Shown: positions 1 through 64,000 of the stretch, in pieces
Numbering within the stretch: position 1 is the first letter of the stretch
Layout: each line of letters begins with the position of its first letter
NCBI GenBank assembly: GCA_028289675.1
Contig: JANQOL010000444.1
Coordinates: 2,026 to 66,025 of the forward strand
Reading direction: 5' to 3'
From: Pirellulaceae bacterium
GTDB taxonomy: Bacteria; Planctomycetota; Planctomycetia; Pirellulales; Pirellulaceae
Length of the DNA: 64,000 nucleotides
Translations under genes and position numbers: made by a program
The notes under the pieces: model-generated
Told to the model about the DNA's origin: nothing
Database searches by the model: none
The model's input: the letters and a program-made list of their open reading frames with translations, nothing else

Positions 1-2400
1 CGCCGGGCTGCCAGGCGATGGCTCCCAACCGTATTTGTCAGCCACTTGGGCCGCCCAACTGGTCTTGGCATCGCTCAGCCAACTCTGAACCGCCGAGTCG
101 TTGACCAGAAACACGGTTTGCAGCAAGCTGGGTTCATTCGAACGATCGCAATCGCAATTGGATTCCCGCACGCTGCGACCAAACACAGTCAGGGCGTAAC
201 TCTGGTCATCTCGATTATTGGCGCGTGCACTGGCTCCAGGCTTGGTCAATGCGCGGTCGAGATCCAACTGGCGTGTCTTCTCCGCCAGTTGGTCGTTAGC
301 CACCGCCATCCGCACGGCATCGTAGGTCGCTTCCGCCGACAGGCGCCGCAGTTCGCTACGACTGAAATTTCGCTTATCAAAACGATTGGTCTCATTGGGA
401 ATCCAAGATCGCTGGTAAGTGTCGGAGTTGAGAATCTCGCGGTGCAGCCACTTCAGATCGTAACCGCTATCCACGAAGCCTTGAGCCAGGTAGTCCAGCA
501 GCGGTCCATTGCTTGGAGCATTGGCCAAGTTCAAATCGTCCACGGGATCAACAATGCCTCGGCCAAAGTATTGCGCCCAGACGCGGTTGGCGATGGCCTT
601 GGCAAAGTATGGATTCTCCGGGGAGCGCAACCAGTCCATCAACTTCCCGCGCACGTCGGCTTGATCCAAAGGCACCCAGTCGCTGCCCAGCAGTTTGGCT
701 TGTCGGGGTTTAGCCGGCTGACCCTTTTGTTTCCGAGAAGTTCGAGGAGGTGTGACCACCAGTTCGGGCATTGGCACAACTTTGCCGTCCTTCAGCAGCC
801 CACCCAACTCGCGCCGCAGCTGGTTGCCTTTCACCTTGTTATCGATGCCAAGAGCGCTAACCATCTTGGTAAACTGCTTCTTGGCGTCTGGCGACAAACT
901 ATTCTGTCGTGCTTGAACTCCGCCAAACAGTTGTTCGAATTGATCGAAGTCGGCTTTGGACCACTGATCAAACGGATGTTTGTGGCATTGAGCACATTGG
1001 ATGCGGACACCTAAAAACGAGTAGGCAAATCCAATGGCCCGTTCTTCGGCGGTACGAAAGTTGTTTCGCGCCCAGTAGTGCACCAAGCCGGGACGCTCGG
1101 CGAACAAATCGCCGTCGTTGTCTCGGCAGATGTCACTCATTGCGCGGCAGTAATCTTGATAAGATTCGTCAGGCAAACGGCTGGTAGCGGTGACGATCCC
1201 TTCGACGATTTGGTCATACGGTACGTTGTCTTCCAGACGTTGGTAAATCCACTGATACCATTGGTTGGATGGCCGCACCTGAGTCGGTAAGAAGTTTCTC
1301 AGCTGATCTTCATTGTTGCCGGTGATATCACACAGAAATGTGGTCCACTGAGCGGCATAGGACGGTCGTTCCAGCAGCTCGTTAATCTTGTCCGCGCGTT
1401 TGGTCGGGGACCTGTCTTGCACAAACTCCAGCACCTCTTCCGGCTTCGGCAGCGTTCCCGTGGCATCCAAGGAAGCGCGCCGCAAGAACTCCTCATCGGT
1501 GCAAATCTCAGAAGGCACGATGCCTAGCTTGCGGAGTTTTTGAATGACTAAACGATCGATCTGCGTTCGCGCCGCGACGCGCGGATAGTCGTCTCCCACT
1601 TGCTTCGACACCGGCTGCAGCGACAACACGGGCACGACGGCTTTGTCGTACGACACCACCAAATGCGTGTCGCCAGCTGCCAGAGACGTGACGCGGCCAG
1701 TTTCATCGATCTCGGCGATCGCGGAATCGTTGGATTGGAATCGGCAGAGACAGGTGACATCCTCGGTACTGCCATCTTCCCAGACCGCAATGGCTTTCAG
1801 CTGTTGATGTTGCTTGGCAGCGGTGAAATTCAGCTCGGCAGGCGTCACGACCAACCGCTCCAGTTTCTGTTGCTCACCGGCGTCGAACGGAGCTCCGGCT
1901 TCGATCCAATTCCGTAAGACCCAGTACTCCCAGCCGCCATGTTCGTAGCGTTTGCCGCCATCGTGCATGTCAGCATCGACAGGTTTCGTCAGGATCAAGC
2001 TTTCCAGGTAATCCTCCAGGTCTACCCGACAGCTGTCTTGGTCCAACAGAGCGTCGTAGTCAGCTTTGAAGTCGTAGCCAAACAGTGACAGCTGAAATCC
2101 GCCTTGCCCTTGAAACGAACCATGACACGCACGTCCATTGCAGCCCAGTCGACCAAGCAGCGGTGAAACGTGGCGTTGGAAGTCCGGCACTTCTTTCGTC
2201 GGCGACCGACCTTGCTCGGTTCCAAACCGCCGCGGCAACGGCGCCAACGGTTTGGATCGCGCGGCCTTGGCTGCAGCTGGTTTGGCTTCCGCGGGGTCCG
2301 CCGCCGCGACCGACTGTATGCCGACTCCACTGAACAACAGCAGGCTGGCTAACAGGCTGCGTGCAAAAACACTCTTTGATCGACCAATATGCATACGCAT
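1..2400 (-). CDS. DUF1549/DUF1553 (PSD1-type) planctomycete secreted protein; 3' end lies outside the window
   Basis: Missing from the ORF track because there is no stop in the window. Manual translation from ATG 2400 (AGGAGA upstream) gives [10 protein letters not shown]..., a signal-like segment, then [40 protein letters not shown], a typical planctomycete DUF1549 N-terminal motif. Confidence 0.85.
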   Translation of the reverse strand, partial: [800 protein letters not shown]

Positions 2401-2455
2401 AGTGCTGCGTCTCCTGGGTTGTCTGGCCCCGTGGCCCGCTCGGACCGCCACGGCA

Positions 2456-3133
2456 TCAGTCTTGTGGGTCTTTTTTCTTAGGCTTGGGAACTTGTCGGGC
2501 AATCCGGTTTTGCCAAGTCTTGACCGTCTTGGCAATCACCGCCTCTTGCTCGGCCTGCCGCTGTTGTAGCTGTTGGTTCAGTTGCTTCAACTGCTTTGCC
2601 GCGCGCTCTCGTTGCAACCTGAGCCGCGCCAGATTTTGGTTAAACTCTTTCTCGACCAGTTTCCTTAATCTCGCCTGCAAAGCTGAGTTCTTGTCGTCGC
2701 CTGCCACCGAGATTTCCGCTGCCAGCAAACGCAGCTGGGATCTGGTCTGCCACAGCTTCAACTCGATGGCGTGCAATTCATCGTCGCGTTTGGATAATGT
2801 TTCGAGTCGCTGTGTCGACCGCGCCATTTCTCTGAGGGCTCGTTGATATTGCGCGGGCTGATTGACCTTGAGAAAACTCATCAACTCCAACAGCTTGGGC
2901 TGATGTTGGCCAACAAATGCCAACACAGCTTTCTCGGTCGCCAACAACTTGGCATTCTCGCTCTGCTGTTGATTCTTGGGCTGAACGTCACCTTCCGGAC
3001 TGGAGCGATCCTGACCGTTTCCGGCCTGAGCAAGCGGCGGAAATCGTGTTTTAGCTTTGTCCGAGGGCTGTTCCTCGATCGGACTTGGCGACAGCCAAGG
3101 CGTGGCGGCCACCAGCATCATCATCCAATACAT
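2456..3133 (-). CDS. Secreted coiled-coil hypothetical protein
   Basis: ATG 3133 overlaps the upstream stop (TGATG). Hydrophobic N-terminus and Q/E/K/R/L-rich helical body. Confidence 0.7.
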   Translation of the reverse strand: MYWMMMLVAATPWLSPSPIEEQPSDKAKTRFPPLAQAGNGQDRSSPEGDVQPKNQQQSENAKLLATEKAVLAFVGQHQPKLLELMSFLKVNQPAQYQRALREMARSTQRLETLSKRDDELHAIELKLWQTRSQLRLLAAEISVAGDDKNSALQARLRKLVEKEFNQNLARLRLQRERAAKQLKQLNQQLQQRQAEQEAVIAKTVKTWQNRIARQVPKPKKKDPQD

Positions 3134-3714
3134 CAGATCTCCGCCTCTTGCTGGAAGAACTGTTGCGCGGCTTCGACCATCCAATCGTCTTCAACCCACT
3201 TCTCGGTCGAGTCCATTTCCAAGGCGTTGGAAATCAACGTCTCTTCACCCTCGCCTTCCGACTCCAGCGCCAGCCAGTGCGCCGCCACCGCTGGAAGATC
3301 CTGAGCGGCAATCGCATCTGCGGACCCAGTTGAATTACGACCCAACAGCCCCCAGCAGGAGGCGACCAGCACCGTGGCGGCCACGGTTGCCAGGGCCGTC
3401 CACATCAGACGAGCCGGAACTGGGCGGACCGAGATAGCTTGCTTCGCTGGGATCATCGGCTTCGCTGGCACGCTGTTCGGAGATGCTTGCCCACGGTCAT
3501 CAGACGCGAGTTCGGCCGCCGATGAGAAACATGCCACCTGCCCCACCGACTGGGCCACCTGCCAGGCCAATTGCTCGTCGGTCGCCATTCGCGCTTCGAA
3601 CGATTCGCGATCCAGGGTGTCATCGCCTAGCACATACCGATCGACGTCCCATTGCCGCGCTTCTTCAGGCGATAAATCGGCCCAGTTCTTATCGCTGTGT
3701 TCGTCAGTTTTCAT
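3133..3714 (-). CDS. Putative membrane anti-sigma factor
   Basis: Overlaps the ECF sigma gene by 11 nt. N-terminal 'DRYVLG...FEARMA' anti-sigma-like helix and a single TM segment (LMWTALATVAATVLVASCW). Confidence 0.65.
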   Translation of the reverse strand: MKTDEHSDKNWADLSPEEARQWDVDRYVLGDDTLDRESFEARMATDEQLAWQVAQSVGQVACFSSAAELASDDRGQASPNSVPAKPMIPAKQAISVRPVPARLMWTALATVAATVLVASCWGLLGRNSTGSADAIAAQDLPAVAAHWLALESEGEGEETLISNALEMDSTEKWVEDDWMVEAAQQFFQQEAEI

Positions 3715-4243
3715 CTAACAATTTCGCCCTCAGTTTCTTGAGTGCCAGTCGCATTCTGGACAGTGTGGTTCCCAACGGCAGTTGCAGCTCGTTCGCGATT
3801 TCTTGAAAACTCAGTTGCTCGACCAACCGTTTTTGCACAACTTGGCGCTGCTCCTCTGGCAAGTCCGCCACAGCTTGCCGGAGTCGCTCGCGGTCTTCCT
3901 GGGCTTCCCACGGCGGTCTCCCCCAACTTTGCTGGGCCGTCGTTTGCGTCAAATGCTGCTGAACCAAGTCTGAGCCGACTTGTGTTCGACGATGTTGGCG
4001 GCGCAGATTCAATGCCTGGAACTGAACTGTTCGCACCAACCAACCTCTGCGATCCGCCTCCGCCACTTGATTCCATTTTTCAGCCAGCAACCCAAAAGCT
4101 TCTTGAACCGCGTCGGCGGCCAAAGCCCAATCTCTGACAATCGCCCAGGCAATACGCTCCAATGGCATCGAAAAATCGGCATGGAGCTGCTCTAAATCAC
4201 GAGCAATCTCATCTGGTTCCTCAGATGTCGGGCTCGAATTCAC
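3704..4243 (-). CDS. ECF RNA polymerase sigma factor (sigma-70 family)
   Basis: Region 2 'AADAVQEAF...GWL' and region 4 'LPEEQRQV...LSFQEIANELQLPLGTTLSRMRLALKKLR'. Confidence 0.93.
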   Translation of the reverse strand: MNSSPTSEEPDEIARDLEQLHADFSMPLERIAWAIVRDWALAADAVQEAFGLLAEKWNQVAEADRRGWLVRTVQFQALNLRRQHRRTQVGSDLVQQHLTQTTAQQSWGRPPWEAQEDRERLRQAVADLPEEQRQVVQKRLVEQLSFQEIANELQLPLGTTLSRMRLALKKLRAKLLDEN

Positions 4244-4562
4244 TCCACGGAACCTTCCAGCGGGGCTCGCTAATTGAGTTATGTCAGCACGCTGGGGTTT
4301 TATTCACCGCCAGAAAAAAAATTCTTGGATCCCAGCTGAAGGCAGCTCAAACTAGTGGCAGCGGGCGGTAGGGACACAAGCGGACTTCGGTGCCGCCCGA
4401 TCGATAAGTGGTCCCAGGTGGGATGTCGCCAGCTGGTTGTTTGCAGGTGCAGCTTGGGTTGCTTGCAAGCCGCAGTGTGCTGGTCACAATGGCATTCTAA
4501 TGCTAGCGTGCGATCTCATGGGCAAATCCTAGGAACCAACATCTGCGAAGGAAACTCGCCAC

Positions 4563-5558
4563 GTGGGCACGGAAGATCGACAGAAGTACTGGATCGGGTT
4601 CGATTTGGGCGGCACGAAAATGCAGTGCACGCTGTTCGATCCATCTCTGAACAAAATTGGCTGCCGCCGCCGCCGCACGAAGGGTGAATCTGGCGTCGAA
4701 GCGGGATTGGAACGCATTGAATCGACGATCAACAAATTGCTCGAAGAGCAAAAGGTAACCCACGACCAGCTGCAAGGTATCGGGATTGGCTGTCCCGGGC
4801 CGGTGGAATGGGACCGAGGCGTCGTGCGAATTGCGGTCAACTTGGGCTGGAAAAATGTGGCCGTGGGCAGCTTCCTGACCAAGAAGTTCGGGTGTCCGAC
4901 GATTGTGCTAAATGACGTGGATGCCGGCGTCTACGGGGAATATGTGGCCGGCGCCGGTCAAGGTTCACGGACCACCGTGGGGATCTTTCCGGGCACTGGT
5001 ATCGGTGGCGGCTGTGTCTACGACGGCCAAATACTGCGTGGCCGGGTCGTAAGCTGTATGGAAGTCGGTCACATCAAGATCGCCGGCTCCGAACGACCTG
5101 GAGCCACTGGGATGCCGGGCACGCTGGAAACGGAAGCCAGCCGTTTAGCCATCGCCGGAGAAATGGCCAAGTTGGCCTACCGGGGAGAAGCCAAGTTTCT
5201 GCAGGGCGAAATCGGCACGGAGCTGGGAGCCATCCGTAGCAAAGTCATTGCCGAGTCAATTGCCAAAGGCGATTCTGAGGTCGCTCGCGTCGTGGATGAT
5301 GCTTGCGATATGATTGGCTACGCGGTCGCCAACCTCGTCCTGCTGATGTGTCCCGATCGAATCGTGTTAGGTGGCGGACTGGTTGAAGCCATGCCCGAAC
5401 GGATCGTCAAACGTGTTGGCAAAATCGCCAAAGAACATGTGTTTGAATGCTATCGCGACGAGTTTGAAGTGCGGGCCGCCAAACTGGGAGACGATGCGGC
5501 TACGGTCGGAGCCGCCGCCTGGGCCAAGAAAATGATCACGGAAAAGGCGCTGACCTGA
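4563..5558 (+). CDS. ROK family sugar kinase (glucokinase-like)
   Basis: Motifs GFDLGGTK, GCPGP, NDVDAG, GTGIGGG, EVGH, LGGGL. Confidence 0.9.
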   Translation: MGTEDRQKYWIGFDLGGTKMQCTLFDPSLNKIGCRRRRTKGESGVEAGLERIESTINKLLEEQKVTHDQLQGIGIGCPGPVEWDRGVVRIAVNLGWKNVAVGSFLTKKFGCPTIVLNDVDAGVYGEYVAGAGQGSRTTVGIFPGTGIGGGCVYDGQILRGRVVSCMEVGHIKIAGSERPGATGMPGTLETEASRLAIAGEMAKLAYRGEAKFLQGEIGTELGAIRSKVIAESIAKGDSEVARVVDDACDMIGYAVANLVLLMCPDRIVLGGGLVEAMPERIVKRVGKIAKEHVFECYRDEFEVRAAKLGDDAATVGAAAWAKKMITEKALT

Positions 5559-5655
5559 TCCGTCCCGAGAAACCGGTCTGCATCGCATTGGCGGCCGATT
5601 TATGCTCTACTCGCAGCCGTGGCCAGTTCAGACCAGCAATTTGCGAGGCGAGCAA

Positions 5656-5973
5656 ATGTTCGAAAACATGTCACCCCTAACCGGCCTGGTGTGTGGAACT
5701 ATCATCGGTGCTCTGTTGACGGTCACTCTCAGTTTTCCCCGGGTGGCCCGAGCCATCGGCAAGATCTTCGCAGTCGGTCTAATGGGCTGTGGAGCCGGGC
5801 TGTGCACGTGGGGCATGATGTCCAGCTTGAGCCAAGGCGAGTTCACGACATTGCAAGTCGGCCCGGTGACCTTTGTTACTGCCGCCCAAACACTGGGCTG
5901 GGGCGTGGGCTCCCTAGTAGCCGGTATCACCGCACTGGTCCTCTCCTTCGTCGGCTCGTCAGCGTCCAACTGA
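5656..5973 (+). CDS. Small membrane protein (about 3 TM)
   Basis: Three hydrophobic segments; GAGG upstream of ATG 5656. Alternative start 5602. Confidence 0.6.
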   Translation: MFENMSPLTGLVCGTIIGALLTVTLSFPRVARAIGKIFAVGLMGCGAGLCTWGMMSSLSQGEFTTLQVGPVTFVTAAQTLGWGVGSLVAGITALVLSFVGSSASN

Positions 5974-6389
5974 AGCAGCTGGATACGTTCGCGCGTCTTC
6001 TTCGCAGTCGCGGTGTCCGCGAACCGAACGGTGTCGCAACCAATTCATGAACGCAACCAGCCGACGCGCGCCGTGCCCGTTGGCTGCGTCCTGCTAGCTG
6101 CGGGGGCGTGCAAGCCTCGCCACACTTCGCCTGTCCGGTCGCTACGATCGATACAATTGATTTCGGCGGGCCGCATGGCTTTTCGCCCGCCCTACGTCTA
6201 TCCTTAAACCAGTTGTTCAATCCAGGGCCACCATCGGTCGGTGGTAACCGAGGTCTCTCTGCTTGCCAGTGCCCCCGCTTGCCAGTGTCTCCGCTTACCA
6301 GGGGGCCATGATATGGCTGAAGCCAGATTGCTGTGTGGGCCGCCCTCGGACCTTTCCTGGGCACCGTTCCAGTGCATTTAAAGAGTCCG

Positions 6390-8507
6390 ATGCCGATCGA
6401 CCCCGACCACTACATCAATCGAGAAATCAGCTGGCTCGAATTCAATCAAAGGGTGCTGGACCAGGCCCTAGATGACAGTATCCCACTGTTGGAACGCCTC
6501 AAGTTCCTGGCCATTACCAGCAGTAACTTGGACGAATTCTTCATGGTCCGCGTGGGAGGTTTGCGGCTGCAGATGCGTGCTGGCGCCGCGTCTACTGACC
6601 CGTCCGGCATGACGGTGTCGGAACAGTTGGAAGCCATTTACGGGCGGACGGCCAGCATGTTGCAGTGCCAGTACGAGGCCTATCTGCAAGTCATCGAGCC
6701 GTCTTTGGCCCAGCACGGGATCCAACGTGTCCACGTCGCGAACAGCAGCGTGCGCCACCAGGAGGTCGCCAAACAAATCTTCGAAGACGAGATTTTCGCG
6801 GTGTTGTCTCCGATGGGCGTCGATTCTGGCAGTGAGTTTCCCTTGCTCCAAGCTCGAGCCCTGTATGTCTGTGTGCAGCTGGCCGTGCCCGATGAGGATC
6901 CTGCGTTCCGCTTCGCGGTGATTCCCATTGGCAAGGCCATTCCACGCGTTTTGACACTGCCCACGGACCAAGGATTTTCCTTTGCGTTCCTAGAAGAACT
7001 GGTCAGCAGCTATGTGGCCGAATTTTTTCCGGGCGAAGAAGTGCTGGGCACGGCTTCGTTCCGCATTACCCGGAACGCGGATGTGAGCCTGCAGGAAGAT
7101 TCCGCCTCGGACCTGCTGCACGGCATGAAAGCAATGCTCCAGCAGCGCAAGACCGCCGACTGTGTCCGATTAGAGATCGACCGGGATGCACCTGCGGAGA
7201 TGATCCAGTTCCTGCAAACCAATCTGGAGATTGGCGATCGTGAAACGGCCCGCTTGCCCACGCCGCTGGACCTGTCGGTATTGATGCATCTGTCAGGCAT
7301 CGAAGGCTTCGATCACCTGCGCAACGAACCTTGGCCACCGCAGGCCAGTCCGCTCATCGATCCGACTCAAAGCATGTTCGCGACCATCGCGCAGCGAGAC
7401 GTGATGTTGTGTCATCCGTACGAGAGTTTTCAACCGGTGGTACGCCTAATCGAAGAGGCCGCCGATGATCCGGATGTCCTGGCCATCAAACAGACGTTGT
7501 ACCGCACCAGCCGAGACAGCGCGATCGTGTCTGCGCTGCGTCGCGCTGGCGAGCGTGGCAAATACGTGACCGCAGTTGTCGAGCTAAAAGCGCGTTTCGA
7601 TGAAGCTCGAAACATCGAATGGGCGCAAGAGTTGGAAGAAGCGGGTGTGCAGGTCATCTATGGTGTCAAGCACCTTAAAACACACGCCAAAGTGTGCATC
7701 ATCGTCCGCCGGGAACCGCAGGGCATTGTGCGCTATATGCACTTTGGTACCGGCAACTACAACGAGTCCACGGCGCACTTGTACAGCGACATGAGTCTGC
7801 TGACTTGCGACGACGAACTCGGCAAAGACGCCAGCGCGTTCTTCAATGCGATTACGGGATACAGCCAGCCACAACAATATCACCAGCTCGAGGCGGCTCC
7901 TCTGGGGCTGCGAAAGAAGCTGCTCAGTTTGATCGACGCCGAAATTGAGCGCAAGAAACAAGGCCAGCGGGCGTCCATCGCCGCCAAACTGAACGCGTTG
8001 GTCGACCCAAGTTTGATTGACGCCCTATACCGAGCGTCCATGGCCGGTGTAACGGTGCAATTGAACATTCGAGGCATCTGCTGCTTGCGTCCCGGCATCC
8101 CGGGCCTGAGCGAAAATATTACGGTAGTCAGTATCGTCGACCGTTTGTTGGAGCACGCCCGCCTGGTGTACTTTCACCACGGCGGCGATGAGTTGGCCTT
8201 CATCAGCAGCGCGGACTGGATGCCCCGCAATCTGGACAAGCGTTTGGAGTTGTTGGTTCCAGTGTCCGATCCAACCTGCAAAAAGCGGTTGGTATCCATC
8301 TTGAGTGCCTATTTTCAGGACAACTGTCATGCCTGGAAATTGCAGCCCGACGGAACCTACCAACGCAACCAGCAGCAGGATAACGCGTTGCGCTCTCAAG
8401 CCGTGCTGTACCAAGCCGCTGTGGACGCCATCCGGCAAGCCGAACAGAAACGCCGGACCCTGTTTGAGCCACATCAACCCGCCGCTCGCGCATCCTCCAA
8501 GCCATAA
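6390..8507 (+). CDS. ppk1: Polyphosphate kinase 1
   Basis: YINREISWLEFNQRVL, SNLDEFFMVRV, ELKARFDE, KTHAK (phospho-His), GTGNYN, SSADWMPRNL. Confidence 0.97.
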   Translation: MPIDPDHYINREISWLEFNQRVLDQALDDSIPLLERLKFLAITSSNLDEFFMVRVGGLRLQMRAGAASTDPSGMTVSEQLEAIYGRTASMLQCQYEAYLQVIEPSLAQHGIQRVHVANSSVRHQEVAKQIFEDEIFAVLSPMGVDSGSEFPLLQARALYVCVQLAVPDEDPAFRFAVIPIGKAIPRVLTLPTDQGFSFAFLEELVSSYVAEFFPGEEVLGTASFRITRNADVSLQEDSASDLLHGMKAMLQQRKTADCVRLEIDRDAPAEMIQFLQTNLEIGDRETARLPTPLDLSVLMHLSGIEGFDHLRNEPWPPQASPLIDPTQSMFATIAQRDVMLCHPYESFQPVVRLIEEAADDPDVLAIKQTLYRTSRDSAIVSALRRAGERGKYVTAVVELKARFDEARNIEWAQELEEAGVQVIYGVKHLKTHAKVCIIVRREPQGIVRYMHFGTGNYNESTAHLYSDMSLLTCDDELGKDASAFFNAITGYSQPQQYHQLEAAPLGLRKKLLSLIDAEIERKKQGQRASIAAKLNALVDPSLIDALYRASMAGVTVQLNIRGICCLRPGIPGLSENITVVSIVDRLLEHARLVYFHHGGDELAFISSADWMPRNLDKRLELLVPVSDPTCKKRLVSILSAYFQDNCHAWKLQPDGTYQRNQQQDNALRSQAVLYQAAVDAIRQAEQKRRTLFEPHQPAARASSKP

Positions 8508-8765
8508 ATCCCCCGCCTATTCGCCGGTCAACATCGCTTCACCGCCAGAATGGATCCTACTTGCTCGGTAGACAGAGTCGCCATCCGGTGGAAAACGTCA
8601 CTGCTTAGCAAACAGGATCTCTGTTTAGCAGACAGGATCACTGCGAACTACAATCGAACATGTTCCCACCGTTTGTGCGAGCCGTTCGTGTCGGGCTGTG
8701 GCTACGCGGGACATCTTGCGAAGACACCGATAACGAACTTCTTTACGCCGGAGGTCCGATCTTCT

Positions 8766-10826
8766 ATGCAAGCCCGTACGCGTCTTCCCGCCAACGCCGT
8801 GCTGAGTGTTCTTTGGCTAGCGACTTGCGCCGTGTTCGCTCCGCCCTGCCCCGGACAATCGGCTCTGCGCGATCTCAATACTCACTGCCCATTCAATCCA
8901 CCGGTCGACCGAGCAGCCTGGGAGGCTCGCGCTCACGATGTGCGTTTGCAGTTGCAAGTCAGCACTGGAATGTTCCCCATTCCTGAACTGGATCCAGTCT
9001 CACCCAACATCTACGGCTTGATTCGGCGAGACGATTACACCATCGAGAAGGTTACTTTTGAAAGTCTTCCGGGCTTGTACGTCACGGGCAACCTTTATCG
9101 GCCCACCGACACTCCGGCCGGGCAAGCGTTACCTGGCGTGTTGTGCCCGCATGGCCACTGGCAAGATGCCCGCTTCTATGCTGCTTCGGAGCCTGAGATC
9201 AAGCAGTTGCTGGCTAGCGGGGCCGAGCGTTTTGAGACGGCGGCACGCAATCACATCCAAGCCCGTTGCGTACAGTTGGCGCGGATGGGCTGCGTTGTAT
9301 TTCACTGGGACATGTTGGGCTACTGCGACAGCATGCAGATCAATCACGAGCGGGCGCATCGATTTGCCAGCCAAGCCGCGGAGCACGCACAAAACGCGGA
9401 TGGTTGGCTTCTGTACAGTCCGCTAGCCGAAGCGCACTGCCAGTCCGTGCTGGGGCTACAGACGCTGGCCACTCGCCGCGCCACGGAGATGCTGCTCTCG
9501 CTGCCGGAAATCGATCCCGAACGTATCGCCATCACGGGTGCCAGTGGCGGAGGTACTCAATCATTTGTCGGCGCGGCATTGGACCAGCGGATACGCATCG
9601 CCTTTCCAGCTGTCATGGTCAGCACGGGCATGCAAGGCGGCTGTACGTGTGAAAACGCGTGTCTATTGCGAACCGGAACCGGCAACGTCGAACTGGCTGC
9701 CTTAATCGCACCTCGCCCCTTGGGCCTAACTGCGGCCGATGATTGGACGCGCACCATGCCCGAGGACGGTTACCCTGAATTGCAAAAACTGTACGAACTG
9801 GTCGATGCTCCGTCGCGGGTGCAGCTGTTTCCGGAACTGCATTTCGGGCACAACTTCAATCACGTTTGCCGTACACACCTCTACACTTGGATCAATCAGC
9901 AGTTTCAGTTGGGCCAAGAAGCCCCGGTTCTCGAACGCGATTTCGAGCTGGCTTCCCGCGACGAGCTGACCGTGTGGGACTCCGATCACCCTCAACCCCC
10001 GGGCGGCGAAGCGTTTGAGCGCCGCTTGCTGGGCTTATGGGCGGAAATCGTACACGGCCAAATGGACGGACTTCTCAAGGGCGACCGCTTTCAGATCGCA
10101 CAGCTGCACCAAATACTCCATTCCGGCTGGCGCGTCTGCCTCGGTCTCACTACTAAACAATTAGACGGTCAGCTGGTTCGCCAAGACGATCGCATGTCGG
10201 TTGAGAGCCTTCATGATGGAAGCTGGATCCTGTCGCCTGAGGCAACCGATCGTCAGACCAGTGCGGCCGCGCAGCAGTACGTCCGCATTCGTGTGGAATC
10301 TGGTGACGAGACGAGCGTCTGGTTGTTTCCGACGGCAGTCGACGGCCCCCAGCCCCTGGTGGACAATCCTCGCCTGGCCGCCGCCTACACGTACGCTTAC
10401 AACCTGCCGCAGTTCAGCCAGGCGGCGCGCCGACTAGGATTAACCCTGCGATTACTGCACCAGCACCAAGCTGAGGTGACGGATAGCACAAATGACGGTA
10501 ACGGCGGCCAGCGGATTCGCGTTTCTGGCACAGGGTTGGGCGCTGCACTGGCCGCCGCTGGTGTCCTCGTCGCCCAGGACGGAACTGACGAAAAACTTGC
10601 GTTCCAATTGCAGTTGGCTCCAGACACGTTTGAATTCGGCGGTGCCAGTTCGATTCGCGATCCCGGATTCTTACCCGGCGCGGTCCGCTACTGGGACCTA
10701 CCCGGCTTGGTCAGCTGCCTGCGGCACACGGATATGCAGATTGCGGACGACAACGCGGAAGCTTTCAAAAGGCTGGCCCGGTTAGTGCATTTTGGTGGGA
10801 GCCGATTGCAAACAGATCCACGCTAG
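8766..10826 (+). CDS. Secreted alpha/beta hydrolase (acetyl-xylan-esterase-like)
   Basis: GGAGG before ATG 8766, signal peptide, PGVLCPHGHW, nucleophile elbow TGASGGGTQ, GGCTCEN, GHNFN. Confidence 0.8.
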   Translation: MQARTRLPANAVLSVLWLATCAVFAPPCPGQSALRDLNTHCPFNPPVDRAAWEARAHDVRLQLQVSTGMFPIPELDPVSPNIYGLIRRDDYTIEKVTFESLPGLYVTGNLYRPTDTPAGQALPGVLCPHGHWQDARFYAASEPEIKQLLASGAERFETAARNHIQARCVQLARMGCVVFHWDMLGYCDSMQINHERAHRFASQAAEHAQNADGWLLYSPLAEAHCQSVLGLQTLATRRATEMLLSLPEIDPERIAITGASGGGTQSFVGAALDQRIRIAFPAVMVSTGMQGGCTCENACLLRTGTGNVELAALIAPRPLGLTAADDWTRTMPEDGYPELQKLYELVDAPSRVQLFPELHFGHNFNHVCRTHLYTWINQQFQLGQEAPVLERDFELASRDELTVWDSDHPQPPGGEAFERRLLGLWAEIVHGQMDGLLKGDRFQIAQLHQILHSGWRVCLGLTTKQLDGQLVRQDDRMSVESLHDGSWILSPEATDRQTSAAAQQYVRIRVESGDETSVWLFPTAVDGPQPLVDNPRLAAAYTYAYNLPQFSQAARRLGLTLRLLHQHQAEVTDSTNDGNGGQRIRVSGTGLGAALAAAGVLVAQDGTDEKLAFQLQLAPDTFEFGGASSIRDPGFLPGAVRYWDLPGLVSCLRHTDMQIADDNAEAFKRLARLVHFGGSRLQTDPR

Positions 10827-10847
10827 ATTGGCCGGCGTATTCGGCGA

Positions 10848-11594
10848 CTACTGCGCGGTAAAGCCGCCGTCCAGCGTGATTGCTTGTCCCGTTGTCCAAG
10901 TAGCGTCATGGCACAACCAGTAGACCGCCGAGGCAATCTCGTCGGGCGTGCCGCTACGGCCCATGGGATGCATGCCTTCGATGGCTTGTTCCATCTCCGG
11001 ATTCTTGCCGGTAAATCGATCGTATAGGTCTGTTTTTACCGCACCCGGACAAACTGCATTTACGCGCACGTTTTGCTGGGCGAATTCCAACGCCACCGAA
11101 CGAGTCAGTCCTAGCACCGCGTGCTTGCTGGCGATGTAAAGCGGAATGTTCGCCATGCCGATCACGGAAGCAACGGAACCCGTATTGACGATGGCGCCTC
11201 CTCCATTTTCCAACATCCTTGGAATCTCGTGCTGCATGCACAGCCACACACCCTTGACGTTGACGTCGATGATGCGGCGGTAGTCTTCGTCCGATTGATC
11301 AGCCAACGGCGTGGGAGCTTGTTCTACTCCGGCGTTGTTGAATGCATAGTCCAGCCGCCCCAGTTCATTACACGTCTTGTCGATGGCCGCCACCACGTCG
11401 GACTCGTGCGTTACGTCGCCAGCAAACGTAGCGCACTTCACTCCACAAGCTTCCACCTGGGACTTGACCATCGCGTTGGCGTCCTCGCGCCGACCAAGAA
11501 TGGCCACGTGGCAACCCGACTTGGCGAACTTGACAGCGGTGGCCAGCCCGATGCCGGCATTGCCGCCGGTAATGAAGACAACTTTCTCGGTCAT
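10848..11594 (-). CDS. Classical SDR oxidoreductase
   Basis: [17 protein letters not shown] catalytic motif, [12 protein letters not shown]. Confidence 0.95.
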
Positions 11595-11718
11595 AGATCT
11601 GCCCTCTGGCTTGTTCGCGATACTTGGGTTTGGCAGACAGGACCTTCTGCAGCAATCCGCCAGGCCCACGTTGAGCTCAGTTCAATGAGCTTGTCTGACA
11701 TAGCCAAATACGCGTTTC

Positions 11719-12009
11719 CTAAGAATCCTCGATCTGCACGCCCTTCCAAAAGGCAACGCGATTCTGAATGTTCGCCGACTCAGGCTTGGGCGACTCGTAA
11801 AACCAAGCCGCATCCTCGTTTTCCTGGCCGTTCACTAGCAGCGAGTAATAACTGGCCGTGCCTTTGCAACCGCACACCGAAGTGGTCTGCGAGGGCTGGA
11901 AGTACTCACGAGCAATCGATTCGGGTGGGAAATAGTGATTGCCTTCGACAACCACGGTATCGTCGGATTCGGCAACGACAACTCCATTCCAAACGGCGCG
12001 AGGCATCAT
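11719..12009 (-). CDS. DUF427 domain protein
   Basis: WNGVVVAESDDTVVVEGNHYFP...KGTASYYSL...AAWFY...VAFW. Confidence 0.9.
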   Translation of the reverse strand: MMPRAVWNGVVVAESDDTVVVEGNHYFPPESIAREYFQPSQTTSVCGCKGTASYYSLLVNGQENEDAAWFYESPKPESANIQNRVAFWKGVQIEDS

Positions 12010-12046
12010 TGACTCCAGTGAATTTGATTGTCAACTAACAAAAAGA

Positions 12047-13450
<1,404 letters not shown>

Positions 13451-13809
13451 TTATCCGGCAAATCGCGCGGTTCGAGAAGCCCACCGGCCGACTGAACCAA
13501 GGCAAGTCAGAGTTTGAAATTGGACACGCATTGAGTTCATTCGCTGAACAGCACTTGTCACGATTTTCCCTATCAAGCCGTCCGAGCGCGATGCGACGAA
13601 TCCGCGCAAGTCGACGCCTTTAATTTGCCTAGCCAACTCCACTGGCAATTGCACGTTGGCCGGCCTGCGCCGTGAAACCTTCGGAGACAGCAATGCCAGC
13701 TTTCATCCGGAGTCCGCATCGATGTTCGCCGTCTGCGAGTGAAACCCTCAAGATTTAGAAAGCTTCAACACCGCGCGAAAACTTGGCCACTTTATCGCCA
13801 CGTGGCGCG

Positions 13810-13837
13810 TTGCTTCGACCAACGGGTGTGCGATAAT
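13810..13837 (+). promoter_or_regulatory. Candidate sigma70 promoter for the gene at 13901
   Basis: TTGCTT, 16-bp spacer ending in TGc, then GATAAT (extended -10). Confidence 0.35.
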
Positions 13838-13900
13838 GCGGGCGCGCAAGACGGCGGTCACGTGTTCCTTTTAACTGTAGCGAAGTAGGGAGTCCTTTCC

Positions 13901-14998
13901 ATGTTGCGAATCCAACTGCGTCGAAAACTGGCATTGTGCATGTGGCTTACCAGTCTGGTTCTACCCGGGCAGCTGTTAGCCGATCATCATGGGATGCACC
14001 AGGGCAATCCCCAATTGAAACAGGCAGGTCCGCTGGCCTTTGGTCCGGATGGGGTCTTGTTCGTCGGCGATTCCATGGGCGGTGCGGTTTATGCCATCGA
14101 AACTGGAGACAACTCTGGAACCGGTAACGCTGCGGTCAATGTCGATGGTCTAAATCAACAAATCGCAGCCAAGCTCGGAACGAGCGCCGAAGAGACATTG
14201 ATCAACGACATGGCGGTAAATCCAGCCAGCGGCAGCATCTATTTCTCCGTATCGCGAGGTCGTGGTCCGGACGCGCAAGCCGTGATCTTTAAAGCGGATG
14301 CCAAGGGGGAACTGACCGAGTTCGATCTGACGGACGTTCACTTCGCCAAAGCCGACTTGAATGATGCGCCTGACGCTTCGCAGAAATACCGCGGCCGAAG
14401 CATGCGGGCCAGCGCCATCACCGATCTGCAATTCGTCGACGGACGAGTCATTGTCGCGGGTCTGTCGAACGAAGAATTCGCCTCCAAATTGCGTGTACTG
14501 GAGTTCCCCTTCAGTGACCAACAGCAATCGTCCAGCATCGAAGTCTATCATGGCGCGCACGGTCGACTGGAAACCGCTTCGCCGGTTCGAACGTTTATCA
14601 CCTATGAGAACACCGTACTGGCTGCCTACACGTGCACGCCTTTGGTAACGATCCCCGTAGAAGATTTGACGGGACAGAAAATCACGGGCAAAACCGTGGC
14701 AGAACTTGGCAATCGCAACAATCCGCTGGACATGATTGTCTACCGCAAGGGCGAGCAAGACTACTTGCTGTTGGCCAACAGCGCTCGGGGCGTCATGAAA
14801 ATGGAACTGAGCAAAGCCGCCTTGGATGCCACCGAGTCGATTAACAGTCGAATTCGCGGCACCGCCGGCCTGGGCTATGAAACGCTGGATCAGTTCGAAA
14901 ACGTAGTGCAACTCGACAAACTCAATGACCAACATGCGGTCATGCTGGTGCAAAGTTCAGCCGGCCAAGTGGATTTGAAGACCGTAGCGCTTCCTTAG
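13901..14998 (+). CDS. Secreted hypothetical protein (beta-propeller-like)
   Basis: GGGAG RBS, signal peptide, repeated blade-like motifs (GPLAFGPDGVLFVGD, INDMAVNP, PLDMIVY). Confidence 0.7.
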   Translation: MLRIQLRRKLALCMWLTSLVLPGQLLADHHGMHQGNPQLKQAGPLAFGPDGVLFVGDSMGGAVYAIETGDNSGTGNAAVNVDGLNQQIAAKLGTSAEETLINDMAVNPASGSIYFSVSRGRGPDAQAVIFKADAKGELTEFDLTDVHFAKADLNDAPDASQKYRGRSMRASAITDLQFVDGRVIVAGLSNEEFASKLRVLEFPFSDQQQSSSIEVYHGAHGRLETASPVRTFITYENTVLAAYTCTPLVTIPVEDLTGQKITGKTVAELGNRNNPLDMIVYRKGEQDYLLLANSARGVMKMELSKAALDATESINSRIRGTAGLGYETLDQFENVVQLDKLNDQHAVMLVQSSAGQVDLKTVALP

Positions 14999-15175
14999 TC
15001 ACTCGGAAATCCAATTCGCAGTAACAGTGCCGGGACCGGTCAACGCTCGCGGAGATCGGTCCCGTCTCGGTTTGGTCCCGGCGCGAGGTTCATCGGTCCC
15101 ACGCAACTGCCTCCAATCAATGACGCGGAACCGCCTGATCAAGCCATCGAACAGATCGATCGTGGGAGGACACTG

Positions 15176-16336
15176 ATGACACGTCTAGTTGCGGCCCCGT
15201 ACGCCCAGCGCTGCTGTGGGGTAACGTGCGTTTGGCTGGCAGCGTGCTGCTGGCTGGTATCTCCGGTCTCTTGGGCTCAAGACGCGGATTCGCTGACGCG
15301 CCAGCTATCGTCTGCAGTGTCGTTGCGGCTCGTCACGACGGCACCAGAACACTTCTCTCTTTCGGGTATCGAAGTGACCAAGTCGGACGAACCACTGTTT
15401 GCCGTCACCGTCGACTCGGCGTTGGACGTCAAAACGCCCGCCATGCTCGGCACCTATGAGCGGCGGAAGGATTCGCTGCGATTCTACCCGCGATTCCCGC
15501 TCAGCCCGCGAGTCACCTATCACGTGCGACTCAGTGAGAAGCTGAAACGGAAATTCCCCGATCACCCAGAACTGCGGTTCACACTGCCCAAACCTCCGGC
15601 GCCGACTCCGGTCGTCGACGGTGTGTACCCCTCGGCGTCCGAACTGCCCGAGAATTTGCTGAAGTTTTACGTCCACTTTTCGCAGCCCATGTCACGGGGT
15701 GAAGCCTATCGGCGCATTACTCTTTGGCGCGATGACGAACCGGTTGAAGATCCGTTTTTGGAACTCGGCGAGGAACTTTGGAATGCCCGCCAAACTCGTT
15801 TTACGCTGTTCATCCACCCTGGCCGCATCAAGCGGGGACTAAAGCCGCGCGAGGACATCGGCCCCGCCCTGTCGGCGGGCAATCAGTTTAAATTGCGAAT
15901 CGACGCGGGCTGGGTTTCGGCGGCGGGAGAGCCCCTGGACCAGACCTATGAAAAACAGTTTTCGGTGGTGTCACCAGATCATGAGCAGCCCAATCCGGAA
16001 CGCTGGCAGTTGGACACGCCCGATCGAGCAACTCGCCAACCCGTCCGACTACGGTTCGACGAGGCACTGGACCACGCGATGCTCCAGCGCGTACTGACGG
16101 TCCACTGGCGTGATGGTCCGCCCGTCCCAGGCCACGTGGCAGTCACTGACGGTGAAAGTTCCTGGTCGTTCGTTCCGGCGACAGATTGGGCCGCCGGAAC
16201 GTACGCTATTCATATTGCCGCCAACTTGGAAGACCTGTCCGGCAATAGCATCGCGCGTCCGTTTGAAGTCAAGATGCAGCAGCAGGTGGCAGCGAGCCCT
16301 AGCACCAACATTGCTGTTGAGTTTGTAGTGCGATAG
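15176..16336 (+). CDS. Secreted Ig-like (Big_5-type) domain protein
   Basis: GGAGG RBS, signal peptide, VYPS..LPENLLKFYVHFSQPM, LRFDEALD, LEDLSGN. Confidence 0.7.
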   Translation: MTRLVAAPYAQRCCGVTCVWLAACCWLVSPVSWAQDADSLTRQLSSAVSLRLVTTAPEHFSLSGIEVTKSDEPLFAVTVDSALDVKTPAMLGTYERRKDSLRFYPRFPLSPRVTYHVRLSEKLKRKFPDHPELRFTLPKPPAPTPVVDGVYPSASELPENLLKFYVHFSQPMSRGEAYRRITLWRDDEPVEDPFLELGEELWNARQTRFTLFIHPGRIKRGLKPREDIGPALSAGNQFKLRIDAGWVSAAGEPLDQTYEKQFSVVSPDHEQPNPERWQLDTPDRATRQPVRLRFDEALDHAMLQRVLTVHWRDGPPVPGHVAVTDGESSWSFVPATDWAAGTYAIHIAANLEDLSGNSIARPFEVKMQQQVAASPSTNIAVEFVVR

Positions 16337-16400
16337 GCCTGAGTACCTTGTCCGACTTCGTCGGCGGCGATTCAACCGGCGGTCTGTGTTGATGCGTTGC

Positions 16401-18107
16401 TCACTCAATACGTACGCTGGTCACCGACACCCGACCAAACTCCACCGGAGCTGTAAATCTCACTGCGGGCGTGTCCTCATCGACGCGTGGGCCCCGCATC
16501 GCAGCCGCCTTGGACAATCGCTGCAGACGGCCTTGCAACTGCTGGGCGGTTCCTCGGTAAACCAACCAGTGCCTCCGGTCGGGCTCCTCCAGGAGACGCT
16601 CCAGCCAGAGTTGGCTGTCCCCAAAAATCGCGTTCGGTTCGACACGCTCGGGCGGCCCCCCGCGTTCGACGGCATACACACTACGCAGCGGCAGCGAAAG
16701 ATAAGCCTCTTGCTGCTTGTCTAGCGGCAGGGTGAGCCCCCGGGCCTCAATCAGCCCACTGGCGCACCACAGTCGATCATCGCTGCCAATGCGTTGGCTG
16801 ACCCAGGCGGCCGCCGACTTCCACCCTTCGCCACGTTGCCAGCCGATGAAACGCCCTTGACTCCAGCGCTGCAGAGTGCCTTGACTGGCTGTCAACCATC
16901 CAAACGTGACCAGTAGCACAAGAACTTGCAGCCGTCGGTCCTTCAATTGCAACACTAACAAGCTGGCAGCCATCACCAGTGGCAGCGCAGCACCGAGCAC
17001 GTAGCGGCGATGCATCATGGGTGCGATATCCCAGGCGGTGACACACCATACAATCCCCAGCGGGGCCAAGGCAGCCCACCACCAACCGATCGTCTGCGTG
17101 GCGAGAGTCGAGCTCTCAGCTGCAACTGATTGCTCTATTTGCAGCTTGCCGCTTCGCCACCAAAACACAAATTCATGCACCGCAAAAACAGACAATGCCG
17201 GTATCAGCCACGGCAGGATGGGAAACAAATGCACTAAGGCGTCGATAGATGCATCGCCCGCAAAACTGGACCACTGGGCGCGCCGCTGCCAAACAGGCTG
17301 CGCCAACCAACACGCGGGCAACACGGCCACCAGACAACCCAGCAGCCAAGCAAGTCGGCTGGCCATTTCTCTTCGCGAACATTTCGCGGCGCGGCAAGCC
17401 AGCCACGCGGCTTGGCAAGCCAACGGAATCAGGGCCACGATGTGCAGGTACGTTGCCAGTACCGACAGCGCGCACCAAGCGGCCAGGCTCCGATGCGTGT
17501 TACCAACAGGTTTTGCACGAGTGGCCTGAAACACCAACACCCACGCCAGCAAGCCCAGCCACTGGCACAATCCGTAGACGCGAGCTTCCGTAGCGTAGAA
17601 CAGCTGAATGCGTTCCACAGAGACAAACGCCAGCACGCACGCAGCCGCCATGAGAGGCCGGCCATTTTCGAGGCTGGACAATCGCCAGTGAATCAGACCC
17701 GCGCACAGTGCCAGACTGAGCAGAGACAACAGTCGAAACACCCACTCGCTGTGCCCAAGTGTCGAAACCAGCGGCCATAAAAGGTAGAAGTAACCTGACG
17801 ACTGATTGCCGGCGGCGGCCCGCTCGGGAATCTGATCCCAAGTGCCGGCAACCGTCCAACTGGTGTGCAATTCGTCGAGCCACAGCGTTTCCCCAGCTCC
17901 GGCACTGGCCATGCCCAAAACCAGCAAACCCACCGCGCAGGGCCACCAAAAGGACTGTTTTCCGACTGCGGCTGGCCGCACACTTGACTGTCGGGCACTC
18001 GCGTTGTGCAATGGAACAGATGGGGAGTAAAATAGGGGGTTAGTACGGCAATTTGACACACCGCTGGCGATTCTGCTGGCCGCTGCCAATCTACGTTGGG
18101 GCATCAC
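16401..18107 (-). CDS. Multi-TM glycosyltransferase (GT39/PMT-like, GT-C)
   Basis: LWLDE motif after TM1, 'FRLLS', 'YATEARVY', many TM helices. True start probably downstream of 18107. Confidence 0.75.
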   Translation of the reverse strand: MMPQRRLAAASRIASGVSNCRTNPLFYSPSVPLHNASARQSSVRPAAVGKQSFWWPCAVGLLVLGMASAGAGETLWLDELHTSWTVAGTWDQIPERAAAGNQSSGYFYLLWPLVSTLGHSEWVFRLLSLLSLALCAGLIHWRLSSLENGRPLMAAACVLAFVSVERIQLFYATEARVYGLCQWLGLLAWVLVFQATRAKPVGNTHRSLAAWCALSVLATYLHIVALIPLACQAAWLACRAAKCSRREMASRLAWLLGCLVAVLPACWLAQPVWQRRAQWSSFAGDASIDALVHLFPILPWLIPALSVFAVHEFVFWWRSGKLQIEQSVAAESSTLATQTIGWWWAALAPLGIVWCVTAWDIAPMMHRRYVLGAALPLVMAASLLVLQLKDRRLQVLVLLVTFGWLTASQGTLQRWSQGRFIGWQRGEGWKSAAAWVSQRIGSDDRLWCASGLIEARGLTLPLDKQQEAYLSLPLRSVYAVERGGPPERVEPNAIFGDSQLWLERLLEEPDRRHWLVYRGTAQQLQGRLQRLSKAAAMRGPRVDEDTPAVRFTAPVEFGRVSVTSVRIE

Positions 18108-18237
18108 CCGCGTAGATTGTACGTTCGTTGTCCGTCGACCTGAGCAAGTTCTTGTCTTACGCTTGCGCCCTCAACATCGACCCGCGACTGCTGGAATGCC
18201 CAGTGTACTCGTCGGTCGCGGGCGAAGGAAATTCCTC

Positions 18238-20202
18238 ATGCTGCAATATTCTCGATCCCACAGCGGTTCGACGCACAGGTCTCCGTCTCTACTAGCCAAG
18301 CAACGTCGGGCCCACCGGAGCGGCTTTACCTTGTTGGAAGTGCTCATTGCGACCGCAGTGACCTTGCTGATGATGATTTCGCTGGCACAGATCTTCAAGG
18401 TGATCGGTGACAGTATGAAGCAGGGCCGCGCCGCTCTGGAGTTGAATAATCGACTGCGAAGTGTGGCACTGCGCATTCGGAGTGACCTGGAGCATTTGAC
18501 CGTCATTCCCGATCCTCCGGGAAATCCTTCCGAGGGTCAGGGCTACCTGAAGCTGTACGACGGCTCCATGACGGACTTCAGCGCGAACTCTTTGGATCCT
18601 CAGTTGAATCGCCTGGGCGACGTGGACGACATCGTCATGGGCACCGTCCAGGCGCGGGACGTGTGGTTCACCGGCAAGGTACCTCGTTTTGTCTTGACGG
18701 GCACATCACCCGCCGTGCCCGCCGATTTGGAGTTGGTATCCATCGCCTCTCAAAATGCTGAAATCGCCTTGTTTGTTCAGCCCACGGTGGCGGAAACCAA
18801 CTTGAATTACCCGACCATCAGCAATCCGCTGCGCGATCCATCGTATCTGGCTGGCTACACCGATTTCTTTGAGGACGTCGACAATAACAACGTGCCTGAC
18901 AGTTATCGCCTGCATTATCGGGTCTTGCTCATTCGTCCCGATTTGAATCTGCCAATTGGCCGCTTGCCCGCCAGTCTGCCTGCCGATCCGGAGATTTTTC
19001 GGGCTGGGCCGCAAGTATTGACGCTCCCGGATTCGACCACGGTGAACTTGCCCAGCCCACTGTGCGACATGTCGGCCATTCATTCGCTGTGCGATTTGTC
19101 CGTCCGTAGAATCTATGATCCTTCAGACATGCTGCCGGGCACGGACGACTACATCGCCGCAAACAGCCTGGAGGATTTGGTCAATCCGGCGAATCGATTT
19201 GCTCACGTACAATTTCCGATACCGGGAACGTCTTCAACCACCATGCCGCTGTTGGCACTGAGCCAGGCAGCCTCGGCGGTCTACACCGATGAGCCTGCTG
19301 GAAACCTAGGCGGCCCGGGATTTCTAGTGGGCACGGGGTTTCTCCACCCCGCTTTCCAACTGCAACATCCACCGTCCGGTGATACACGGGTCGGCGAGGA
19401 CATCTTGGCGAATGACATCCTGGCCTTTGACGTGAAAGGCTTTGACAACGGCGTTCCGCTGTTGCCTTCGCTGGGCCCCGACGGCGCATTCGGAATAGCT
19501 GGGGTCAACGACGACGGACAAGGTGCCGTCGACGACGCGGCCGAATTTGGTTGGGCTGGCTCGGACGACGCCATTTTGTCTCCCAACGACCCGGGCTATA
19601 TCAACGTGCTGGGCTCTGCACCCGTGGGTACGGGCGAATATGTGGATCTGGGCTGGGGCCGCAAAACGGTGTTGCACGCTTTGAGCACCACTCCACCAAC
19701 TCCCGTACCGGGCAACGCCAATTTGTGGAGCCAGCTGAGCGGCTACTCGTCGACCAACTACGCCACCAATGGCGCGGCCCGGGGCTACAGCACGGGCATG
19801 TACGGCTCGGGACAAGTAATCACCACTCCAGGTGGAGCACTGCACGTGTTGCAGCCCAGTTTTGACACTTGGACCAGCAGTTACGAAGGTGACGGAATCC
19901 TGCAAGCCTATCGCAGCGGACGCGAGGGGGTTACACGCATTAGCGGCACCGTCGCCCTGTTCGGTACAGGCGCATCGGACGTACCTAACGCCGTGCCGGC
20001 CTGGAGACGCGTCAGCTTCGATGCTGCCAACGACGGCATCGACAACAATTTGGCCGGTGGTGTCGATGACGTTTCGGAGTTGGAAACGATGGCTCCCTTC
20101 CCCGTCAAACTGCGTGGCATGAAGCTGATCGTGCGGATGGAAGACGTGGCCACGCGACAGATCAAGCAAATGTCGATTGCCCGAGAATTCGTCTCGCAAT
20201 AG
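18238..20202 (+). CDS. Prepilin-type N-terminal cleavage/methylation protein (PulJ/PilW-like pseudopilin)
   Basis: Basic leader followed by G|FTLLEVLIA; AAGGA RBS; C-terminal 'LRGMKLIVRMED..TRQIKQMSI'. Confidence 0.85.
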   Translation: MLQYSRSHSGSTHRSPSLLAKQRRAHRSGFTLLEVLIATAVTLLMMISLAQIFKVIGDSMKQGRAALELNNRLRSVALRIRSDLEHLTVIPDPPGNPSEGQGYLKLYDGSMTDFSANSLDPQLNRLGDVDDIVMGTVQARDVWFTGKVPRFVLTGTSPAVPADLELVSIASQNAEIALFVQPTVAETNLNYPTISNPLRDPSYLAGYTDFFEDVDNNNVPDSYRLHYRVLLIRPDLNLPIGRLPASLPADPEIFRAGPQVLTLPDSTTVNLPSPLCDMSAIHSLCDLSVRRIYDPSDMLPGTDDYIAANSLEDLVNPANRFAHVQFPIPGTSSTTMPLLALSQAASAVYTDEPAGNLGGPGFLVGTGFLHPAFQLQHPPSGDTRVGEDILANDILAFDVKGFDNGVPLLPSLGPDGAFGIAGVNDDGQGAVDDAAEFGWAGSDDAILSPNDPGYINVLGSAPVGTGEYVDLGWGRKTVLHALSTTPPTPVPGNANLWSQLSGYSSTNYATNGAARGYSTGMYGSGQVITTPGGALHVLQPSFDTWTSSYEGDGILQAYRSGREGVTRISGTVALFGTGASDVPNAVPAWRRVSFDAANDGIDNNLAGGVDDVSELETMAPFPVKLRGMKLIVRMEDVATRQIKQMSIAREFVSQ

Positions 20203-20217
20203 CCCACCGATCCGCGC

Positions 20218-20622
20218 ATGCATCGTATTCGACTGCGACCGCCTTGGCAGGCCCGCTGGTGCCCTGTCGAGCCATCCGACGATCGCCTAATCGCGGTCGA
20301 GTACGAGCGCAAATTTCACCGGCCCACCGGCTTGGCCGACCATCAGCGGGTGCAGATCGAGCTGACCGCAGCAGACCCTCCACCGGACCTGGAGACCGAA
20401 GCGATGGACTGGAGTGCTTGGAGCGCTGCATGCAATAGCCAGCCACTGGAGCTGCTGGTCCAATCGCCAAACTGTGCGACCGCGGAAGTATCCTCGGCAC
20501 TGGACGCTTTCAATAACTTGCACCTAGTGGTACGGCTGCCTAGCCGACCGGAGCCGGCTGACGCTCAAGAACCACCCGCACTGGCGCGGCTGTTGTCGGT
20601 CGAGCTGCAAATACTCGACTAG
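20218..20622 (+). CDS. Hypothetical protein (sugar-binding beta-sandwich-like)
   Basis: MHRIRLRPPW...YERKFHRPTGL...V.LQI; starts 15 bp after the pseudopilin gene. Confidence 0.6.
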   Translation: MHRIRLRPPWQARWCPVEPSDDRLIAVEYERKFHRPTGLADHQRVQIELTAADPPPDLETEAMDWSAWSAACNSQPLELLVQSPNCATAEVSSALDAFNNLHLVVRLPSRPEPADAQEPPALARLLSVELQILD

Positions 20623-20785
20623 CATCGGACCGACCAACGCGAGCCGCCCGCTGGAAACGGTCCTGCAGCCGGATGCATGACGAATCTACCTACGCACGGG
20701 TGGTTTTGATGCAGGCAGCTGGCAGTTAAAGTAGACTTCTACTTTGCCGACTGGCCGCAAGTTCCCTCTTCATCAAGCTCCCAAG

Positions 20786-22078
20786 ATGCTACCTCGCCAA
20801 TTTACTGGAGTCCGCGGACTGGCGATCTGCGTGGTGGCTCTGCTGTGGCTGGGCGGATGCAGCCAAAAAACGCCCCCGGTCGAGTCCAATCCGGAGACGG
20901 AATCAACCGCGCCGGACAGCAATGCCATTGCACCACTGGGAGCGTTCGAGTTGGACGCAGATTTGCTGCGCGCCGCGGCACTGACACCCGAGCAGCTGTC
21001 TCAAGGCTGGGTGCGGCTGTTCGACGGAAGCACACTGTTCGGCTGGTTTGTCGTCGGCAATGCCAACTGGACCATTAGCGACGGCGTGCTGAGTGTTGAC
21101 CGTGGCGAGCGGAGTTACCTGTGCACCAGTATCCAAGTAACCGATTTCGAGTTGATGTTGGATTTTCGTTGTGACGCGGACACCAATAGCGGCATCTTCC
21201 TGAGAACAGACCCGCAACCGGAAGACGTAGCCCTGGACTGTTTGGAGCTCAATATCGCGCCGCCCGACAATCCATTTCCAACCGGCAGCTTTGTACAGCG
21301 CCGCAAAGTGGAATCCGAGGAGTTGGGCGAATTTGATCCCACCGAATGGCACACATATCGCGTCCGCTTGGCCGGAGATCAGGTGCAGGTGTTTCTGAAT
21401 GAGCGGCCGATCACGGAATTGACCGACTTCAAATGCAAACCCAGCGGGCACATCAGTTTGCAACACAACAGCGGTCGCGTCGAGTTTCGCAACATCTTGT
21501 TTCGACCGATCGACCCCAAGCCGCTGGCCTTGGATCAAGATTGGGAAACGGACTGGGTCAAGTCAGAGGCCGAGGGAAAGAAGCTGGAAGTCACGCCGGA
21601 AAAGACGGGGCTCCGCTTGGTGGGCGGCCTCGGGCAGTTGCAATCCAAACAGCAATTCGACAACTTTGTGCTCCAAGCCAGCTACTCGCTGGCTAAGCCC
21701 GAAGTCAACTCCGGCATATTCTTCCGCTGTGTGCCGGACGCGATGCTGGATGGCTACGAGTGTCAGGTCAACCACGCCACGATAAACGGGGATCCCTTCC
21801 AACCTGCGGACGCGGGAGCAGGAGCCATCTTTAGACGGCAGCCTGCGCGAATCGTGCTGGGAGATGGCACGACACAGAGCCATATCACCCTGTTCGCCAA
21901 TGGACCGCAGATCGCGACCTGGGTCGACGGTATCCAAGTCACCGACTTCCGCGACACACGCGAGCCCGATGAGAACCCGCGACGTGGTTTGCGGCTAGCG
22001 GCTGGTCCTGTCTCGCTGCAAGCCCACGACCCCGAAACCGATGTCGTCTTTCATACGCTGCTGATCAGCGAGCTATAG
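20786..22078 (+). CDS. Lipoprotein with two DUF1080 (3-keto-disaccharide hydrolase-like) domains
   Basis: Lipobox LGGC; GWVRLFDG..L.GW; NSGIF twice; GHISLQH; GPVSLQAHD. Confidence 0.88.
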   Translation: MLPRQFTGVRGLAICVVALLWLGGCSQKTPPVESNPETESTAPDSNAIAPLGAFELDADLLRAAALTPEQLSQGWVRLFDGSTLFGWFVVGNANWTISDGVLSVDRGERSYLCTSIQVTDFELMLDFRCDADTNSGIFLRTDPQPEDVALDCLELNIAPPDNPFPTGSFVQRRKVESEELGEFDPTEWHTYRVRLAGDQVQVFLNERPITELTDFKCKPSGHISLQHNSGRVEFRNILFRPIDPKPLALDQDWETDWVKSEAEGKKLEVTPEKTGLRLVGGLGQLQSKQQFDNFVLQASYSLAKPEVNSGIFFRCVPDAMLDGYECQVNHATINGDPFQPADAGAGAIFRRQPARIVLGDGTTQSHITLFANGPQIATWVDGIQVTDFRDTREPDENPRRGLRLAAGPVSLQAHDPETDVVFHTLLISEL

Positions 22079-22102
22079 TCAGCAAAGGCCTTAGGTTCGA
22101 TA

Positions 22103-22612
22103 TCAGTCGTTCTTGAATTGGCTGTCGATGAATCGCTCCAGGCCCGAGCGGTTGTCCTCGTTAATGATGATATGGTCACCTGGCAGCAACGCGTAGTTGC
22201 CCCCGACGCTGGTGGCTTTGCCATCCGAGTTGGTTCTCAGATCCAAACGTACTGGCGGAGCTTCGGATCCATTCGGACGCATGATGGATATCCGCAGGCG
22301 TCCGAAGCGTTCGCTCAGCTGCGCGTCGCGAACAATGTCTTCGACAAACACGGGACGGTCCATCGGCAGCGGCACACTTTCTAAATGCCGGTCTTCACTG
22401 CGAATCTCCAACACCACATGCGGGCCACTGCCGGCGACCTGCGGATCGATCTGCGTTGGCATACCGCCCGGCGGAATGGAATACCCTTGGGCCTGGAGCA
22501 AGCTGGTGTCCAATTCAGGAGACTTTTTCTGTCCCAGAAAGGCTGCTAGCGAAACGCACCCCGCTTGCGAGAGTACGACCGACAGGATGACAAAACGGGT
22601 TAGCGTGGGCAT
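22103..22612 (-). CDS. Putative lipoprotein (C-terminus like SLBB/polysaccharide export proteins)
   Basis: Lipobox-like QAGC; C-terminal 'NYALLPGDHIII'. Confidence 0.6.
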   Translation of the reverse strand: MPTLTRFVILSVVLSQAGCVSLAAFLGQKKSPELDTSLLQAQGYSIPPGGMPTQIDPQVAGSGPHVVLEIRSEDRHLESVPLPMDRPVFVEDIVRDAQLSERFGRLRISIMRPNGSEAPPVRLDLRTNSDGKATSVGGNYALLPGDHIIINEDNRSGLERFIDSQFKND

Positions 22613-22798
22613 GCTCTGAAATCCTTTCCAGCAGCGCTTAACAACACGGCAATTTGCGGCACCACCAAGAGTAGAAGTGCACTCGCGGGCCCGGGCAGAT
22701 CGGTGCCCTGGATGGGTATCGGCCAAGCAACTTGAGAAAATAAAGCGAAATCCGGATTTTCTCTACAACTTGCCTATTTCAACAACGCATTGACCGCG

Positions 22799-24439
22799 TT
22801 AGCGCCCGGTCATTCCCCAACGATTCCTTAGAAAGGCGGCCACGACGGCGAACATGGCACCCACAGCAGCCAGCGTAAAGGCGAAATAGGCCAGGACCGG
22901 TCGCCAATCGGTGTTCAATTCTTCCGGATTGGAGCCTTCGAGAATATTCACGTCCAGGGGGACCCAGAAACTGGTCATCAGCGGGCTGGGAATGCCCAGC
23001 TGTTTGATGGTGGCCAGTACTTCTGGCGCATCGGTGATGTTGGTGGCGATGTACCAGGCGGCGACGGGCAGAAAATACAACAAGATGAGCAGTGAGTAAC
23101 TGGCCAGCATGGCCACTGAAGTCTTGCGGCAAACTGCCGAGCACAGCAGGGCACTGACGGAATTGAAGATGGCCGCCGCCAAGACGATCAAGAAAAACGC
23201 AACGATGGCTGCCCAGTTCGTGCCGTACATCTGAATGCCCAAGATGAACGCCAAAACCACAGGCCACATCAAGAACATCGTCAGCACATAGGAAACTCGA
23301 AACCCGGCCAGCAACTTGCCCCACAGGATTTGGCGCGGCAGCAAGACGGTGGTCAGCAACAGTTCCAGGGTTTGCCGTTCTCTTTCGCTGGTCAGCGCCC
23401 CAGCCGAAAACACCGGTGCCACCAAGATGTTAAACACCAGCACATAGCAGATGTACCACGGACAGTAGCGGGGATAGATGAAGAGAAACCCCGCCATCAA
23501 CGGAATCGCCAGGAGCATACTGATCTGAATCACCAACCGCAGCATCAACGTGCCCTGGCTGAATAACTCCGCATGGATCTCTTTGTCGTAAACGGGGTTG
23601 GCGTCGTCCTTCATCAAGTTGGCACGGCGCGGGGGAGCAAAAAGTCGATCGGGAAACTGATCGCGCTGAATGACCATTCCGATGGCATTCTTGGACTCTT
23701 CGTCCAGATCCACGACGTCGTTACCTTCGCTGCCCACGTCGGGCGGATACAACAAACGTCGGGCCGTCCAACCGCATAGAGCGGCGCTTACAGACAAGTA
23801 GATCGGCGGCAGCACGAGCGAAGCGATCTGCAGTCTCAGATTACCGCTGCTTTCCAATCCACGCCAAAACAGCGCTCCCGCAATCACCAATGGCAAGATC
23901 ACCAGGTAAGACACGACAAGTGACGAGGCTGTACGGCGAAAACCGCAGCTGCACGCCAATCCAATGGAGCCAAACAAAATGATCGAAATCAACAGCCACA
24001 AATAGGCGGCCAAAACCTCGTAGACGCTGACACCACCCAACGGCAACGCCAACATGATGATGGGCAGCGACGAGACAATTAGAACTGCCAGATGCGTCAG
24101 TGACGCCACCATCTTACCAATCACAATCGCCCACGGGCGCAGCGGACTGGCCAACAGCATTTCGTAGGTCTTGCGTTCCTTCTCACCACTAATGGCCCCA
24201 GCCGCGAACGTGGGCGCCATGAGCGACGCCAGCACGTACTGGCCGAGAAAGAAGAAATCCACCAACTGTCTGGCTGCCGAAGAATCCGTGGATAGATCGA
24301 CGCGCTGACCGGATGGATAAGCCACCAACAAAACGAAAGCCAGAGCCAGCTGATACACCAACATCAGCACAAAGGCGCGGTTGGCGCGCAGATTGGTAAG
24401 CAGCTCCCGCTGCATGACCGGGTTTTCAGTAATCAGCAT
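22799..24439 (-). CDS. ABC-2 type transporter permease with two fused permease halves
   Basis: NPVMQREL / NPVYDKEI and EKERKTYEMLL / ERERQTLELLL duplicated; about 12 TM. Confidence 0.88.
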   Translation of the reverse strand: MLITENPVMQRELLTNLRANRAFVLMLVYQLALAFVLLVAYPSGQRVDLSTDSSAARQLVDFFFLGQYVLASLMAPTFAAGAISGEKERKTYEMLLASPLRPWAIVIGKMVASLTHLAVLIVSSLPIIMLALPLGGVSVYEVLAAYLWLLISIILFGSIGLACSCGFRRTASSLVVSYLVILPLVIAGALFWRGLESSGNLRLQIASLVLPPIYLSVSAALCGWTARRLLYPPDVGSEGNDVVDLDEESKNAIGMVIQRDQFPDRLFAPPRRANLMKDDANPVYDKEIHAELFSQGTLMLRLVIQISMLLAIPLMAGFLFIYPRYCPWYICYVLVFNILVAPVFSAGALTSERERQTLELLLTTVLLPRQILWGKLLAGFRVSYVLTMFLMWPVVLAFILGIQMYGTNWAAIVAFFLIVLAAAIFNSVSALLCSAVCRKTSVAMLASYSLLILLYFLPVAAWYIATNITDAPEVLATIKQLGIPSPLMTSFWVPLDVNILEGSNPEELNTDWRPVLAYFAFTLAAVGAMFAVVAAFLRNRWGMTGR

Positions 24440-24545
24440 TCCAGCACGGCACCTGAAGCATCGTCACGGTTGAGGAATGCTTCAAATCTATCGACTACGT
24501 CCCCTGGAAGCTACTACCGCGACCCAGTTTATGGCTGTCAACGGT

Positions 24546-25301
24546 TCAAGCCGAGGACACGGACGTGGCGGACAGGGTGCTGCCGGATGTCGGCGCGGAC
24601 GCCAGCGCCTCGGAGGTTCGCAATTCGTAGCCGCGTCCGCGCACCGTGTAGATCAGCTTAGCCTCCGAAGCCACCGATAGCTTGGCGCGCAGGCGATTGA
24701 TGTGCACTTCGATGACGTTGGTGACCCCCTCCCAATTGGGCTCCCACAAGGACTCGCACAGCATGCGGCGCGTCACCACCCGCCCTTGAAATCGAATGAG
24801 CATTTCGAGGATACGAAATTCCGTAGGCGTTAAGCCAACCATTCGCTGTCCGCGAGTTACGCGGCGAGTCGTCAAATCCATCCTTACGCTACCCGCGGTC
24901 AGTATGGATTTAGGCAGTGCTCGGGCCCGTGCTTGCACGGCCTCCACGCGAGCCTTCAACTCGGGCATCGTAAACGGTTTGACGAGAAAGTCGTCCGCCC
25001 CCGCCTCCAGGGCCTCTAGTCGCTCTCGCCGACGATCTGGGGCCGACAGCAGCAGCACTGGCGAGGAGGCTCCCAACTCGCGCGCACCTCTCAGAAATTG
25101 CATACTCGATTGATCTCGCAGCCCTAAATCCAAGATGGTCAGTGAGTGGATTTCGCGACCCAACCGCTCCAGTGCGGCGGCTCCGGTTGTGACTACGCGG
25201 CAATCAAAACCTTCGCGGCCAAATTCGTCGGCGATGGCATCGGCCAGCACGGCATCATCTTCGATGACCAACAACCGTTTCTCGGAATCTGTGAAGATCA
25301 T
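24546..25301 (-). CDS. OmpR-family response regulator
   Basis: IEDD, ILD, GADDFLVKPF, LTPTEF, NVIEVHINRLRAKL, TVRGRGY. Confidence 0.93.
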   Translation of the reverse strand: MIFTDSEKRLLVIEDDAVLADAIADEFGREGFDCRVVTTGAAALERLGREIHSLTILDLGLRDQSSMQFLRGARELGASSPVLLLSAPDRRRERLEALEAGADDFLVKPFTMPELKARVEAVQARARALPKSILTAGSVRMDLTTRRVTRGQRMVGLTPTEFRILEMLIRFQGRVVTRRMLCESLWEPNWEGVTNVIEVHINRLRAKLSVASEAKLIYTVRGRGYELRTSEALASAPTSGSTLSATSVSSA

Positions 25302-25740
25302 TCGCTGTAGCAAAAAGAGGGATTCGAAGAATCAGCTTGGGTAACCGTGGGCACCGCGTTTCTTGGACCGGAGCGTCGATGGCAACCAATTGCGGCGAAG
25401 ATCAAACTAAAAAATTCTGCCAAGACCACGCGTTGCACCTACGGGCCGCTCGAATCGATGGCTGGTAAGTTTCCACGAAACGGCTGCCAAAGACGCACCT
25501 CAAGCCCATGAAAGCCTTCAGAAATGGGGCTCCCGTCCTAGAACATTAACCCCGGAAATGGCTCAACAGATCGTTGCAAAACCAAAAAAAATAGCGGAGG
25601 TTTTGGAAGTCCATCCTCGTGGCCGCGTGTTGACTGATGGAATAGAGTCGAACAATTCTTCTATTTAGCGTAGCCTGTTGTTGGCGATGGTGAGCACCAC
25701 AATCGTTGATGCCGCAGTCTAGGTCGCGGTGCAGCTTGCG

Positions 25741-27063
25741 CTAGGTGCTTTTGGCGGCCTTTAGCCGAGCTCGAATCGCTTCTAATCGAGGAGCGACTTC
25801 CGCTTCCCAACCGCGCGACGAAGGTTCGTAAAAGGTACGGTCGACTCCCAGATAGTCTTGGTCGGCGATGCCGTCGGCCATGTCATGCGGATAGACGTAA
25901 CCTTCGCCGTGCCCCAGCTCTTTGGCGCCAGCATAGTGGGCGTCCCTGAGATGTTGAGGCACGGGGATCAACTTGCCCTCCCTCACTTCACTCATAGCCG
26001 CGCCAATCGCCCGCGTGGCGGCGTTGCTCTTGGCGGCGCATGCCAAATAGATCACCGTTTGCGACAGCGTCAACTGGCACTCCGGCAACCCGATAAACTC
26101 GCAAGCTTGCGTGGCCGCCATCGCCAGGGGAAGCGCGTGCGGATCCGCATTGCCGATATCTTCGCTGGCCAAAATGACGAGTCGTCGGCACAAGAAGCGA
26201 ATATCCTCGCCGGCTTCCAACATCCTAGCCAACCAGTACAGGGCGGCATCGGGATCGCTACCGCGGATACTCTTGATGAGCGCGCTGACGATGTCGTAGT
26301 GTTCGTCCCCCGTCCCGTCATATTGAATCGTCTTTTGCTGCATCGACTCGCGAATGACCTCGCGATCCAGACGGATCGGTCGTTCTGAAGTGGAGAGCAC
26401 GGCCAGTTCTACGACTCCCAACGCACGTCGCGCGTCTCCTTCGCACAGGTCGGCCAAATAAGCGATGGCCTCCGGTTCCACATCGATCGGGTAATTGCCC
26501 AAACCGCGCTCCGCATCATTGAGTGCCCCTAGCACCAATGACTCCAGAGCGGCGCTATCGATCGGCTGCAGCTGAAACAACTGGCTCCGGCTAAGCAGAG
26601 CACCATTGACGGCAAAGTACGGATTGCTGGTGGTCGCGCCGATCAGGCTGACCACACCATCTTCCACATCCGGTAGCAAGGCATCTTGTTGCGCTCGGTT
26701 GAACCGGTGAATTTCATCGACAAATAGCAACGGCCGAGGACCGCCGGTGGCGATTTCATCGCGGGCCCAACGCAGGATTTCGCGCAAGTCCTTGACTCCG
26801 CTAGTAACCGCGCTCAGCTGTTTGAGCTGTCCTCCGGTCTCTGCGGCCAACAGGTGGGCCAGGGTCGTCTTTCCCGTGCCTGGTGGCCCCCAAAAAATGA
26901 CCGAGCCGATGCGTCCCGCCGCGATCATCCGGCGCAGCAACTTACCTTCGCCCAAGATATGCTCTTGCCCCATGAACTCGGACAGCTGGCGGGGTCGCAT
27001 GCGCGCTGCCAAGGGAAGATTCCGGCGCCGGTTTTCAGCTTCTTCGTCCGCAAATAAGTCCAT
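25741..27063 (-). CDS. rarA: Replication-associated recombination protein A (RarA/MgsA)
   Basis: PLAARMRP, GPPGTGKTT, DEIHRFN, SALIKSIRGSDPDAA, ASEDIGNADP. Confidence 0.97.
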   Translation of the reverse strand: MDLFADEEAENRRRNLPLAARMRPRQLSEFMGQEHILGEGKLLRRMIAAGRIGSVIFWGPPGTGKTTLAHLLAAETGGQLKQLSAVTSGVKDLREILRWARDEIATGGPRPLLFVDEIHRFNRAQQDALLPDVEDGVVSLIGATTSNPYFAVNGALLSRSQLFQLQPIDSAALESLVLGALNDAERGLGNYPIDVEPEAIAYLADLCEGDARRALGVVELAVLSTSERPIRLDREVIRESMQQKTIQYDGTGDEHYDIVSALIKSIRGSDPDAALYWLARMLEAGEDIRFLCRRLVILASEDIGNADPHALPLAMAATQACEFIGLPECQLTLSQTVIYLACAAKSNAATRAIGAAMSEVREGKLIPVPQHLRDAHYAGAKELGHGEGYVYPHDMADGIADQDYLGVDRTFYEPSSRGWEAEVAPRLEAIRARLKAAKST

Positions 27064-27065
27064 CG

Positions 27066-28784
27066 TCAGTGGCTCCGTCGAGCGTCAAGTTGCGCGGTGG
27101 CCCAAGGTACCAGTTGCTCGCGAAAAATCTTCGAATTGTGCCGTATGTCCGTCGGCAGCCGCTTCGGGAATATCAGCACCTGGTCGATCGTCCGCGTCAG
27201 CTCGTGCTCGGAGGCCAAGTTTCGCAGCTGCGTAACCAGCTGCTCACGATTCATCGAATCGGCGGGCATGTTTTCCGGCCAGGGCTCGGCGATCAGTACC
27301 GGAGTCTGTTGGCCGGCAGGCCCAACTCCGACGAGCGCGCTACGGTGAATATGCGGATGAGTATTGAAAATGGCTTCACAGGTTTCAGTATACAGCTCCC
27401 CGCCTGCCGTCCGCACACGGTGGGACTTGCGGCCACAACACCAAAACCGCTGCTGATCGTCCACGTAGCCCACGTCTCCCATGCGATGCCAGATTCCGGT
27501 CTCGTCGCGCACTTTATGAAAGGCATTTTGATCCGTTCTGGTGACATACCGCTCGGTCACCACCGGGCCGCGCACAACCAACTCGCCAATCTCGCCGACC
27601 GGCAACTCGTGCAGCTCATTCAAGCGTTCGGCCGTACCATCGTCGATGGCCACAACTTTCCACTCGATGCCCGGAAAACGCCTGCCCACGCAAGTACCGG
27701 CGCCCTGTTGACACTTGTCAGCGGTCTCCCCAAGTACCTCGCGGGATTCGATGGAAGCAACCGGCAACGCTTCAGTCGCACCGTAGGGAGTGAACATCTC
27801 CCCGTCTTCGTGCATCGTCTGCCGCATCCACTGCAGAACATGTGGTGGCACCGGTGCACCGGCGGAAAACACTCGCCGCAGCGAAGGCACTCGGCGTTCC
27901 TGGTCGATGGCATAGCGTGCGAACGTGGTCCATAGAGCGGGCGAACCAAATGCTTGATTGATGCCCCATTGATCCATCGCATCCATTAAACGAGGAGGAT
28001 CCACGTCGGCCGGTCGCGTGGGATCCATGTCTGGAATAACGGTGGTCGTGCCCATCATAGCGTTGAACAAACCGAATAACGGGAACCCCGACAGATCGCA
28101 GCCACCAGGCTGAATTTGGTAGTGGTCGACTAACTGGTCGATTTGACTGTTGAACGTCTGGTGCGTGTACAACACGCCTTTCGGCGGTCCCGTGCTGCCA
28201 GTGGTAAAGATAATGGCCGCCTCGGAATCCAGACTGATGTCCGGCGGCCGATACGTGGCCGAGGGCGTGCCGGCCAGCTGGTCCAGTGTCGGTTTGGGAA
28301 GCAACCCAAACCGGCGCCCAACGGTAACATTGAGAGTCGCCTTTGGAAATCGCCGACGCATGGCCATGCGTATCGCTTGGGCGGCGGGAATAGCCACAAA
28401 GCCATCCGGTTGCGTGTCTTCCAGGCACTTGATCAGGTTCTTTCGGCCCATGCCCGGATCAATCAGCACCACCACGGCACCGGCTTTGAGCAACGCGAAG
28501 ACCAACGAAATAAAGTCCGTACCGAACTTCACCAGCATGACGATACGCTGCCCAGGCCGGACTCCCATCTGTTGAAACCCGGCTGCCATGGACGAAGTCT
28601 GAAGTTCCAGATCGGCGAAGCTGAGTGATGCGTAGTCTCGACTCTCGCCGGTCCGATAGCGGCCCAGTGGACGCGCCAAGGCGACTTGCGAGGGCTGACG
28701 CGCGGCCACGATGCGCAACCTGGAAGCCACATTGGGGAACGGGCCTTCGTCCGGTCTGTTCTCAGCAAAGCTAGACATGGCCAT
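27066..28784 (-). CDS. oleC: OleC-like adenylate-forming enzyme (olefin beta-lactone synthetase family)
   Basis: IDPGMG, FTTGSTGPPKGV, DMDPTRPA, TPYGATEALP, WHRMGD, CGRKSHRV, DIRHNSKIFRE. Start could extend to 28865. Confidence 0.85.
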   Translation of the reverse strand: MAMSSFAENRPDEGPFPNVASRLRIVAARQPSQVALARPLGRYRTGESRDYASLSFADLELQTSSMAAGFQQMGVRPGQRIVMLVKFGTDFISLVFALLKAGAVVVLIDPGMGRKNLIKCLEDTQPDGFVAIPAAQAIRMAMRRRFPKATLNVTVGRRFGLLPKPTLDQLAGTPSATYRPPDISLDSEAAIIFTTGSTGPPKGVLYTHQTFNSQIDQLVDHYQIQPGGCDLSGFPLFGLFNAMMGTTTVIPDMDPTRPADVDPPRLMDAMDQWGINQAFGSPALWTTFARYAIDQERRVPSLRRVFSAGAPVPPHVLQWMRQTMHEDGEMFTPYGATEALPVASIESREVLGETADKCQQGAGTCVGRRFPGIEWKVVAIDDGTAERLNELHELPVGEIGELVVRGPVVTERYVTRTDQNAFHKVRDETGIWHRMGDVGYVDDQQRFWCCGRKSHRVRTAGGELYTETCEAIFNTHPHIHRSALVGVGPAGQQTPVLIAEPWPENMPADSMNREQLVTQLRNLASEHELTRTIDQVLIFPKRLPTDIRHNSKIFREQLVPWATAQLDARRSH

Positions 28785-28883
28785 ATAGAACCAATTGCCT
28801 TTCCATGCGCCTCGTTTCGGGTAACTCGGCCGGCTGGCCTCGACGGACAGTTCGCTGTCGCGCAAGTCGCAGGCCGCCTCGCG

Positions 28884-29825
28884 TCACGATTCGTCCTGCG
28901 TCGAATCCCGGCTATCGGAAACCTGCGACGCGTCGCGCGCGTAGGTCAGTATCTTATCGGCTATATCGACGCCCAGCGCACGCTCAACTCCTCGCCAACC
29001 CGGCACGGCATTCACTTCCAGCACAGTCAACCGTCCATCGCGACAAGGAAGCAAATCCACTCCGATCACTTGTCCGTCCACAGCACGCACGCAGCGTCGG
29101 GCAAGTTCCAGTTGTTGGTCGGTCAACGTGTGGGCAACCGCGCGACTTCCCTGGGAGAGGTTGGTGCGCCATTCCGCGGGACCAGCGTGACGCTGAATGG
29201 CAAAAGGCTCCTGGCCGATCATCAGCACTCGCACATCGTAACCCATATGTGCCTGGAATTGTTGCAAATACATCACGCTGTCCAGTTGCTGCAGCGTACT
29301 GAACACGCGCCAGGCCATGTCGCTGTCGGTGACGCGCAGTAGCCCCCGCCCTTCACCGCCGAACAATGGCTTGACGACGACGTCACCGCCCAGCCGCTCG
29401 AAGGCCGCCAACGCCGCGTCACGGGACTGGCAAGCGATGGTCCACGGTACCTCGATGCCCGCCGACCGGAGGCGATCTAGCGTCAACCATTTGTCAATCG
29501 CCACTTCCAAACATCGCGGGGCATTGATCACTGCAGTGCCAGCGCGACGTAAAACTTGCAAGCAGTCCATACGGAAAATGACTTGTTCCAGCGAGCCCAG
29601 TGGCATCGACCGTACCAGCAGAGCATCCAAGTTGGCCAAGCAGTCCGCCGGCTTCACAGCCCGATCGATTTCGACCGCCAGCTCTCCGAATCCGATGGTC
29701 TCCAACTGCACATCGTCTCGACCGTCGGCCGCTCGAATCAAGCGTCGAACGTAGGGACTATTGGCGGACCCCAGCACACCAATACGTCGAGTGGCTTGCG
29801 CGTCCAAGGCTCGTTGCGAACTCAA
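28884..29825 (-). CDS. RimK-family ATP-grasp ligase (methanopterin glutamylation, Orf5-like)
   Basis: GSLEQVIFRMD, VVKPLFGGEGRG, WRTNLSQG, LEVNAVPGW; overlaps the mch stop codon. Confidence 0.88.
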   Translation of the reverse strand: MSSQRALDAQATRRIGVLGSANSPYVRRLIRAADGRDDVQLETIGFGELAVEIDRAVKPADCLANLDALLVRSMPLGSLEQVIFRMDCLQVLRRAGTAVINAPRCLEVAIDKWLTLDRLRSAGIEVPWTIACQSRDAALAAFERLGGDVVVKPLFGGEGRGLLRVTDSDMAWRVFSTLQQLDSVMYLQQFQAHMGYDVRVLMIGQEPFAIQRHAGPAEWRTNLSQGSRAVAHTLTDQQLELARRCVRAVDGQVIGVDLLPCRDGRLTVLEVNAVPGWRGVERALGVDIADKILTYARDASQVSDSRDSTQDES

Positions 29826-30793
29826 GCGGCTTCCGTCCCGAAAGATTGAGCGATCAAATCAGCGCGCTGACCGCCAAATTTCCAGCTGCGGCCGCTCCGC
29901 ACACTCATCAGCAGCACCTCGGCGGGACTGAACAAACCCGGATCGATCTTGTAGAAGTCCGAATCGTATTGGGCAAAAATCTCCGCGAAAGGCCGGCCAA
30001 AATCCTGAGACGCCTGGCTAGGTAGTTGGGCTCCCACTTGCTGGATCAAGTCGTCATCGGCATCCATCCAAAGACTTACGTGGGCACCGTAGAGGATGGC
30101 ATCGTTGGTGCGGCCTATCCCCAGTGCAAAGTCCGGCGTCGGCGGACACAGCGGCGCCAGTCCGTAAGCGTTGCGCACGGCTTCCAGGGGGAATTCCAAA
30201 TCGTGGAGTTTGTGCATGGCCGTCTCCACACTACGGGCCACCACCTGCGCGCACCCAGCCACGCTACGCGTCGGTGCCACAGCCAGACACAGATCACGTG
30301 GTTCCACCTGACACTGGGCGGCCATGTGCTCAGCCAACGAGTCATTGGGGATTCGATCGCATTCCAACGTGCCCACCGCAATGGCTTGCGAATCTCGAGC
30401 GGACAGCGACTGCAGCAGAGGTTCTTGACCGCGACGGACTCGCATGGCGCCGGAGCCCATGGCAAAGAAACTATCCAATTTGACCGGCCAGCCCGCGTAC
30501 TGAGCCAGCATGCAAGCCACTGCCGGCTGATCAGTGGCAACTTGGATCCAGGGCCCCGGCCACAGTTGGCGATCTCCGCCGACCAAGTTGACGCGTGCGC
30601 GACCGGCCAAGCATATCGACGCCATTTCCAATCCGGCTGCCAGTCCAGCTGGCGCGCGAACACCAAAATCTAAAACTTGCGTTCCACAATCAAGCTCGAT
30701 CGCCTCAATGCCCAATTCAGCGGCACGCTGACGACAATCCATAAACACGCGCTGTGCCGATCGATTTAGCCCGTCGGCAGATATCAAACTCAT
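29822..30793 (-). CDS. mch: Methenyltetrahydromethanopterin cyclohydrolase
   Basis: QYAGW, AMGSG, QVVARSVETAMHK, GRTNDAILYG, DFYKIDPGLFSPA. Confidence 0.96.
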   Translation of the reverse strand: MSLISADGLNRSAQRVFMDCRQRAAELGIEAIELDCGTQVLDFGVRAPAGLAAGLEMASICLAGRARVNLVGGDRQLWPGPWIQVATDQPAVACMLAQYAGWPVKLDSFFAMGSGAMRVRRGQEPLLQSLSARDSQAIAVGTLECDRIPNDSLAEHMAAQCQVEPRDLCLAVAPTRSVAGCAQVVARSVETAMHKLHDLEFPLEAVRNAYGLAPLCPPTPDFALGIGRTNDAILYGAHVSLWMDADDDLIQQVGAQLPSQASQDFGRPFAEIFAQYDSDFYKIDPGLFSPAEVLLMSVRSGRSWKFGGQRADLIAQSFGTEAA

Positions 30794-31097
30794 TCTGTTG
30801 CACCTGATCATTGCCTTAGATGGCTGTTTCCCACACCCGGCGGTTGCCCAGATTAGGTCAAGTCGACCTCACTCGCAGCGGACATGCACCGTCGTCGATG
30901 TCGGGCGGACCGAAGACCGACAAGTCGACGCACACAGTGAAGTCGCCATGATGTGCGGTTTGGAACTGTTCGGCAAGCCGCTACACTGGTCTTTTCAACA
31001 ACGCAGGTCGTTTCGACGCCACAAGTCGTTTCGACCAGTTTGTCCGTCAGCACGGCAGCCATCTACGGGCGAGCAACCTCGGCTGAAGAGGTCAACG

Positions 31098-31763
31098 GTG
31101 CCAAGTCCGACGATAGAAAACTACGCCAAGGCCATCTACCAATTGACCGGTGGCCAAACGGATCGTTCGGCGGCCACGGGTTCGCTAGCTAGTCTGCTGC
31201 GCGTTTCGCCCAGCAGTGTCACCAGCATGTTCAAGACCCTACAAGAAAGTGGCCTGGCCGAACACCGACCCTACGAAGGCGTCAAACTGACCGACAAAGG
31301 TGTCAAACTGGCGTTGCGCGTGCTACGGCGACATCGACTAATTGAGTTGTTTCTCGTACGGACTCTTGATCTCAGCTGGGACGAAGTGCACGAGGAGGCA
31401 GAACACATGGAACATGCCGTCAGTGATCTGCTGATCGATCGTATCGACGCGTTTCTGGAATTTCCGGAACTGGATCCTCACGGTGACCCGATTCCGAAAA
31501 GTGACGGCAGCGTTGCCACCAGTAAACACACTCCACTGGACCAATGTCCTTGCGGCATGAAACTCACCTTGGAACGCGTGCTCGGGCAAGATCCTGAGTT
31601 CTTGCGATACCTCAGCGACGCCGGACTCGGGTTAGGTACGTCGTTGAGCATTGTTTCGGAAAACCGCCCAGCAGGTACAGTCATCGTCGAGGTCGCGGGC
31701 AATCACGTGACCTTAGGTCGCGACTCCGCAAAATTGTTGTTGATGGGTAGTCCGAACAACTAA
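31098..31763 (+). CDS. DtxR/MntR-family metal-dependent regulator with FeoA domain
   Basis: GTG start PSPTIENYAKAIY, RRHRLIELFL, VHEEAEHMEH, DPHGDPIP. Confidence 0.93.
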   Translation: MPSPTIENYAKAIYQLTGGQTDRSAATGSLASLLRVSPSSVTSMFKTLQESGLAEHRPYEGVKLTDKGVKLALRVLRRHRLIELFLVRTLDLSWDEVHEEAEHMEHAVSDLLIDRIDAFLEFPELDPHGDPIPKSDGSVATSKHTPLDQCPCGMKLTLERVLGQDPEFLRYLSDAGLGLGTSLSIVSENRPAGTVIVEVAGNHVTLGRDSAKLLLMGSPNN

Positions 31764-32179
31764 GAGAGCATTTGAGATACCAAAGAAAGACTTCCAGACA
31801 AAGAGTCAAAACTGTCGTCTGCGCTGGTTTGAATTCGTTCTTATCGTTTGCCGTTATGCCTTAGTATGGTGCGACAATTGCACGGGCAACTCCCGGCTAT
31901 GCAATCTTTTCAAAAATGATTCTGCGCGAGTTTACGTGAATTCTGTAAATGATCGGCCCATCTTTCGACGATCAACCTTGCTGCCAGCTTATCTGAGCCT
32001 ATGATTAATTTGTGGGCTCGAATAGCCTGCGGAAATTGAACTTCCGGCCGTTCATTCGGCAGAGGGACCAATTTTTGGCGTTGGCCTAGATCAACAGTAG
32101 CATGTGCAGTAGCACGCTCGATCTTCGCCAGTCTCGCAGCGGCTCCGTTTTTGCCGCCGTGGTCGGAAGATTCGCTAAT

Positions 32180-32233
32180 AGCCGTCAAGGTCATCAACTC
32201 GCAAGAGTGATCGCTCCTTGATGGCTTTTTTTT
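32180..32233 (+). terminator. Intrinsic terminator-like hairpin
   Basis: AGCCGTCAAGG...CCTTGATGGCT stem with inner ACTC-GCAA-GAGT tetraloop, followed by 8 T. Confidence 0.65.
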
Positions 32234-32280
32234 GCACATGGTTGCAGCTTCGGCGAGCCACATGTGTTGGCAAATGCGGG

Positions 32281-33600
32281 TTAGTTGGAACTTGGATGAT
32301 TTGCCGCACCAAGATCATGTTTGAGGCGGCCATCCACCCATACACTGCGCGCCCGACCCTGCAGTTGCTGACCCAACAAAGGTGTATTGGAGCTGCGTGA
32401 AAACAGCTGCGAAGGTTCCACCGTCCATTGCGCTTGTGGATCAATGATCACCACATCTGCGGGCTGCCCCACTCGAAGCGAACCCGCATTGATGCTCAGA
32501 ACTTGCGCTGGGTTTGTGGCTAGGCACTCGATGGCGCGCGGCCAAGTGAGTCTTCCAGGTTCAATGAGGTACGTAATGACCTGGGCGAGCGCGGTATCCA
32601 GCGTGGACATGCCAAAAGGAACGGCATCCAACTCCTGCATTTTCTTTTCCAGCGACCGGGGTTGGTGCCCGGCCGTGATGACGTCGATGGTGCCATCGGC
32701 CACGGCATCCACACACGCTCGAATATGTTCTTCGCTGCGCAGCGGCGGATTCACTTTGAGGCTGGAATCAAACGTCCGTAGCAGTTCATCTTGGAAACAC
32801 AAGTTGGCAATACGCACGCCAACGGTGACTTCGGTGCCGCGTGCCTTGCTGCGTCGGACAAGTTCGACGCTGCCCTTGGTCGAGATACTGCTCAAGTGCA
32901 GTTTGCCAGACGTCGTTTCCAGCAACCGCAAATCGCGCGACGTGGCCAGGTCCTCTGCTTCAGCCGGCATGGGTGCCAACGCGAGCACCAGTTGAGTCAT
33001 CCCTTCGTGCATGACTCCTCCGCGAGTCAGGCTGGTGACCTCCGGCCGATCCAAAATCGGTTTATCGAACATCAAGCAGTATTCCAACGCTCGACGAAGC
33101 AAAGCGGTATTGCTAATTGGTCCGGGTCCATCACTGAGCGCCACCGCTCCGGCATCCACTAGCGCGCCAATCTCCGCCAGCTCTTCGCCCCGGCGTCCCT
33201 TGCTAAGGCAGCCCAAAACGTGCACACGGCTCCGATCGGCCCGTGCCGCTTTTTGGCGGACAAATTCGACGGCGGCGGCCGTATCGATGGGAGGATCAGT
33301 GTTGGCCGCGCAGGCGATGGACGTATAACCTCCAGCGAGGGCGGCCTGGCTGCCCGTCTGAATGGTCTCGTCTTCCTCTAGACCGGGCTCGCCCAGTTCG
33401 GTCGCCAGATCCACCAGCCCCGGGGCCACAATGCACCCGCTGGCGTCGATCCGGCAAACGTCGCTAGGCAGTTCCCCATCGTTGGGATCCAGGGCGGCAA
33501 TTCGGCCCTGGTGGATCAGCAAACGTCCAACACCATCGAAGCTTTGTGCTGGGTCAATGATCCGTCCATGCTCGATTAACCAAGTTGCATCGTCGGACAC
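32281..33600 (-). CDS. pyrC: Dihydroorotase-like protein, probably inactive PyrC' (ATCase structural subunit)
   Basis: DHOase fold (KVNPPLRS, NTP..G), but metal and catalytic residues are substituted (DLATEL for DxHxH; TAGHQP for TDHAP). Confidence 0.85.
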   Translation of the reverse strand: MSDDATWLIEHGRIIDPAQSFDGVGRLLIHQGRIAALDPNDGELPSDVCRIDASGCIVAPGLVDLATELGEPGLEEDETIQTGSQAALAGGYTSIACAANTDPPIDTAAAVEFVRQKAARADRSRVHVLGCLSKGRRGEELAEIGALVDAGAVALSDGPGPISNTALLRRALEYCLMFDKPILDRPEVTSLTRGGVMHEGMTQLVLALAPMPAEAEDLATSRDLRLLETTSGKLHLSSISTKGSVELVRRSKARGTEVTVGVRIANLCFQDELLRTFDSSLKVNPPLRSEEHIRACVDAVADGTIDVITAGHQPRSLEKKMQELDAVPFGMSTLDTALAQVITYLIEPGRLTWPRAIECLATNPAQVLSINAGSLRVGQPADVVIIDPQAQWTVEPSQLFSRSSNTPLLGQQLQGRARSVWVDGRLKHDLGAANHPSSN

Positions 33601-34610
33601 TAGGCCAGCCCCTTCGTTGACTCAGTTGGCTTGGCCACGACGACTTTCGCCGTTGGGCTGGCCAACAACAACCACAAGGCCGCCATGCGGATGGCGATGC
33701 CATTGCTCACTTGCTGCAAAATGACCGAGTGTGGTCCGTCGGCGACTTCGGGCGTGATCTCAACTCCGCGGTTAATCGGCCCGGGCGCCATAATCAAGAT
33801 ATTGTCTTTGCTCTTGCGCATCCGCTCGGCGTTCATCGCATAGAGCAGCGCATATTCGCGCACCGACGGAAAAGGGCTGGCCGCCTGCCGTTCGAACTGA
33901 ATGCGCAGCAGATTCAGTACGTCGCAGCGCGGCAAAATATCGTCCAGCCGGTGGGCAACCTCGACACCCAGGGCTTCCCACTTTCGAGAGACCAAAGTTG
34001 CGGGGCCACACACGATGACATGGGCACCCAACTTCTTCAGGCCCCAAATATTCGAACGCGCTGTGCGGCTGTGCGCGATGTCCCCCACGAGCGCCACGGT
34101 CAACCCGGCCACCGAGCCGCGATTCTGCTGAATGGTCAAGATGTCCAACAGGCCTTGGGTGGGATGCTCATGGGGACCGTCTCCGGCGTTCAACACGCTG
34201 CAGTCTAAATGTTGAGCCAGCAAATCGGACGTGCCCGGCGTGCCGTGTCGGGTAACCACCGCGTCGACACCCATCGCCTCGATGGTCTTGGCAGTGTCGA
34301 TGAACGTTTCGCCCTTGGCGACGGAGGAGCCCGACGAGGAAAATTCGATCGTGTCCGCGCCTAGCCGCTTGGCGGCCAGCGAAAAACTATTGCGCGTGCG
34401 AGTACTGTTTTCAAAAAACAGATTGGCAATCGTCTTGCCGGTCAGCAATGACAGCTTACGTCCTTCTGACTTGGTCGCAGCGATGAGAACCTCGGCCACA
34501 TCCAGGATGATGGTGATGTCTTCCGGCGAAAGGCTCTCCAAGTTCAACAGATGCCGGTGCCGCCAGCCCTCGGCTAGACGGTTCAACGACACGTCGATGG
34601 GTTCCGACAT
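33600..34610 (-). CDS. pyrB: Aspartate carbamoyltransferase catalytic subunit
   Basis: [38 protein letters not shown]. Confidence 0.97.
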
Positions 34611-34823
34611 CCACCTCACTCCACCGGTATAGGATCACCGCCAGTCACATCGTCGGCGGATGACCGTCCATTCTAGTCGCCTTGTTGCGCACGAGCCGAC
34701 GGCGGCGAATTGTAGGCCATGCCGCCACATCCTACGAGCCGTGGCCGCCTCGGCTAGAGTTTCCCGGGGAGCCAGGCAGCAACGTAAAGAGACGCGGAGA
34801 GCGTTGATGAAACGCGGAGCGCA

Positions 34824-35765
34824 TCAAGATTGTGTTTTTGCTAAATCGCGTAGTGGCCGAGGCAGCGGGAAGTGCACTTGTTCTTCGCGGATGACTTCTT
34901 CGCGTAAGGTGGCGGAGTACTGTTTGACGAGCCACCGGATGGTCGCTTGCACCACGGTCTCAGGAGCGCTCGCGCCGGCGGTTACCAGCACGCGGTCTTG
35001 AGGGGAAAACCAAGCCGGATCGATGTCGTCCACACCGTCAATCAAGTAGGCCGCCTTGCCCTGTTCGATACCCAATTCGCGCAACCGTTGGCTGTTGCTG
35101 CTGTTCTGGCTGCCGATCACCAACACCACGTCCGCGTCCGTACTAAGCATACGTACAGCTTCCTGGCGATTCTGGGTCGCGTAACAAATGTCTTCTTTGG
35201 CAGGGCCCTCAATCCAGGGAAAGCGCTCCTGCAAGCGACGGATAATGCGGTTCGCATCATCTACACTCAAGGTCGTCTGTGTCAGGTACGCCAGCTTGCT
35301 GCCCTCCGGAAATTCGAGTTGCTCCACCTGCTGCTCGTCCTCCACCAACACGATGGCCTCGGGTGCCTCGCCCATCGTGCCGATGACTTCGTCATGGCCG
35401 TCGTGCCCAATGAGCACGATCGTGTAGTTGGCCTTGGCGTACTTAATGGCTTCCAGATGGACTTTGGTCACCAGGGGACAAGTAGCGTCAATGGCGTGCA
35501 AGGATCGGGCATCCGCCTCTTCTCGAATCTTGGGCGACACTCCATGAGCTGAAAACAACACGTTGGAACCTTCCGGCACCTCGGTCAAGCTATTCACAAA
35601 GACGGCGCCTTTGGATTCAAATCGTTTGACAACGTATTGATTGTGCACGATCTCGTGATAAACGTAGATCGGTGCACCGAGGTGACGAATGGCCAAATCC
35701 AGGCTGTTTACGGCCATATTGACACCCGCGCAAAATCCTCTCGGGGCAGCCAAAATGATTTCCAT
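34824..35765 (-). CDS. ispH: 4-hydroxy-3-methylbut-2-enyl diphosphate reductase
   Basis: PRGFCAGV, SAHG, DATCPLV, QTTLS, DICYATQNRQ, SSNS, TAGASAP. Confidence 0.98.
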   Translation of the reverse strand: MEIILAAPRGFCAGVNMAVNSLDLAIRHLGAPIYVYHEIVHNQYVVKRFESKGAVFVNSLTEVPEGSNVLFSAHGVSPKIREEADARSLHAIDATCPLVTKVHLEAIKYAKANYTIVLIGHDGHDEVIGTMGEAPEAIVLVEDEQQVEQLEFPEGSKLAYLTQTTLSVDDANRIIRRLQERFPWIEGPAKEDICYATQNRQEAVRMLSTDADVVLVIGSQNSSNSQRLRELGIEQGKAAYLIDGVDDIDPAWFSPQDRVLVTAGASAPETVVQATIRWLVKQYSATLREEVIREEQVHFPLPRPLRDLAKTQS

Positions 35766-35815
35766 GCTTTTCTCTCAAACTTGCTGTGGATGATGTTCCC
35801 GGCACCAACTCAATT

Positions 35816-36901
35816 ATGCGGCAAATGGAAAACAGCTCTACGCGAGACCCCTTTTTTCTGCGCGAATTGTCCCGCCTGGGTCCCCATGATTCGGCGGTTC
35901 CGCCTGCCCGTACTCCCCCGGTGCCCGCTGGCGACCCAACCGAGCCTTCTGCAGCCCTCGACGCGACCAGTGGCTCCCCAACACACGGTTCCCAATGGAC
36001 CCTGACACGGGCCCAAGCTTACACCCGCATGTGGGCTCGTCATCAGTACGAGAACTTCACCGTCGTTAGTTTCCTGATACCACGGAGAATTCGCCAAGAT
36101 TTCTATAATGTTTACAGTTTTTGTCGTTGGTCGGACAACTTGGCGGACGAAGTGGAGGACCGGCAAGCCAGCCAGCGGCTGATGGATCAATGGCACGCTC
36201 AGTTGGAATTGTGCGCGGGTGGACAGCCCACTCACCCCGTGATGGTGGCTCTGCAGGACACAATCACCTCGCACCAGCTAGCGCTCCAACCATTTTTCGA
36301 TCTGCTGACCGCCTTTCGTCAGGATCAACGCGTCCAACGCTACGCTACGGACGAATCGCTCCTGGAATACTGTCGCTACTCGGCAAACCCGGTGGGCCGC
36401 ATTCTGCTGTCTTTGGCGTGCTCAGATTCGCCGCATCATGGCGACAAGATCACCGAAGAAATGGGGTGGCTCAGCAATCAGATTTGTACCGGTCTCCAGC
36501 TGACCAATTTTTGCCAAGACATGGCCCGTGATGCGCACATCGGTCGAATCTACGCGCCGCAATCGCTGTGGGAGCGACATGGCGTGCTCGAAGAGCAAAT
36601 TCTGCAAGCCCGCGCGACACCACAATTGCGAGCGCTGTTGGCCGAGTGGGTCGCAACCAGCCGCGGTTACCTGGAGCGTGGCCTGCCGTTGGTGGAACTC
36701 GTGCCAAGCTGGCTTGCTACCGACGTCGAGTTGTTTGCCCGAGGCGGCTTGGCTGTCCTGAAACGTATCGAGTCGCAACAGTACGACGTTTGGCGTCAAC
36801 GTCCAACACTCTCGAAAACGGGCAAGCTCAAACTGCTGGTGCAAGCGTTATGGCACCGTCGCGGGGCCGCAGCGCACCGTCTGGACGAGGTTCGATCGTG
36901 A
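35816..36901 (+). CDS. hpnC: Squalene synthase HpnC
   Basis: YENFTVVS, DNLADE, YCRYSANPVGR, CTGLQLTNFCQD. Start uncertain. Confidence 0.92.
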   Translation: MRQMENSSTRDPFFLRELSRLGPHDSAVPPARTPPVPAGDPTEPSAALDATSGSPTHGSQWTLTRAQAYTRMWARHQYENFTVVSFLIPRRIRQDFYNVYSFCRWSDNLADEVEDRQASQRLMDQWHAQLELCAGGQPTHPVMVALQDTITSHQLALQPFFDLLTAFRQDQRVQRYATDESLLEYCRYSANPVGRILLSLACSDSPHHGDKITEEMGWLSNQICTGLQLTNFCQDMARDAHIGRIYAPQSLWERHGVLEEQILQARATPQLRALLAEWVATSRGYLERGLPLVELVPSWLATDVELFARGGLAVLKRIESQQYDVWRQRPTLSKTGKLKLLVQALWHRRGAAAHRLDEVRS

Positions 36902-37815
36902 ACCGTTTAGAAGCCGACTATCAGTGGTGCCGGGACGTGTGTAGGCGTAGCAAGAGCAGTTTTGCTTCGTCATTCGCGCTGCTCGACCGGCCCAGACGCA
37001 ACGCTATGTACGCACTGTACGCGTTCTCCCGACTGGGAGATGACGTGACTGATTCCACGCTGCCCAAAGCGCAGCGCCACGAACAATTGCAGCACTGGCG
37101 TCAGAAACTGACTCTACTCCATTCGACAGAGGTTACGCCTGGCCAATCATCGCGTCTGGGACCGCCAGCACCGTTGTGGTCTGCCATCGCCGATAGTGTC
37201 CAGCGCTACGAAATCCCAATTCAATACCTGGACGAAATGTTAGTGGGGTTTTTGATGGACGTGGACCACCAGCCCTGCGGCGACTGGTCCGCGTTGCGAA
37301 ACTACTGTTACCACGTGGCGTCTACCGTAGGCATTGCTTGCACCTATGTGTGGCGGCGCGAATCGGATATCCCACTGGCCGCGGCCATTGACTGTGGCAT
37401 CGCTTTTCAGTTGACCAACATCTTGAGAGACGTGGCCGAGGACGCGCGCATGGGACGGCGTTACGTGCCCCAAACGCTCTTGGACCAGTATGGAGTGGAT
37501 CACGCGCGCTGGATGGCTGGCCGGCCCAACGGAAACTGGCAAGATCTAATTCAAAAACTGGGTGCCGAAGCCGCAGAACATTATGAGCGAGGTTGGGAGG
37601 TCTCCGAGGCGCTGACCGACGCTAGTCGTCGGATGTTCTCACTGATTTGGCGCCGTTACCGCTGCCTGCTCGACGCCGTACTGAGTCATCGAGCGAGGCT
37701 TTGGCAGCCCGCTCCAATACGCTTGTCTCGACGCACCAAGTTGATGTTGTTGACGTCGCACTTTGTGACTCCCTTCTACGCCAGGTTGCCAGCACCGTGC
37801 CCGACCCACACGTAG
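36898..37815 (+). CDS. hpnD: Presqualene diphosphate synthase HpnD
   Basis: GTGA overlap with hpnC; SSF, ALYAFSRLGDDVTD, YCYHVA, GIAFQLTNILRDV.ED. Confidence 0.9.
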   Translation: MNRLEADYQWCRDVCRRSKSSFASSFALLDRPRRNAMYALYAFSRLGDDVTDSTLPKAQRHEQLQHWRQKLTLLHSTEVTPGQSSRLGPPAPLWSAIADSVQRYEIPIQYLDEMLVGFLMDVDHQPCGDWSALRNYCYHVASTVGIACTYVWRRESDIPLAAAIDCGIAFQLTNILRDVAEDARMGRRYVPQTLLDQYGVDHARWMAGRPNGNWQDLIQKLGAEAAEHYERGWEVSEALTDASRRMFSLIWRRYRCLLDAVLSHRARLWQPAPIRLSRRTKLMLLTSHFVTPFYARLPAPCPTHT

Positions 37816-39233
37816 ACGCGCCTCGACGTCAAACAGCCCTGGTGATCGGCGGAGGTTTGGCCGGAATCGCCGCGGCACTCGCCCTGGCCCGGCATGGCGC
37901 CCAAGTCACCTTGCTGGAAGCGAAGCGCAAATTGGGAGGCCGCGCCGGTTCATACACAGCGTCAACCGGGGCTGACTCGTCGCAAGAGTACGTTGACTAC
38001 TGTCAACATGTGGGAATGGGCTGCTGCCGAAATCTGCAACAACTGATCTCATGGCTCGATCAACGACACGCCTGGGATGTCCACCGCGAACTGCATTTCT
38101 ACGGACCAGCCGGAGATTACCAGCGGTTGCGCGCCTGGCCTTGGGTGCCCGCGCCGCTGCATCTGTTGCCTTGGTTGGCTCGTTGGCCCGGACTCGATTG
38201 GAGCGATCGCATTAGCGTCGCCCGAGGCGTACTGAAAATTCGGCAGCTCGAACTGTCCGATAGCGTGGACGACATACCGGCGAAGGAGTGGTTGTCCACG
38301 CACCAGCAAACAGAGCGGGCGCTCTCTCGGTTTTGGTCCACGCTGGTGGTCAGCGCATTGGGTGAAGAGTTGTCACGCGTATCATTGCGGTCGGTCGCCC
38401 ACATGCTGCAAGTCGGTTTTCTTAAGCACCGCGAAGCGTTTCACTTGTGGGTCCCCAACCGCCCGCTGAACACATTGTTTCAGGAACTGACTTTGGACAA
38501 GCTGGCCGAGCTCGGCGTGCAAGTCAAATTGTCGACTCCCGCACAGCGGGTCCAAGACACTGGTGCGCGCGAACCACATCGGTTCCAGGTCGCCTGCCGC
38601 GATGGGAGCTATTCTGCGGACGCCGTCGTGGTGGCCATACCATGGCACCAGACGCATCAGTTGAACATCGACGTCGGACCGCCCAGCTCGCAATTGATTG
38701 GGACCTTGGACGAGGCGGCCCAGATGGGTAGTTCCCCGATTTCGGGCGTTCATTCGTGGTGGGACCGGCCCTGGCTGGAGACGCCCCACGCGACCATCGT
38801 GGGCCGCGTTTGCCAGTGGGTCTTTCCGAAAGCTTCAGGGGAATCGTCGGAGCCAGCTGATGGCGACGAGGTGTACTATCAGATCGTGATCAGCGCTTCG
38901 CGAGAGCTGCCCAAACCGTCATCGCGGGAACTCAGCTCTCTCATCCAGTCGGATTTGGCGGCCGTATTTCCTCGCGTCCGCCAGGCGCGGTTGCTGCGTC
39001 TGCGAGTCGTGACCGATCCTCAAGCAGTCTTCAGCGTCACCCCTGGACAACAGCGGCGGCGCCCCACCACGCAGACCGCCGTCTCGGGACTGGTCTTGGC
39101 CGGTGACTGGACGCGAACCGGTTGGCCGGCCACGATGGAGGGCGCAGTGCTCAGCGGCTTCCGCGCCGCCGAAGCCACGATGGAACATTGGGGACGCCCA
39201 GCTTCCATAGTTTGTGGAGATCATGTAAGTTAA
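37797..39233 (+). CDS. hpnE: Hydroxysqualene dehydroxylase HpnE
   Basis: VIGGGLAG, LGGRAGS, DYCQHV, LAGDWT.TGWPATMEGAVLSG. Confidence 0.92.
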   Translation: MPDPHVDAPRRQTALVIGGGLAGIAAALALARHGAQVTLLEAKRKLGGRAGSYTASTGADSSQEYVDYCQHVGMGCCRNLQQLISWLDQRHAWDVHRELHFYGPAGDYQRLRAWPWVPAPLHLLPWLARWPGLDWSDRISVARGVLKIRQLELSDSVDDIPAKEWLSTHQQTERALSRFWSTLVVSALGEELSRVSLRSVAHMLQVGFLKHREAFHLWVPNRPLNTLFQELTLDKLAELGVQVKLSTPAQRVQDTGAREPHRFQVACRDGSYSADAVVVAIPWHQTHQLNIDVGPPSSQLIGTLDEAAQMGSSPISGVHSWWDRPWLETPHATIVGRVCQWVFPKASGESSEPADGDEVYYQIVISASRELPKPSSRELSSLIQSDLAAVFPRVRQARLLRLRVVTDPQAVFSVTPGQQRRRPTTQTAVSGLVLAGDWTRTGWPATMEGAVLSGFRAAEATMEHWGRPASIVCGDHVS

Positions 39234-39410
39234 CGACTAAAGGAAACCAAATCCCCCTGAAAGCCCCGTAAGGGTAATCTCGCCGATGTACTGTCGCCAA
39301 ATCTTAACGTTGATGCTATTCTGAGTTTTCCCTCTCCTCTTGGGCTGGCCGCTCTCAGATTCGCCATACAAATCAAACTCAACAAATCACATTTACAAAC
39401 AGAATAAGCC

Positions 39411-41909
39411 ATGGAAGTCTTCGTTTGGTTGGTCGCACTGCTGGCGTCCATTGGTGCTTTGGTCCAAGCCTACCTGTTTTCGCAGTGGATGCTCTCGTGC
39501 GATGAGGGAACGCAGGAGATGCGAACGATTGCTTCCGCCGTCCGCGACGGGGCAAACGCTTACCTGCGCCAGCAATATATGGTGGTAACCGTTGTCTTCT
39601 TGGTGATTGCCGCATTGCTAGCGGTTGCCGCCTTCGGTTTTGGCCTGCAGAGCAAATTCGTCCCGGTGGCGTTTCTGACCGGCGGATTCTTTTCTGGCCT
39701 AAGTGGCTGGCTGGGCATGAAAACGGCAACTCAAGCGAGTTCCCGCACGGCCGCAGCAGCGAGCAAATCGTTGAACCAGGGATTAAGGGTCGCGTTTCGT
39801 AGCGGCGCTGTCATGGGTCTAACCGTCGTGGGATTGGGCCTGGCCTACATCACGATCTGGTTCGGGCTACTGTACTGGATCTTGCCGTTGGTGCTCGGCC
39901 AGCAGCAAGCTCTATCACTGGAGGCCATTACCGTGGCCATGCTGTGCTTTGGCATGGGAGCCAGCGCGCAAGCCCTGTTTGCACGCGTGGGCGGCGGGAT
40001 CTTTACCAAGGCAGCGGATGTCGGCGCCGATCTGGTTGGAAAAGTCGAACAGAGCATGAGTGAAGATTCGCCCCGCAACCCGGCCACCATCGCTGATAAC
40101 GTCGGCGACAATGTCGGCGACGTGGCCGGCATGGGGGCCGATCTATATGAGTCGTATTGCGGATCGATCTTGGCAACGGCCGCCCTGGGAGTCGCCGCTT
40201 TTGCCAGTCCCTACCTGATTCCCGATTTGTCGGACGAGGCGCGGCAGCTCAATCAACTGCACGCGATTCTGCTGCCCATGATCTTGGCGGGCGTCGGGAT
40301 CGTGCTTTCCATCGCAGGCATCTATCTGGTGCAAACCACCGAAGATGCCAGCCAGAAGAACCTACTGGCCGCGTTGGGCCGAGGCATCAATTTTTCGGCC
40401 ATCATGGTCTGTGTGGCCACGGTCGGTCTGTGCTGGTGGCTAATGCCCCGTGTACCAGGAACGATGATCGGCGTCGTTCCAGGCATCGCGATCAGTGTCA
40501 TTGTCGGCATCGCCGCCGGATGGCTAATCGGCAAGTACACCGAGTACGCCACCAGCGATGAATTCAGTCCGACGCGCAAGTTGGCTCAGCAAGCCGAAAC
40601 TGGGCCGGCCACCATTATCATCGGTGGCATCGCCGACGGCATGGGCAGCGTCTGGGCTCCGGTCATCGTGATCTGCACCGCGACGTTGATGGCCTTCGGC
40701 TTCGCCTGCGGTTGGAACCTAAACGAACCTCAGTATTTTTCACTGGGCCTGTATGGGGTAGGCATCGCCGCCGTCGGCATGCTCAGCACACTGGGCATCA
40801 CCTTGGCTACCGACGCCTATGGTCCGATCGCTGACAATGCGGGAGGGAATGCCGAAATGGCTGGCCTGGAACAGACCGTCCGCCAGCGCACCGACGCGTT
40901 GGATTCATTGGGCAATACCACCGCGGCCACGGGCAAGGGCTTCGCGATCGGATCGGCGGCCCTGACAGCGCTGGCCTTGTTGGCCGCGTACGTGGAAGAG
41001 GTGCGAATCGGCTTTGAACGTTGGGCGGGCGAAACCGTCGCCACCGTCGTCGAGGATGGCCTGTATAAAGTGTCCCCTGGCTTTGTCATTTCCAAACACG
41101 GCGACCACACGCACTCTTTCTTGGCGATGCCGCATTTGATTCAAGACGAGCGGATTCGAGACAGTTGGACGGCTCTGGATTTCTCACGCGGTCCTGTCCG
41201 CATTCCGGAAACACTGATGGCGGTCCGCGATGGAGAGCATGGCGCGATCGCGACGATGGTGCCGTCCGGGGGACAGTTGGTGGACGTACATTTGGCCACG
41301 CTCATCGACTTTACTAACTACTACGATGCATCGGTAATGAATCCTCGCGTGTTGATCGGGCTGTTTATCGGCGCCATGGCCACATTCGTCTTCTGCGCGT
41401 TGACGATGAAAGCCGTTGGCCGGGCGGCGCAAGGTATGGTCGAAGAAGTCCGGCGACAACTCAGGGAAGCTCCCGGTATCCTGACCGGCGACGTCAAACC
41501 CGATTACGCACGGCCGGTTCACATCAGTACCAAAGCCGCGCAGCTGGAAATGGTATTGCCCGCCATTCTAGGTTTATTGACACCTTTAGCCGTCGGCTTG
41601 TTACTCGGCGTTGGCGGTGTTCTCGGGCTATTAGCCGGCTCGCTGGCAACGGGCTTTTGCCTGGCCATCTTCATGTCCAACTCGGGCGGTGCTTGGGACA
41701 ATGCGAAGAAGTACATCGAAAGCGGTGAACTGGGCGGCAAAGCGTCCGAAGCGCACAAGGCGTCCGTCGTAGGCGACACTGTAGGTGATCCTTTCAAGGA
41801 CACGTCCGGCCCCAGCCTCAACATCCTGATCAAACTGATGAGCATGGTCAGTGTAGTCGTCGCCGGTCTGGTCGTTCGATTCTCTGCTGTTGCGCTAGGC
41901 TGGCTTTAG
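39411..41909 (+). CDS. hppA: Membrane-bound K+-dependent (likely Na+-translocating) pyrophosphatase
   Basis: [54 protein letters not shown]. Confidence 0.95.
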
Positions 41910-42224
41910 GCGCAGTTGGCTTTGAGCGCCGCTACCTAGCATGCCATGTTCTCTTCATTGGCCATCCGTTCCTGGGCCATCCAGGGCTCCGTCCGTCGTG
42001 TCAGTCTTGCGCGGCGTCGATCTGGCGGCGCCTAGTTAGCGAACACCCTGTGGGGGTTTCTGTCACCGGTCGTAGCGGGACGATGTCTTCGTTCTGAGTT
42101 TCATTGACGAGATATCCACGGACGAGTTCCGAGGCCACGCTCATCGGCTGGCACCCATTTTCTTGGCTGCTGGCCGCCTCCAAGCTCCCGCTCAAGTCGA
42201 CTCAATCTTTTTCTTAGAATTTGT

Positions 42225-42253
42225 TTGACACGCTCCATACCACCTGCAATAAC
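42225..42253 (+). promoter_or_regulatory. Candidate sigma70 promoter for the four-gene cluster
   Basis: Perfect TTGACA, 17-bp spacer ending in TGc, then AATAAC (weak -10), in an AT-rich stretch about 150 bp before ATG 42401. Confidence 0.35.
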
Positions 42254-42400
42254 TACATACTTAGGGTGGTTCGATAATTTCGATATGGGTATTTATGGCG
42301 ATTTTTCGCGATACACACCGCTCGAAAGTGCTGGATTATCCAACTTAGCAACCTTTGGATGTGCCAAGGGTCAACTCATTTCCCGACTAGGAGCAGTCTC

Positions 42401-43054
42401 ATGTCAGTTGCCGAACTCGCTGTCGCCAAACCACGAACTCACGAAACCCACCTTCGTCCGACCAATGTCAGCGGACACGTCATTGGGCTCAGCTTCAACA
42501 CGCTGCCGGGCAACAATCCCAGCAAGTTCGCCAATTCGGTCTACATCTGGCAGAACTCAAACCAGATTCCCTGGGGGTCGAAACCACTGAACATGCAACA
42601 GGTGGGCACCAGCACTCCTGACGGAGACCTGCAGTTCAAGGACTTGGACGTGACAGTGAACAGCTACATCATCGGTTACGCGGTTGGCCCAGACGTGACA
42701 AACATCTGCGCTAGCTCGTTTGTGCCCAAGATCGGCGACACGAGCGACAAACCGGTGAATCAGTCTCTGTCGATCAGCGTCGTCAACATTGGCGCCAACT
42801 CACTGGCCATTGGTTACAACGCGCTTCAAGGCTACGCCCCATCAACCGCACAGAATTGGCTGGGCTTGTGGGAAAGTTCATCACCTTCTTACACGGTCGA
42901 ACCCCAGTGGAAAACCGAGCCCGACGGTGATTCTCCAACAGGTGTTGCCGCGTTCAATAACATCACCATCGTCCGCGGCGGGACGTATACCGTCGCCTAT
43001 TTCATGGGTCCCAAGCAAACGACGATGGCGGCCACGCTTACGTTTACCGTGTAA
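42401..43054 (+). CDS. Hypothetical protein A: tandem two-domain beta-sandwich protein
   Basis: AGGAG RBS; internal duplication (FNTLPGNNP...VYIWQ and YNALQGYAP...WLGLWE); paralog of the next gene. Confidence 0.8.
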   Translation: MSVAELAVAKPRTHETHLRPTNVSGHVIGLSFNTLPGNNPSKFANSVYIWQNSNQIPWGSKPLNMQQVGTSTPDGDLQFKDLDVTVNSYIIGYAVGPDVTNICASSFVPKIGDTSDKPVNQSLSISVVNIGANSLAIGYNALQGYAPSTAQNWLGLWESSSPSYTVEPQWKTEPDGDSPTGVAAFNNITIVRGGTYTVAYFMGPKQTTMAATLTFTV

Positions 43055-43222
43055 GCCCACCGTAGTGTTCCGCCTCGATCGGTAGCGAACAGCACTTTGG
43101 TGCTGTTCGCTCTTTCGGCTCCTCCCGGGTCCGTGCGTGAACGCCCAGCGCGGACCAACAGTTTGCGGGCTCAGCGCTCGCAACAGCAACTGCCACCCCC
43201 TGCCCGTCTGAGAGATCTAGCG

Positions 43223-43879
43223 GTGAGTGTGAACCAACCCTTTGCAGTTCTCAGTCGCACCAAATCGTTTTCGACGCACGTAACAGTCGATTATGTGACC
43301 GGTAAGGCCATCGGTGTTAGTTTCAAAACGGTTTCCGGCAACCGCCCCAAGACGTTCAACAACACATTGTTCTTATGGCAAAACCCCAACCAGATTCCTT
43401 GGGATGTCGAGCCGTTGCACCGTCAAAAGATTCTGTACGACGGTGGACCTGACGGTTCTACCAACATTCAAGACGTACACATTACATCGCAAAGCTACAT
43501 TATCGGCTACGCGGTGGGTCCGAGCGTATCCGACATTTGTGCTTCGGCCTATATTTCGGCCGAGAACAACATTGAACATCCTGAGACCACGATGTCTCTA
43601 ACGCTGAAGTTCGCCGGGCCCACTTCCTGCGCCGTGGACTTCACCACATTGCCCGGCTACCGACCGGAAGCCAACAGAAACTGGGCAGGCATCTGGAATA
43701 GCTCCTCCGCCTCTCATTGCGTGCCTCCCAAGTGGCGGACGGAGATTCACGGCAACTCCTCCAACGGCTTGGCCGCCTTCAACAACATCTCGTTGGAACG
43801 TGATGGAACTTACACCGTGGGTTACTTCATGAGTCCGAATCAAAGCAGCCTGGCTGCCACGTTAACGTTCACGGTTTAA
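43223..43879 (+). CDS. Hypothetical protein B: paralog of 42401-43054
   Basis: GTG 43223 gives MSVNQ..., aligning with MSVAE... of A. Shared WQN.NQIPW, SYIIGYAVGP, ICAS, AAFNNI and the terminal AATLTFTV. Confidence 0.8.
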   Translation: MSVNQPFAVLSRTKSFSTHVTVDYVTGKAIGVSFKTVSGNRPKTFNNTLFLWQNPNQIPWDVEPLHRQKILYDGGPDGSTNIQDVHITSQSYIIGYAVGPSVSDICASAYISAENNIEHPETTMSLTLKFAGPTSCAVDFTTLPGYRPEANRNWAGIWNSSSASHCVPPKWRTEIHGNSSNGLAAFNNISLERDGTYTVGYFMSPNQSSLAATLTFTV

Positions 43880-43908
43880 CTCGGCTGGCCTCAACGGAGG
43901 ATTTCCCA

Positions 43909-46900
43909 GTGGCTTTCTTCAACCAAAGTCCTTTCAGCAACCAGCTCTTTATGGGCTCTGAAGCTCAATCGGATCGGGGACAAGTATGGCTCGTCTTGCC
44001 CCGTGGGCACGGCGAACCGATATCGCTGGAACAGGCCCTGCACGACGATTCGCTACGAGCCAACTTTGCTTTTTCAGCGGCGCCGATCGTACTGGATGAC
44101 GCCGACGCCGCGAGTCAATTCGTGCAGACGATATTGAAGGTCGCCGGAACCGTGGCGGCAGCCCGCTCGATCCTGTGGCTGCGAGACTCGACCGATATTT
44201 CACCACCTACCGTGGCTCTGTTGGGAATCGCGCCGGACGGCACTTTCATCCAGGGAGGTCTGGGAGGCGGCGTCCTGATCGAGCAAATCTTGCAGTTCAA
44301 GATCCCCAATGGGACTCGCCTCGAGCTGGCGTCGGAGACGCAAGTCATCCTGAGCACCGTTCAGGGCAACAAGATCGGTCTCGCCTTCAACGGCGATGGA
44401 ACGCTGCGATCCACGGGCGCCGACCATGGGATGCTTGACTTCAGTGGTCCATACCGCGGCTGTGTGCGATACACCGACGAGATCCAACAACAGTCACTGC
44501 GTGAACAGTTGTTCTGGGGGTTTCAGTTTTCGATTCCAACCAAGCAGCCGGTACGCAGCGCCATCCATGAATATCTGCCAATCGCCGGCAGAGGCGATAG
44601 TTCCAACAACGGCGCCAGCCCAACTGATCAAGTCCAGTTCGCCGTCAGCATTGATCTGAGTGACCCTTTGAACGCTCAATGCCCCACAACGACCGATCGT
44701 ACAGCACTAACTTTTACGGGTACGACTCAGAAACAAAACGGACAACAGATACCCACTCGATTGGCTTCCTACTATCGCACGATCTATGGACACGCCATTG
44801 ATCTGCTGCCACTGGGGATTCACCAAGCAACCAGCAGTGAGATTCCGGCTCGGCTGGTTTTCGCGCTCGGTGAGCAAGTCAAAGATGGCACGCTGGCGTA
44901 CCACAGTTGTCCGGTTGGTGACTATGCCTTGCAAGTTGGCGGGCGGACCGGGCATTTTGATCTGCTGTGTGGATTGACCGGCACCGAATTCTTGGCCTTT
45001 CAAGCGGGGACCGATGCTGCATCTAGTGACCGCTTGCGCTTCGCAGCTCGTCAACCGGCGTTCGCGGCCAATTATCCATTCCCTGAAGCGTCACCAGTTG
45101 GCAAACCGCTGCAGTCTGGCGAGATGCTGCTCAAACCCAACTACTTAACCGCGTGGGGAACGGTGGTTCGACCGCCAGACAGCGGCACCAGAGGGCAGAT
45201 TCCTTACGTGGCCCAGCCCAAGGGCTCGTCGCTGTACGGTCGCGACGAACTGATCCATAGTTACAGCCCGCAGTTGTTTGGATTCAAAGACCCTAGCGTG
45301 GTCCTGCCCGATACCGATTTCACTTTTCCCATTCCGCCGTACGCCGGCGCCATCCCCAGCCAGGACGGCGTGGCCACTTTTAACAAGCAGCAAATCGAAG
45401 CCGTCGAGCGCGAGGTCCTAGGCCCCACTCGCCGGGATCTGATTGGAAAACAGAACCCAAGTCAAGCGGCTTCGAAAATGGAATGCCTGACTGGTGTCAC
45501 GACCAATCAGAGTCCGACCAACTCCACTACCCCGACCGGCCTGATCGCCACCGTTGACGGCGGCGGCCGGTTCACCAAGGTGCTGCTGGGTCAGAATCTG
45601 CATGGTCCGCAAGGCCAGACACGGCAGATGGCGTTTTGCCAGCTGCAACCCAAGCTGCAGCAGGCCATGCAGACCAACCAGTTGTTGCTGGTGGTCGCCA
45701 ATCCAACGGAACTGGGTGCCATGTCCGGTGGCGGTGACGGCACCTGTGACAGCAAGTCTCAGTTTTTCAACCAGATGAACATTGAGGACTGGTCTTTAGA
45801 AGCCGATGTGGGGCAAAACGCCTACAACGATTACCACAATGTCATGATCTTCAAGGGTCGCAAAGGACCGCTGTACGACCCAAAATATGCTGACCGCCAG
45901 GATGGATCTAAAGAGCCATCCAATCTGGTGTCCAATCCAAATCTATGGACGCAACGGGAGACATTTGCCTCTCCCAGCACGCAGGACGACCCGACACCCG
46001 ACCCAACGCAGCAGATCATTCTCTCGGGCTGGCTGCAAAAGTACTTTCAGGAAGCCAGTCAGCAAACCGGCAACGTCTACTTTGAGAAGTTCAACGCGAT
46101 TGCCAAAGATCCCAACTGGACCGGCATTCTTGTCTTGCGGATGAACATTGCTGAAATCCCCTCGGATCTGGCGGGCATCACTGCCGGCGTATCCGCGCCC
46201 GAACGGTTCAACGCACATCACTTCGGCATTGAAATCGGTCAAGTTCAAAACGACCCCGGAGCGCCACAGATCGAGCTGTCCGACTCCAGTTCCATGTTCG
46301 GTCTGATCTACTACGTCGATCCTGACTTCCAGCAGCCCGATGAGGGACAACCGGCCGAACCCATCGCCCCCGCTCCCGGCGCGATTTACGACTTTCGTCT
46401 ACTGACCTTGAAGGTCCTCTTTGAAAACACGGCTGTCAGCAAATTCGAAAGCCTGGCACAACTCACGCTCAACCGATTGTTTGACATGTCAGTCACCCAC
46501 ATGGGCTCCGGCGGCAATGGGTTCAATACGATCGTGCTCCAAGGAGGTTATCAGAACAACAATGGAAACCCCGTATACAGCCTTAGTTCGACAGCCGACA
46601 ACACGTTCTACTTCGACAGTAACATCTTCAACAAGATCGAGATCGATAGTGCGCAGCTGACCACGCGCAGCTCCGGCTATTTGTTCGATTTAGACAAGTC
46701 GTTTTCTGACGCACTAAACCAGGGCGGCGAAGTACCGCCCGAACTGCGCGACGTTTTTCAGACGCATCACATTTCGTTGTCCGAGGCTGCCCGCATCAAA
46801 CCGCTGGAATCCAATCGTCTGTGGGACATCGACGACGGCGATTCCCAGTATCAAATCGAGAGTGATTTGAAGTTGCAGGTGTACGGTGACGTCGTTTCGT

Positions 46901-47760
46901 GGTTTGGCTTGAGCGGCTTTTTGGACTTTCAAGTCGTTGCTCAAGGTGTTGAACTGGATAAGTCGACCGAATTCTATCCGTTCGACATTCTGTCTTTCGG
47001 CAACAACATCCAGCCCAGGAGCAAACCCACCGATCCGATCGTCATGGAAGATCAATTGCGCAAGGGCCTTCGGTTCTCCGGACTGGGAATCAGCATGAGG
47101 TTCCCGAAGGCGGCACCTACCACTCGCGAGCTGTCGTTTGTGGTCGACGAGATGCGTTTTGATACCGTTACGAGTACACCTCGGGTAGGCAGCCTATTTC
47201 GCGACTTTGCACTGGAGCTGGAAGGGCTCGATCACGGCACGCCGGATGTCTCACCACCCAAGGATTATCTGGGCGTGATTACCGACGCTCGTTTGAACGG
47301 TGTCGAGGGAAGCCCTTGGTACGGACTGCGGTATCGTTTGAACATGGGTTCACCGGGCGAGCTGGCGGGGAAAATCGATCTAACCTCGCAACTGTTTACC
47401 GGCTGGTCATCCAACAGCCGGGGCAACAGCGGCTACCAGGCGCAGTTGGGACTACAGCTGCCCGGAACAGGTGGCGGTGCCAAGCTGATCAGTCTGCAAA
47501 CCGTGCTCAAACTGTCGATTGGTTTGCTGCGGCTCACCCGTGCCAAAACTCAAAGCGGCGACGAGTCCTTCATGTTGATGCTGACGGACATCGCCCTCAA
47601 GCTTCTCGGACTGCTGAAAATTCCTCCGGGCGGATCGACGCTGTTCTACCTGTTTGGCAATCCGCAGGGCGACGGCAAAGCCAAGGGACTGGGTTGGTAC
47701 GCCATGTACAACCAGGATCAGGCCAAGCAAGAACCGGCCCCCGAACTCATTGAAAAATGA
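43909..47760 (+). CDS. Large uncharacterised beta-rich protein (1283 aa)
   Basis: GGAGG RBS with GTG start, 29 bp after gene B; long open frame; beta-rich C-terminal third ending LFGNP...LGWYAMY. Confidence 0.85.
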   Translation: MAFFNQSPFSNQLFMGSEAQSDRGQVWLVLPRGHGEPISLEQALHDDSLRANFAFSAAPIVLDDADAASQFVQTILKVAGTVAAARSILWLRDSTDISPPTVALLGIAPDGTFIQGGLGGGVLIEQILQFKIPNGTRLELASETQVILSTVQGNKIGLAFNGDGTLRSTGADHGMLDFSGPYRGCVRYTDEIQQQSLREQLFWGFQFSIPTKQPVRSAIHEYLPIAGRGDSSNNGASPTDQVQFAVSIDLSDPLNAQCPTTTDRTALTFTGTTQKQNGQQIPTRLASYYRTIYGHAIDLLPLGIHQATSSEIPARLVFALGEQVKDGTLAYHSCPVGDYALQVGGRTGHFDLLCGLTGTEFLAFQAGTDAASSDRLRFAARQPAFAANYPFPEASPVGKPLQSGEMLLKPNYLTAWGTVVRPPDSGTRGQIPYVAQPKGSSLYGRDELIHSYSPQLFGFKDPSVVLPDTDFTFPIPPYAGAIPSQDGVATFNKQQIEAVEREVLGPTRRDLIGKQNPSQAASKMECLTGVTTNQSPTNSTTPTGLIATVDGGGRFTKVLLGQNLHGPQGQTRQMAFCQLQPKLQQAMQTNQLLLVVANPTELGAMSGGGDGTCDSKSQFFNQMNIEDWSLEADVGQNAYNDYHNVMIFKGRKGPLYDPKYADRQDGSKEPSNLVSNPNLWTQRETFASPSTQDDPTPDPTQQIILSGWLQKYFQEASQQTGNVYFEKFNAIAKDPNWTGILVLRMNIAEIPSDLAGITAGVSAPERFNAHHFGIEIGQVQNDPGAPQIELSDSSSMFGLIYYVDPDFQQPDEGQPAEPIAPAPGAIYDFRLLTLKVLFENTAVSKFESLAQLTLNRLFDMSVTHMGSGGNGFNTIVLQGGYQNNNGNPVYSLSSTADNTFYFDSNIFNKIEIDSAQLTTRSSGYLFDLDKSFSDALNQGGEVPPELRDVFQTHHISLSEAARIKPLESNRLWDIDDGDSQYQIESDLKLQVYGDVVSWFGLSGFLDFQVVAQGVELDKSTEFYPFDILSFGNNIQPRSKPTDPIVMEDQLRKGLRFSGLGISMRFPKAAPTTRELSFVVDEMRFDTVTSTPRVGSLFRDFALELEGLDHGTPDVSPPKDYLGVITDARLNGVEGSPWYGLRYRLNMGSPGELAGKIDLTSQLFTGWSSNSRGNSGYQAQLGLQLPGTGGGAKLISLQTVLKLSIGLLRLTRAKTQSGDESFMLMLTDIALKLLGLLKIPPGGSTLFYLFGNPQGDGKAKGLGWYAMYNQDQAKQEPAPELIEK

Positions 47761-47909
47761 GTCTGGGAGCGCCTCATTTGACTGGGACTGGCCGTTGTCA
47801 CCGCCAGCTGGCCAAGCAACGGCAGACTTGCCACCACAAACAGACACTAGCATCGCTGAAGCGACCCCAATGACCCTCGCAAGCCCATTAGGGCACCGGA
47901 AGGCTGACC

Positions 47910-50900
47910 ATGCTTGAGGAACTGCTCGCCAAGCTAAAAGACAACTCGTCGAAGTCTTGGGATGAAGACATCCTCCACGGCCGAAAAGACATCGGTAAGC
48001 TGCTGGCGGCACAGCCGGAGATCCGCATCTTTGTCGACGGTTCGGCCAATTTCGGACACCAGGCATCGACAGTGCTGATTATGCGGCGCTTGGTTCAGGA
48101 CCTGGGCTATAGCAAGTTGCTTACCGCGGTTGTCACCAGTGGCGGGGAGAAACAGCTGACCAAGCTTGTTCCCGGCTACACCGAAGGCAATTTGGATCCC
48201 ATCGATTTCTATGGTGCTCAAGCTCGTTTCATTCCTCGGAATACATTCGAAGAACATGCAGACAAATACCCATACGTACTGTTGGGATTCACTGGTGGCG
48301 CTGACGAAGACAGCGACTACACCGGTGTCGTACGCAGTTATCTGTTCTTGCGGCTACAACCCTACCTCTGGCCACCCAAAGAGAGCAAGTACATTCGTCG
48401 GCAACTCGAGTACACGTTTCCTGGCCACGAGGAGGACGACCCGCATCGAATTGAGTTGGAGACCGTATTGGAACCCGCATCCGACAAAGCGGGGCCCAAG
48501 CTCAAATACCGTGCTTACCATCAACCTGTGCCCCGCTTTGATGAGATTCCTTGGGACACGTATGAGAAGAAGGGGCCCGAGCAGCAGCGCAAGCACGTCA
48601 CCAATGCCCTGGTGTTGGTAAAAAACCTGGGAACGCATTTCTTGCTTCCCAGTTATGCCTTACGGCCGGGCGGCCAGACTCAGAAGGACCCGTCCAATCT
48701 ATGGGCACAGCTAGTCATCTCGGTCTTGCAAGCTCAGACGATGGGCTATCCCAAGGGTCCCGCGGTGTTGGTCAACTTCGATGATCAAGTCACTGATGAC
48801 GTATGGACTCAATTGGAAGCTCTCTTAAAAGGCGGACCCAGCACCTTTGAAAAGCAGATGCAAGCCTTTTTGCAAAAGGTGCCTCCCAAGATAGTCGAGT
48901 TGCAAGAACAAGCCTCCAAGGCCAATCCTGAAGAGCGTGGTGAAATCGAGAAAAGTATCAAGGAATTGCAGACCAAGCAGGCGTCTTACGAGCAGTATAT
49001 GCAAGCGTACAAAGAACGCGGGAAGTACCTGCAGACGCTGGCTGCTGAAAAGCGATTCTTGCCAGTGCTACGCGTTCCGGACCCCACGTTGATTCAAAGC
49101 GCGTTGTCAAAAGTCGACGCCAATCAAGTACTCCTGATCAATCTGGGAGGTGTGCCACCAGAAATCTATCACTACATATTTTCTCTGGCGAAACTCCCCA
49201 GCATCTTCGAAGGGGCGGCTACCGCCGGCCAAGCCATCAACACGGGGTTGCCCTATCTACACCTCAGACACACGCAACTGGCCAAGACAGATGTGGTGCT
49301 CTATCCCTCCACGTTAGCCAGTGGCAATAACTACTCCGACGTCGCGGGTTACTGCCAGGTTGCCGCCAACGCCATCACAGAAGGCATTGATGACAAAGTT
49401 CTCAAGAGGCCGCCCGACCAGTGTATGGCCGCGGCTCTGAAGACCGCAACGTTTATCCAGGAGGCTTACCAGAGTGAATCGAAGATCCACAGATACTTTG
49501 ATGAGGTTCGACAGTTCTACAGCCGGCCTACCAACGGCATTTTGAATGTCACGCTGGCGGTCATGAATGGGGTCTACCAGGAGAACGAAGGCAAATTCAA
49601 TCCCAAGACACCCATGCTGCTGGCCGCGGAAGACAGCCCTCTGGAAACGCTCTACAAATGCATGACGGAGCATACGACTCCACCGCCGCAAAGCCAGCTT
49701 AGCCTCATTCCCACTTGCTTAAACGAAGGGGCCATCGCCTCTTTCTACCAAGCGTTGCTGCCAGGCAATGACCTGACCATCGACACTGCCACCATCACGC
49801 CAACTCGCGACGACAAAAATCAACTCACCAAGATCACCGTCTCCGGCAAGACCAGCTCGTTCGGGCTGAACATGGATGTGCCGCTGCTGGAGTTTACCGA
49901 CGCGAATGGCTCGCTCAGCACTTTGGGTAGATTCACCAGTCAAGAAACATGGCAGCTAGGGGGCATACCATGGATCGGTATTGAAGACGCTGGCTTCGAG
50001 ATCAATTTGACCAACGGTACCACACCCACTGCCGGTGCCATTCTGGGACGCATCAAGAACACCGACCTGGAGATGCGCGTCAATCTGCCACCGACGGACA
50101 ACAAGTGGTTGATCTCCGGGACCGTCGCGAAAGACGGCGACGCAAGCATTGCCCAAGTCTACGAAATGGCGGGCGGAATCAATTTGATTGCTAGCCTGCC
50201 ACCTGGGTTAAAGACGCTAGCAGGCTTCGAACTGCAACAGTTTCAAATTTCTCATGATTTCTCGACGGGGAGTATCGAATTCACGCGCTTCATCGTCGGC
50301 ACGCAAACCCCATGGGAGTTGATCCCGGAGATCAACCTCAGTATTCAATCCGTAACGCTGGACGCGGTGATTCAAAAACCGGGCAGCTTGAAGAATCGCA
50401 AGCTGGAAATGGATGTCACCGGAAAATTCACTTTAGGCGGTGGCACCATCCAAGTCTCTACCCACATCCCGGGTTTTCAAGTGCAAGGCGGATTGACGGA
50501 AGGAACCATCCGGCTGGACGACATCCTGACCAAATTTTTGCCAGGTGTATCCATTGATTTGAAGACCGAGATCACCACCTTTGAATTCAATGTGGACCCA
50601 ACTGCCAAGAGCTACTCGATAACTACCGGACTGAAGAGTGATTGGAAGATTGGCGACATCTTCACCATTACTGGCATCGACTTCCATGTGGAGAACGGTG
50701 GTGGGGAGACATCGGGAAGTGTTACCGGCAACACAGTCTTCATGCCACAGTCGACCAACATTGGCTTAAGCGTCTCAGCTTCTTACGACGCCACTGAGAA
50801 GGGATGGACATTCAGTGGCCATAACACAAACCCGATTGAAATCAGCAAGCTGCTGAGCGGAGATCCGTTCAATTTCAATACCGACTCGCAGGACAAGAAA

Positions 50901-53900
50901 CAGATCGACAAACTGGCTCTGTCACTAACCACCGGAGACAAATCCTGGACCTTTGAGGGCTCGATCAGCGATTGGAAGATCGACTTTCTTGATCTGCTGA
51001 TCAAGAAAGCCTCTTTGAAAGCCGGCTACAACGGCCCGAAGAACCAAGCGTTGCTGCTGCCGCCGTTGCGTCAATCAAACGCGGCGGTGTTGGTGCCTTT
51101 GGTCGACGCGAACTCACTGATTGAACCTGCTTCAGGCGAGCTGCCAGCGGGCACGCAACCAAAGGGCAATTACTTCGCCAACATCGATGCTGATCTAGAG
51201 TGGCTGGGCGTCAATCTGAACACTTGGCTCAAGTTCTCGACAGACAAGGGCCCCAGCTGGGGTGTCACGATACCCGATCTGAAACTGAGCGGATCGGTCA
51301 GCAAGAATAGCCAGAAGCAGTGGGTCGGCACTCTGAAATTTCCCGACGACGTGACGGTTGGCTTCTTGATCGAACACATGGTGTCCTGGATCACCGGATC
51401 CAAATTTGGCTTGGAGGCCCCTTGGGACTTCCTGAACAGCATTAACTTGAGCGCGTTGGAGCTGGTGTTCAACTTCTCAACGAAGCAAGTCTCGTTTAAG
51501 GTCAACATTGGACCGATCGACTTGGGATTCGCGCGCATCGACGGGATCAACGTCAGCTACGAACGCGGCAACGCAGATCCGGCGAAGAATGGTGTTCAAG
51601 TCAGCCTAGCGGGTTCGTTCCCGTGGAATATCGGCGACGACAAAGTCGGCGATACCGGCAACCTAGGACCATGGAATGCTGCGGAGCCGGGAGCCGCTCC
51701 GGCGCCTCCCGGTCAAGGCAACAAGTACTTTGACATTCGCATGCTGGCCATGGGCCAACACGTAACACTGCCTTGCTTCACTGATCCGGACACGAACACG
51801 GTGCAGAAGGCCATCGCGTGCATGCGCAATCTGCCGCAGCCTCCTGATCCCGGCAAGCCCACCATTCCTCCGGTGCAGTTCGATTCGCAAAGCTCTTGGT
51901 TGATTGGCGCCGACTTTGGCATTCTCAAAATCGGAGACAGCAAGTCTGCAAACGGCAAGCCTAAGAAACCGGGCCGCCCGTCGCTGCCAACAAAATCCGA
52001 TTACCAACCCACCGAATGCTTGGCCATGGCGGAGACAAAAAACGCGCCAGGTTACGTATTCAATATGCAAGTCGTCTTCAACGACCCCAGCATCTACGGT
52101 CTCCGCATCGCGCTAGCTGGCGACGCGGCCAAGATCTTCAAAGGGCTGGAGTTTCAAATCATGTACCAGCAGGTCAGCCCGACGGTCGGCGTCTACCGCT
52201 CCGAGATTACGCTGCCGGATATCATGCGGCATTTGAGTGTGGGCGCGTACTCGGTGACCTTGCCTGTATTTGGCATCGAGATCTACACCAATGGTGACTT
52301 CCAAGTTGACATCGGGTTTCCGTGGGATGAAGACTTCTCCCGGTCATTCTCTATCGAAGGCATCATCGCACCCGGTATTCCGGTGATGGGATCTGCCGGC
52401 TTCCACTTTGGCAAACTCTCCAGCGCGTCCACCAATCGCGTTCCGCAGGCGACCAACGGCACGTTCAATCCCGTCATTGTCTTCGGCTTTGGACTGCAAG
52501 TCGGCTTTGGCAAGTCGGTCCACTACGGCATTCTGAGCGCTGGCTTTAGCCTGACAGTGGTCGGCATCATCGAAGGCGTCCTCGGCAAGTGGAACCCCTA
52601 TCCCGACGGAGGCACCGGCACGCCGCGGCTAGGCAACAATGGCCTGGCTGAGAGCAACTCACAGATCCAGGGAGCCTACTACTTCTGGTTGCGCGGATCG
52701 GTAGGCGTGATTGGCAAGCTGTACGGCACTGTCGACTTCGCGATTATCAAAGCCGACGTCAATGTCGAAATCAAGCTGCTATTGCAGATGACGTATGAAA
52801 CCTACGTCTCCATCACGATCTCGGTGATCGCATCAGTCAACGTTTCGGTCAGTGTCAAAATCAACCTGGGACTCTTCAAAGTCAGCGTGTCCTTCAGCTT
52901 TTCGTTGAAACTGAAGGAAACCTTTACGATCGACAACCACGGCGACGCACCGTGGAAAGTGGGCGGACATAGTCAGAAGCAACTGTTGCGAGCTCCGGCT
53001 GACCGGCGGTTGCGCGTCCATCGGGCGCTGGAACCGATGATTTTGCTGTCGCTGACCGATGGACCGAACTGGTCACGCCTGAGCGCGCCGACGCAGCCCA
53101 CTCCGCTGACCAGTTGGCTTACTACAGCTTTGACGGTCGCCCACGACGAATGGAAGACTGACTCTCAGAAACCGGCAGATCAGCGTCCCTGTTACGTGGC
53201 CATGTTGATGCTGGACTCCGTGGCGGCGCCCCAATCCGACAAGAAGACCGCAGCCCTCAAAGCCAGTGGGGCGGAAGCAGATTCGTCGTTCGAGTTGTTG
53301 GCCAAAATGGTCTTGCGGTGGATGGTTGCCGCATTGCAGAGCAAGCCGTACACGCCCGATCAGATCGACGATTTGGTGGTCACGGAAACGCAACTTCGAT
53401 ATCTCACCGAGAATGTCTTGGTCAGCTCGGATGATCGGCCCACTCCGATTCCCGAAGAAGCCATTGAGTCGTTTCTATCCGCGCAGTTCAAATTGAACGT
53501 TCGGCAGGCTCCTGATCAGGACAATACTGGCCAGGAACCGCATACGACCTATTTCCCAATGGCGCCCGACATCAAGCTGCATGTGCCCGCCTATGGCAAT
53601 CAGCATGAATACAACTACACGTTCGCTCAATACAATGCCATTGACGACAGTGGGCTCAGTTTCTTGCGCAGCTACTTTGACGAGTTGGCAGTGCAGGTCG
53701 AACATGAAATGGCCGCCGATCGCGACGATGCTCGCCCTATGGCCCTGGGAGACCAATCTTACTCCATGGCCCAGTGGGTCATGACCGACTATTTCCTGCT
53801 GCTGGCACGCCAGATGGTACAAGCCGCCCGCGATGGCCTGCGTGATTTTAAGTTTCCCATCGAAGATAGCTCGGATCCGAATCACCCCGACACGCCGACT

Positions 53901-56900
53901 GGAATCGTGGATTGGATCAACGCCGAAGGTCAACTCTCCGGCGCCGATGCCTACACACTGGACAGCCTGTTCGCCGCCAATTTGACTCATGAACTGGCGC
54001 CAGGAAAACCGCTGACCATCGGAACCCGCGTACCGGTCGAAGACGACAATACGTCATTTGAGAATTTCGCGAGCAACACGTTGAATCAGTCGCTAACGGC
54101 TGTTGAGGTAGCCACATTGAATGCGGCGAACCAGTCCATTCTGCGGCCTGGCGTGATCATTCAATACCGATCGACTCCCGAATCCGCCCCTGTCACGTAC
54201 ACCACGCGGGCCGGTGACTCGCTGCTAAGTATTGCCGGCTACTTCAAAGTCCGGTTGGCAAGTGGATTGTTGGTGCGTTCGAACGTGCTGCGAGTCGACC
54301 AACTGCTGACTGCTGGATCGTCACTAGCAACCGGGGGTGTCACCTACCAAGTCCTTGCCAGCGACACGTTCGATTCCATCGCCAAAGCAGCCATCTATCA
54401 GTCCGCTTTTACCGCGCAGCAGTTGGCGCAGCAAAACGCGGGCGCCAGCATTCTAAGGACGGGTGCATCCGTGAGCCTGTCTGGCAAGTCGCACACGGTT
54501 CAACCCGCCGAGTGCCTCGGCGACGTCGCCAACGCGTTGGGTGTGACCATCGAGGCGTTGACCGCTGACAGCAAACTGCTGAGTCAAGCCGATCTGATGT
54601 TACCCGTTGCCAAACTGTCGCTACCACAATTCAACTTACAGACGACCACAGGCCAAACTTTCGAATCCATCGCAACTCAACTGGCCGTGTCGAATGAAAT
54701 CTTCGGCGCATCGGCTGCCAATGGAAAAATCGAGTCTCTATTCGTCACTGAGAGTTCCGGTGGCCAGGCCACTCCTAACTTGGATGTGCCCCATTTGACT
54801 CAATTCAAGGTGAAACAACTGCTGGCAGAAGCCCAACGCACTCAGGTGATGCAGCACCTGTCGGGCATGGCTTCTCGATATTATCTGCATGGCATGCGCT
54901 TACCCACGGCAAATGCCGACCAGCCGATCATTGACGCGCAACATCCGGGTATGTGGGTTGGCGACGATTTGCAACTGCCACCGCATGCGGGACTGTACGC
55001 TCTGACAGGCCAGCAGTTTGAAATTCCTGACATTGGAACGGAGCCGTTTACAGCAACCTTATCGGCAGGACCTCAATGGCTATCTTTCGAGAAGTACGTT
55101 CAGAAAGACAAACAATGGGAGTGGGAACCCGTTCCGGAACTGACTGTTTCCGTGTCGCCGGGTTCGGATGAATCTAAGTTTATTCAACAGGTCACCCAGT
55201 TCGCGCAAAGTCAGCCACTGAATACTCAGTTGACCGAGCTGGGCCCCGAACCGATGTACACCAGCCAGTTGGCGACCTACCCGTTAACGTCGTCGCTGAC
55301 TTGGCAGGCTGCGTCCTCGATTCGGTTGAGCTACGGCAAAGATCCTGGTGGTCCCCCGGAACTGCGGCTCTGGCGTCTGCCCGACACGCTGATCAACTTG
55401 CCAGACCCTGCACACCGCGCCCTTGATCCGCGCTTTGGTCTGAGAATTGGACGCTACGACGAGGCCACAGGTGGCACGGTCAAGAGTGACGTCAGCTACT
55501 ACAGCTGGGCATCGACCATCGAATTCACGGTGAAACGTGTGCCTGAGACCACTGCCGCAACGAAGTCGACCTACGAAATCATGGGTGCTGATGGCAACGC
55601 AGCGACAACTCTGGAGCGGCTGCTGGCCGCGGTGGGCGATCAAGATGCGTTGATCGACCAATTGATCGTTAGCTATCCGCCGGCCGACGCCAAGAACGGA
55701 GCCGGTATCCAAACCGGTGCCGTAGATGGCATCACACTGGGAATCGCGCAGGTCAATCTGTCCACGGACACGCGGCCACCTGCTGCGATGGACATCGAGA
55801 TGTTTGCGGAACAGGCAGAACAAGGGCGCGGATTGCTGAACACCAAGACCGAGTTCCTGCGTTGGCTGTGGGAAGCCAGCATCACTCGTTCCGGTGGCTT
55901 CTATTTGTATTATCACGATTCAGAGCAGAAGAGCGGCCTGCCAGATCGGGTCTTCAATGACAAAGGGGAAGCTCAACTGACACTGGTGGTCCTGTATCCG
56001 CGACCTGAAGCTGCGAACGCACAGAATGTCATCGGCAACTACATGAACGCAGCCGTGACCGGAGAAAGTATCGACCCAGCCCACTCGGTGGTCTTCACCG
56101 AAGCCGACCCCGCCCAAGATCCGCCGCCGCAGGTCAAATTGACGGACACCGACACCTTGGCGGACATAGCGTATCGATACTATTCCAACGTCGGGGACCT
56201 GGTCGAGTTGCCCACCAACACGGAACTGAAGCTAGCTGACAAAGTCGAGGTGCACATCGATCATGGCCTGTACTTTGTCACTCCCAACGCACCCGGTGGT
56301 GCGTTGAGCCAGATCATCGATCACTTTGGCATCACGTTGGATCAACTCAAGCAGGCCAATCCGAAGCGGACCGATTGGCCGGATACTTTGCCGACAGGTA
56401 CAGCGTTGCGGCTACCCAAGCTGACAGTTGTGGTGCAGGACAGCAGCAAAGGCGGCAACACGCTGGCGAGTTTGGCGGACTACTTTGGCGTCAACCTCAC
56501 TTCCTTGGCCGCGCAAAACCAACACATGCCGGGACTGTTGGGTGCCGACCAACTGATGACCATCAGCGGCGGACCGCGACTTCGCACCGCCACGGTGCCT
56601 CCTGGAGTCGAAGCCTTGGCGGCGGCCCGCCCGGTGCCAGCGGAGTTGACGACCAACCTGAGCTCGCCGGAGTCTCCTGAGGTCTTCCTGCAAAACATGT
56701 ACAGCTTGCTCAACTACCGAGTCGAAGCCAATGACGACTTTGCGGGCAGCAAGATTGGTCTCCCAGCTGGTCCGACCACCACACCGGAGGATCCAGACAG
56801 CCACGACAAGATTCGCGCGCCCAGAACACTAACAGCTGGAGTGGACCAATGGCACTACAAACAGGCGCTGCCGTACACCAAATTCGTCAAGCATAGCCTG

Positions 56901-59900
56901 ACCGACGAAGCCGACCTACCCGCCATTTCGACAAGTCCGTACATCGGCGTCAATTCCGTGCTGCAAATTGACTTCGATTGGCAGGACTACTTTGGCAATA
57001 CCCTCGTTACCGATCTGTCCAGTCCCAAGGCCGGCGACCGCGGACCGTTCAACGGCGCCCCCATGCTGACCGGGTATACCGACGCGATGTTGGGTCTGAG
57101 TCAGTGGCCGTCCATTACTTCTGCGTGGCAGTTGGCGCCCAAACTCGGCGCAGATCCGCAACTGGAAATGCTGCTCAGCTTCGACAACAGCCACTACCAA
57201 GGACTCTTGCAGGCGACCGCCACCGATGAAAAGTCGGTTGCATTGAAGTTCACGCAACCTTTGGATCCAAATACAGCCAACAACCCCAGCAACTTTGCGA
57301 TAGAAGGTGTGGACGTCAGTCAAGCCACTCTTTCAGCGGATGGCTTGAGTGTGACCCTGTCGGTGTCTGGGCTGACCGATGGCAATCGCTACTCTGTCGC
57401 CGTGCGAAATCTGCTCACCACAAAACAACAGTCCGTCGATGGACAGGCCGCATTCAGCTACCCGAATGATCCCGCCAACCAGTCGTCGACCGTTCAGCAA
57501 AACGCGGTTCGAGACTTGCGGGTCCTGCGACGTCTCTACTATCAGTTGACCGACCCCAACGGAATCTCGTTTGAGATCCAGTCCAGTTTGTTGCGAGGCG
57601 ATGACGGAAAACCTGGCACGTTGCCGGTTCAGCCGGGCCCTTTGCTGGACTGGCTGTTTAACGGTACCGTCGATGCGACCGGCATCTACGCGTTCATCAA
57701 GGATCGATCCCAGTTCGGCACACAGACCGAAGCACCTCCTGCGGATCTGATGATTTCCAATAGCATCACCGCGGATCAGCTAAATCCGTCTCAGTTGTTC
57801 GAATTATCGCTGTCTTTTACTATGAAACGCACCGGCGGAATTTCGCTGGGAGACTTGGAAACTACTCCCGGCATCCGGCAAGTGACGACTCGCGTATCGG
57901 CAATGACATCTCACTTGGACAGCGGTGACAGCACATTGGGCCTCAAGACGTTTGCCGAAAACTTTGAGGCAGCTCTCTCCCAACCTCAGACCCTTCAAAT
58001 GAAAGTCGCCACTGGAACGAACCGGCATCGCGTCAGCTCGGGCGGGCAGAGCGATACGGTGTGGGCCGTGCGTTTGGGCGAACGTAACGACCAACATCAA
58101 TGTGTTCAGGAAGACGCCATCTGCATTTCAGTGGACGAACAACAAGAACCTACCTTGTTCGCGCCGCGCCCAATTTCCAACACGTTGGAAAGCGGCCATG
58201 GCGTTCCGATCTACGACTACACTTCCGGTCAGGGTCTGAGTCCGACACCCTCGCGCAATGTCGATTTTATCGATATCGACATGGATAGCTGGGGTCGTCA
58301 GTTCTTAGGTGATTTCGACAGTCTGCTATCGCCCAAATTTACATCCACCATTCAGCTAGTTGACAAATATCAAAACGCTGAGTTTCTCCAAGACATTCTT
58401 GATCAAAAGAAGAAGTTGGCCGGAATTCTGAAACTGTGGATGATTCCGCTTTTCGCCGACGAGCACACTGATCCCACTCATGCGCGAGAGGCATTCTATC
58501 AGCAGCTGCTGTCTCGGCTGAGCAACGCGTACACCACGCGGGCGACCATCCAGCGAGCCATGAATGTGCGGGCCAGCGCCGACCAACCTGGGTCGGCTAC
58601 GGCGGTACCCGCGAAGACGATGGCCCGAAAAACCGCGTCCGAATCGCTCTTATTCAATGCGGCAACAACTACCATCGACCAACTCCGGCAGATCCAAGTG
58701 CGCTTCAACCAGCCTGTCGATGCCACCACCGGTGGCGCGGTTTCCAACTATGTCCTGACCGGAGGACTAACCGTGACGGAAGCCAGTGTTCCGACCGGCA
58801 GCAGTACCGTATTCCTGACGATATCCGGCGACGCCACGCCGCGCACAACTCAGTTAACCGTTGGTTCCGCGGTGAAATCCGCCCAAGGCGACAGCTTGCA
58901 GGGCCCAGTTCAACGCACAGTGTTTATCGCACCCCGCTTGTATGGCAACGTCACCGAACGCGAACCGCTGTTCGACTCGGCCACTACGACGTCCGGCCAG
59001 CTGAAGCAAGTTGTGTTGAAGTTCAATTTCAGCCTGGATCCAGACTCGGCGAAGTCCGTCGAAAACTACCAACTTTCAAATTCCGCCAAAGTGGTCAGGG
59101 CGACTTTGAACTCGACGCAAACCGAAGTGCAACTGGAACTGGATTCGGAAGCCGAACTGGACAAAACGACGATCACTGTCGGTGAATTGAAAGACACGCT
59201 CAATCGTGGCATTCTGACGCCTCGCACGCGGACGATTACGTCGTCTTCAAAGATTATCGAGGCCAAATCCGCGATCAGCCTTTCCTCTCCAAAATTGAAC
59301 TTGGTCGACGAGCAAGGCCAGCCTCTGACGTTCTTGTTGTCTTCTCCCGGACTGGTACGCGGCGAAGGCAACGAGGTTGTACCGTATGTATCGTTGGATG
59401 TCGAATACCGCGGGGCCAATATCGAACACCAGATTGGTGCCGTACCCGGTATCAAAGACTATGCGGCGTCCAGCTGGCTGAGCTTCGTCATTCCCGACCA
59501 ACAAGGACCACTGTCTGTCGAATTGGGACAATTCACCGTTCCCATGGTTCTGCGATCGTTTCCGGCCAGTGCGTCGCTAAGTGACCAGAATGGGCAGGCC
59601 AGCTTTCCGAATAGCGAACAGCTAAGCCAGCTGACACGTTGGGACTATGATCTGACCTACGCGCTTCCTTACCATTACCCGCAAGATCGCGTCCACGCAT
59701 CTGTCGAGTTCAACATCGGCGAACGGGTCCAAATGTTGGCGGGAATCGAGGATGCCTTCAATCAGCTTGCTCAATTTGTCACGGTGATGCCCAAAGTTCA
59801 AAAAGATTTTGATCAGTACTTGGGCACCATTGACGCGACAACCGCTCCAGATGCCGAAGAAGTCGCCAAGGCCGCCGTAGCGCTGGATGCATTCTTGAAG

Positions 59901-60866
59901 ATGGTTAAGGACATCACGCAGGCCGCCGAGAACAACGGATTGATCCGAGCAAGCGCTTATTTGCCACGACAGGGAGATGCAAGCTTGACCTACACTTTCA
60001 GCGTCCAGGAAGGTGTCGCGGTGATCGACGGCGTCGACGCGCTGACCATCACTGTCTTCGGCAAGCCACCGGCCGGTATCGGTGATCCTGAAGTCTATGT
60101 GGACCCGAAACACTACGAGATGCAGCGGCTGACGGCGAATTGCGAGGGTGATTACTGCTTCTGGTATCGTTCTCGAAAAGACCAGAAACCACTCAGCGCT
60201 TCCGCAGGTCAAGCGATTCAAGACCGGATGGTACGCCTTCCGAACATGGATGTACTGCAACGCCAGGATGCGTGGTCCACAGTCTATCTGAAGCGAAACC
60301 AAGAGCTGATTCCCGGGAAACCGACGGCCGAACCGTTCGTGTATACGACGTCCAAAGTGCAATTCAAGAACCCGCTATTGCCGACGTTGGACGTGGATCA
60401 GGTCATCCCCATAGCCAACTTGAACCACACCAAACCTCACGTGCGCTCGCTGCGTGAACAGTTGCAAACCTTGTTTGACACGCTGCTCAAAGACAATGTG
60501 GAAGACAGCTTGCTCATTCAGGTCGAGTCCACGTATGAGTACGACGTGACTTCGCATCTTTCGGCCATCCCACTACCAGTATTTATGCAAGCTCCTCTGA
60601 TGGTTAACGTCAAGGACTCCGCCACGGCCGGATCCGGCAGTGTGACTCTAGCGGAGACGCTGGACAGCTGGGCAGGCGCGATTGAACTGTGGTTCAAAAA
60701 CCATGCTCCACGACCGGTGGGCGAGCCCGGCGATCTGTATTTTGATCTCAGCCTGATGTCCAATCTCACCACGCAGCCAATGCCTCTGTTGCGGCTAAGG
60801 CGATTGCGTCTGGAACTAAGCTCCGTCCAACCTCCACTGACGCAAACCGCGATGGCAATGGTCTAG
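47910..60866 (+). CDS. Giant 4318-aa multidomain protein: putative GT-B glycosyltransferase + beta-rich region + LysM-like repeats + Ig-like domains
   Basis: 12.96-kb open frame with GGAAGG RBS. LysM-like YTTRAGDSLLSIA, YQVLASDTFDSIA, GITLDQLKQANP; Ig-like F.QP.D...A....N(F/Y) three times; N-terminal FGHQ and EG...A...GLP motifs. Confidence 0.9.
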   Translation: MLEELLAKLKDNSSKSWDEDILHGRKDIGKLLAAQPEIRIFVDGSANFGHQASTVLIMRRLVQDLGYSKLLTAVVTSGGEKQLTKLVPGYTEGNLDPIDFYGAQARFIPRNTFEEHADKYPYVLLGFTGGADEDSDYTGVVRSYLFLRLQPYLWPPKESKYIRRQLEYTFPGHEEDDPHRIELETVLEPASDKAGPKLKYRAYHQPVPRFDEIPWDTYEKKGPEQQRKHVTNALVLVKNLGTHFLLPSYALRPGGQTQKDPSNLWAQLVISVLQAQTMGYPKGPAVLVNFDDQVTDDVWTQLEALLKGGPSTFEKQMQAFLQKVPPKIVELQEQASKANPEERGEIEKSIKELQTKQASYEQYMQAYKERGKYLQTLAAEKRFLPVLRVPDPTLIQSALSKVDANQVLLINLGGVPPEIYHYIFSLAKLPSIFEGAATAGQAINTGLPYLHLRHTQLAKTDVVLYPSTLASGNNYSDVAGYCQVAANAITEGIDDKVLKRPPDQCMAAALKTATFIQEAYQSESKIHRYFDEVRQFYSRPTNGILNVTLAVMNGVYQENEGKFNPKTPMLLAAEDSPLETLYKCMTEHTTPPPQSQLSLIPTCLNEGAIASFYQALLPGNDLTIDTATITPTRDDKNQLTKITVSGKTSSFGLNMDVPLLEFTDANGSLSTLGRFTSQETWQLGGIPWIGIEDAGFEINLTNGTTPTAGAILGRIKNTDLEMRVNLPPTDNKWLISGTVAKDGDASIAQVYEMAGGINLIASLPPGLKTLAGFELQQFQISHDFSTGSIEFTRFIVGTQTPWELIPEINLSIQSVTLDAVIQKPGSLKNRKLEMDVTGKFTLGGGTIQVSTHIPGFQVQGGLTEGTIRLDDILTKFLPGVSIDLKTEITTFEFNVDPTAKSYSITTGLKSDWKIGDIFTITGIDFHVENGGGETSGSVTGNTVFMPQSTNIGLSVSASYDATEKGWTFSGHNTNPIEISKLLSGDPFNFNTDSQDKKQIDKLALSLTTGDKSWTFEGSISDWKIDFLDLLIKKASLKAGYNGPKNQALLLPPLRQSNAAVLVPLVDANSLIEPASGELPAGTQPKGNYFANIDADLEWLGVNLNTWLKFSTDKGPSWGVTIPDLKLSGSVSKNSQKQWVGTLKFPDDVTVGFLIEHMVSWITGSKFGLEAPWDFLNSINLSALELVFNFSTKQVSFKVNIGPIDLGFARIDGINVSYERGNADPAKNGVQVSLAGSFPWNIGDDKVGDTGNLGPWNAAEPGAAPAPPGQGNKYFDIRMLAMGQHVTLPCFTDPDTNTVQKAIACMRNLPQPPDPGKPTIPPVQFDSQSSWLIGADFGILKIGDSKSANGKPKKPGRPSLPTKSDYQPTECLAMAETKNAPGYVFNMQVVFNDPSIYGLRIALAGDAAKIFKGLEFQIMYQQVSPTVGVYRSEITLPDIMRHLSVGAYSVTLPVFGIEIYTNGDFQVDIGFPWDEDFSRSFSIEGIIAPGIPVMGSAGFHFGKLSSASTNRVPQATNGTFNPVIVFGFGLQVGFGKSVHYGILSAGFSLTVVGIIEGVLGKWNPYPDGGTGTPRLGNNGLAESNSQIQGAYYFWLRGSVGVIGKLYGTVDFAIIKADVNVEIKLLLQMTYETYVSITISVIASVNVSVSVKINLGLFKVSVSFSFSLKLKETFTIDNHGDAPWKVGGHSQKQLLRAPADRRLRVHRALEPMILLSLTDGPNWSRLSAPTQPTPLTSWLTTALTVAHDEWKTDSQKPADQRPCYVAMLMLDSVAAPQSDKKTAALKASGAEADSSFELLAKMVLRWMVAALQSKPYTPDQIDDLVVTETQLRYLTENVLVSSDDRPTPIPEEAIESFLSAQFKLNVRQAPDQDNTGQEPHTTYFPMAPDIKLHVPAYGNQHEYNYTFAQYNAIDDSGLSFLRSYFDELAVQVEHEMAADRDDARPMALGDQSYSMAQWVMTDYFLLLARQMVQAARDGLRDFKFPIEDSSDPNHPDTPTGIVDWINAEGQLSGADAYTLDSLFAANLTHELAPGKPLTIGTRVPVEDDNTSFENFASNTLNQSLTAVEVATLNAANQSILRPGVIIQYRSTPESAPVTYTTRAGDSLLSIAGYFKVRLASGLLVRSNVLRVDQLLTAGSSLATGGVTYQVLASDTFDSIAKAAIYQSAFTAQQLAQQNAGASILRTGASVSLSGKSHTVQPAECLGDVANALGVTIEALTADSKLLSQADLMLPVAKLSLPQFNLQTTTGQTFESIATQLAVSNEIFGASAANGKIESLFVTESSGGQATPNLDVPHLTQFKVKQLLAEAQRTQVMQHLSGMASRYYLHGMRLPTANADQPIIDAQHPGMWVGDDLQLPPHAGLYALTGQQFEIPDIGTEPFTATLSAGPQWLSFEKYVQKDKQWEWEPVPELTVSVSPGSDESKFIQQVTQFAQSQPLNTQLTELGPEPMYTSQLATYPLTSSLTWQAASSIRLSYGKDPGGPPELRLWRLPDTLINLPDPAHRALDPRFGLRIGRYDEATGGTVKSDVSYYSWASTIEFTVKRVPETTAATKSTYEIMGADGNAATTLERLLAAVGDQDALIDQLIVSYPPADAKNGAGIQTGAVDGITLGIAQVNLSTDTRPPAAMDIEMFAEQAEQGRGLLNTKTEFLRWLWEASITRSGGFYLYYHDSEQKSGLPDRVFNDKGEAQLTLVVLYPRPEAANAQNVIGNYMNAAVTGESIDPAHSVVFTEADPAQDPPPQVKLTDTDTLADIAYRYYSNVGDLVELPTNTELKLADKVEVHIDHGLYFVTPNAPGGALSQIIDHFGITLDQLKQANPKRTDWPDTLPTGTALRLPKLTVVVQDSSKGGNTLASLADYFGVNLTSLAAQNQHMPGLLGADQLMTISGGPRLRTATVPPGVEALAAARPVPAELTTNLSSPESPEVFLQNMYSLLNYRVEANDDFAGSKIGLPAGPTTTPEDPDSHDKIRAPRTLTAGVDQWHYKQALPYTKFVKHSLTDEADLPAISTSPYIGVNSVLQIDFDWQDYFGNTLVTDLSSPKAGDRGPFNGAPMLTGYTDAMLGLSQWPSITSAWQLAPKLGADPQLEMLLSFDNSHYQGLLQATATDEKSVALKFTQPLDPNTANNPSNFAIEGVDVSQATLSADGLSVTLSVSGLTDGNRYSVAVRNLLTTKQQSVDGQAAFSYPNDPANQSSTVQQNAVRDLRVLRRLYYQLTDPNGISFEIQSSLLRGDDGKPGTLPVQPGPLLDWLFNGTVDATGIYAFIKDRSQFGTQTEAPPADLMISNSITADQLNPSQLFELSLSFTMKRTGGISLGDLETTPGIRQVTTRVSAMTSHLDSGDSTLGLKTFAENFEAALSQPQTLQMKVATGTNRHRVSSGGQSDTVWAVRLGERNDQHQCVQEDAICISVDEQQEPTLFAPRPISNTLESGHGVPIYDYTSGQGLSPTPSRNVDFIDIDMDSWGRQFLGDFDSLLSPKFTSTIQLVDKYQNAEFLQDILDQKKKLAGILKLWMIPLFADEHTDPTHAREAFYQQLLSRLSNAYTTRATIQRAMNVRASADQPGSATAVPAKTMARKTASESLLFNAATTTIDQLRQIQVRFNQPVDATTGGAVSNYVLTGGLTVTEASVPTGSSTVFLTISGDATPRTTQLTVGSAVKSAQGDSLQGPVQRTVFIAPRLYGNVTEREPLFDSATTTSGQLKQVVLKFNFSLDPDSAKSVENYQLSNSAKVVRATLNSTQTEVQLELDSEAELDKTTITVGELKDTLNRGILTPRTRTITSSSKIIEAKSAISLSSPKLNLVDEQGQPLTFLLSSPGLVRGEGNEVVPYVSLDVEYRGANIEHQIGAVPGIKDYAASSWLSFVIPDQQGPLSVELGQFTVPMVLRSFPASASLSDQNGQASFPNSEQLSQLTRWDYDLTYALPYHYPQDRVHASVEFNIGERVQMLAGIEDAFNQLAQFVTVMPKVQKDFDQYLGTIDATTAPDAEEVAKAAVALDAFLKMVKDITQAAENNGLIRASAYLPRQGDASLTYTFSVQEGVAVIDGVDALTITVFGKPPAGIGDPEVYVDPKHYEMQRLTANCEGDYCFWYRSRKDQKPLSASAGQAIQDRMVRLPNMDVLQRQDAWSTVYLKRNQELIPGKPTAEPFVYTTSKVQFKNPLLPTLDVDQVIPIANLNHTKPHVRSLREQLQTLFDTLLKDNVEDSLLIQVESTYEYDVTSHLSAIPLPVFMQAPLMVNVKDSATAGSGSVTLAETLDSWAGAIELWFKNHAPRPVGEPGDLYFDLSLMSNLTTQPMPLLRLRRLRLELSSVQPPLTQTAMAMV

Positions 60867-61350
60867 ATTGCTGTCGCTGGACGCCATGGACGTCTCGTTC
60901 TTCAGGACCGCTGCTGATCTATCTGATCTGGATCGGAAGCACCTAGAGCATTTTGCTTTTGAAGTGGCCCGTTTTCGACGGAATAAGCAACCACCAGCTT
61001 TGATGACGCAGGCCATCTGTCCGTGCGACTCGCACTAGCCGGTTTGTCAAATCGATTTGGAGTACCATTTGTTGATGGGCGATGACCGCCAAGAGCGGAG
61101 TTCGTTCAGATGGTGCGTCTGCACACGTGTATGGCTATGAAGATCGTTTGTGCCGCGCGCTATATCGGTGTGCACCCTGCACTCGCGAATTGGCACGACC
61201 GGTAATGGCCCCTACCAAACAGAATGCTCTTCTAGAGCGGTTTACATTTTCGTGTGACCTTGTTTCGGCAGATTCAGGCCGTGTTTTCGTTGATGAAGCA
61301 AGCCGAATGCCCGTGCGGCTCGCACTAGCTCAAAACTCCTGGAGACAGAG

Positions 61351-62094
61351 ATGCAAATTTTCGCCAAAAAACTCGTTGTTACTGCTGGCTTAGCTTTGAC
61401 GATATGTGTTTTCCTCAACCCCGGTTTGTCCGCCCAAGAAGCGGACGATGGGTTTGTCAGTCTGTTCAATGGCCAAGACTTGGCGGGCTGGGAAGGCGAT
61501 GAGCGTTTTTGGCGCGTCGATTCGGGAGCGATCGTGGGTGAAACCACTAAAGACAACCCGACCAAGAAGAATACGTTTCTCGTATATCGCCGCGATTCGG
61601 TGGATGACTTTGAACTGCGGTTCTCGTATCGCGTGCGAGGTGGCAACTCTGGCATCCAATATCGCAGCGAGCTGCTCAGCAAGTGGGTGGTCAAAGGTCT
61701 GCAAGCCGATTTTGAAGACCAAATGCACGAAGGCAAAGACAAGTTCTCCGGTATGTTCTTCGAAGAAAACGGCCGTATGTTCATGGGACAACGTGGTGAT
61801 GTCATTTTTGTTCGCACGAATCCCAAGAACTTAAAGAAGCCAGTTATTGACAAGGTTGCAACGGTAGGTGAACCAGCCGAACTGGAACGCGTCATCAAAC
61901 GCGATGATTGGAATGACTACACCGTCATTGCTTCTGGCCAGGTGTTTATTCACATCATCAACGGTCACGTGATGTCGATCGGCATCGACGAAGACTTGGC
62001 CAACTTTCGGAAATCAGGAATCTTGGCATGGCAACTACACGCCGGAGATCCCTTGAAGATAGAAATGAAGAACATTCGTCTTCGAAAACTGTAG
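61351..62094 (+). CDS. Secreted DUF1080 (3-keto-disaccharide hydrolase-like) protein
   Basis: Signal peptide, GFVSLFNGQDLAGW, NSGIQYRS, DWNDY, GILAWQLH. Confidence 0.92.
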   Translation: MQIFAKKLVVTAGLALTICVFLNPGLSAQEADDGFVSLFNGQDLAGWEGDERFWRVDSGAIVGETTKDNPTKKNTFLVYRRDSVDDFELRFSYRVRGGNSGIQYRSELLSKWVVKGLQADFEDQMHEGKDKFSGMFFEENGRMFMGQRGDVIFVRTNPKNLKKPVIDKVATVGEPAELERVIKRDDWNDYTVIASGQVFIHIINGHVMSIGIDEDLANFRKSGILAWQLHAGDPLKIEMKNIRLRKL

Positions 62095-62145
62095 ACCTCG
62101 TTAGTTCCACCTGAATACTTCCTCTCCGCAATGTGAGAATGGCTA

Positions 62146-64000
62146 ATGCGCCGTGTGAAGACTCTGCTCTATGTGTTGTGTTTGTCGTTGACGTGCTCCA
62201 GTTTGGCGGCACAGTCACCACAACTCGCGCCCGCAGTTCCCCAAGAAATCGGTTTATCGAAGCCGGCCCTCGATGACATCACTCAGATGCTCGAACGTCA
62301 AGTCAGCGAGGGGAAGATCGCGGGCGCGGTGGCGGCGGTTGCCCGGCATGGCCGTATCGGATACTTGCAGGCTGTTGGTGACCGGGCGCCAGATACGGCC
62401 ATGCAAACCGATACATTGTTTCGCATCGCCTCGATGACCAAGATCATTACCTGCGCAGGCGTCATGAGCCTTGTAGAAGATGGGCACTTAACTCTGGACG
62501 CGCCGCTCTCCAACTTCCTGCCAGAATTTGCGGGTCAGCGCGTCTTGGTGGACCCTACAGGAGCCAGCTTGGCGACCACTTCAGCCGCACGGGAGCCGAC
62601 GATTCATGATCTGCTAACCCATCGTTCGGGGCTGACTTACGGTTGGTTTGGCCCCGCCGCATTGGACGAGATCTACCGGGAGCACGATCTCACAGATCTG
62701 TTTGTCCCAACGGACGAAACTATGGGACAGCGCGTATCACGGTTAGCACGCGTCCCACTGAAATTCCAGCCCGGTTCCGCTTGGGACTATAGTTTGTCCA
62801 CTGATGTTCTGGGGCGCGTCATTGAGGCCGTCAGCGGCCTGACGCTGGAGCAGTTCTTGCGCGAGAGATTCTTTCGCCCATTGAGCATGAACGACACATT
62901 CTTTGCGGTTCCCGATGCCAAGTGGTCGCGGATGTCCGCCTTGTACACCACCGGGGAAGATCAGTCTTTGCAGCTAGTGTCCAGTCAGCCAATTACGGCT
63001 GGATTCCTCCGGTTCTCCGACGATTACTGCCGCAGTGACAATCGCTTCGAGGCAGGTGGTAGCGGCCTGGTTTCAACTGCCGGCGACTATCTCCGATTCC
63101 TGCAAATGCTACTTGCTGGCGGAGAGCTGGAGGGCACGCGGGTGCTGCAAGCTGCAACCGTGGAGTTGATGACTCGCAACCACATCGGAGACATGCGCAT
63201 TCCGTTCCCGGATCATGGCGACGGTTTTGGTTTGGGATTTGGAGTCTTGACTCCGGCAGGCGTCGCTGATGATGTGGCATCGGTGGGCACATACTCTTGG
63301 GGCGGCGTGTTCAACACGTATTTTTGGGTCGATCCCCAGGAGCAGTTCATTGGAGTGCTGATGACTCAGTTGTTTCCGTATAACCACCTGAACACTCGCA
63401 CGGAATTCAAACGCTTGGCCTACGCGGCCCTCGATGACTCCGGATTTGAGCAACGGTATTGGTACGAACCGGGAGAAGAGTTCGCCAACCCACACTTCAA
63501 CGGTCGCCAGTTGCGCGTCAACGCACCGGCGGCATCGACCGATGACCAGTTTGCGTCGCGTAGCGAGGTCCGATCCAGCGGCTTGGCGCGTATCGAGGTT
63601 GAAGAAGACCTGCGGGAGGTGCGGCGCGCTGATTTGATGACGGAGATGTGGGGCGGGCATCCGGGCACGGCGAACAAGCGTGTGTCCGTCAACGGTCGAA
63701 CGACTCGGTTGATCCCCGAAGTTGGCGCGGCCAGCCACCATTGCACTCACCAGTACCCCAGTTTCAATCTGCGTCGGCAAGACTTGGTCAACGGCTACAA
63801 CTCGTGTCAGTTCGCTTGTGACCAGGGTGATACTTTCTGGGGCCATTACATCGTGGACAACGCGGCCCTGTGCGTTGGCTTGTCGGCCAACGATCCGCGT
63901 TTGCAAGCGCACGAACTTTCAAACTTCTCGGCCCAAGTCAGCGCCCAAGCGGAGCCTGGCGGTGAAGGGTTTCGGTTGCAGTTGAACACCGAGACGCCTG
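62146..64000 (+). CDS. Secreted serine hydrolase (beta-lactamase class C/esterase family) with extra C-terminal domain; runs off the window
   Basis: Manual translation: MRRVKTLLYVLCLSL... signal peptide, FRIASMTK (SxxK), LLTHRSGL, FQPGSAWDYS, WGG..NTYFWVDP. Confidence 0.88.
   Translation, partial: MRRVKTLLYVLCLSLTCSSLAAQSPQLAPAVPQEIGLSKPALDDITQMLERQVSEGKIAGAVAAVARHGRIGYLQAVGDRAPDTAMQTDTLFRIASMTKIITCAGVMSLVEDGHLTLDAPLSNFLPEFAGQRVLVDPTGASLATTSAAREPTIHDLLTHRSGLTYGWFGPAALDEIYREHDLTDLFVPTDETMGQRVSRLARVPLKFQPGSAWDYSLSTDVLGRVIEAVSGLTLEQFLRERFFRPLSMNDTFFAVPDAKWSRMSALYTTGEDQSLQLVSSQPITAGFLRFSDDYCRSDNRFEAGGSGLVSTAGDYLRFLQMLLAGGELEGTRVLQAATVELMTRNHIGDMRIPFPDHGDGFGLGFGVLTPAGVADDVASVGTYSWGGVFNTYFWVDPQEQFIGVLMTQLFPYNHLNTRTEFKRLAYAALDDSGFEQRYWYEPGEEFANPHFNGRQLRVNAPAASTDDQFASRSEVRSSGLARIEVEEDLREVRRADLMTEMWGGHPGTANKRVSVNGRTTRLIPEVGAASHHCTHQYPSFNLRRQDLVNGYNSCQFACDQGDTFWGHYIVDNAALCVGLSANDPRLQAHELSNFSAQVSAQAEPGGEGFRLQLNTETP

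What the first reader, a model, noticed from the sequence alone, without database searches (positions are those of the whole stretch)
42401..60866. Candidate undescribed four-gene giant-protein system (A, B, 1283 aa, 4318 aa)
Seen: 18.5 kb of co-directional genes (gaps 168, 29 and 149 bp), each with an RBS-like sequence, inserted between hppA and a DUF1080 gene. None has a Sec/Tat/lipoprotein signal or obvious TM anchor, yet the giant carries typically extracellular modules (LysM-like, Ig-like) behind an enzyme-like N-terminal domain. No T1SS, T5SS, T6SS, phage-tail or RHS/YD genes or motifs are visible in the window. Known: large clostridial toxins use an N-terminal glycosyltransferase / delivery / receptor-binding layout, and Tc and RHS toxins use beta-sheet shells built from partner proteins. 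Inference: a novel toxin or effector delivery (or glycan-remodelling) assembly. The 1283-aa protein and the giant's core would form the conserved chassis, LysM/Ig would target peptidoglycan or chitin, the N-terminal domain would be a swappable payload, and A/B would be accessory, receptor-binding or immunity subunits.
Basis: partly seen in the sequence, partly recalled or inferred. Interest (0 to 1): 0.92.

Follow-up and report, generated by a model that had tools for sequence, protein, structure and literature searches.

The report
Uncharacterised giant LysM-protein enzyme cassette
The four genes are real and are one copy of a rare, horizontally spread gene cassette (small accessory proteins, a 1,200-residue partner, an exchangeable enzyme and a 4,000-residue cell-wall-binding giant) found in over a dozen bacterial phyla and some archaea, which nobody has characterised and whose purpose (probably inter-cell conflict) is still inferred.

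Summary
Observation confirmed. The window holds four co-directional ORFs of 217, 218, 1283 and 4318 aa. They lie in a Planctomycetota MAG from a coral metagenome, between H+-pyrophosphatase and a DUF1080-type gene.

The cassette recurs. The 1283-aa partner (C) is followed by a LysM giant in 82 of 87 related loci, and the other five are cut by contig ends. Hosts span many bacterial phyla, Methanothrix archaea and nine plasmids. No phage genome carries it. It was not found in 40 relatives of this genome.

The giant's first ~590 residues fold confidently as a GT-B glycosyltransferase closest to EarP (Z 16.6). Elsewhere this module is a separate gene between C and the giant. In other loci it is replaced by an EEP phosphoesterase, a metallo-beta-lactamase-fold protein or a DUF4135 enzyme, sometimes in tandem arrays.

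The giant's most conserved part (residues ~1380-1680) models as long amphipathic beta-hairpins shaped like membrane beta-barrels.

No signal peptides, secretion, lysis or immunity genes were seen, and nothing matches a characterised system or paper.

My best reading is a self-contained conflict module that docks on a glycan wall, breaches a membrane and deploys an enzyme (0.35). Abortive-infection defence (0.25) and a self-modified envelope protein (0.15) remain open.

This scan met the same family before on other DNA (e1-700980, e1-4100419).

The parts
41910..42400 (+). About 490-bp intergenic region between the end of hppA and gene A; probable promoter region of the operon
   Evidence: Sequence read: lower G+C, and AGGAG 8 nt before the ATG at 42401. 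The promoter scan found no strong sigma-70 match here, so the promoter is inferred only.
42401..43054 (+). Gene A: 217-aa leaderless accessory protein made of two repeats of a ~100-aa Trp-containing module; no known family
   Evidence: A-like genes (1-3 copies) lie upstream of C in 32 related loci, and also downstream of the giant in Burkholderia.
43223..43879 (+). Gene B: paralog of A (45% identity); the ORF is open from 43097, and the likely start is GTG 43223
43909..47760 (+). Gene C: 1283-aa partner protein with no Pfam, NCBIfam or PDB relative; the C-terminal ~280 aa are the most conserved part and hold its only hydrophobic segment (aa 1220-1238)
   Evidence: At least 99 species genomes carry a relative.
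47910..60866 (+). Gene D: 4318-aa leaderless giant
47910..49679 (+). D aa 1-590: GT-B glycosyltransferase module, EarP-like by fold, with a helical insert at aa ~312-376; this is the exchangeable enzyme slot
   Evidence: Model pLDDT 88.6. EarP 6j7k gives Z 16.6, rmsd 4.2, 344 of 385 residues aligned, against Z 12 or less for other GT-B enzymes; Foldseek probability 1.0. Conserved R39, G49-x-H-Q, G129, Q150-P151, E434-G435, Y465. The module is free-standing or replaced by other enzymes elsewhere.
49680..51506 (+). D aa ~591-1199: beta-rich region of moderate conservation (24-42% identity); not folded here
51507..53249 (+). D aa 1200-1780: the most conserved core (62-75% identity at aa 1400-1700). 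An all-beta model with six 18-23-residue strictly amphipathic strands (aa 1517-1674), shaped like large membrane beta-barrels
   Evidence: Alignment A4 of 87 sequences. Model pLDDT 84.2. In the wide VIA search the top 50 hits are all membrane beta-barrels, with the best Z 12.7, rmsd 5.9 over 234 residues. The shape search of the ESM Atlas gives TM 0.39-0.42 to TonB-dependent receptors and MtrB. Foldseek finds nothing significant. The hydrophobic alternation is conserved.
54195..54578 (+). D aa ~2096-2223: first LysM cluster
   Evidence: phmmer against PDB sequences. A profile of 23 giants hits only LysM proteins, led by Ecp6 at 9e-8.
56304..56417 (+). D aa 2799-2836: Pfam LysM match, within a second LysM cluster
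   Evidence: LysM is strong in relatives, including the archaeal ones: P0059 at 6e-35 and Methanothrix at 9e-28.
58662..58913 (+). D aa 3585-3668: bacterial Ig-like (Big_5) domain in an indel-rich, repeated region (aa ~3530-3890)
59307..60866 (+). D aa ~3800-4318: conserved C-terminal region (31-50% identity) of unknown fold

Best explanation
The stretch is one complete copy of a self-contained, horizontally mobile cassette. It has four kinds of part: small two-repeat accessory proteins (A, B); a ~1,200-aa partner (C); one exchangeable enzyme, here an EarP-like GT-B glycosyltransferase fused to the giant's N-terminus; and a 3,000-4,300-aa giant (D).

Shown: conserved gene order across phyla; the exchangeable enzyme slot; the GT-B fold; genuine LysM and Ig-like modules; an extremely conserved core of long amphipathic beta-hairpins; and no signal peptides or helper genes.

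Inferred mechanism: it is an inter-cell conflict module that needs no host secretion system. C and the giant form the chassis. After release from the producer, LysM and Ig modules, and perhaps A and B, hold the complex on a GlcNAc-containing wall (peptidoglycan or chitin). The amphipathic hairpin core inserts into the membrane as a beta-barrel-type pore. The enzyme then acts in the cytoplasm of the other cell, the only place where a glycosyltransferase finds nucleotide-sugar donors, probably glycosylating a protein as EarP does.
For: - Synteny: small gene(s), then C, then (enzyme), then giant, in loci from Bacteroidota, Pseudomonadota, Actinomycetota, Bacillota, Acidobacteriota, Eremiobacterota, Spirochaetota, Cyanobacteriota and Methanotrichaceae.
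- Self-contained: in complete replicons the flanks are unrelated housekeeping or regulatory genes. Across 32 loci, 64 upstream genes hit 174 Pfam families, none in more than 3 loci.
- Mobility: the cassette was not found in 24 same-genus and 16 same-order genomes. It sits on 9 plasmids, two of them predicted conjugative, among them pBRH02 of a fungal endosymbiont, and in an integrase/transposase island in B. pseudomallei.
- Enzyme slot: GT-B fused, free or in four tandem copies; EEP; MBL-fold in three tandem copies; DUF4135.
- GT-B fold with conserved candidate active-site residues.
- Core: highest conservation; long strands with conserved alternation (mean hydropathy 3.8 against -1.4); closest shapes are all membrane beta-barrels; it contains the giant's only hydrophobic segments.
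- LysM is retained strongly even in Methanothrix, whose own wall has no murein (established knowledge). This favours binding to another organism's wall. The best LysM match of the giant profile is the chitin-binding fungal effector Ecp6.
Against: - Export is not shown. None of 62 giants or 13 C proteins has a signal-like N-terminus.
- No secretion, holin or endolysin gene recurs beside the cassette.
- No small immunity-type ORF follows the enzymes, and the small-protein families do not track enzyme type. That is awkward for an antibacterial toxin.
- The GT-B module occurs only in this cassette, unlike shared polymorphic-toxin domains.
- The barrel-like shape rests on one AlphaFold model, with Foldseek E of 0.03 or worse and TM below 0.5. 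Amphipathic strands also fit a soluble beta-sandwich or solenoid.
- Some neighbours are defence genes: Wadjet, IetA, MADS, TRIP13, CHAT, and ThsB-TIR with a caspase-like gene.
- Hosts include strict anaerobes and methanogens, so no single target group is obvious.
Confidence: 0.35

Rival explanations
1. An intracellular abortive-infection or other anti-invader defence system. The leaderless giant and C stay in the producer's cytoplasm as sensor and scaffold. On infection, the amphipathic hairpin core inserts into the cell's own membrane and/or the exchangeable enzyme (glycosyltransferase, phosphoesterase, MBL-fold hydrolase) is unleashed on host or phage molecules.
For: - All parts are leaderless.
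- No immunity gene is needed or seen.
- A conserved core with a swappable enzymatic effector is typical of defence systems (established knowledge).
- Patchy horizontal spread, with copies on plasmids and islands.
- Defence genes lie among the neighbours in about 4-5 of 32 loci: JetA/JetC, IetA, mad3/mad8 and TRIP13, and ThsB_TIR with Peptidase_C14.
- Four copies lie in IMG/VR provirus-type contigs.
Against: - No PADLOC model matches any part.
- No NTPase, nuclease-sensor or nucleic-acid-binding domain was detected in about 5,800 aa of chassis.
- LysM and Ig-like modules are normally extracytoplasmic, and LysM is kept even in murein-free Methanothrix.
- Tandem arrays of three or four enzyme paralogs are unusual for defence effectors.
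- In complete replicons and in this window the flanks are ordinary metabolic genes, not defence islands.
- 18 kb is far larger than any known defence system (my own knowledge).
Confidence: 0.25
2. A cell-envelope or surface structure (giant adhesin, wall-tethered fibre or envelope-spanning scaffold) whose neighbouring enzyme acts in cis. The GT-B would glycosylate the giant or C in the cytoplasm before an unconventional export, as HMW1C does for the HMW1 adhesin or EarP does for EF-P. The other slot enzymes would be alternative maturation enzymes.
For: - The set beta-barrel-like core plus LysM plus Ig-like domains is the module set of inverse autotransporters such as intimin and invasin (established knowledge).
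- The GT-B is dedicated to this cassette and always sits next to or fused with the giant.
- EarP-type enzymes glycosylate proteins (titles of the PDB entries).
- DUF4135 belongs to lanthipeptide-type Ser/Thr-modifying enzymes (Pfam description).
Against: - No signal peptide or sorting signal.
- The cassette occurs unchanged in diderms, monoderms and archaea, which share no envelope architecture.
- EEP and MBL-fold hydrolases are not obvious maturation enzymes.
- Rarity and patchiness fit an accessory conflict trait better than an envelope component.
Confidence: 0.15
3. A cargo-holding intracellular assembly. In this reading C and the giant build a large cytoplasmic body or shell that sequesters the neighbouring enzyme, much as encapsulins and other nanocompartments hold a cargo enzyme encoded beside or fused to the shell gene. 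The assembly has no role in conflict.
For: The enzyme is encoded beside the structural genes or fused to them and varies in type. All parts are leaderless.
Against: LysM and Ig modules have no role in such a body. There is no similarity to any known shell protein. The distribution is that of a mobile accessory island.
Confidence: 0.05

Closest known systems
EarP (GT104), the bacterial protein-arginine rhamnosyltransferase of EF-P
   Same: The giant's first ~590 residues adopt the same two-Rossmann GT-B fold. EarP structures are the best matches, with Z 14.7-16.6 and ~345 of ~380 residues aligned, clearly above all other GT-B enzymes at Z 12 or less. ESM features also point to EarP at 0.88.
   Different: Sequence identity is 10-14%. 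Pfam EarP (PF10093) does not match. The module carries a ~65-aa helical insert, and the conserved N-terminal loop reads G-x-G-H-Q rather than EarP's Asp-containing loop (the latter from my memory). It is fused to or encoded beside a giant structural protein, and its acceptor is unknown.
Tc (ABC) toxin complexes and large clostridial toxins
   Same: Both are leaderless, very large multi-part toxins that combine receptor-binding Ig-like or repeat modules, a membrane-inserting translocation part and an exchangeable enzyme; LCTs carry an N-terminal glycosyltransferase (established knowledge). The layout here is analogous.
   Different: There is no sequence or fold similarity: no RHS, SpvB, VRP1, TcdA_TcdB_pore or Peptidase_C80 match, and no CROPs. 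The enzyme is GT-B, not GT-A. The candidate membrane part is beta-hairpin, not alpha-helical. Delivery is not shown.
Polymorphic toxin systems (Zhang et al. 2012, PMC3482391)
   Same: A conserved large chassis with variable enzymatic modules, horizontal spread and tandem arrays of alternative modules.
   Different: The variable module is N-terminal or a separate upstream gene rather than a C-terminal tip. There are no adjacent immunity genes, no recognised trafficking domain, and the GT-B module is not shared with other systems.
Inverse autotransporters (intimin/invasin, type Ve secretion) and outer-membrane beta-barrels
   Same: The module set matches: LysM, a beta-barrel-shaped region and Ig-like domains. 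The core model's nearest shapes are porins, TonB-dependent receptors, BamA/TamA and MtrB.
   Different: There is no signal peptide. Foldseek similarity is not significant. The module order differs, the protein is ten times larger, and it occurs in monoderms and archaea, which have no outer membrane.
Pfam DUF6603 (PF20248) giant-protein cassettes (catalogued, uncharacterised)
   Same: ESM language-model features place the giant's core next to DUF6603 clusters (0.86) and C weakly so (0.79). Earlier notes of this scan describe DUF6603 cassettes that also carry exchangeable hydrolases.
   Different: None of 87 core segments matches PF20248 even at E 1. No DUF6603 cluster appears in the shape search. 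No paper mentions DUF6603.

Membership tests
EarP / GT104 protein-arginine rhamnosyltransferases | GT-B fold with EarP-specific topology | tested here: met
   Model pLDDT 88.6. EarP entries rank 1-10, Z 14.7-16.6, rmsd 4.2-5.0, ~345 residues aligned; the next GT-B scores Z 12.1.
EarP / GT104 protein-arginine rhamnosyltransferases | Match to the family profile (Pfam PF10093) | tested here: not met
   No Pfam hit on aa 1-600 at E 0.1 or better, nor on free-standing relatives.
EarP / GT104 protein-arginine rhamnosyltransferases | Catalytic Asp/Glu residues and a dTDP-rhamnose donor; EF-P Arg as acceptor | not testable with these tools
   Conserved R39, G49, H50/Q51, E434-G435 and Y465 suggest an active enzyme. 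Residue equivalence, donor and acceptor need a structure superposition and assays.
Tc (ABC) toxin complexes | TcA-type pore/shell domains and a TcB/TcC RHS-repeat cocoon with a C-terminal hypervariable toxin | tested here: not met
   No VRP1, TcdA_TcdB_pore, SpvB or RHS match in A-D. No PDB sequence match.
Large clostridial glucosylating toxins | N-terminal GT-A glucosyltransferase, C80 cysteine protease, helical delivery domain, CROP repeats | tested here: not met
   The enzyme is GT-B. No Peptidase_C80, pore or CROP hits.
Polymorphic toxin systems | Variable C-terminal toxin tip followed by a cognate immunity gene | tested here: not met
   The variable enzyme is N-terminal or upstream of the giant. 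No small ORF lies between enzyme and giant. Small-protein families do not co-vary with enzyme type.
Inverse autotransporters (type Ve) | Sec signal peptide and the IAT beta-barrel domain | tested here: not met
   No signal-like N-terminus in 62 giants. No IAT_beta Pfam hit.
Pfam DUF6603 (PF20248) | Match to the family HMM | tested here: not met
   0 of 87 core segments match at E 1 or better. No match in the window's genome at E 10 or better.
Pfam DUF6603 (PF20248) | Remote (fold-level) relationship | tested here: inconclusive
   ESM features score 0.86, which is a lead only. The atlas shape search lists outer-membrane barrels, not DUF6603.
Known anti-phage defence systems (PADLOC 2.0) | Match of any component to a defence-system model | tested here: not met
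   No hit for A, B or D; one chance-level hit for C at E 0.036. This does not exclude an undescribed defence system.
LysM-domain proteins | Bona fide LysM repeats | tested here: met
   Pfam LysM scores 33.4 bits against a cut-off of 20.9. The family profile hits Ecp6 and bacterial LysM proteins. LysM is strong in relatives at 6e-35 and 9e-28.

The most novel reading that the evidence does not exclude
A new class of secretion-system-independent protein-delivery machine. In this reading a leaderless giant, with its 1,200-aa partner and lectin-like accessory proteins, docks by LysM and Ig modules on the glycan wall of another cell. It then forms a beta-barrel pore from its ultra-conserved amphipathic hairpins and passes an exchangeable enzyme into that cell. 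The enzyme here is an EarP-like protein glycosyltransferase, a toxin activity not described before.
Probability: 0.2. Interest if true: 0.9.

Novelty: categorically new. Interest (0 to 1): 0.7.

Why it matters
If the cassette is a delivery or pore-forming machine, it would be a new way for bacteria and archaea to deploy enzymes without any of the known secretion systems, built from proteins with no known relatives. It would also add an EarP-type protein glycosyltransferase to the repertoire of conflict enzymes.

If it is a defence system, it would be by far the largest known and the first to use LysM modules.

In either case about 5,800 residues of strongly conserved protein are unexplained. 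They occur in Burkholderia (including B. pseudomallei), Pseudomonas chlororaphis, Azospirillum, Aquimarina, Pseudovibrio, Nonomuraea, a fungal endosymbiont's conjugative plasmid and Methanothrix. Several carriers are cultivable and genetically tractable, so the question can be tested directly.

Tried and rejected
- Only two folds were allowed, so C, A/B and about 70% of the giant were not folded.
- No RNA holder was listed for the window. The only run holding it is a coral metagenome that may be its source.
- The empty-site comparison failed. In four same-genus genomes the 12 kb after hppA hold neither the DUF1080 gene nor the beta-lactamase gene, so the insertion borders could not be set.
- hhalign found no homology between C and the giant.
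- hhalign found none between the GT-B module and the other slot enzymes.
- hhalign found none between A and the small upstream families U1 and U2 of the distant clade.
- The DUF6603 lead was not confirmed by HMM or by shape.
- PDB sequence searches with the EEP, MBL-fold and DUF4135 slot enzymes gave nothing usable.
- PADLOC, PHROGs and NCBIfam gave only chance-level or LysM-related hits.
- There was no match in 50,697 phage genomes, so a phage structural role was dropped.
- Literature searches (LysM giant, DUF6603, EarP toxin, rhizoxinica LysM, BURPS1106A_3460) found no description of the cassette.
- The Trinickia 493-aa gene between C and the giant is not a GT-B relative by BLASTP.
Full report
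**1.

The + strand carries four consecutive ORFs: 42359-43054, 43097-43879, 43909-47760 (1283 aa) and 47910-60866 (4318 aa).
Its 217-aa product is the gene as called in the public protein collection.
With these starts the gaps are 168, 29 and 149 bp.
- A and B are paralogs (45% identity, E 7e-68) and each is internally duplicated.
- Pfam and NCBIfam recognise only LysM (aa 2799-2836) and Big_5 (aa 3585-3668) in the giant, and nothing in A, B or C.
- None of the four has a signal-like N-terminus. The only hydrophobic stretches are aa 1220-1238 of C and aa 1540-1559 and 1633-1651 of the giant.
- The flanks are housekeeping genes. Upstream lie H+-pyrophosphatase, a squalene/phytoene synthase and an amine oxidase. 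Downstream lie a 3-keto-disaccharide hydrolase (DUF1080 family) and a beta-lactamase-family gene.
- The cassette has lower G+C (0.51-0.58) than the DNA upstream (0.58-0.61).

The genome is an 84%-complete MAG. Proteins of a same-genus relative are named Planctomycetota in public records. The only sequencing run that holds the stretch is a coral metagenome.

**2. It is a conserved, mobile cassette**

C has only 13 relatives by word-seeded search of 5.8 billion proteins. A pattern scan of one genome per species found 99 carriers among 185,579, which is a lower bound because it depends on one peptide pattern.

The carriers named in the 80 listed loci are:
- Bacteroidota: Aquimarina, Chitinophagaceae, Flavivirga.
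- Alpha-, Beta- and Gammaproteobacteria: Pseudovibrio, Roseibium, Bradyrhizobium, Agrobacterium vitis, Burkholderia, Janthinobacterium, Pseudomonas chlororaphis, Pectobacterium.
- Actinomycetota: Nonomuraea, Actinoplanes, Lentzea.
- Bacillota: Clostridium magnum, the closest to this copy at 47%.
- Acidobacteriota, Eremiobacterota, Spirochaetales, Cyanobacteria and two Methanotrichaceae archaeal MAGs.

The giant has 63 relatives of 2,400-5,100 aa, among them a B. pseudomallei cluster of 2,012 sequences. All are named only 'LysM domain-containing' or 'hypothetical'.

In 82 of 87 loci C is followed by the giant, and the other five are cut by contig ends. A-like genes in 1-3 copies precede C in 32 loci; in Burkholderia one more follows the giant.

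Evidence for horizontal movement:
- C was not found in 24 other species of the window's genus or in 16 other genera of its order.
- Nine of 72,556 plasmids carry it. These include a predicted conjugative plasmid of the fungal endosymbiont Mycetohabitans rhizoxinica and megaplasmids of Azospirillum B510 and Burkholderia sp. FERM BP-3421.
- In B. pseudomallei it lies in an integrase/transposase island.
- None of 50,697 phage genomes carries it. Four IMG/VR contigs do.

The neighbours are heterogeneous. 64 upstream genes from 32 loci hit 174 Pfam families, and none occurs in more than three loci. No helper gene is therefore conserved. No secretion, lysis or immunity gene recurs.

**3. The enzyme slot**

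Along an alignment of 23 giants, the N-terminal 600 residues are the least conserved part (20-25% identity). Residues 1400-1700 are the most conserved (62-75%).

The N-terminal module varies in form:
- It is fused to the giant in the close clade.
- It is a free-standing gene of about 500 aa between C and the giant in at least nine loci.
- It is present in four tandem copies in one locus.

A profile of the module finds 1,020 cluster representatives among 1.84 billion proteins. In the best 150 it is always at residues 1-600, either in giants or as stand-alone proteins of 450-600 aa. Two stand-alone examples again sit between a C-like gene and a LysM giant. The module is therefore specific to this cassette.

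In the more distant clade the same slot holds unrelated enzymes (hhalign finds no similarity to the GT-B module):
- an endonuclease/exonuclease/phosphatase-family protein, the commonest;
- metallo-beta-lactamase-fold proteins, three in tandem in one locus;
- a DUF4135 (lanthipeptide-dehydratase-type) protein in an archaeal locus;
- proteins of no known family.

The small upstream proteins of that clade belong to two further families unrelated to A. One of them occurs with three different enzyme types. The small proteins therefore follow the chassis and not the enzyme, which argues against their being cognate immunity proteins.

**4. Folds**

With a 45-sequence alignment, residues 1-600 fold at pLDDT 88.6 as a GT-B glycosyltransferase.
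- All ten best structural matches are EarP, the EF-P arginine rhamnosyltransferase (Z 14.7-16.6, rmsd 4.2-5.0, about 345 of 380 residues). The next GT-B scores Z 12.1.
- Foldseek agrees (probability 1.0, E 6e-5).
- Residues conserved over 20%-identical sequences suggest an active enzyme: R39, G49-x-H-Q, G129, Q150-P151, E434-G435 and Y465.
- Pfam EarP does not match, so I call it EarP-like by fold and not a family member.

With an 87-sequence alignment, residues 1200-1780 fold at pLDDT 84.2 as an all-beta structure whose last six strands are 18-23 residues long.
- These strands show strict, family-wide alternation of hydrophobic and Ser/Thr/Asn/Lys residues.
- An exhaustive structural comparison returns only membrane beta-barrels in its top 50: porins, BamA/TamA, BcsC, VDAC and Tom40. 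The best has Z 12.7, rmsd 5.9 over 234 residues.
- The Atlas shape search returns TonB-dependent receptors and MtrB at TM about 0.4.
- Foldseek finds nothing significant. Its insignificant top rows are OmpT, perforin-2 and gasdermin pore forms.

I read this as a long-hairpin amphipathic sheet of barrel-like shape, and as suggestive rather than proven membrane insertion.

Profiles of C and of the whole giant find no solved relative apart from LysM proteins, with the chitin-binding effector Ecp6 best at 9e-8. Language-model features hint at DUF6603 for the core (0.86). Neither the Pfam HMM on 87 segments nor the shape search confirms this.

**5. Mechanism**

The shown facts are:
- a self-sufficient chassis of C plus the giant;
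- an exchangeable enzyme;
- glycan-binding LysM modules kept even in murein-free Methanothrix;
- Ig-like domains;
- an ultra-conserved amphipathic hairpin core holding the giant's only hydrophobic segments;
- no leader peptides and no helper genes.

A glycosyltransferase needs nucleotide sugars, so the enzyme must work in a cytoplasm, either another cell's or the producer's own.

I favour, at 0.35, an inter-cell conflict module that binds a GlcNAc-containing wall, breaches the membrane with the hairpin core and lets the enzyme act inside. It would be released by an unknown route. This works like AB, Tc or large clostridial toxins without being related to them.

Against this reading:
- export is unproven;
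- there are no immunity genes;
- the enzyme family is private to the cassette.

The main rival, at 0.25, is an abortive-infection type defence. It explains the leaderless proteins, the missing immunity genes and the occasional defence-gene neighbours. It does not explain LysM and Ig modules, the tandem enzyme arrays or the ordinary flanks in complete replicons.

A self-modified envelope or adhesin structure (0.15) and a cargo-holding cytoplasmic assembly (0.05) remain possible.

**6. Comparison and novelty**

No part other than LysM, Ig and the GT-B fold resembles anything characterised, and seven literature searches found no description. The membership tests for Tc toxins, large clostridial toxins, polymorphic toxin systems, inverse autotransporters, DUF6603 and PADLOC systems all fail on tested defining features.

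Earlier notes of this scan describe the same family on other DNA (e1-700980, e1-4100419). They report that a later check priced the 'export apparatus' reading at 9 in 100. I treated that as a lead. My own tests reproduce its grounds: no export signals, no secretion, lysis or immunity genes, and some defence neighbours.

- the EarP-like fold;
- the cassette-specific nature of the GT-B module;
- further enzyme types in the slot;
- the barrel-like amphipathic core;
- LysM in the archaeal copies;
- carriage on plasmids, including predicted conjugative ones.

**7. Verdict**

This is a real, complete copy of an uncharacterised, widely but thinly spread cassette. The function is inferred, not shown.

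Noticed in passing
L061:12787-19110 and L072:12639-17253: A Microscillaceae MAG carries four tandem paralogs of the free-standing GT-B module between C and the giant. A Flavobacteriales genome carries three tandem metallo-beta-lactamase-fold genes in the same slot.
   Followed up: partly
L104 (NC_014723.1, nt 389-15968): On the predicted conjugative plasmid pBRH02 of the fungal endosymbiont Mycetohabitans rhizoxinica, the cassette opens the record. Here the giant is split into a 1,114-aa gene and a 2,614-aa LysM gene. Priestia sp. LL-8 (L002) and one IMG/VR contig (L092) have the giant as two genes of about 1,620 aa and no enzyme gene in the slot.
   Followed up: no
L004:2427-8162 and L005:185-2834: Upstream of one metagenomic copy lie a ThsB-TIR gene with a caspase-like (Peptidase_C14) gene, and a lasso-peptide-type set (PqqD, transglutaminase-like and asparagine-synthase-like genes).
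   Followed up: no
L026 and L034 (Methanothrix / Methanotrichaceae MAGs): Two archaeal MAGs from different studies carry the cassette with strong LysM domains (9e-28), although these archaea have no murein. One has a DUF4135 (lanthipeptide-dehydratase-type) enzyme in the slot. Whether the contigs are correctly binned was not checked.
   Followed up: partly
This is consistent with a lineage-variable insert.
   Followed up: partly
window 35786-39233: A squalene/phytoene synthase gene lies next to a flavin amine-oxidase-type (phytoene-desaturase-like) gene just upstream of hppA. This is probably a carotenoid or hopanoid-precursor gene pair and is unrelated to the finding.
   Followed up: no
window 61082-61393: A 103-aa ORF with no family match sits between the giant's stop and the DUF1080 gene and overlaps that gene's start. 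It is probably not a gene, and it is not A-like.
   Followed up: partly

Follow-up and report, generated by a model that had tools for sequence, protein, structure and literature searches.

A predicted GT-B-fold domain of an unnamed protein family heads a giant LysM-repeat protein in a Pirellulaceae bacterium

To our knowledge, EarP has until now stood structurally alone among protein glycosyltransferases, and its one known context is EF-P maturation. It is the arginine rhamnosyltransferase of EF-P (CAZy GT104, Pfam PF10093), and its three invariant catalytic residues are D13, D17 and E273 in P. putida numbering (PMC5615199). The acceptors of GT1 enzymes are small molecules, and the catalytic His of these enzymes, at the start of N-lobe helix 1, pairs with an Asp after strand 4. 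In VvGT1, the catalytic dyad His20-Asp119 is formed by residues about 100 positions apart within the N-lobe (PMC3795551). HMW1C (GT41) is a cytoplasmic GT-B enzyme that is co-encoded with its giant adhesin substrate and modifies it at many sites prior to export (PMC3983070, PMC3012730). In the large clostridial-type glycosylating toxins (GT44), a glycosyltransferase-like domain with a GT-A fold and a DxD metal site sits at the N-terminus of a very large protein.

A very large protein with an N-terminal glycosyltransferase-like domain is also encoded in the window, the whole 64,000-nucleotide stretch of DNA analyzed here. The giant ORF P0001 (positions 47910 to 60866, forward strand) is a stop-free translation of 4318 aa. 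A Shine-Dalgarno-like GGAAGG, read from the sequence at 47898 to 47903 of the same strand, lies 6 nt 5' of the ATG at 47910, and this start agrees with homologue alignments that begin at residue 2-4. About 40-48 representatives are homologous to the giant from end to end. It comprises a GT-B domain, an all-beta core, LysM repeats, Big_5 Ig-like domains and a conserved C-terminal part; the top-scoring LysM repeat (Pfam PF01476, E 1.5e-11) spans residues ~2799-2836 (56304 to 56417, forward strand). The beta-rich residues 585-1720 that follow the GT-B domain were modelled with a pLDDT of 77 and a pTM of 0.44. They are without an assignable fold, because a comparison of the model with PDB and viral structures returned only generic large-beta-sheet and barrel rows with TM<=0.13. 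Membership of the GT44 toxins is excluded by the fold of the N-terminal domain, which is GT-B and not GT-A. In addition, the translocation, protease and receptor-binding regions of these toxins have no Pfam match in P0001, the remainder of which consists of the all-beta core, LysM and Ig-like domains instead.

The first-pass annotation had read the N-terminus of the giant as a GT-B glycosyltransferase payload. The GT-B fold and the motifs on which that reading was based hold up; its payload or effector part is not supported. The domain occupies residues 1-567 (47910 to 49610, forward strand) and is divided into an N-terminal helix pair (1-34), an N-lobe (~36-250) and a C-lobe with returning helices (~244-565). 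Its AF2 model (pLDDT 89.6, pTM 0.88) alternates beta and alpha elements in two blocks. The GT-B superfamily is characterized by two Rossmann-like beta/alpha/beta lobes that face a cleft and by C-terminal helices that return to the N-lobe, and the model agrees with this layout. The Foldseek check suggested by the annotation was run on the model, and the significant matches listed were GT-B enzymes throughout. GT-B proteins also made up nearly all of the top ~45 PDB rows, in alignments that spanned model residues ~30-562. On the strength of the model, residues ~30-565 almost certainly adopt a GT-B fold. MurG, UGT and EarP had been named as GT-B types; of the three, EarP is the nearest solved structure (structures of the 5NV8 type, with 5XVR, 5WXK, 6J7L and 7F2A among the matches), with a lead of 4-5 Z units, and the predicted three-dimensional structure is EarP-like. 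The EarP cluster likewise ranks first in a structure search of the ESM Atlas (TM 0.74), and EarP is the first family named by language-model features. A second structural tier is made up of small-molecule and lipid GT1/GT4 enzymes, such as YjiC, PimA, MGD1 and BshA.

Further features of the domain agree with the initial description. The K/E/Q-rich insert described as coiled coil between the two motifs is modelled as a long antiparallel helical hairpin in the C-lobe (residues 312-376; 48843 to 49037, forward strand; pLDDT 95-98), with helices at 312-337 and 340-376. Family members differ in the size of this insert (3 to 105 aa), and Pfam and NCBIfam scans gave coiled-coil-type matches below threshold only. 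The proposed domain end at 49610, or residue 567, coincides with the sole stretch of pLDDT<50 (567-573) and with the end of split homologues. This stretch lies in a linker or fusion joint at residues ~565-580 (49602 to 49649, forward strand): a separate 591-aa Methylovulum GT aligns to P0001 residues 2-555, and the alignment of the separate Methylovulum giant begins at residue 580. The domain had also been described as charged, as opposed to a T/G/S-rich remainder. This contrast is real but modest, with K+E contributing 14.0% of the domain versus 8.4% of the remainder and S+T 10.5% versus 16.4%.

On sequence grounds, the domain is placed in an unnamed family without a Pfam or NCBIfam model. 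At least 329 cluster representatives were recovered from public data at E<=1e-3. The domain has no family match above threshold in Pfam, NCBIfam, PADLOC or PHROGs, searching the PDB by sequence, whether with the domain alone or with the family profile, produced no meaningful match, and a tblastn search against phage records gave no match. No description of the domain family or the giant system was found in the literature on EarP-like proteins and GT104. With PF10093, 0/60 family members match at E<=0.1 and P0001 has no match at E<=1. An hhalign comparison of the family with 31 EarP sequences is co-linear yet not significant (probability 1.6%, E 0.032; by halves, N-lobe E 0.0067 and C-lobe E 0.41), for which reason EarP membership was rejected. 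Together with the PF10093 result and the missing catalytic triad, this rules out assignment to EarP/GT104. In this low-confidence alignment, which is co-linear with the structural match, the EarP residues D13, D17 and E273 are paired with A46, H50 and A436. The A46 column is variable in the family (P, S, N, R), and Q occupies the A436 column in 76/152 members. Diphosphate-binding R271 of EarP aligns with E434, and EarP donor binding therefore cannot simply be copied onto the domain. The domain is also ~190 residues longer than EarP; it has a helix pair at its N-terminus, an insert in the N-lobe (156-243) and the helical hairpin. The acceptor of EarP is EF-P, and earP adjoins or co-occurs with an efp gene that encodes Arg32; the domain has A, B, C and the giant as neighbours in 6 loci, including that of this window. 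Neither the source genome (84% complete) nor that of Methylovulum yielded an EarP gene in a PF10093 search.

Translation places the two motifs where the annotation had put them: IRIFVDGSANFGHQASTVLIMRRL at residues 38-61 (48021-48092) and LINLGGVPPEIYHYIFSLAKLPSIFEGAATAGQAINTGLPYLHL at residues 409-452 (49134-49265). The annotation had treated the GH loop and the C-terminal segment as hallmark motifs, and these are indeed the two best-conserved motifs of the family. The first contains the loop N47-F-G49-H50-Q51 (48048 to 48062, forward strand) between strand beta1 (37-42) and helix alpha1 (49-63); hhalign puts N47-F-G49-H50 on N-Y-G-D17 of EarP. Of the 152 relatives compared, 146 retain G49, 132 retain H50 and 134 retain Q51. 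Another loop, G129-G130-A-D132 (48294 to 48305, forward strand), follows strand 123-128; in the same set, G129 is kept in 144/152, G130 in 135/152 and D132 in 127/152, with E replacing D132 in 13 more. The putative nucleotide-sugar-binding segment (residues 409-466; 49134 to 49307, forward strand) is marked by P416, F/Y420, P430, E434-G435-x-x-T438, G446-x-P448-Y/F449 and Y465-P466. E434 and G435 are each kept in 148/152 relatives and G446 in 137/152. By hhalign, the segment is co-linear with EarP F258, R271-G272-E273-D274-S275 and G-K-P-F, though this alignment is not significant. In GT-B C-lobes, the diphosphate is bound by a helix N-terminus, ribose or sugar hydroxyls by an acidic residue and the base by an aromatic one; the conserved F/Y420, E434-G435-x-x-T438 and G446-x-P448 lie where such contacts would be expected. 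Given such conservation among the 152 relatives, the motifs are not due to chance.

The family-specific set consists of R39, H50, Q51, D132, Q150, E434-G435-x-x-T438, G446-x-P448 and Y465-P466, and the same conserved residues occur in fused and free forms of the domain. The exact combination RHQDQEGT (R39, H50, Q51, D132, Q150, E434, G435, T438) is present in 23/40 giants and in 48/96 free forms, and P0001 carries it too; in most members these eight residues are jointly intact. By topology, H50 (after beta1) and D132 (after strand 123-128) sit at the positions of the GT1 dyad, although the domain has no GT1 profile match. By analogy, H50 is the candidate general base and D132 its candidate partner. 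Going by topology only, H50, D132 and E434 may lie close together in the model. The domain differs from GT1 enzymes (VvGT1, YjiC/YojK, CalG, SpnG, GtfA/D) in having neither a Pfam UDPGT or Glyco_tran_28 match nor a PSPG-type motif.

Three genes precede the giant on the forward strand: gene A (42359-43054; 231 aa), gene B (43097-43879; 260 aa as an ORF) and the upstream partner gene C, or P0002 (43909 to 47760; 1283 aa), which is of no known family. A and B are tandem paralogues (44% identical), both of which are kept in the Methylovulum and Massilia loci. Gene C has no match in Pfam, NCBIfam, PADLOC or PHROG and is 31% identical, over its full length, to a 1205-aa gene that occupies the corresponding place in Methylovulum. 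Fused in P0001, the GT is encoded in other loci by its own 500-600-aa gene directly upstream of the giant. Methylovulum, Massilia sp. erpn (GT protein WP_255754879.1) and a metagenome contig (L041) have such a separate gene, with the order A, B, C, GT, giant, and it is always preceded by two ~230-aa proteins and one ~1200-aa protein. On a second metagenome contig (L042), the GT and ~750 aa form a single gene, and plasmid p1 of Burkholderia sp. FERM BP-3421 carries the fused form. Fused and free forms interleave in a tree of the domain, the starred branches of which demand at least 14 switches of the 'giant' label. Since the domain heads all ~40 end-to-end homologous giants and is elsewhere a separate gene at the same operon position, it is very probably a constant component of a conserved gene set and not a payload. 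The effector reading is argued against by this constancy, by the identity of the conserved residues whether fused or free, and by the occurrence of the separate operon gene in several genomes.

The gene set is rare: it was detected in 0/200 other genomes sampled in the same phylum and in 2/400 sampled Pseudomonadota, besides the Methylovulum genome on which the search was centred. It resides on large plasmids in two strains. RefSeq labels for the giant set are 'LysM domain-containing' or 'hypothetical' only. The domain family extends beyond the giant system, since some free-standing members stand alone amid unrelated neighbours; of three whose surroundings were inspected, two adjoin 2OG-Fe(II) or PhyH-type oxygenases. 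One free-standing member adjoins a UDP-glucose/GDP-mannose dehydrogenase gene and lies near an NAD-dependent sugar epimerase/dehydratase; the operon of P0001 contains no nucleotide-sugar gene. Complex prediction for the GT domain and the small protein A scored 0.00, which is no answer and speaks neither for nor against binding.

On balance, we favour the explanation that the domain is the GT-B enzyme module of this gene set, an active glycosyltransferase with an acceptor within its own system. The parts of this explanation differ in strength: catalytic activity as a glycosyltransferase is predicted as likely, while a protein of the same system as acceptor is a more tentative proposal. The enzyme would be cytoplasmic and nucleotide-sugar-dependent. 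In the cleft, H50 would serve as general base for an acceptor hydroxyl, probably with the support of D132, and the nucleotide sugar would be held by the C-lobe segment comprising F420, E434-G435-x-x-T438, G446-x-P448 and Y465-P466. The acceptor would most likely be the giant itself, in cis or in trans, or A, B or C.

Dedicated GT-B enzymes such as HMW1C would provide the precedent for an own-system acceptor. Like HMW1C, the domain would be a soluble GT-B enzyme whose locus also encodes a very large protein of surface type. However, the two share no sequence similarity and no special likeness in structure, GT41 is absent among the structural rows listed, the giant locus has no two-partner secretion genes, and in most members the enzyme is fused to its putative substrate. 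NxS/T sequons are not enriched in P0001 (z 0.2) or in 25 other giants (mean 0.39), and sequon counts thus lend no support to HMW1C-like N-glycosylation of the giant.

Other explanations were weighed against this one. An active glycosyltransferase might instead use a glycan or lipid acceptor, such as a polysaccharide or a chain related to peptidoglycan, to which the LysM repeats would then bind, so that the giant would both make or edit and hold carbohydrate. LysM repeats bind GlcNAc-containing glycans, the second structural tier consists of small-molecule and lipid enzymes, and a His general base is typical for O-glycosylation of small acceptors. This is nevertheless unlikely, as the nearest structure, well ahead of that tier, is a protein glycosyltransferase, and Pfam scans identified no polysaccharide-export gene, flippase or membrane domain among the window genes checked. 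A little less likely still, the GT-B fold may have no glycosyltransferase role and serve as a non-catalytic binding or chaperone module, for which GtfB-type partners in serine-rich-repeat adhesin glycosylation are a precedent, or in other chemistry (epimerase, phosphotransferase). Against this, H50, Q51, D132, Q150, E434 and T438 are near-invariant across members at 20-30% identity; the presence of such polar residues at canonical active-site positions favours catalysis. The conserved G-x-x-T and G-x-P-(Y/F) also sit where GT-B enzymes bind the nucleotide diphosphate.

Polymorphic toxins are recognized by an exchangeable, usually C-terminal toxin domain that varies between homologous carriers and by a cognate immunity gene. 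Delivery of the domain by the LysM giant into another cell, to glycosylate a target protein or lipid there, is very improbable: large multidomain bacterial proteins can bear enzymatic toxin domains, EarP-type and other protein glycosyltransferases are able to inactivate or activate key proteins, and a rare, patchy, partly plasmid-borne occurrence is what accessory genes for conflict or competition typically show, but the domain is N-terminal and of the same kind in all homologous giants, is often a separate cytoplasmic-looking gene within the operon, is accompanied by no variable toxin-plus-immunity arrangement or small variable gene pair, has no PADLOC match, resembles no recognizable toxin or translocation domain by Pfam, NCBIfam or PHROGs, and in its free-standing form sits amid metabolic and oxygenase genes.

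The favoured explanation, an active enzyme acting within its own gene set, can be extended to a more speculative and, taken whole, rather doubtful proposal. The domain may represent a new glycosyltransferase family in which the acidic triad of an EarP-like scaffold is swapped for a GT1-like His/Asp pair, with its own ~4000-residue substrate either joined to the enzyme in one chain or encoded directly after it. The giant would be self-glycosylating: being made first during translation, the enzyme would modify the rest of the chain, or else A, B or C, as part of an undescribed machine spanning multiple phyla.

An EarP-like scaffold also occurs in a second, unannotated family with different putative catalytic residues and hundreds of cluster representatives, spread across Pseudomonadota, Actinomycetota, Bacteroidota and the source planctomycete genome. 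With this domain, a hitherto undescribed set of giant-protein genes (A, B, C, GT, giant) gains its first enzymatic handle; Massilia sp. erpn and Burkholderia sp. FERM BP-3421 are two cultured strains that carry the set. Should the enzyme indeed glycosylate its own giant, this would be an unusual fusion of enzyme and substrate, and such self-glycosylation would offer a practical route to the role of the system.

The giant protein P0001 (4318 aa) is translated from an uninterrupted ORF at 47910-60866 on the + strand, with a Shine-Dalgarno-like GGAAGG 6 nt before its ATG. In the first-pass annotation, its N-terminal domain, which ends at residue 567 (nt 49610), was described as a GT-B glycosyltransferase payload on the basis of two motifs. 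Both motifs are present where reported, at residues 38-61 (nt 48021-48092) and 409-452 (nt 49134-49265). The described contrast between a charged domain and a T/S-rich remainder is real but modest, given that K+E accounts for 14.0% of residues 1-575 versus 8.4% of the remainder, and S+T for 10.5% versus 16.4%.

The domain was modeled with AlphaFold2 using a 60-sequence alignment (pLDDT 89.6, pTM 0.88). The model has a pair of beta/alpha blocks. Residues 2-34 add an N-terminal extension of two helices, the N-lobe carries an insert modeled with lower confidence (about 156-243), helices 312-337 and 340-376 form an antiparallel hairpin of very high confidence, and residues 567-573 are disordered. 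The significant matches listed by Foldseek against the PDB are GT-B enzymes only (glycogen synthase, EarP, trehalose-phosphate synthase, TreT, UGTs). A Foldseek-independent structure search of 48,161 representative chains scored EarP at 15.2, followed by GT1/GT4 enzymes at no more than 11.7. In the ESM Atlas, the best structural match is the EarP cluster (TM 0.74 over 355 residues), with GT4 clusters next (0.55-0.65). By language-model features, too, EarP ranks first among named families (0.88), which is a lead only. On the basis of the structure searches with this model, the predicted GT-B fold is well supported, as is EarP as the nearest solved relative. This part of the first-pass annotation is therefore upheld.

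At the sequence level, the domain has no match in Pfam, NCBIfam, PADLOC, PHROGs, or a PDB sequence search, and none of 60 aligned family members matches a Pfam glycosyltransferase family. HMMER, run exhaustively over 1.84 billion cluster representatives, recovered 329 relatives at E ≤ 1e-3, including 150 at E ≤ 1e-10. The 150 best of these 329, among them the giant, were combined with two additional sequences to form a set of 152: 96 free proteins of up to 720 aa, 40 giants of at least 3000 aa that begin with the domain, and 16 intermediate or truncated proteins. Conservation across the 152 sequences centers on few positions: R39 (142), G49 (146), H50 (132; N in 13), Q51 (134), G129 (144), G130 (135), D132 (127; E in 13), Q150 (143), P151 (146), W154 (137), Y249 (143), E434 (148), G435 (148), T438 (118; S in 28), G446 (137), Y465 (138), P466 (132), and Y529 (137). 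The combination R39/H50/Q51/D132/Q150/E434/G435/T438 is complete in the giant and in most members, fused or free alike.

The domain is not itself an EarP. Profile-profile comparison of the family with 31 EarP sequences, collected from Pseudomonadota genomes with PF10093, gave a probability of 1.6% (E 0.032; N-lobe alone 0.0067, C-lobe alone 0.41), and the defining EarP features fail; the motif W-D-I-F-C-x-V-V-D-N-Y-G-D-I-G is present in all 31 EarP sequences. EarP residues D13, D17, and E273 are invariant and essential for activity, while R271, F258, and S275 are among the donor-site residues probed (PMC5615199). The profile alignment, although of low probability, is co-linear with the structural match. 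It places N47-F-G49-H50 over N-Y-G-D17, A46 over D13, F/Y420 over F258, E434-G435-A436-A437-T438 over R271-G272-E273-D274-S275, and G446-x-P448-Y449 over G-K-P-F. Thus, two of the three acidic catalytic residues of EarP are not kept and the third position is a conserved His. What the two proteins share is the scaffold and the positions of functional loops.

In the model, helix 436-445 starts with E434-G435-x-x-T438, directly after C-lobe strand 431-433; GT-B enzymes hold the diphosphate at the N-terminus of the equivalent helix. The alignment of E434 with R271 of EarP implies that details of donor binding may differ. H50 is modeled at the end of the beta1-alpha1 loop and D132 in the loop following strand 123-128. 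Their placement suggests a candidate pair with the GT1 His-Asp topology, as in His20-Asp119 of VvGT1, where the general-base His opens the first N-lobe helix and its Asp partner is about 100 residues on (PMC3795551).

Three genes of no known family precede the giant in the same direction (+): A (42359-43054), B (43097-43879), and C (P0002, 1283 aa; 43909-47760). A and B are small paralogues with 44% identity and invariant residues G39, I70, P71, Y103, I104, G106, W167, G169, W171, and Y210; such a pair also heads the gene set in Methylovulum (L001:4343-5966) and Massilia (L037:4731-6149). Residues ~919-995 of C (46660-46890), a stretch of ~75 residues, have no counterpart in the Methylovulum homologue by BLAST alignment, consistent with a lineage-specific inserted module. 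Housekeeping genes flank the set: hopanoid-type squalene/phytoene synthases with an amine oxidase, an H+-pyrophosphatase, and genes for a DUF1080-type and a beta-lactamase-fold protein. Regions 28884-30811 and 34824-41909 contain methenyl-H4MPT cyclohydrolase, RimK-like ATP-grasp, LytB, two squalene/phytoene-synthase genes, an amine-oxidase-type gene, and the H+-pyrophosphatase. The giant is followed by a 103-aa ORF (61082-61393) and a DUF1080-type gene; the window's two DUF1080 (3-keto-disaccharide hydrolase) genes are at 20744-22078 and 61351-62094. Taken together with the genes of the two regions above, they would fit a planctomycete.

The order A, B, C, putative glycosyltransferase (GT), giant recurs elsewhere in three gene arrangements. 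A Methylovulum MAG encodes proteins of 217, 224, and 1205 aa, a separate GT of 591 aa, and a giant of 3290 aa; its A, C, and giant body each align to their window counterparts, the giant from P0001 residue 580. The Massilia sp. erpn chromosome has 240, 222, 1190, 599 (GT), and 2993 aa. Two metagenome contigs encode 1147, 505 (GT), and >1751 aa (L041), and 243, 239, 1189, 1268 (GT plus ~750 aa), and >4050 aa (L042). Plasmid p1 of Burkholderia sp. FERM BP-3421 carries the fused form (4120 aa), named ‘LysM peptidoglycan-binding domain-containing protein’ in RefSeq with ‘hypothetical’ neighbours; the last part of the giant gene overlaps with a 244-aa hypothetical gene (L043:26306-27040). In Methylovulum, DUF5691, AAA_5 (MoxR-like), and DUF5682 genes lie directly upstream (L001:1-4002); neither the window nor Massilia shows any of them beside the set, which makes this adjacency probably coincidental. 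The gene set is rare, being found in 0/200 other genomes sampled in the window's phylum and 2/400 sampled Pseudomonadota, with the Methylovulum genome not counted. Phage records contain no match.

Homology among the giants runs along their whole length, with variation only at about 3100-3200 and 3550-3800, in Ig-like repeats. Residues 585-1720 (49662-53069) are modeled as almost all beta (pLDDT 77, pTM 0.44), ending in six hydrophobic strands of ~20 residues each (about 1517-1675). This region contains the giant family's most conserved block, including the motif G-D-F-x-V-D-I-G-F-P-W, and matches only generic large beta-sheet/barrel proteins among PDB and viral structures (TM ≤ 0.13). LysM (E 1.5e-11) and Big_5 (E 1.3e-7) Pfam domains follow.

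Fused and free forms interleave in a FastTree phylogeny of 149 domains, where the ‘giant’ label has to change at least 14 times given the well-supported branches; contig fragments may be among the short entries. Because the GT domain is present in every case, invariably comes first, shows equal conservation in fused and free forms, and elsewhere forms a separate gene at a constant operon position, it behaves as a constant component of the gene set. This behaviour does not fit a toxin domain that is polymorphic and delivered; hence the payload part of the first-pass annotation does not stand, and a delivered effector is very improbable.

We instead favor, as the highest-rated reading, a dedicated protein glycosyltransferase that would serve its own gene set, because the structure nearest to the domain belongs to a protein glycosyltransferase, EarP, and HMW1C-type precedents exist. 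HMW1C is a cytoplasmic GT-B enzyme encoded with HMW1, the giant surface protein that it modifies (PMC3983070, PMC3012730). The giant shows no enrichment of NxS/T sequons, complex prediction of the domain with protein A gave no answer either way, and the window operon contains no donor-synthesis genes. Some free-standing members occur in other contexts. One (L038:130-15599) adjoins UDP-glucose/GDP-mannose dehydrogenase, an NAD-dependent sugar epimerase/dehydratase, and JmjC/2OG oxygenases, a neighbourhood that speaks for nucleotide-sugar chemistry in the family at large. Another (L039:156-2922) adjoins a PhyH oxygenase; the oxygenases at both loci hint at a pairing of hydroxylation and glycosylation outside the giant system. 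A third, in Actinomadura, has unrelated neighbours. The GT domain represents an uncurated family within a known enzyme class, linked to an undescribed giant-protein system that is carried by cultured strains.
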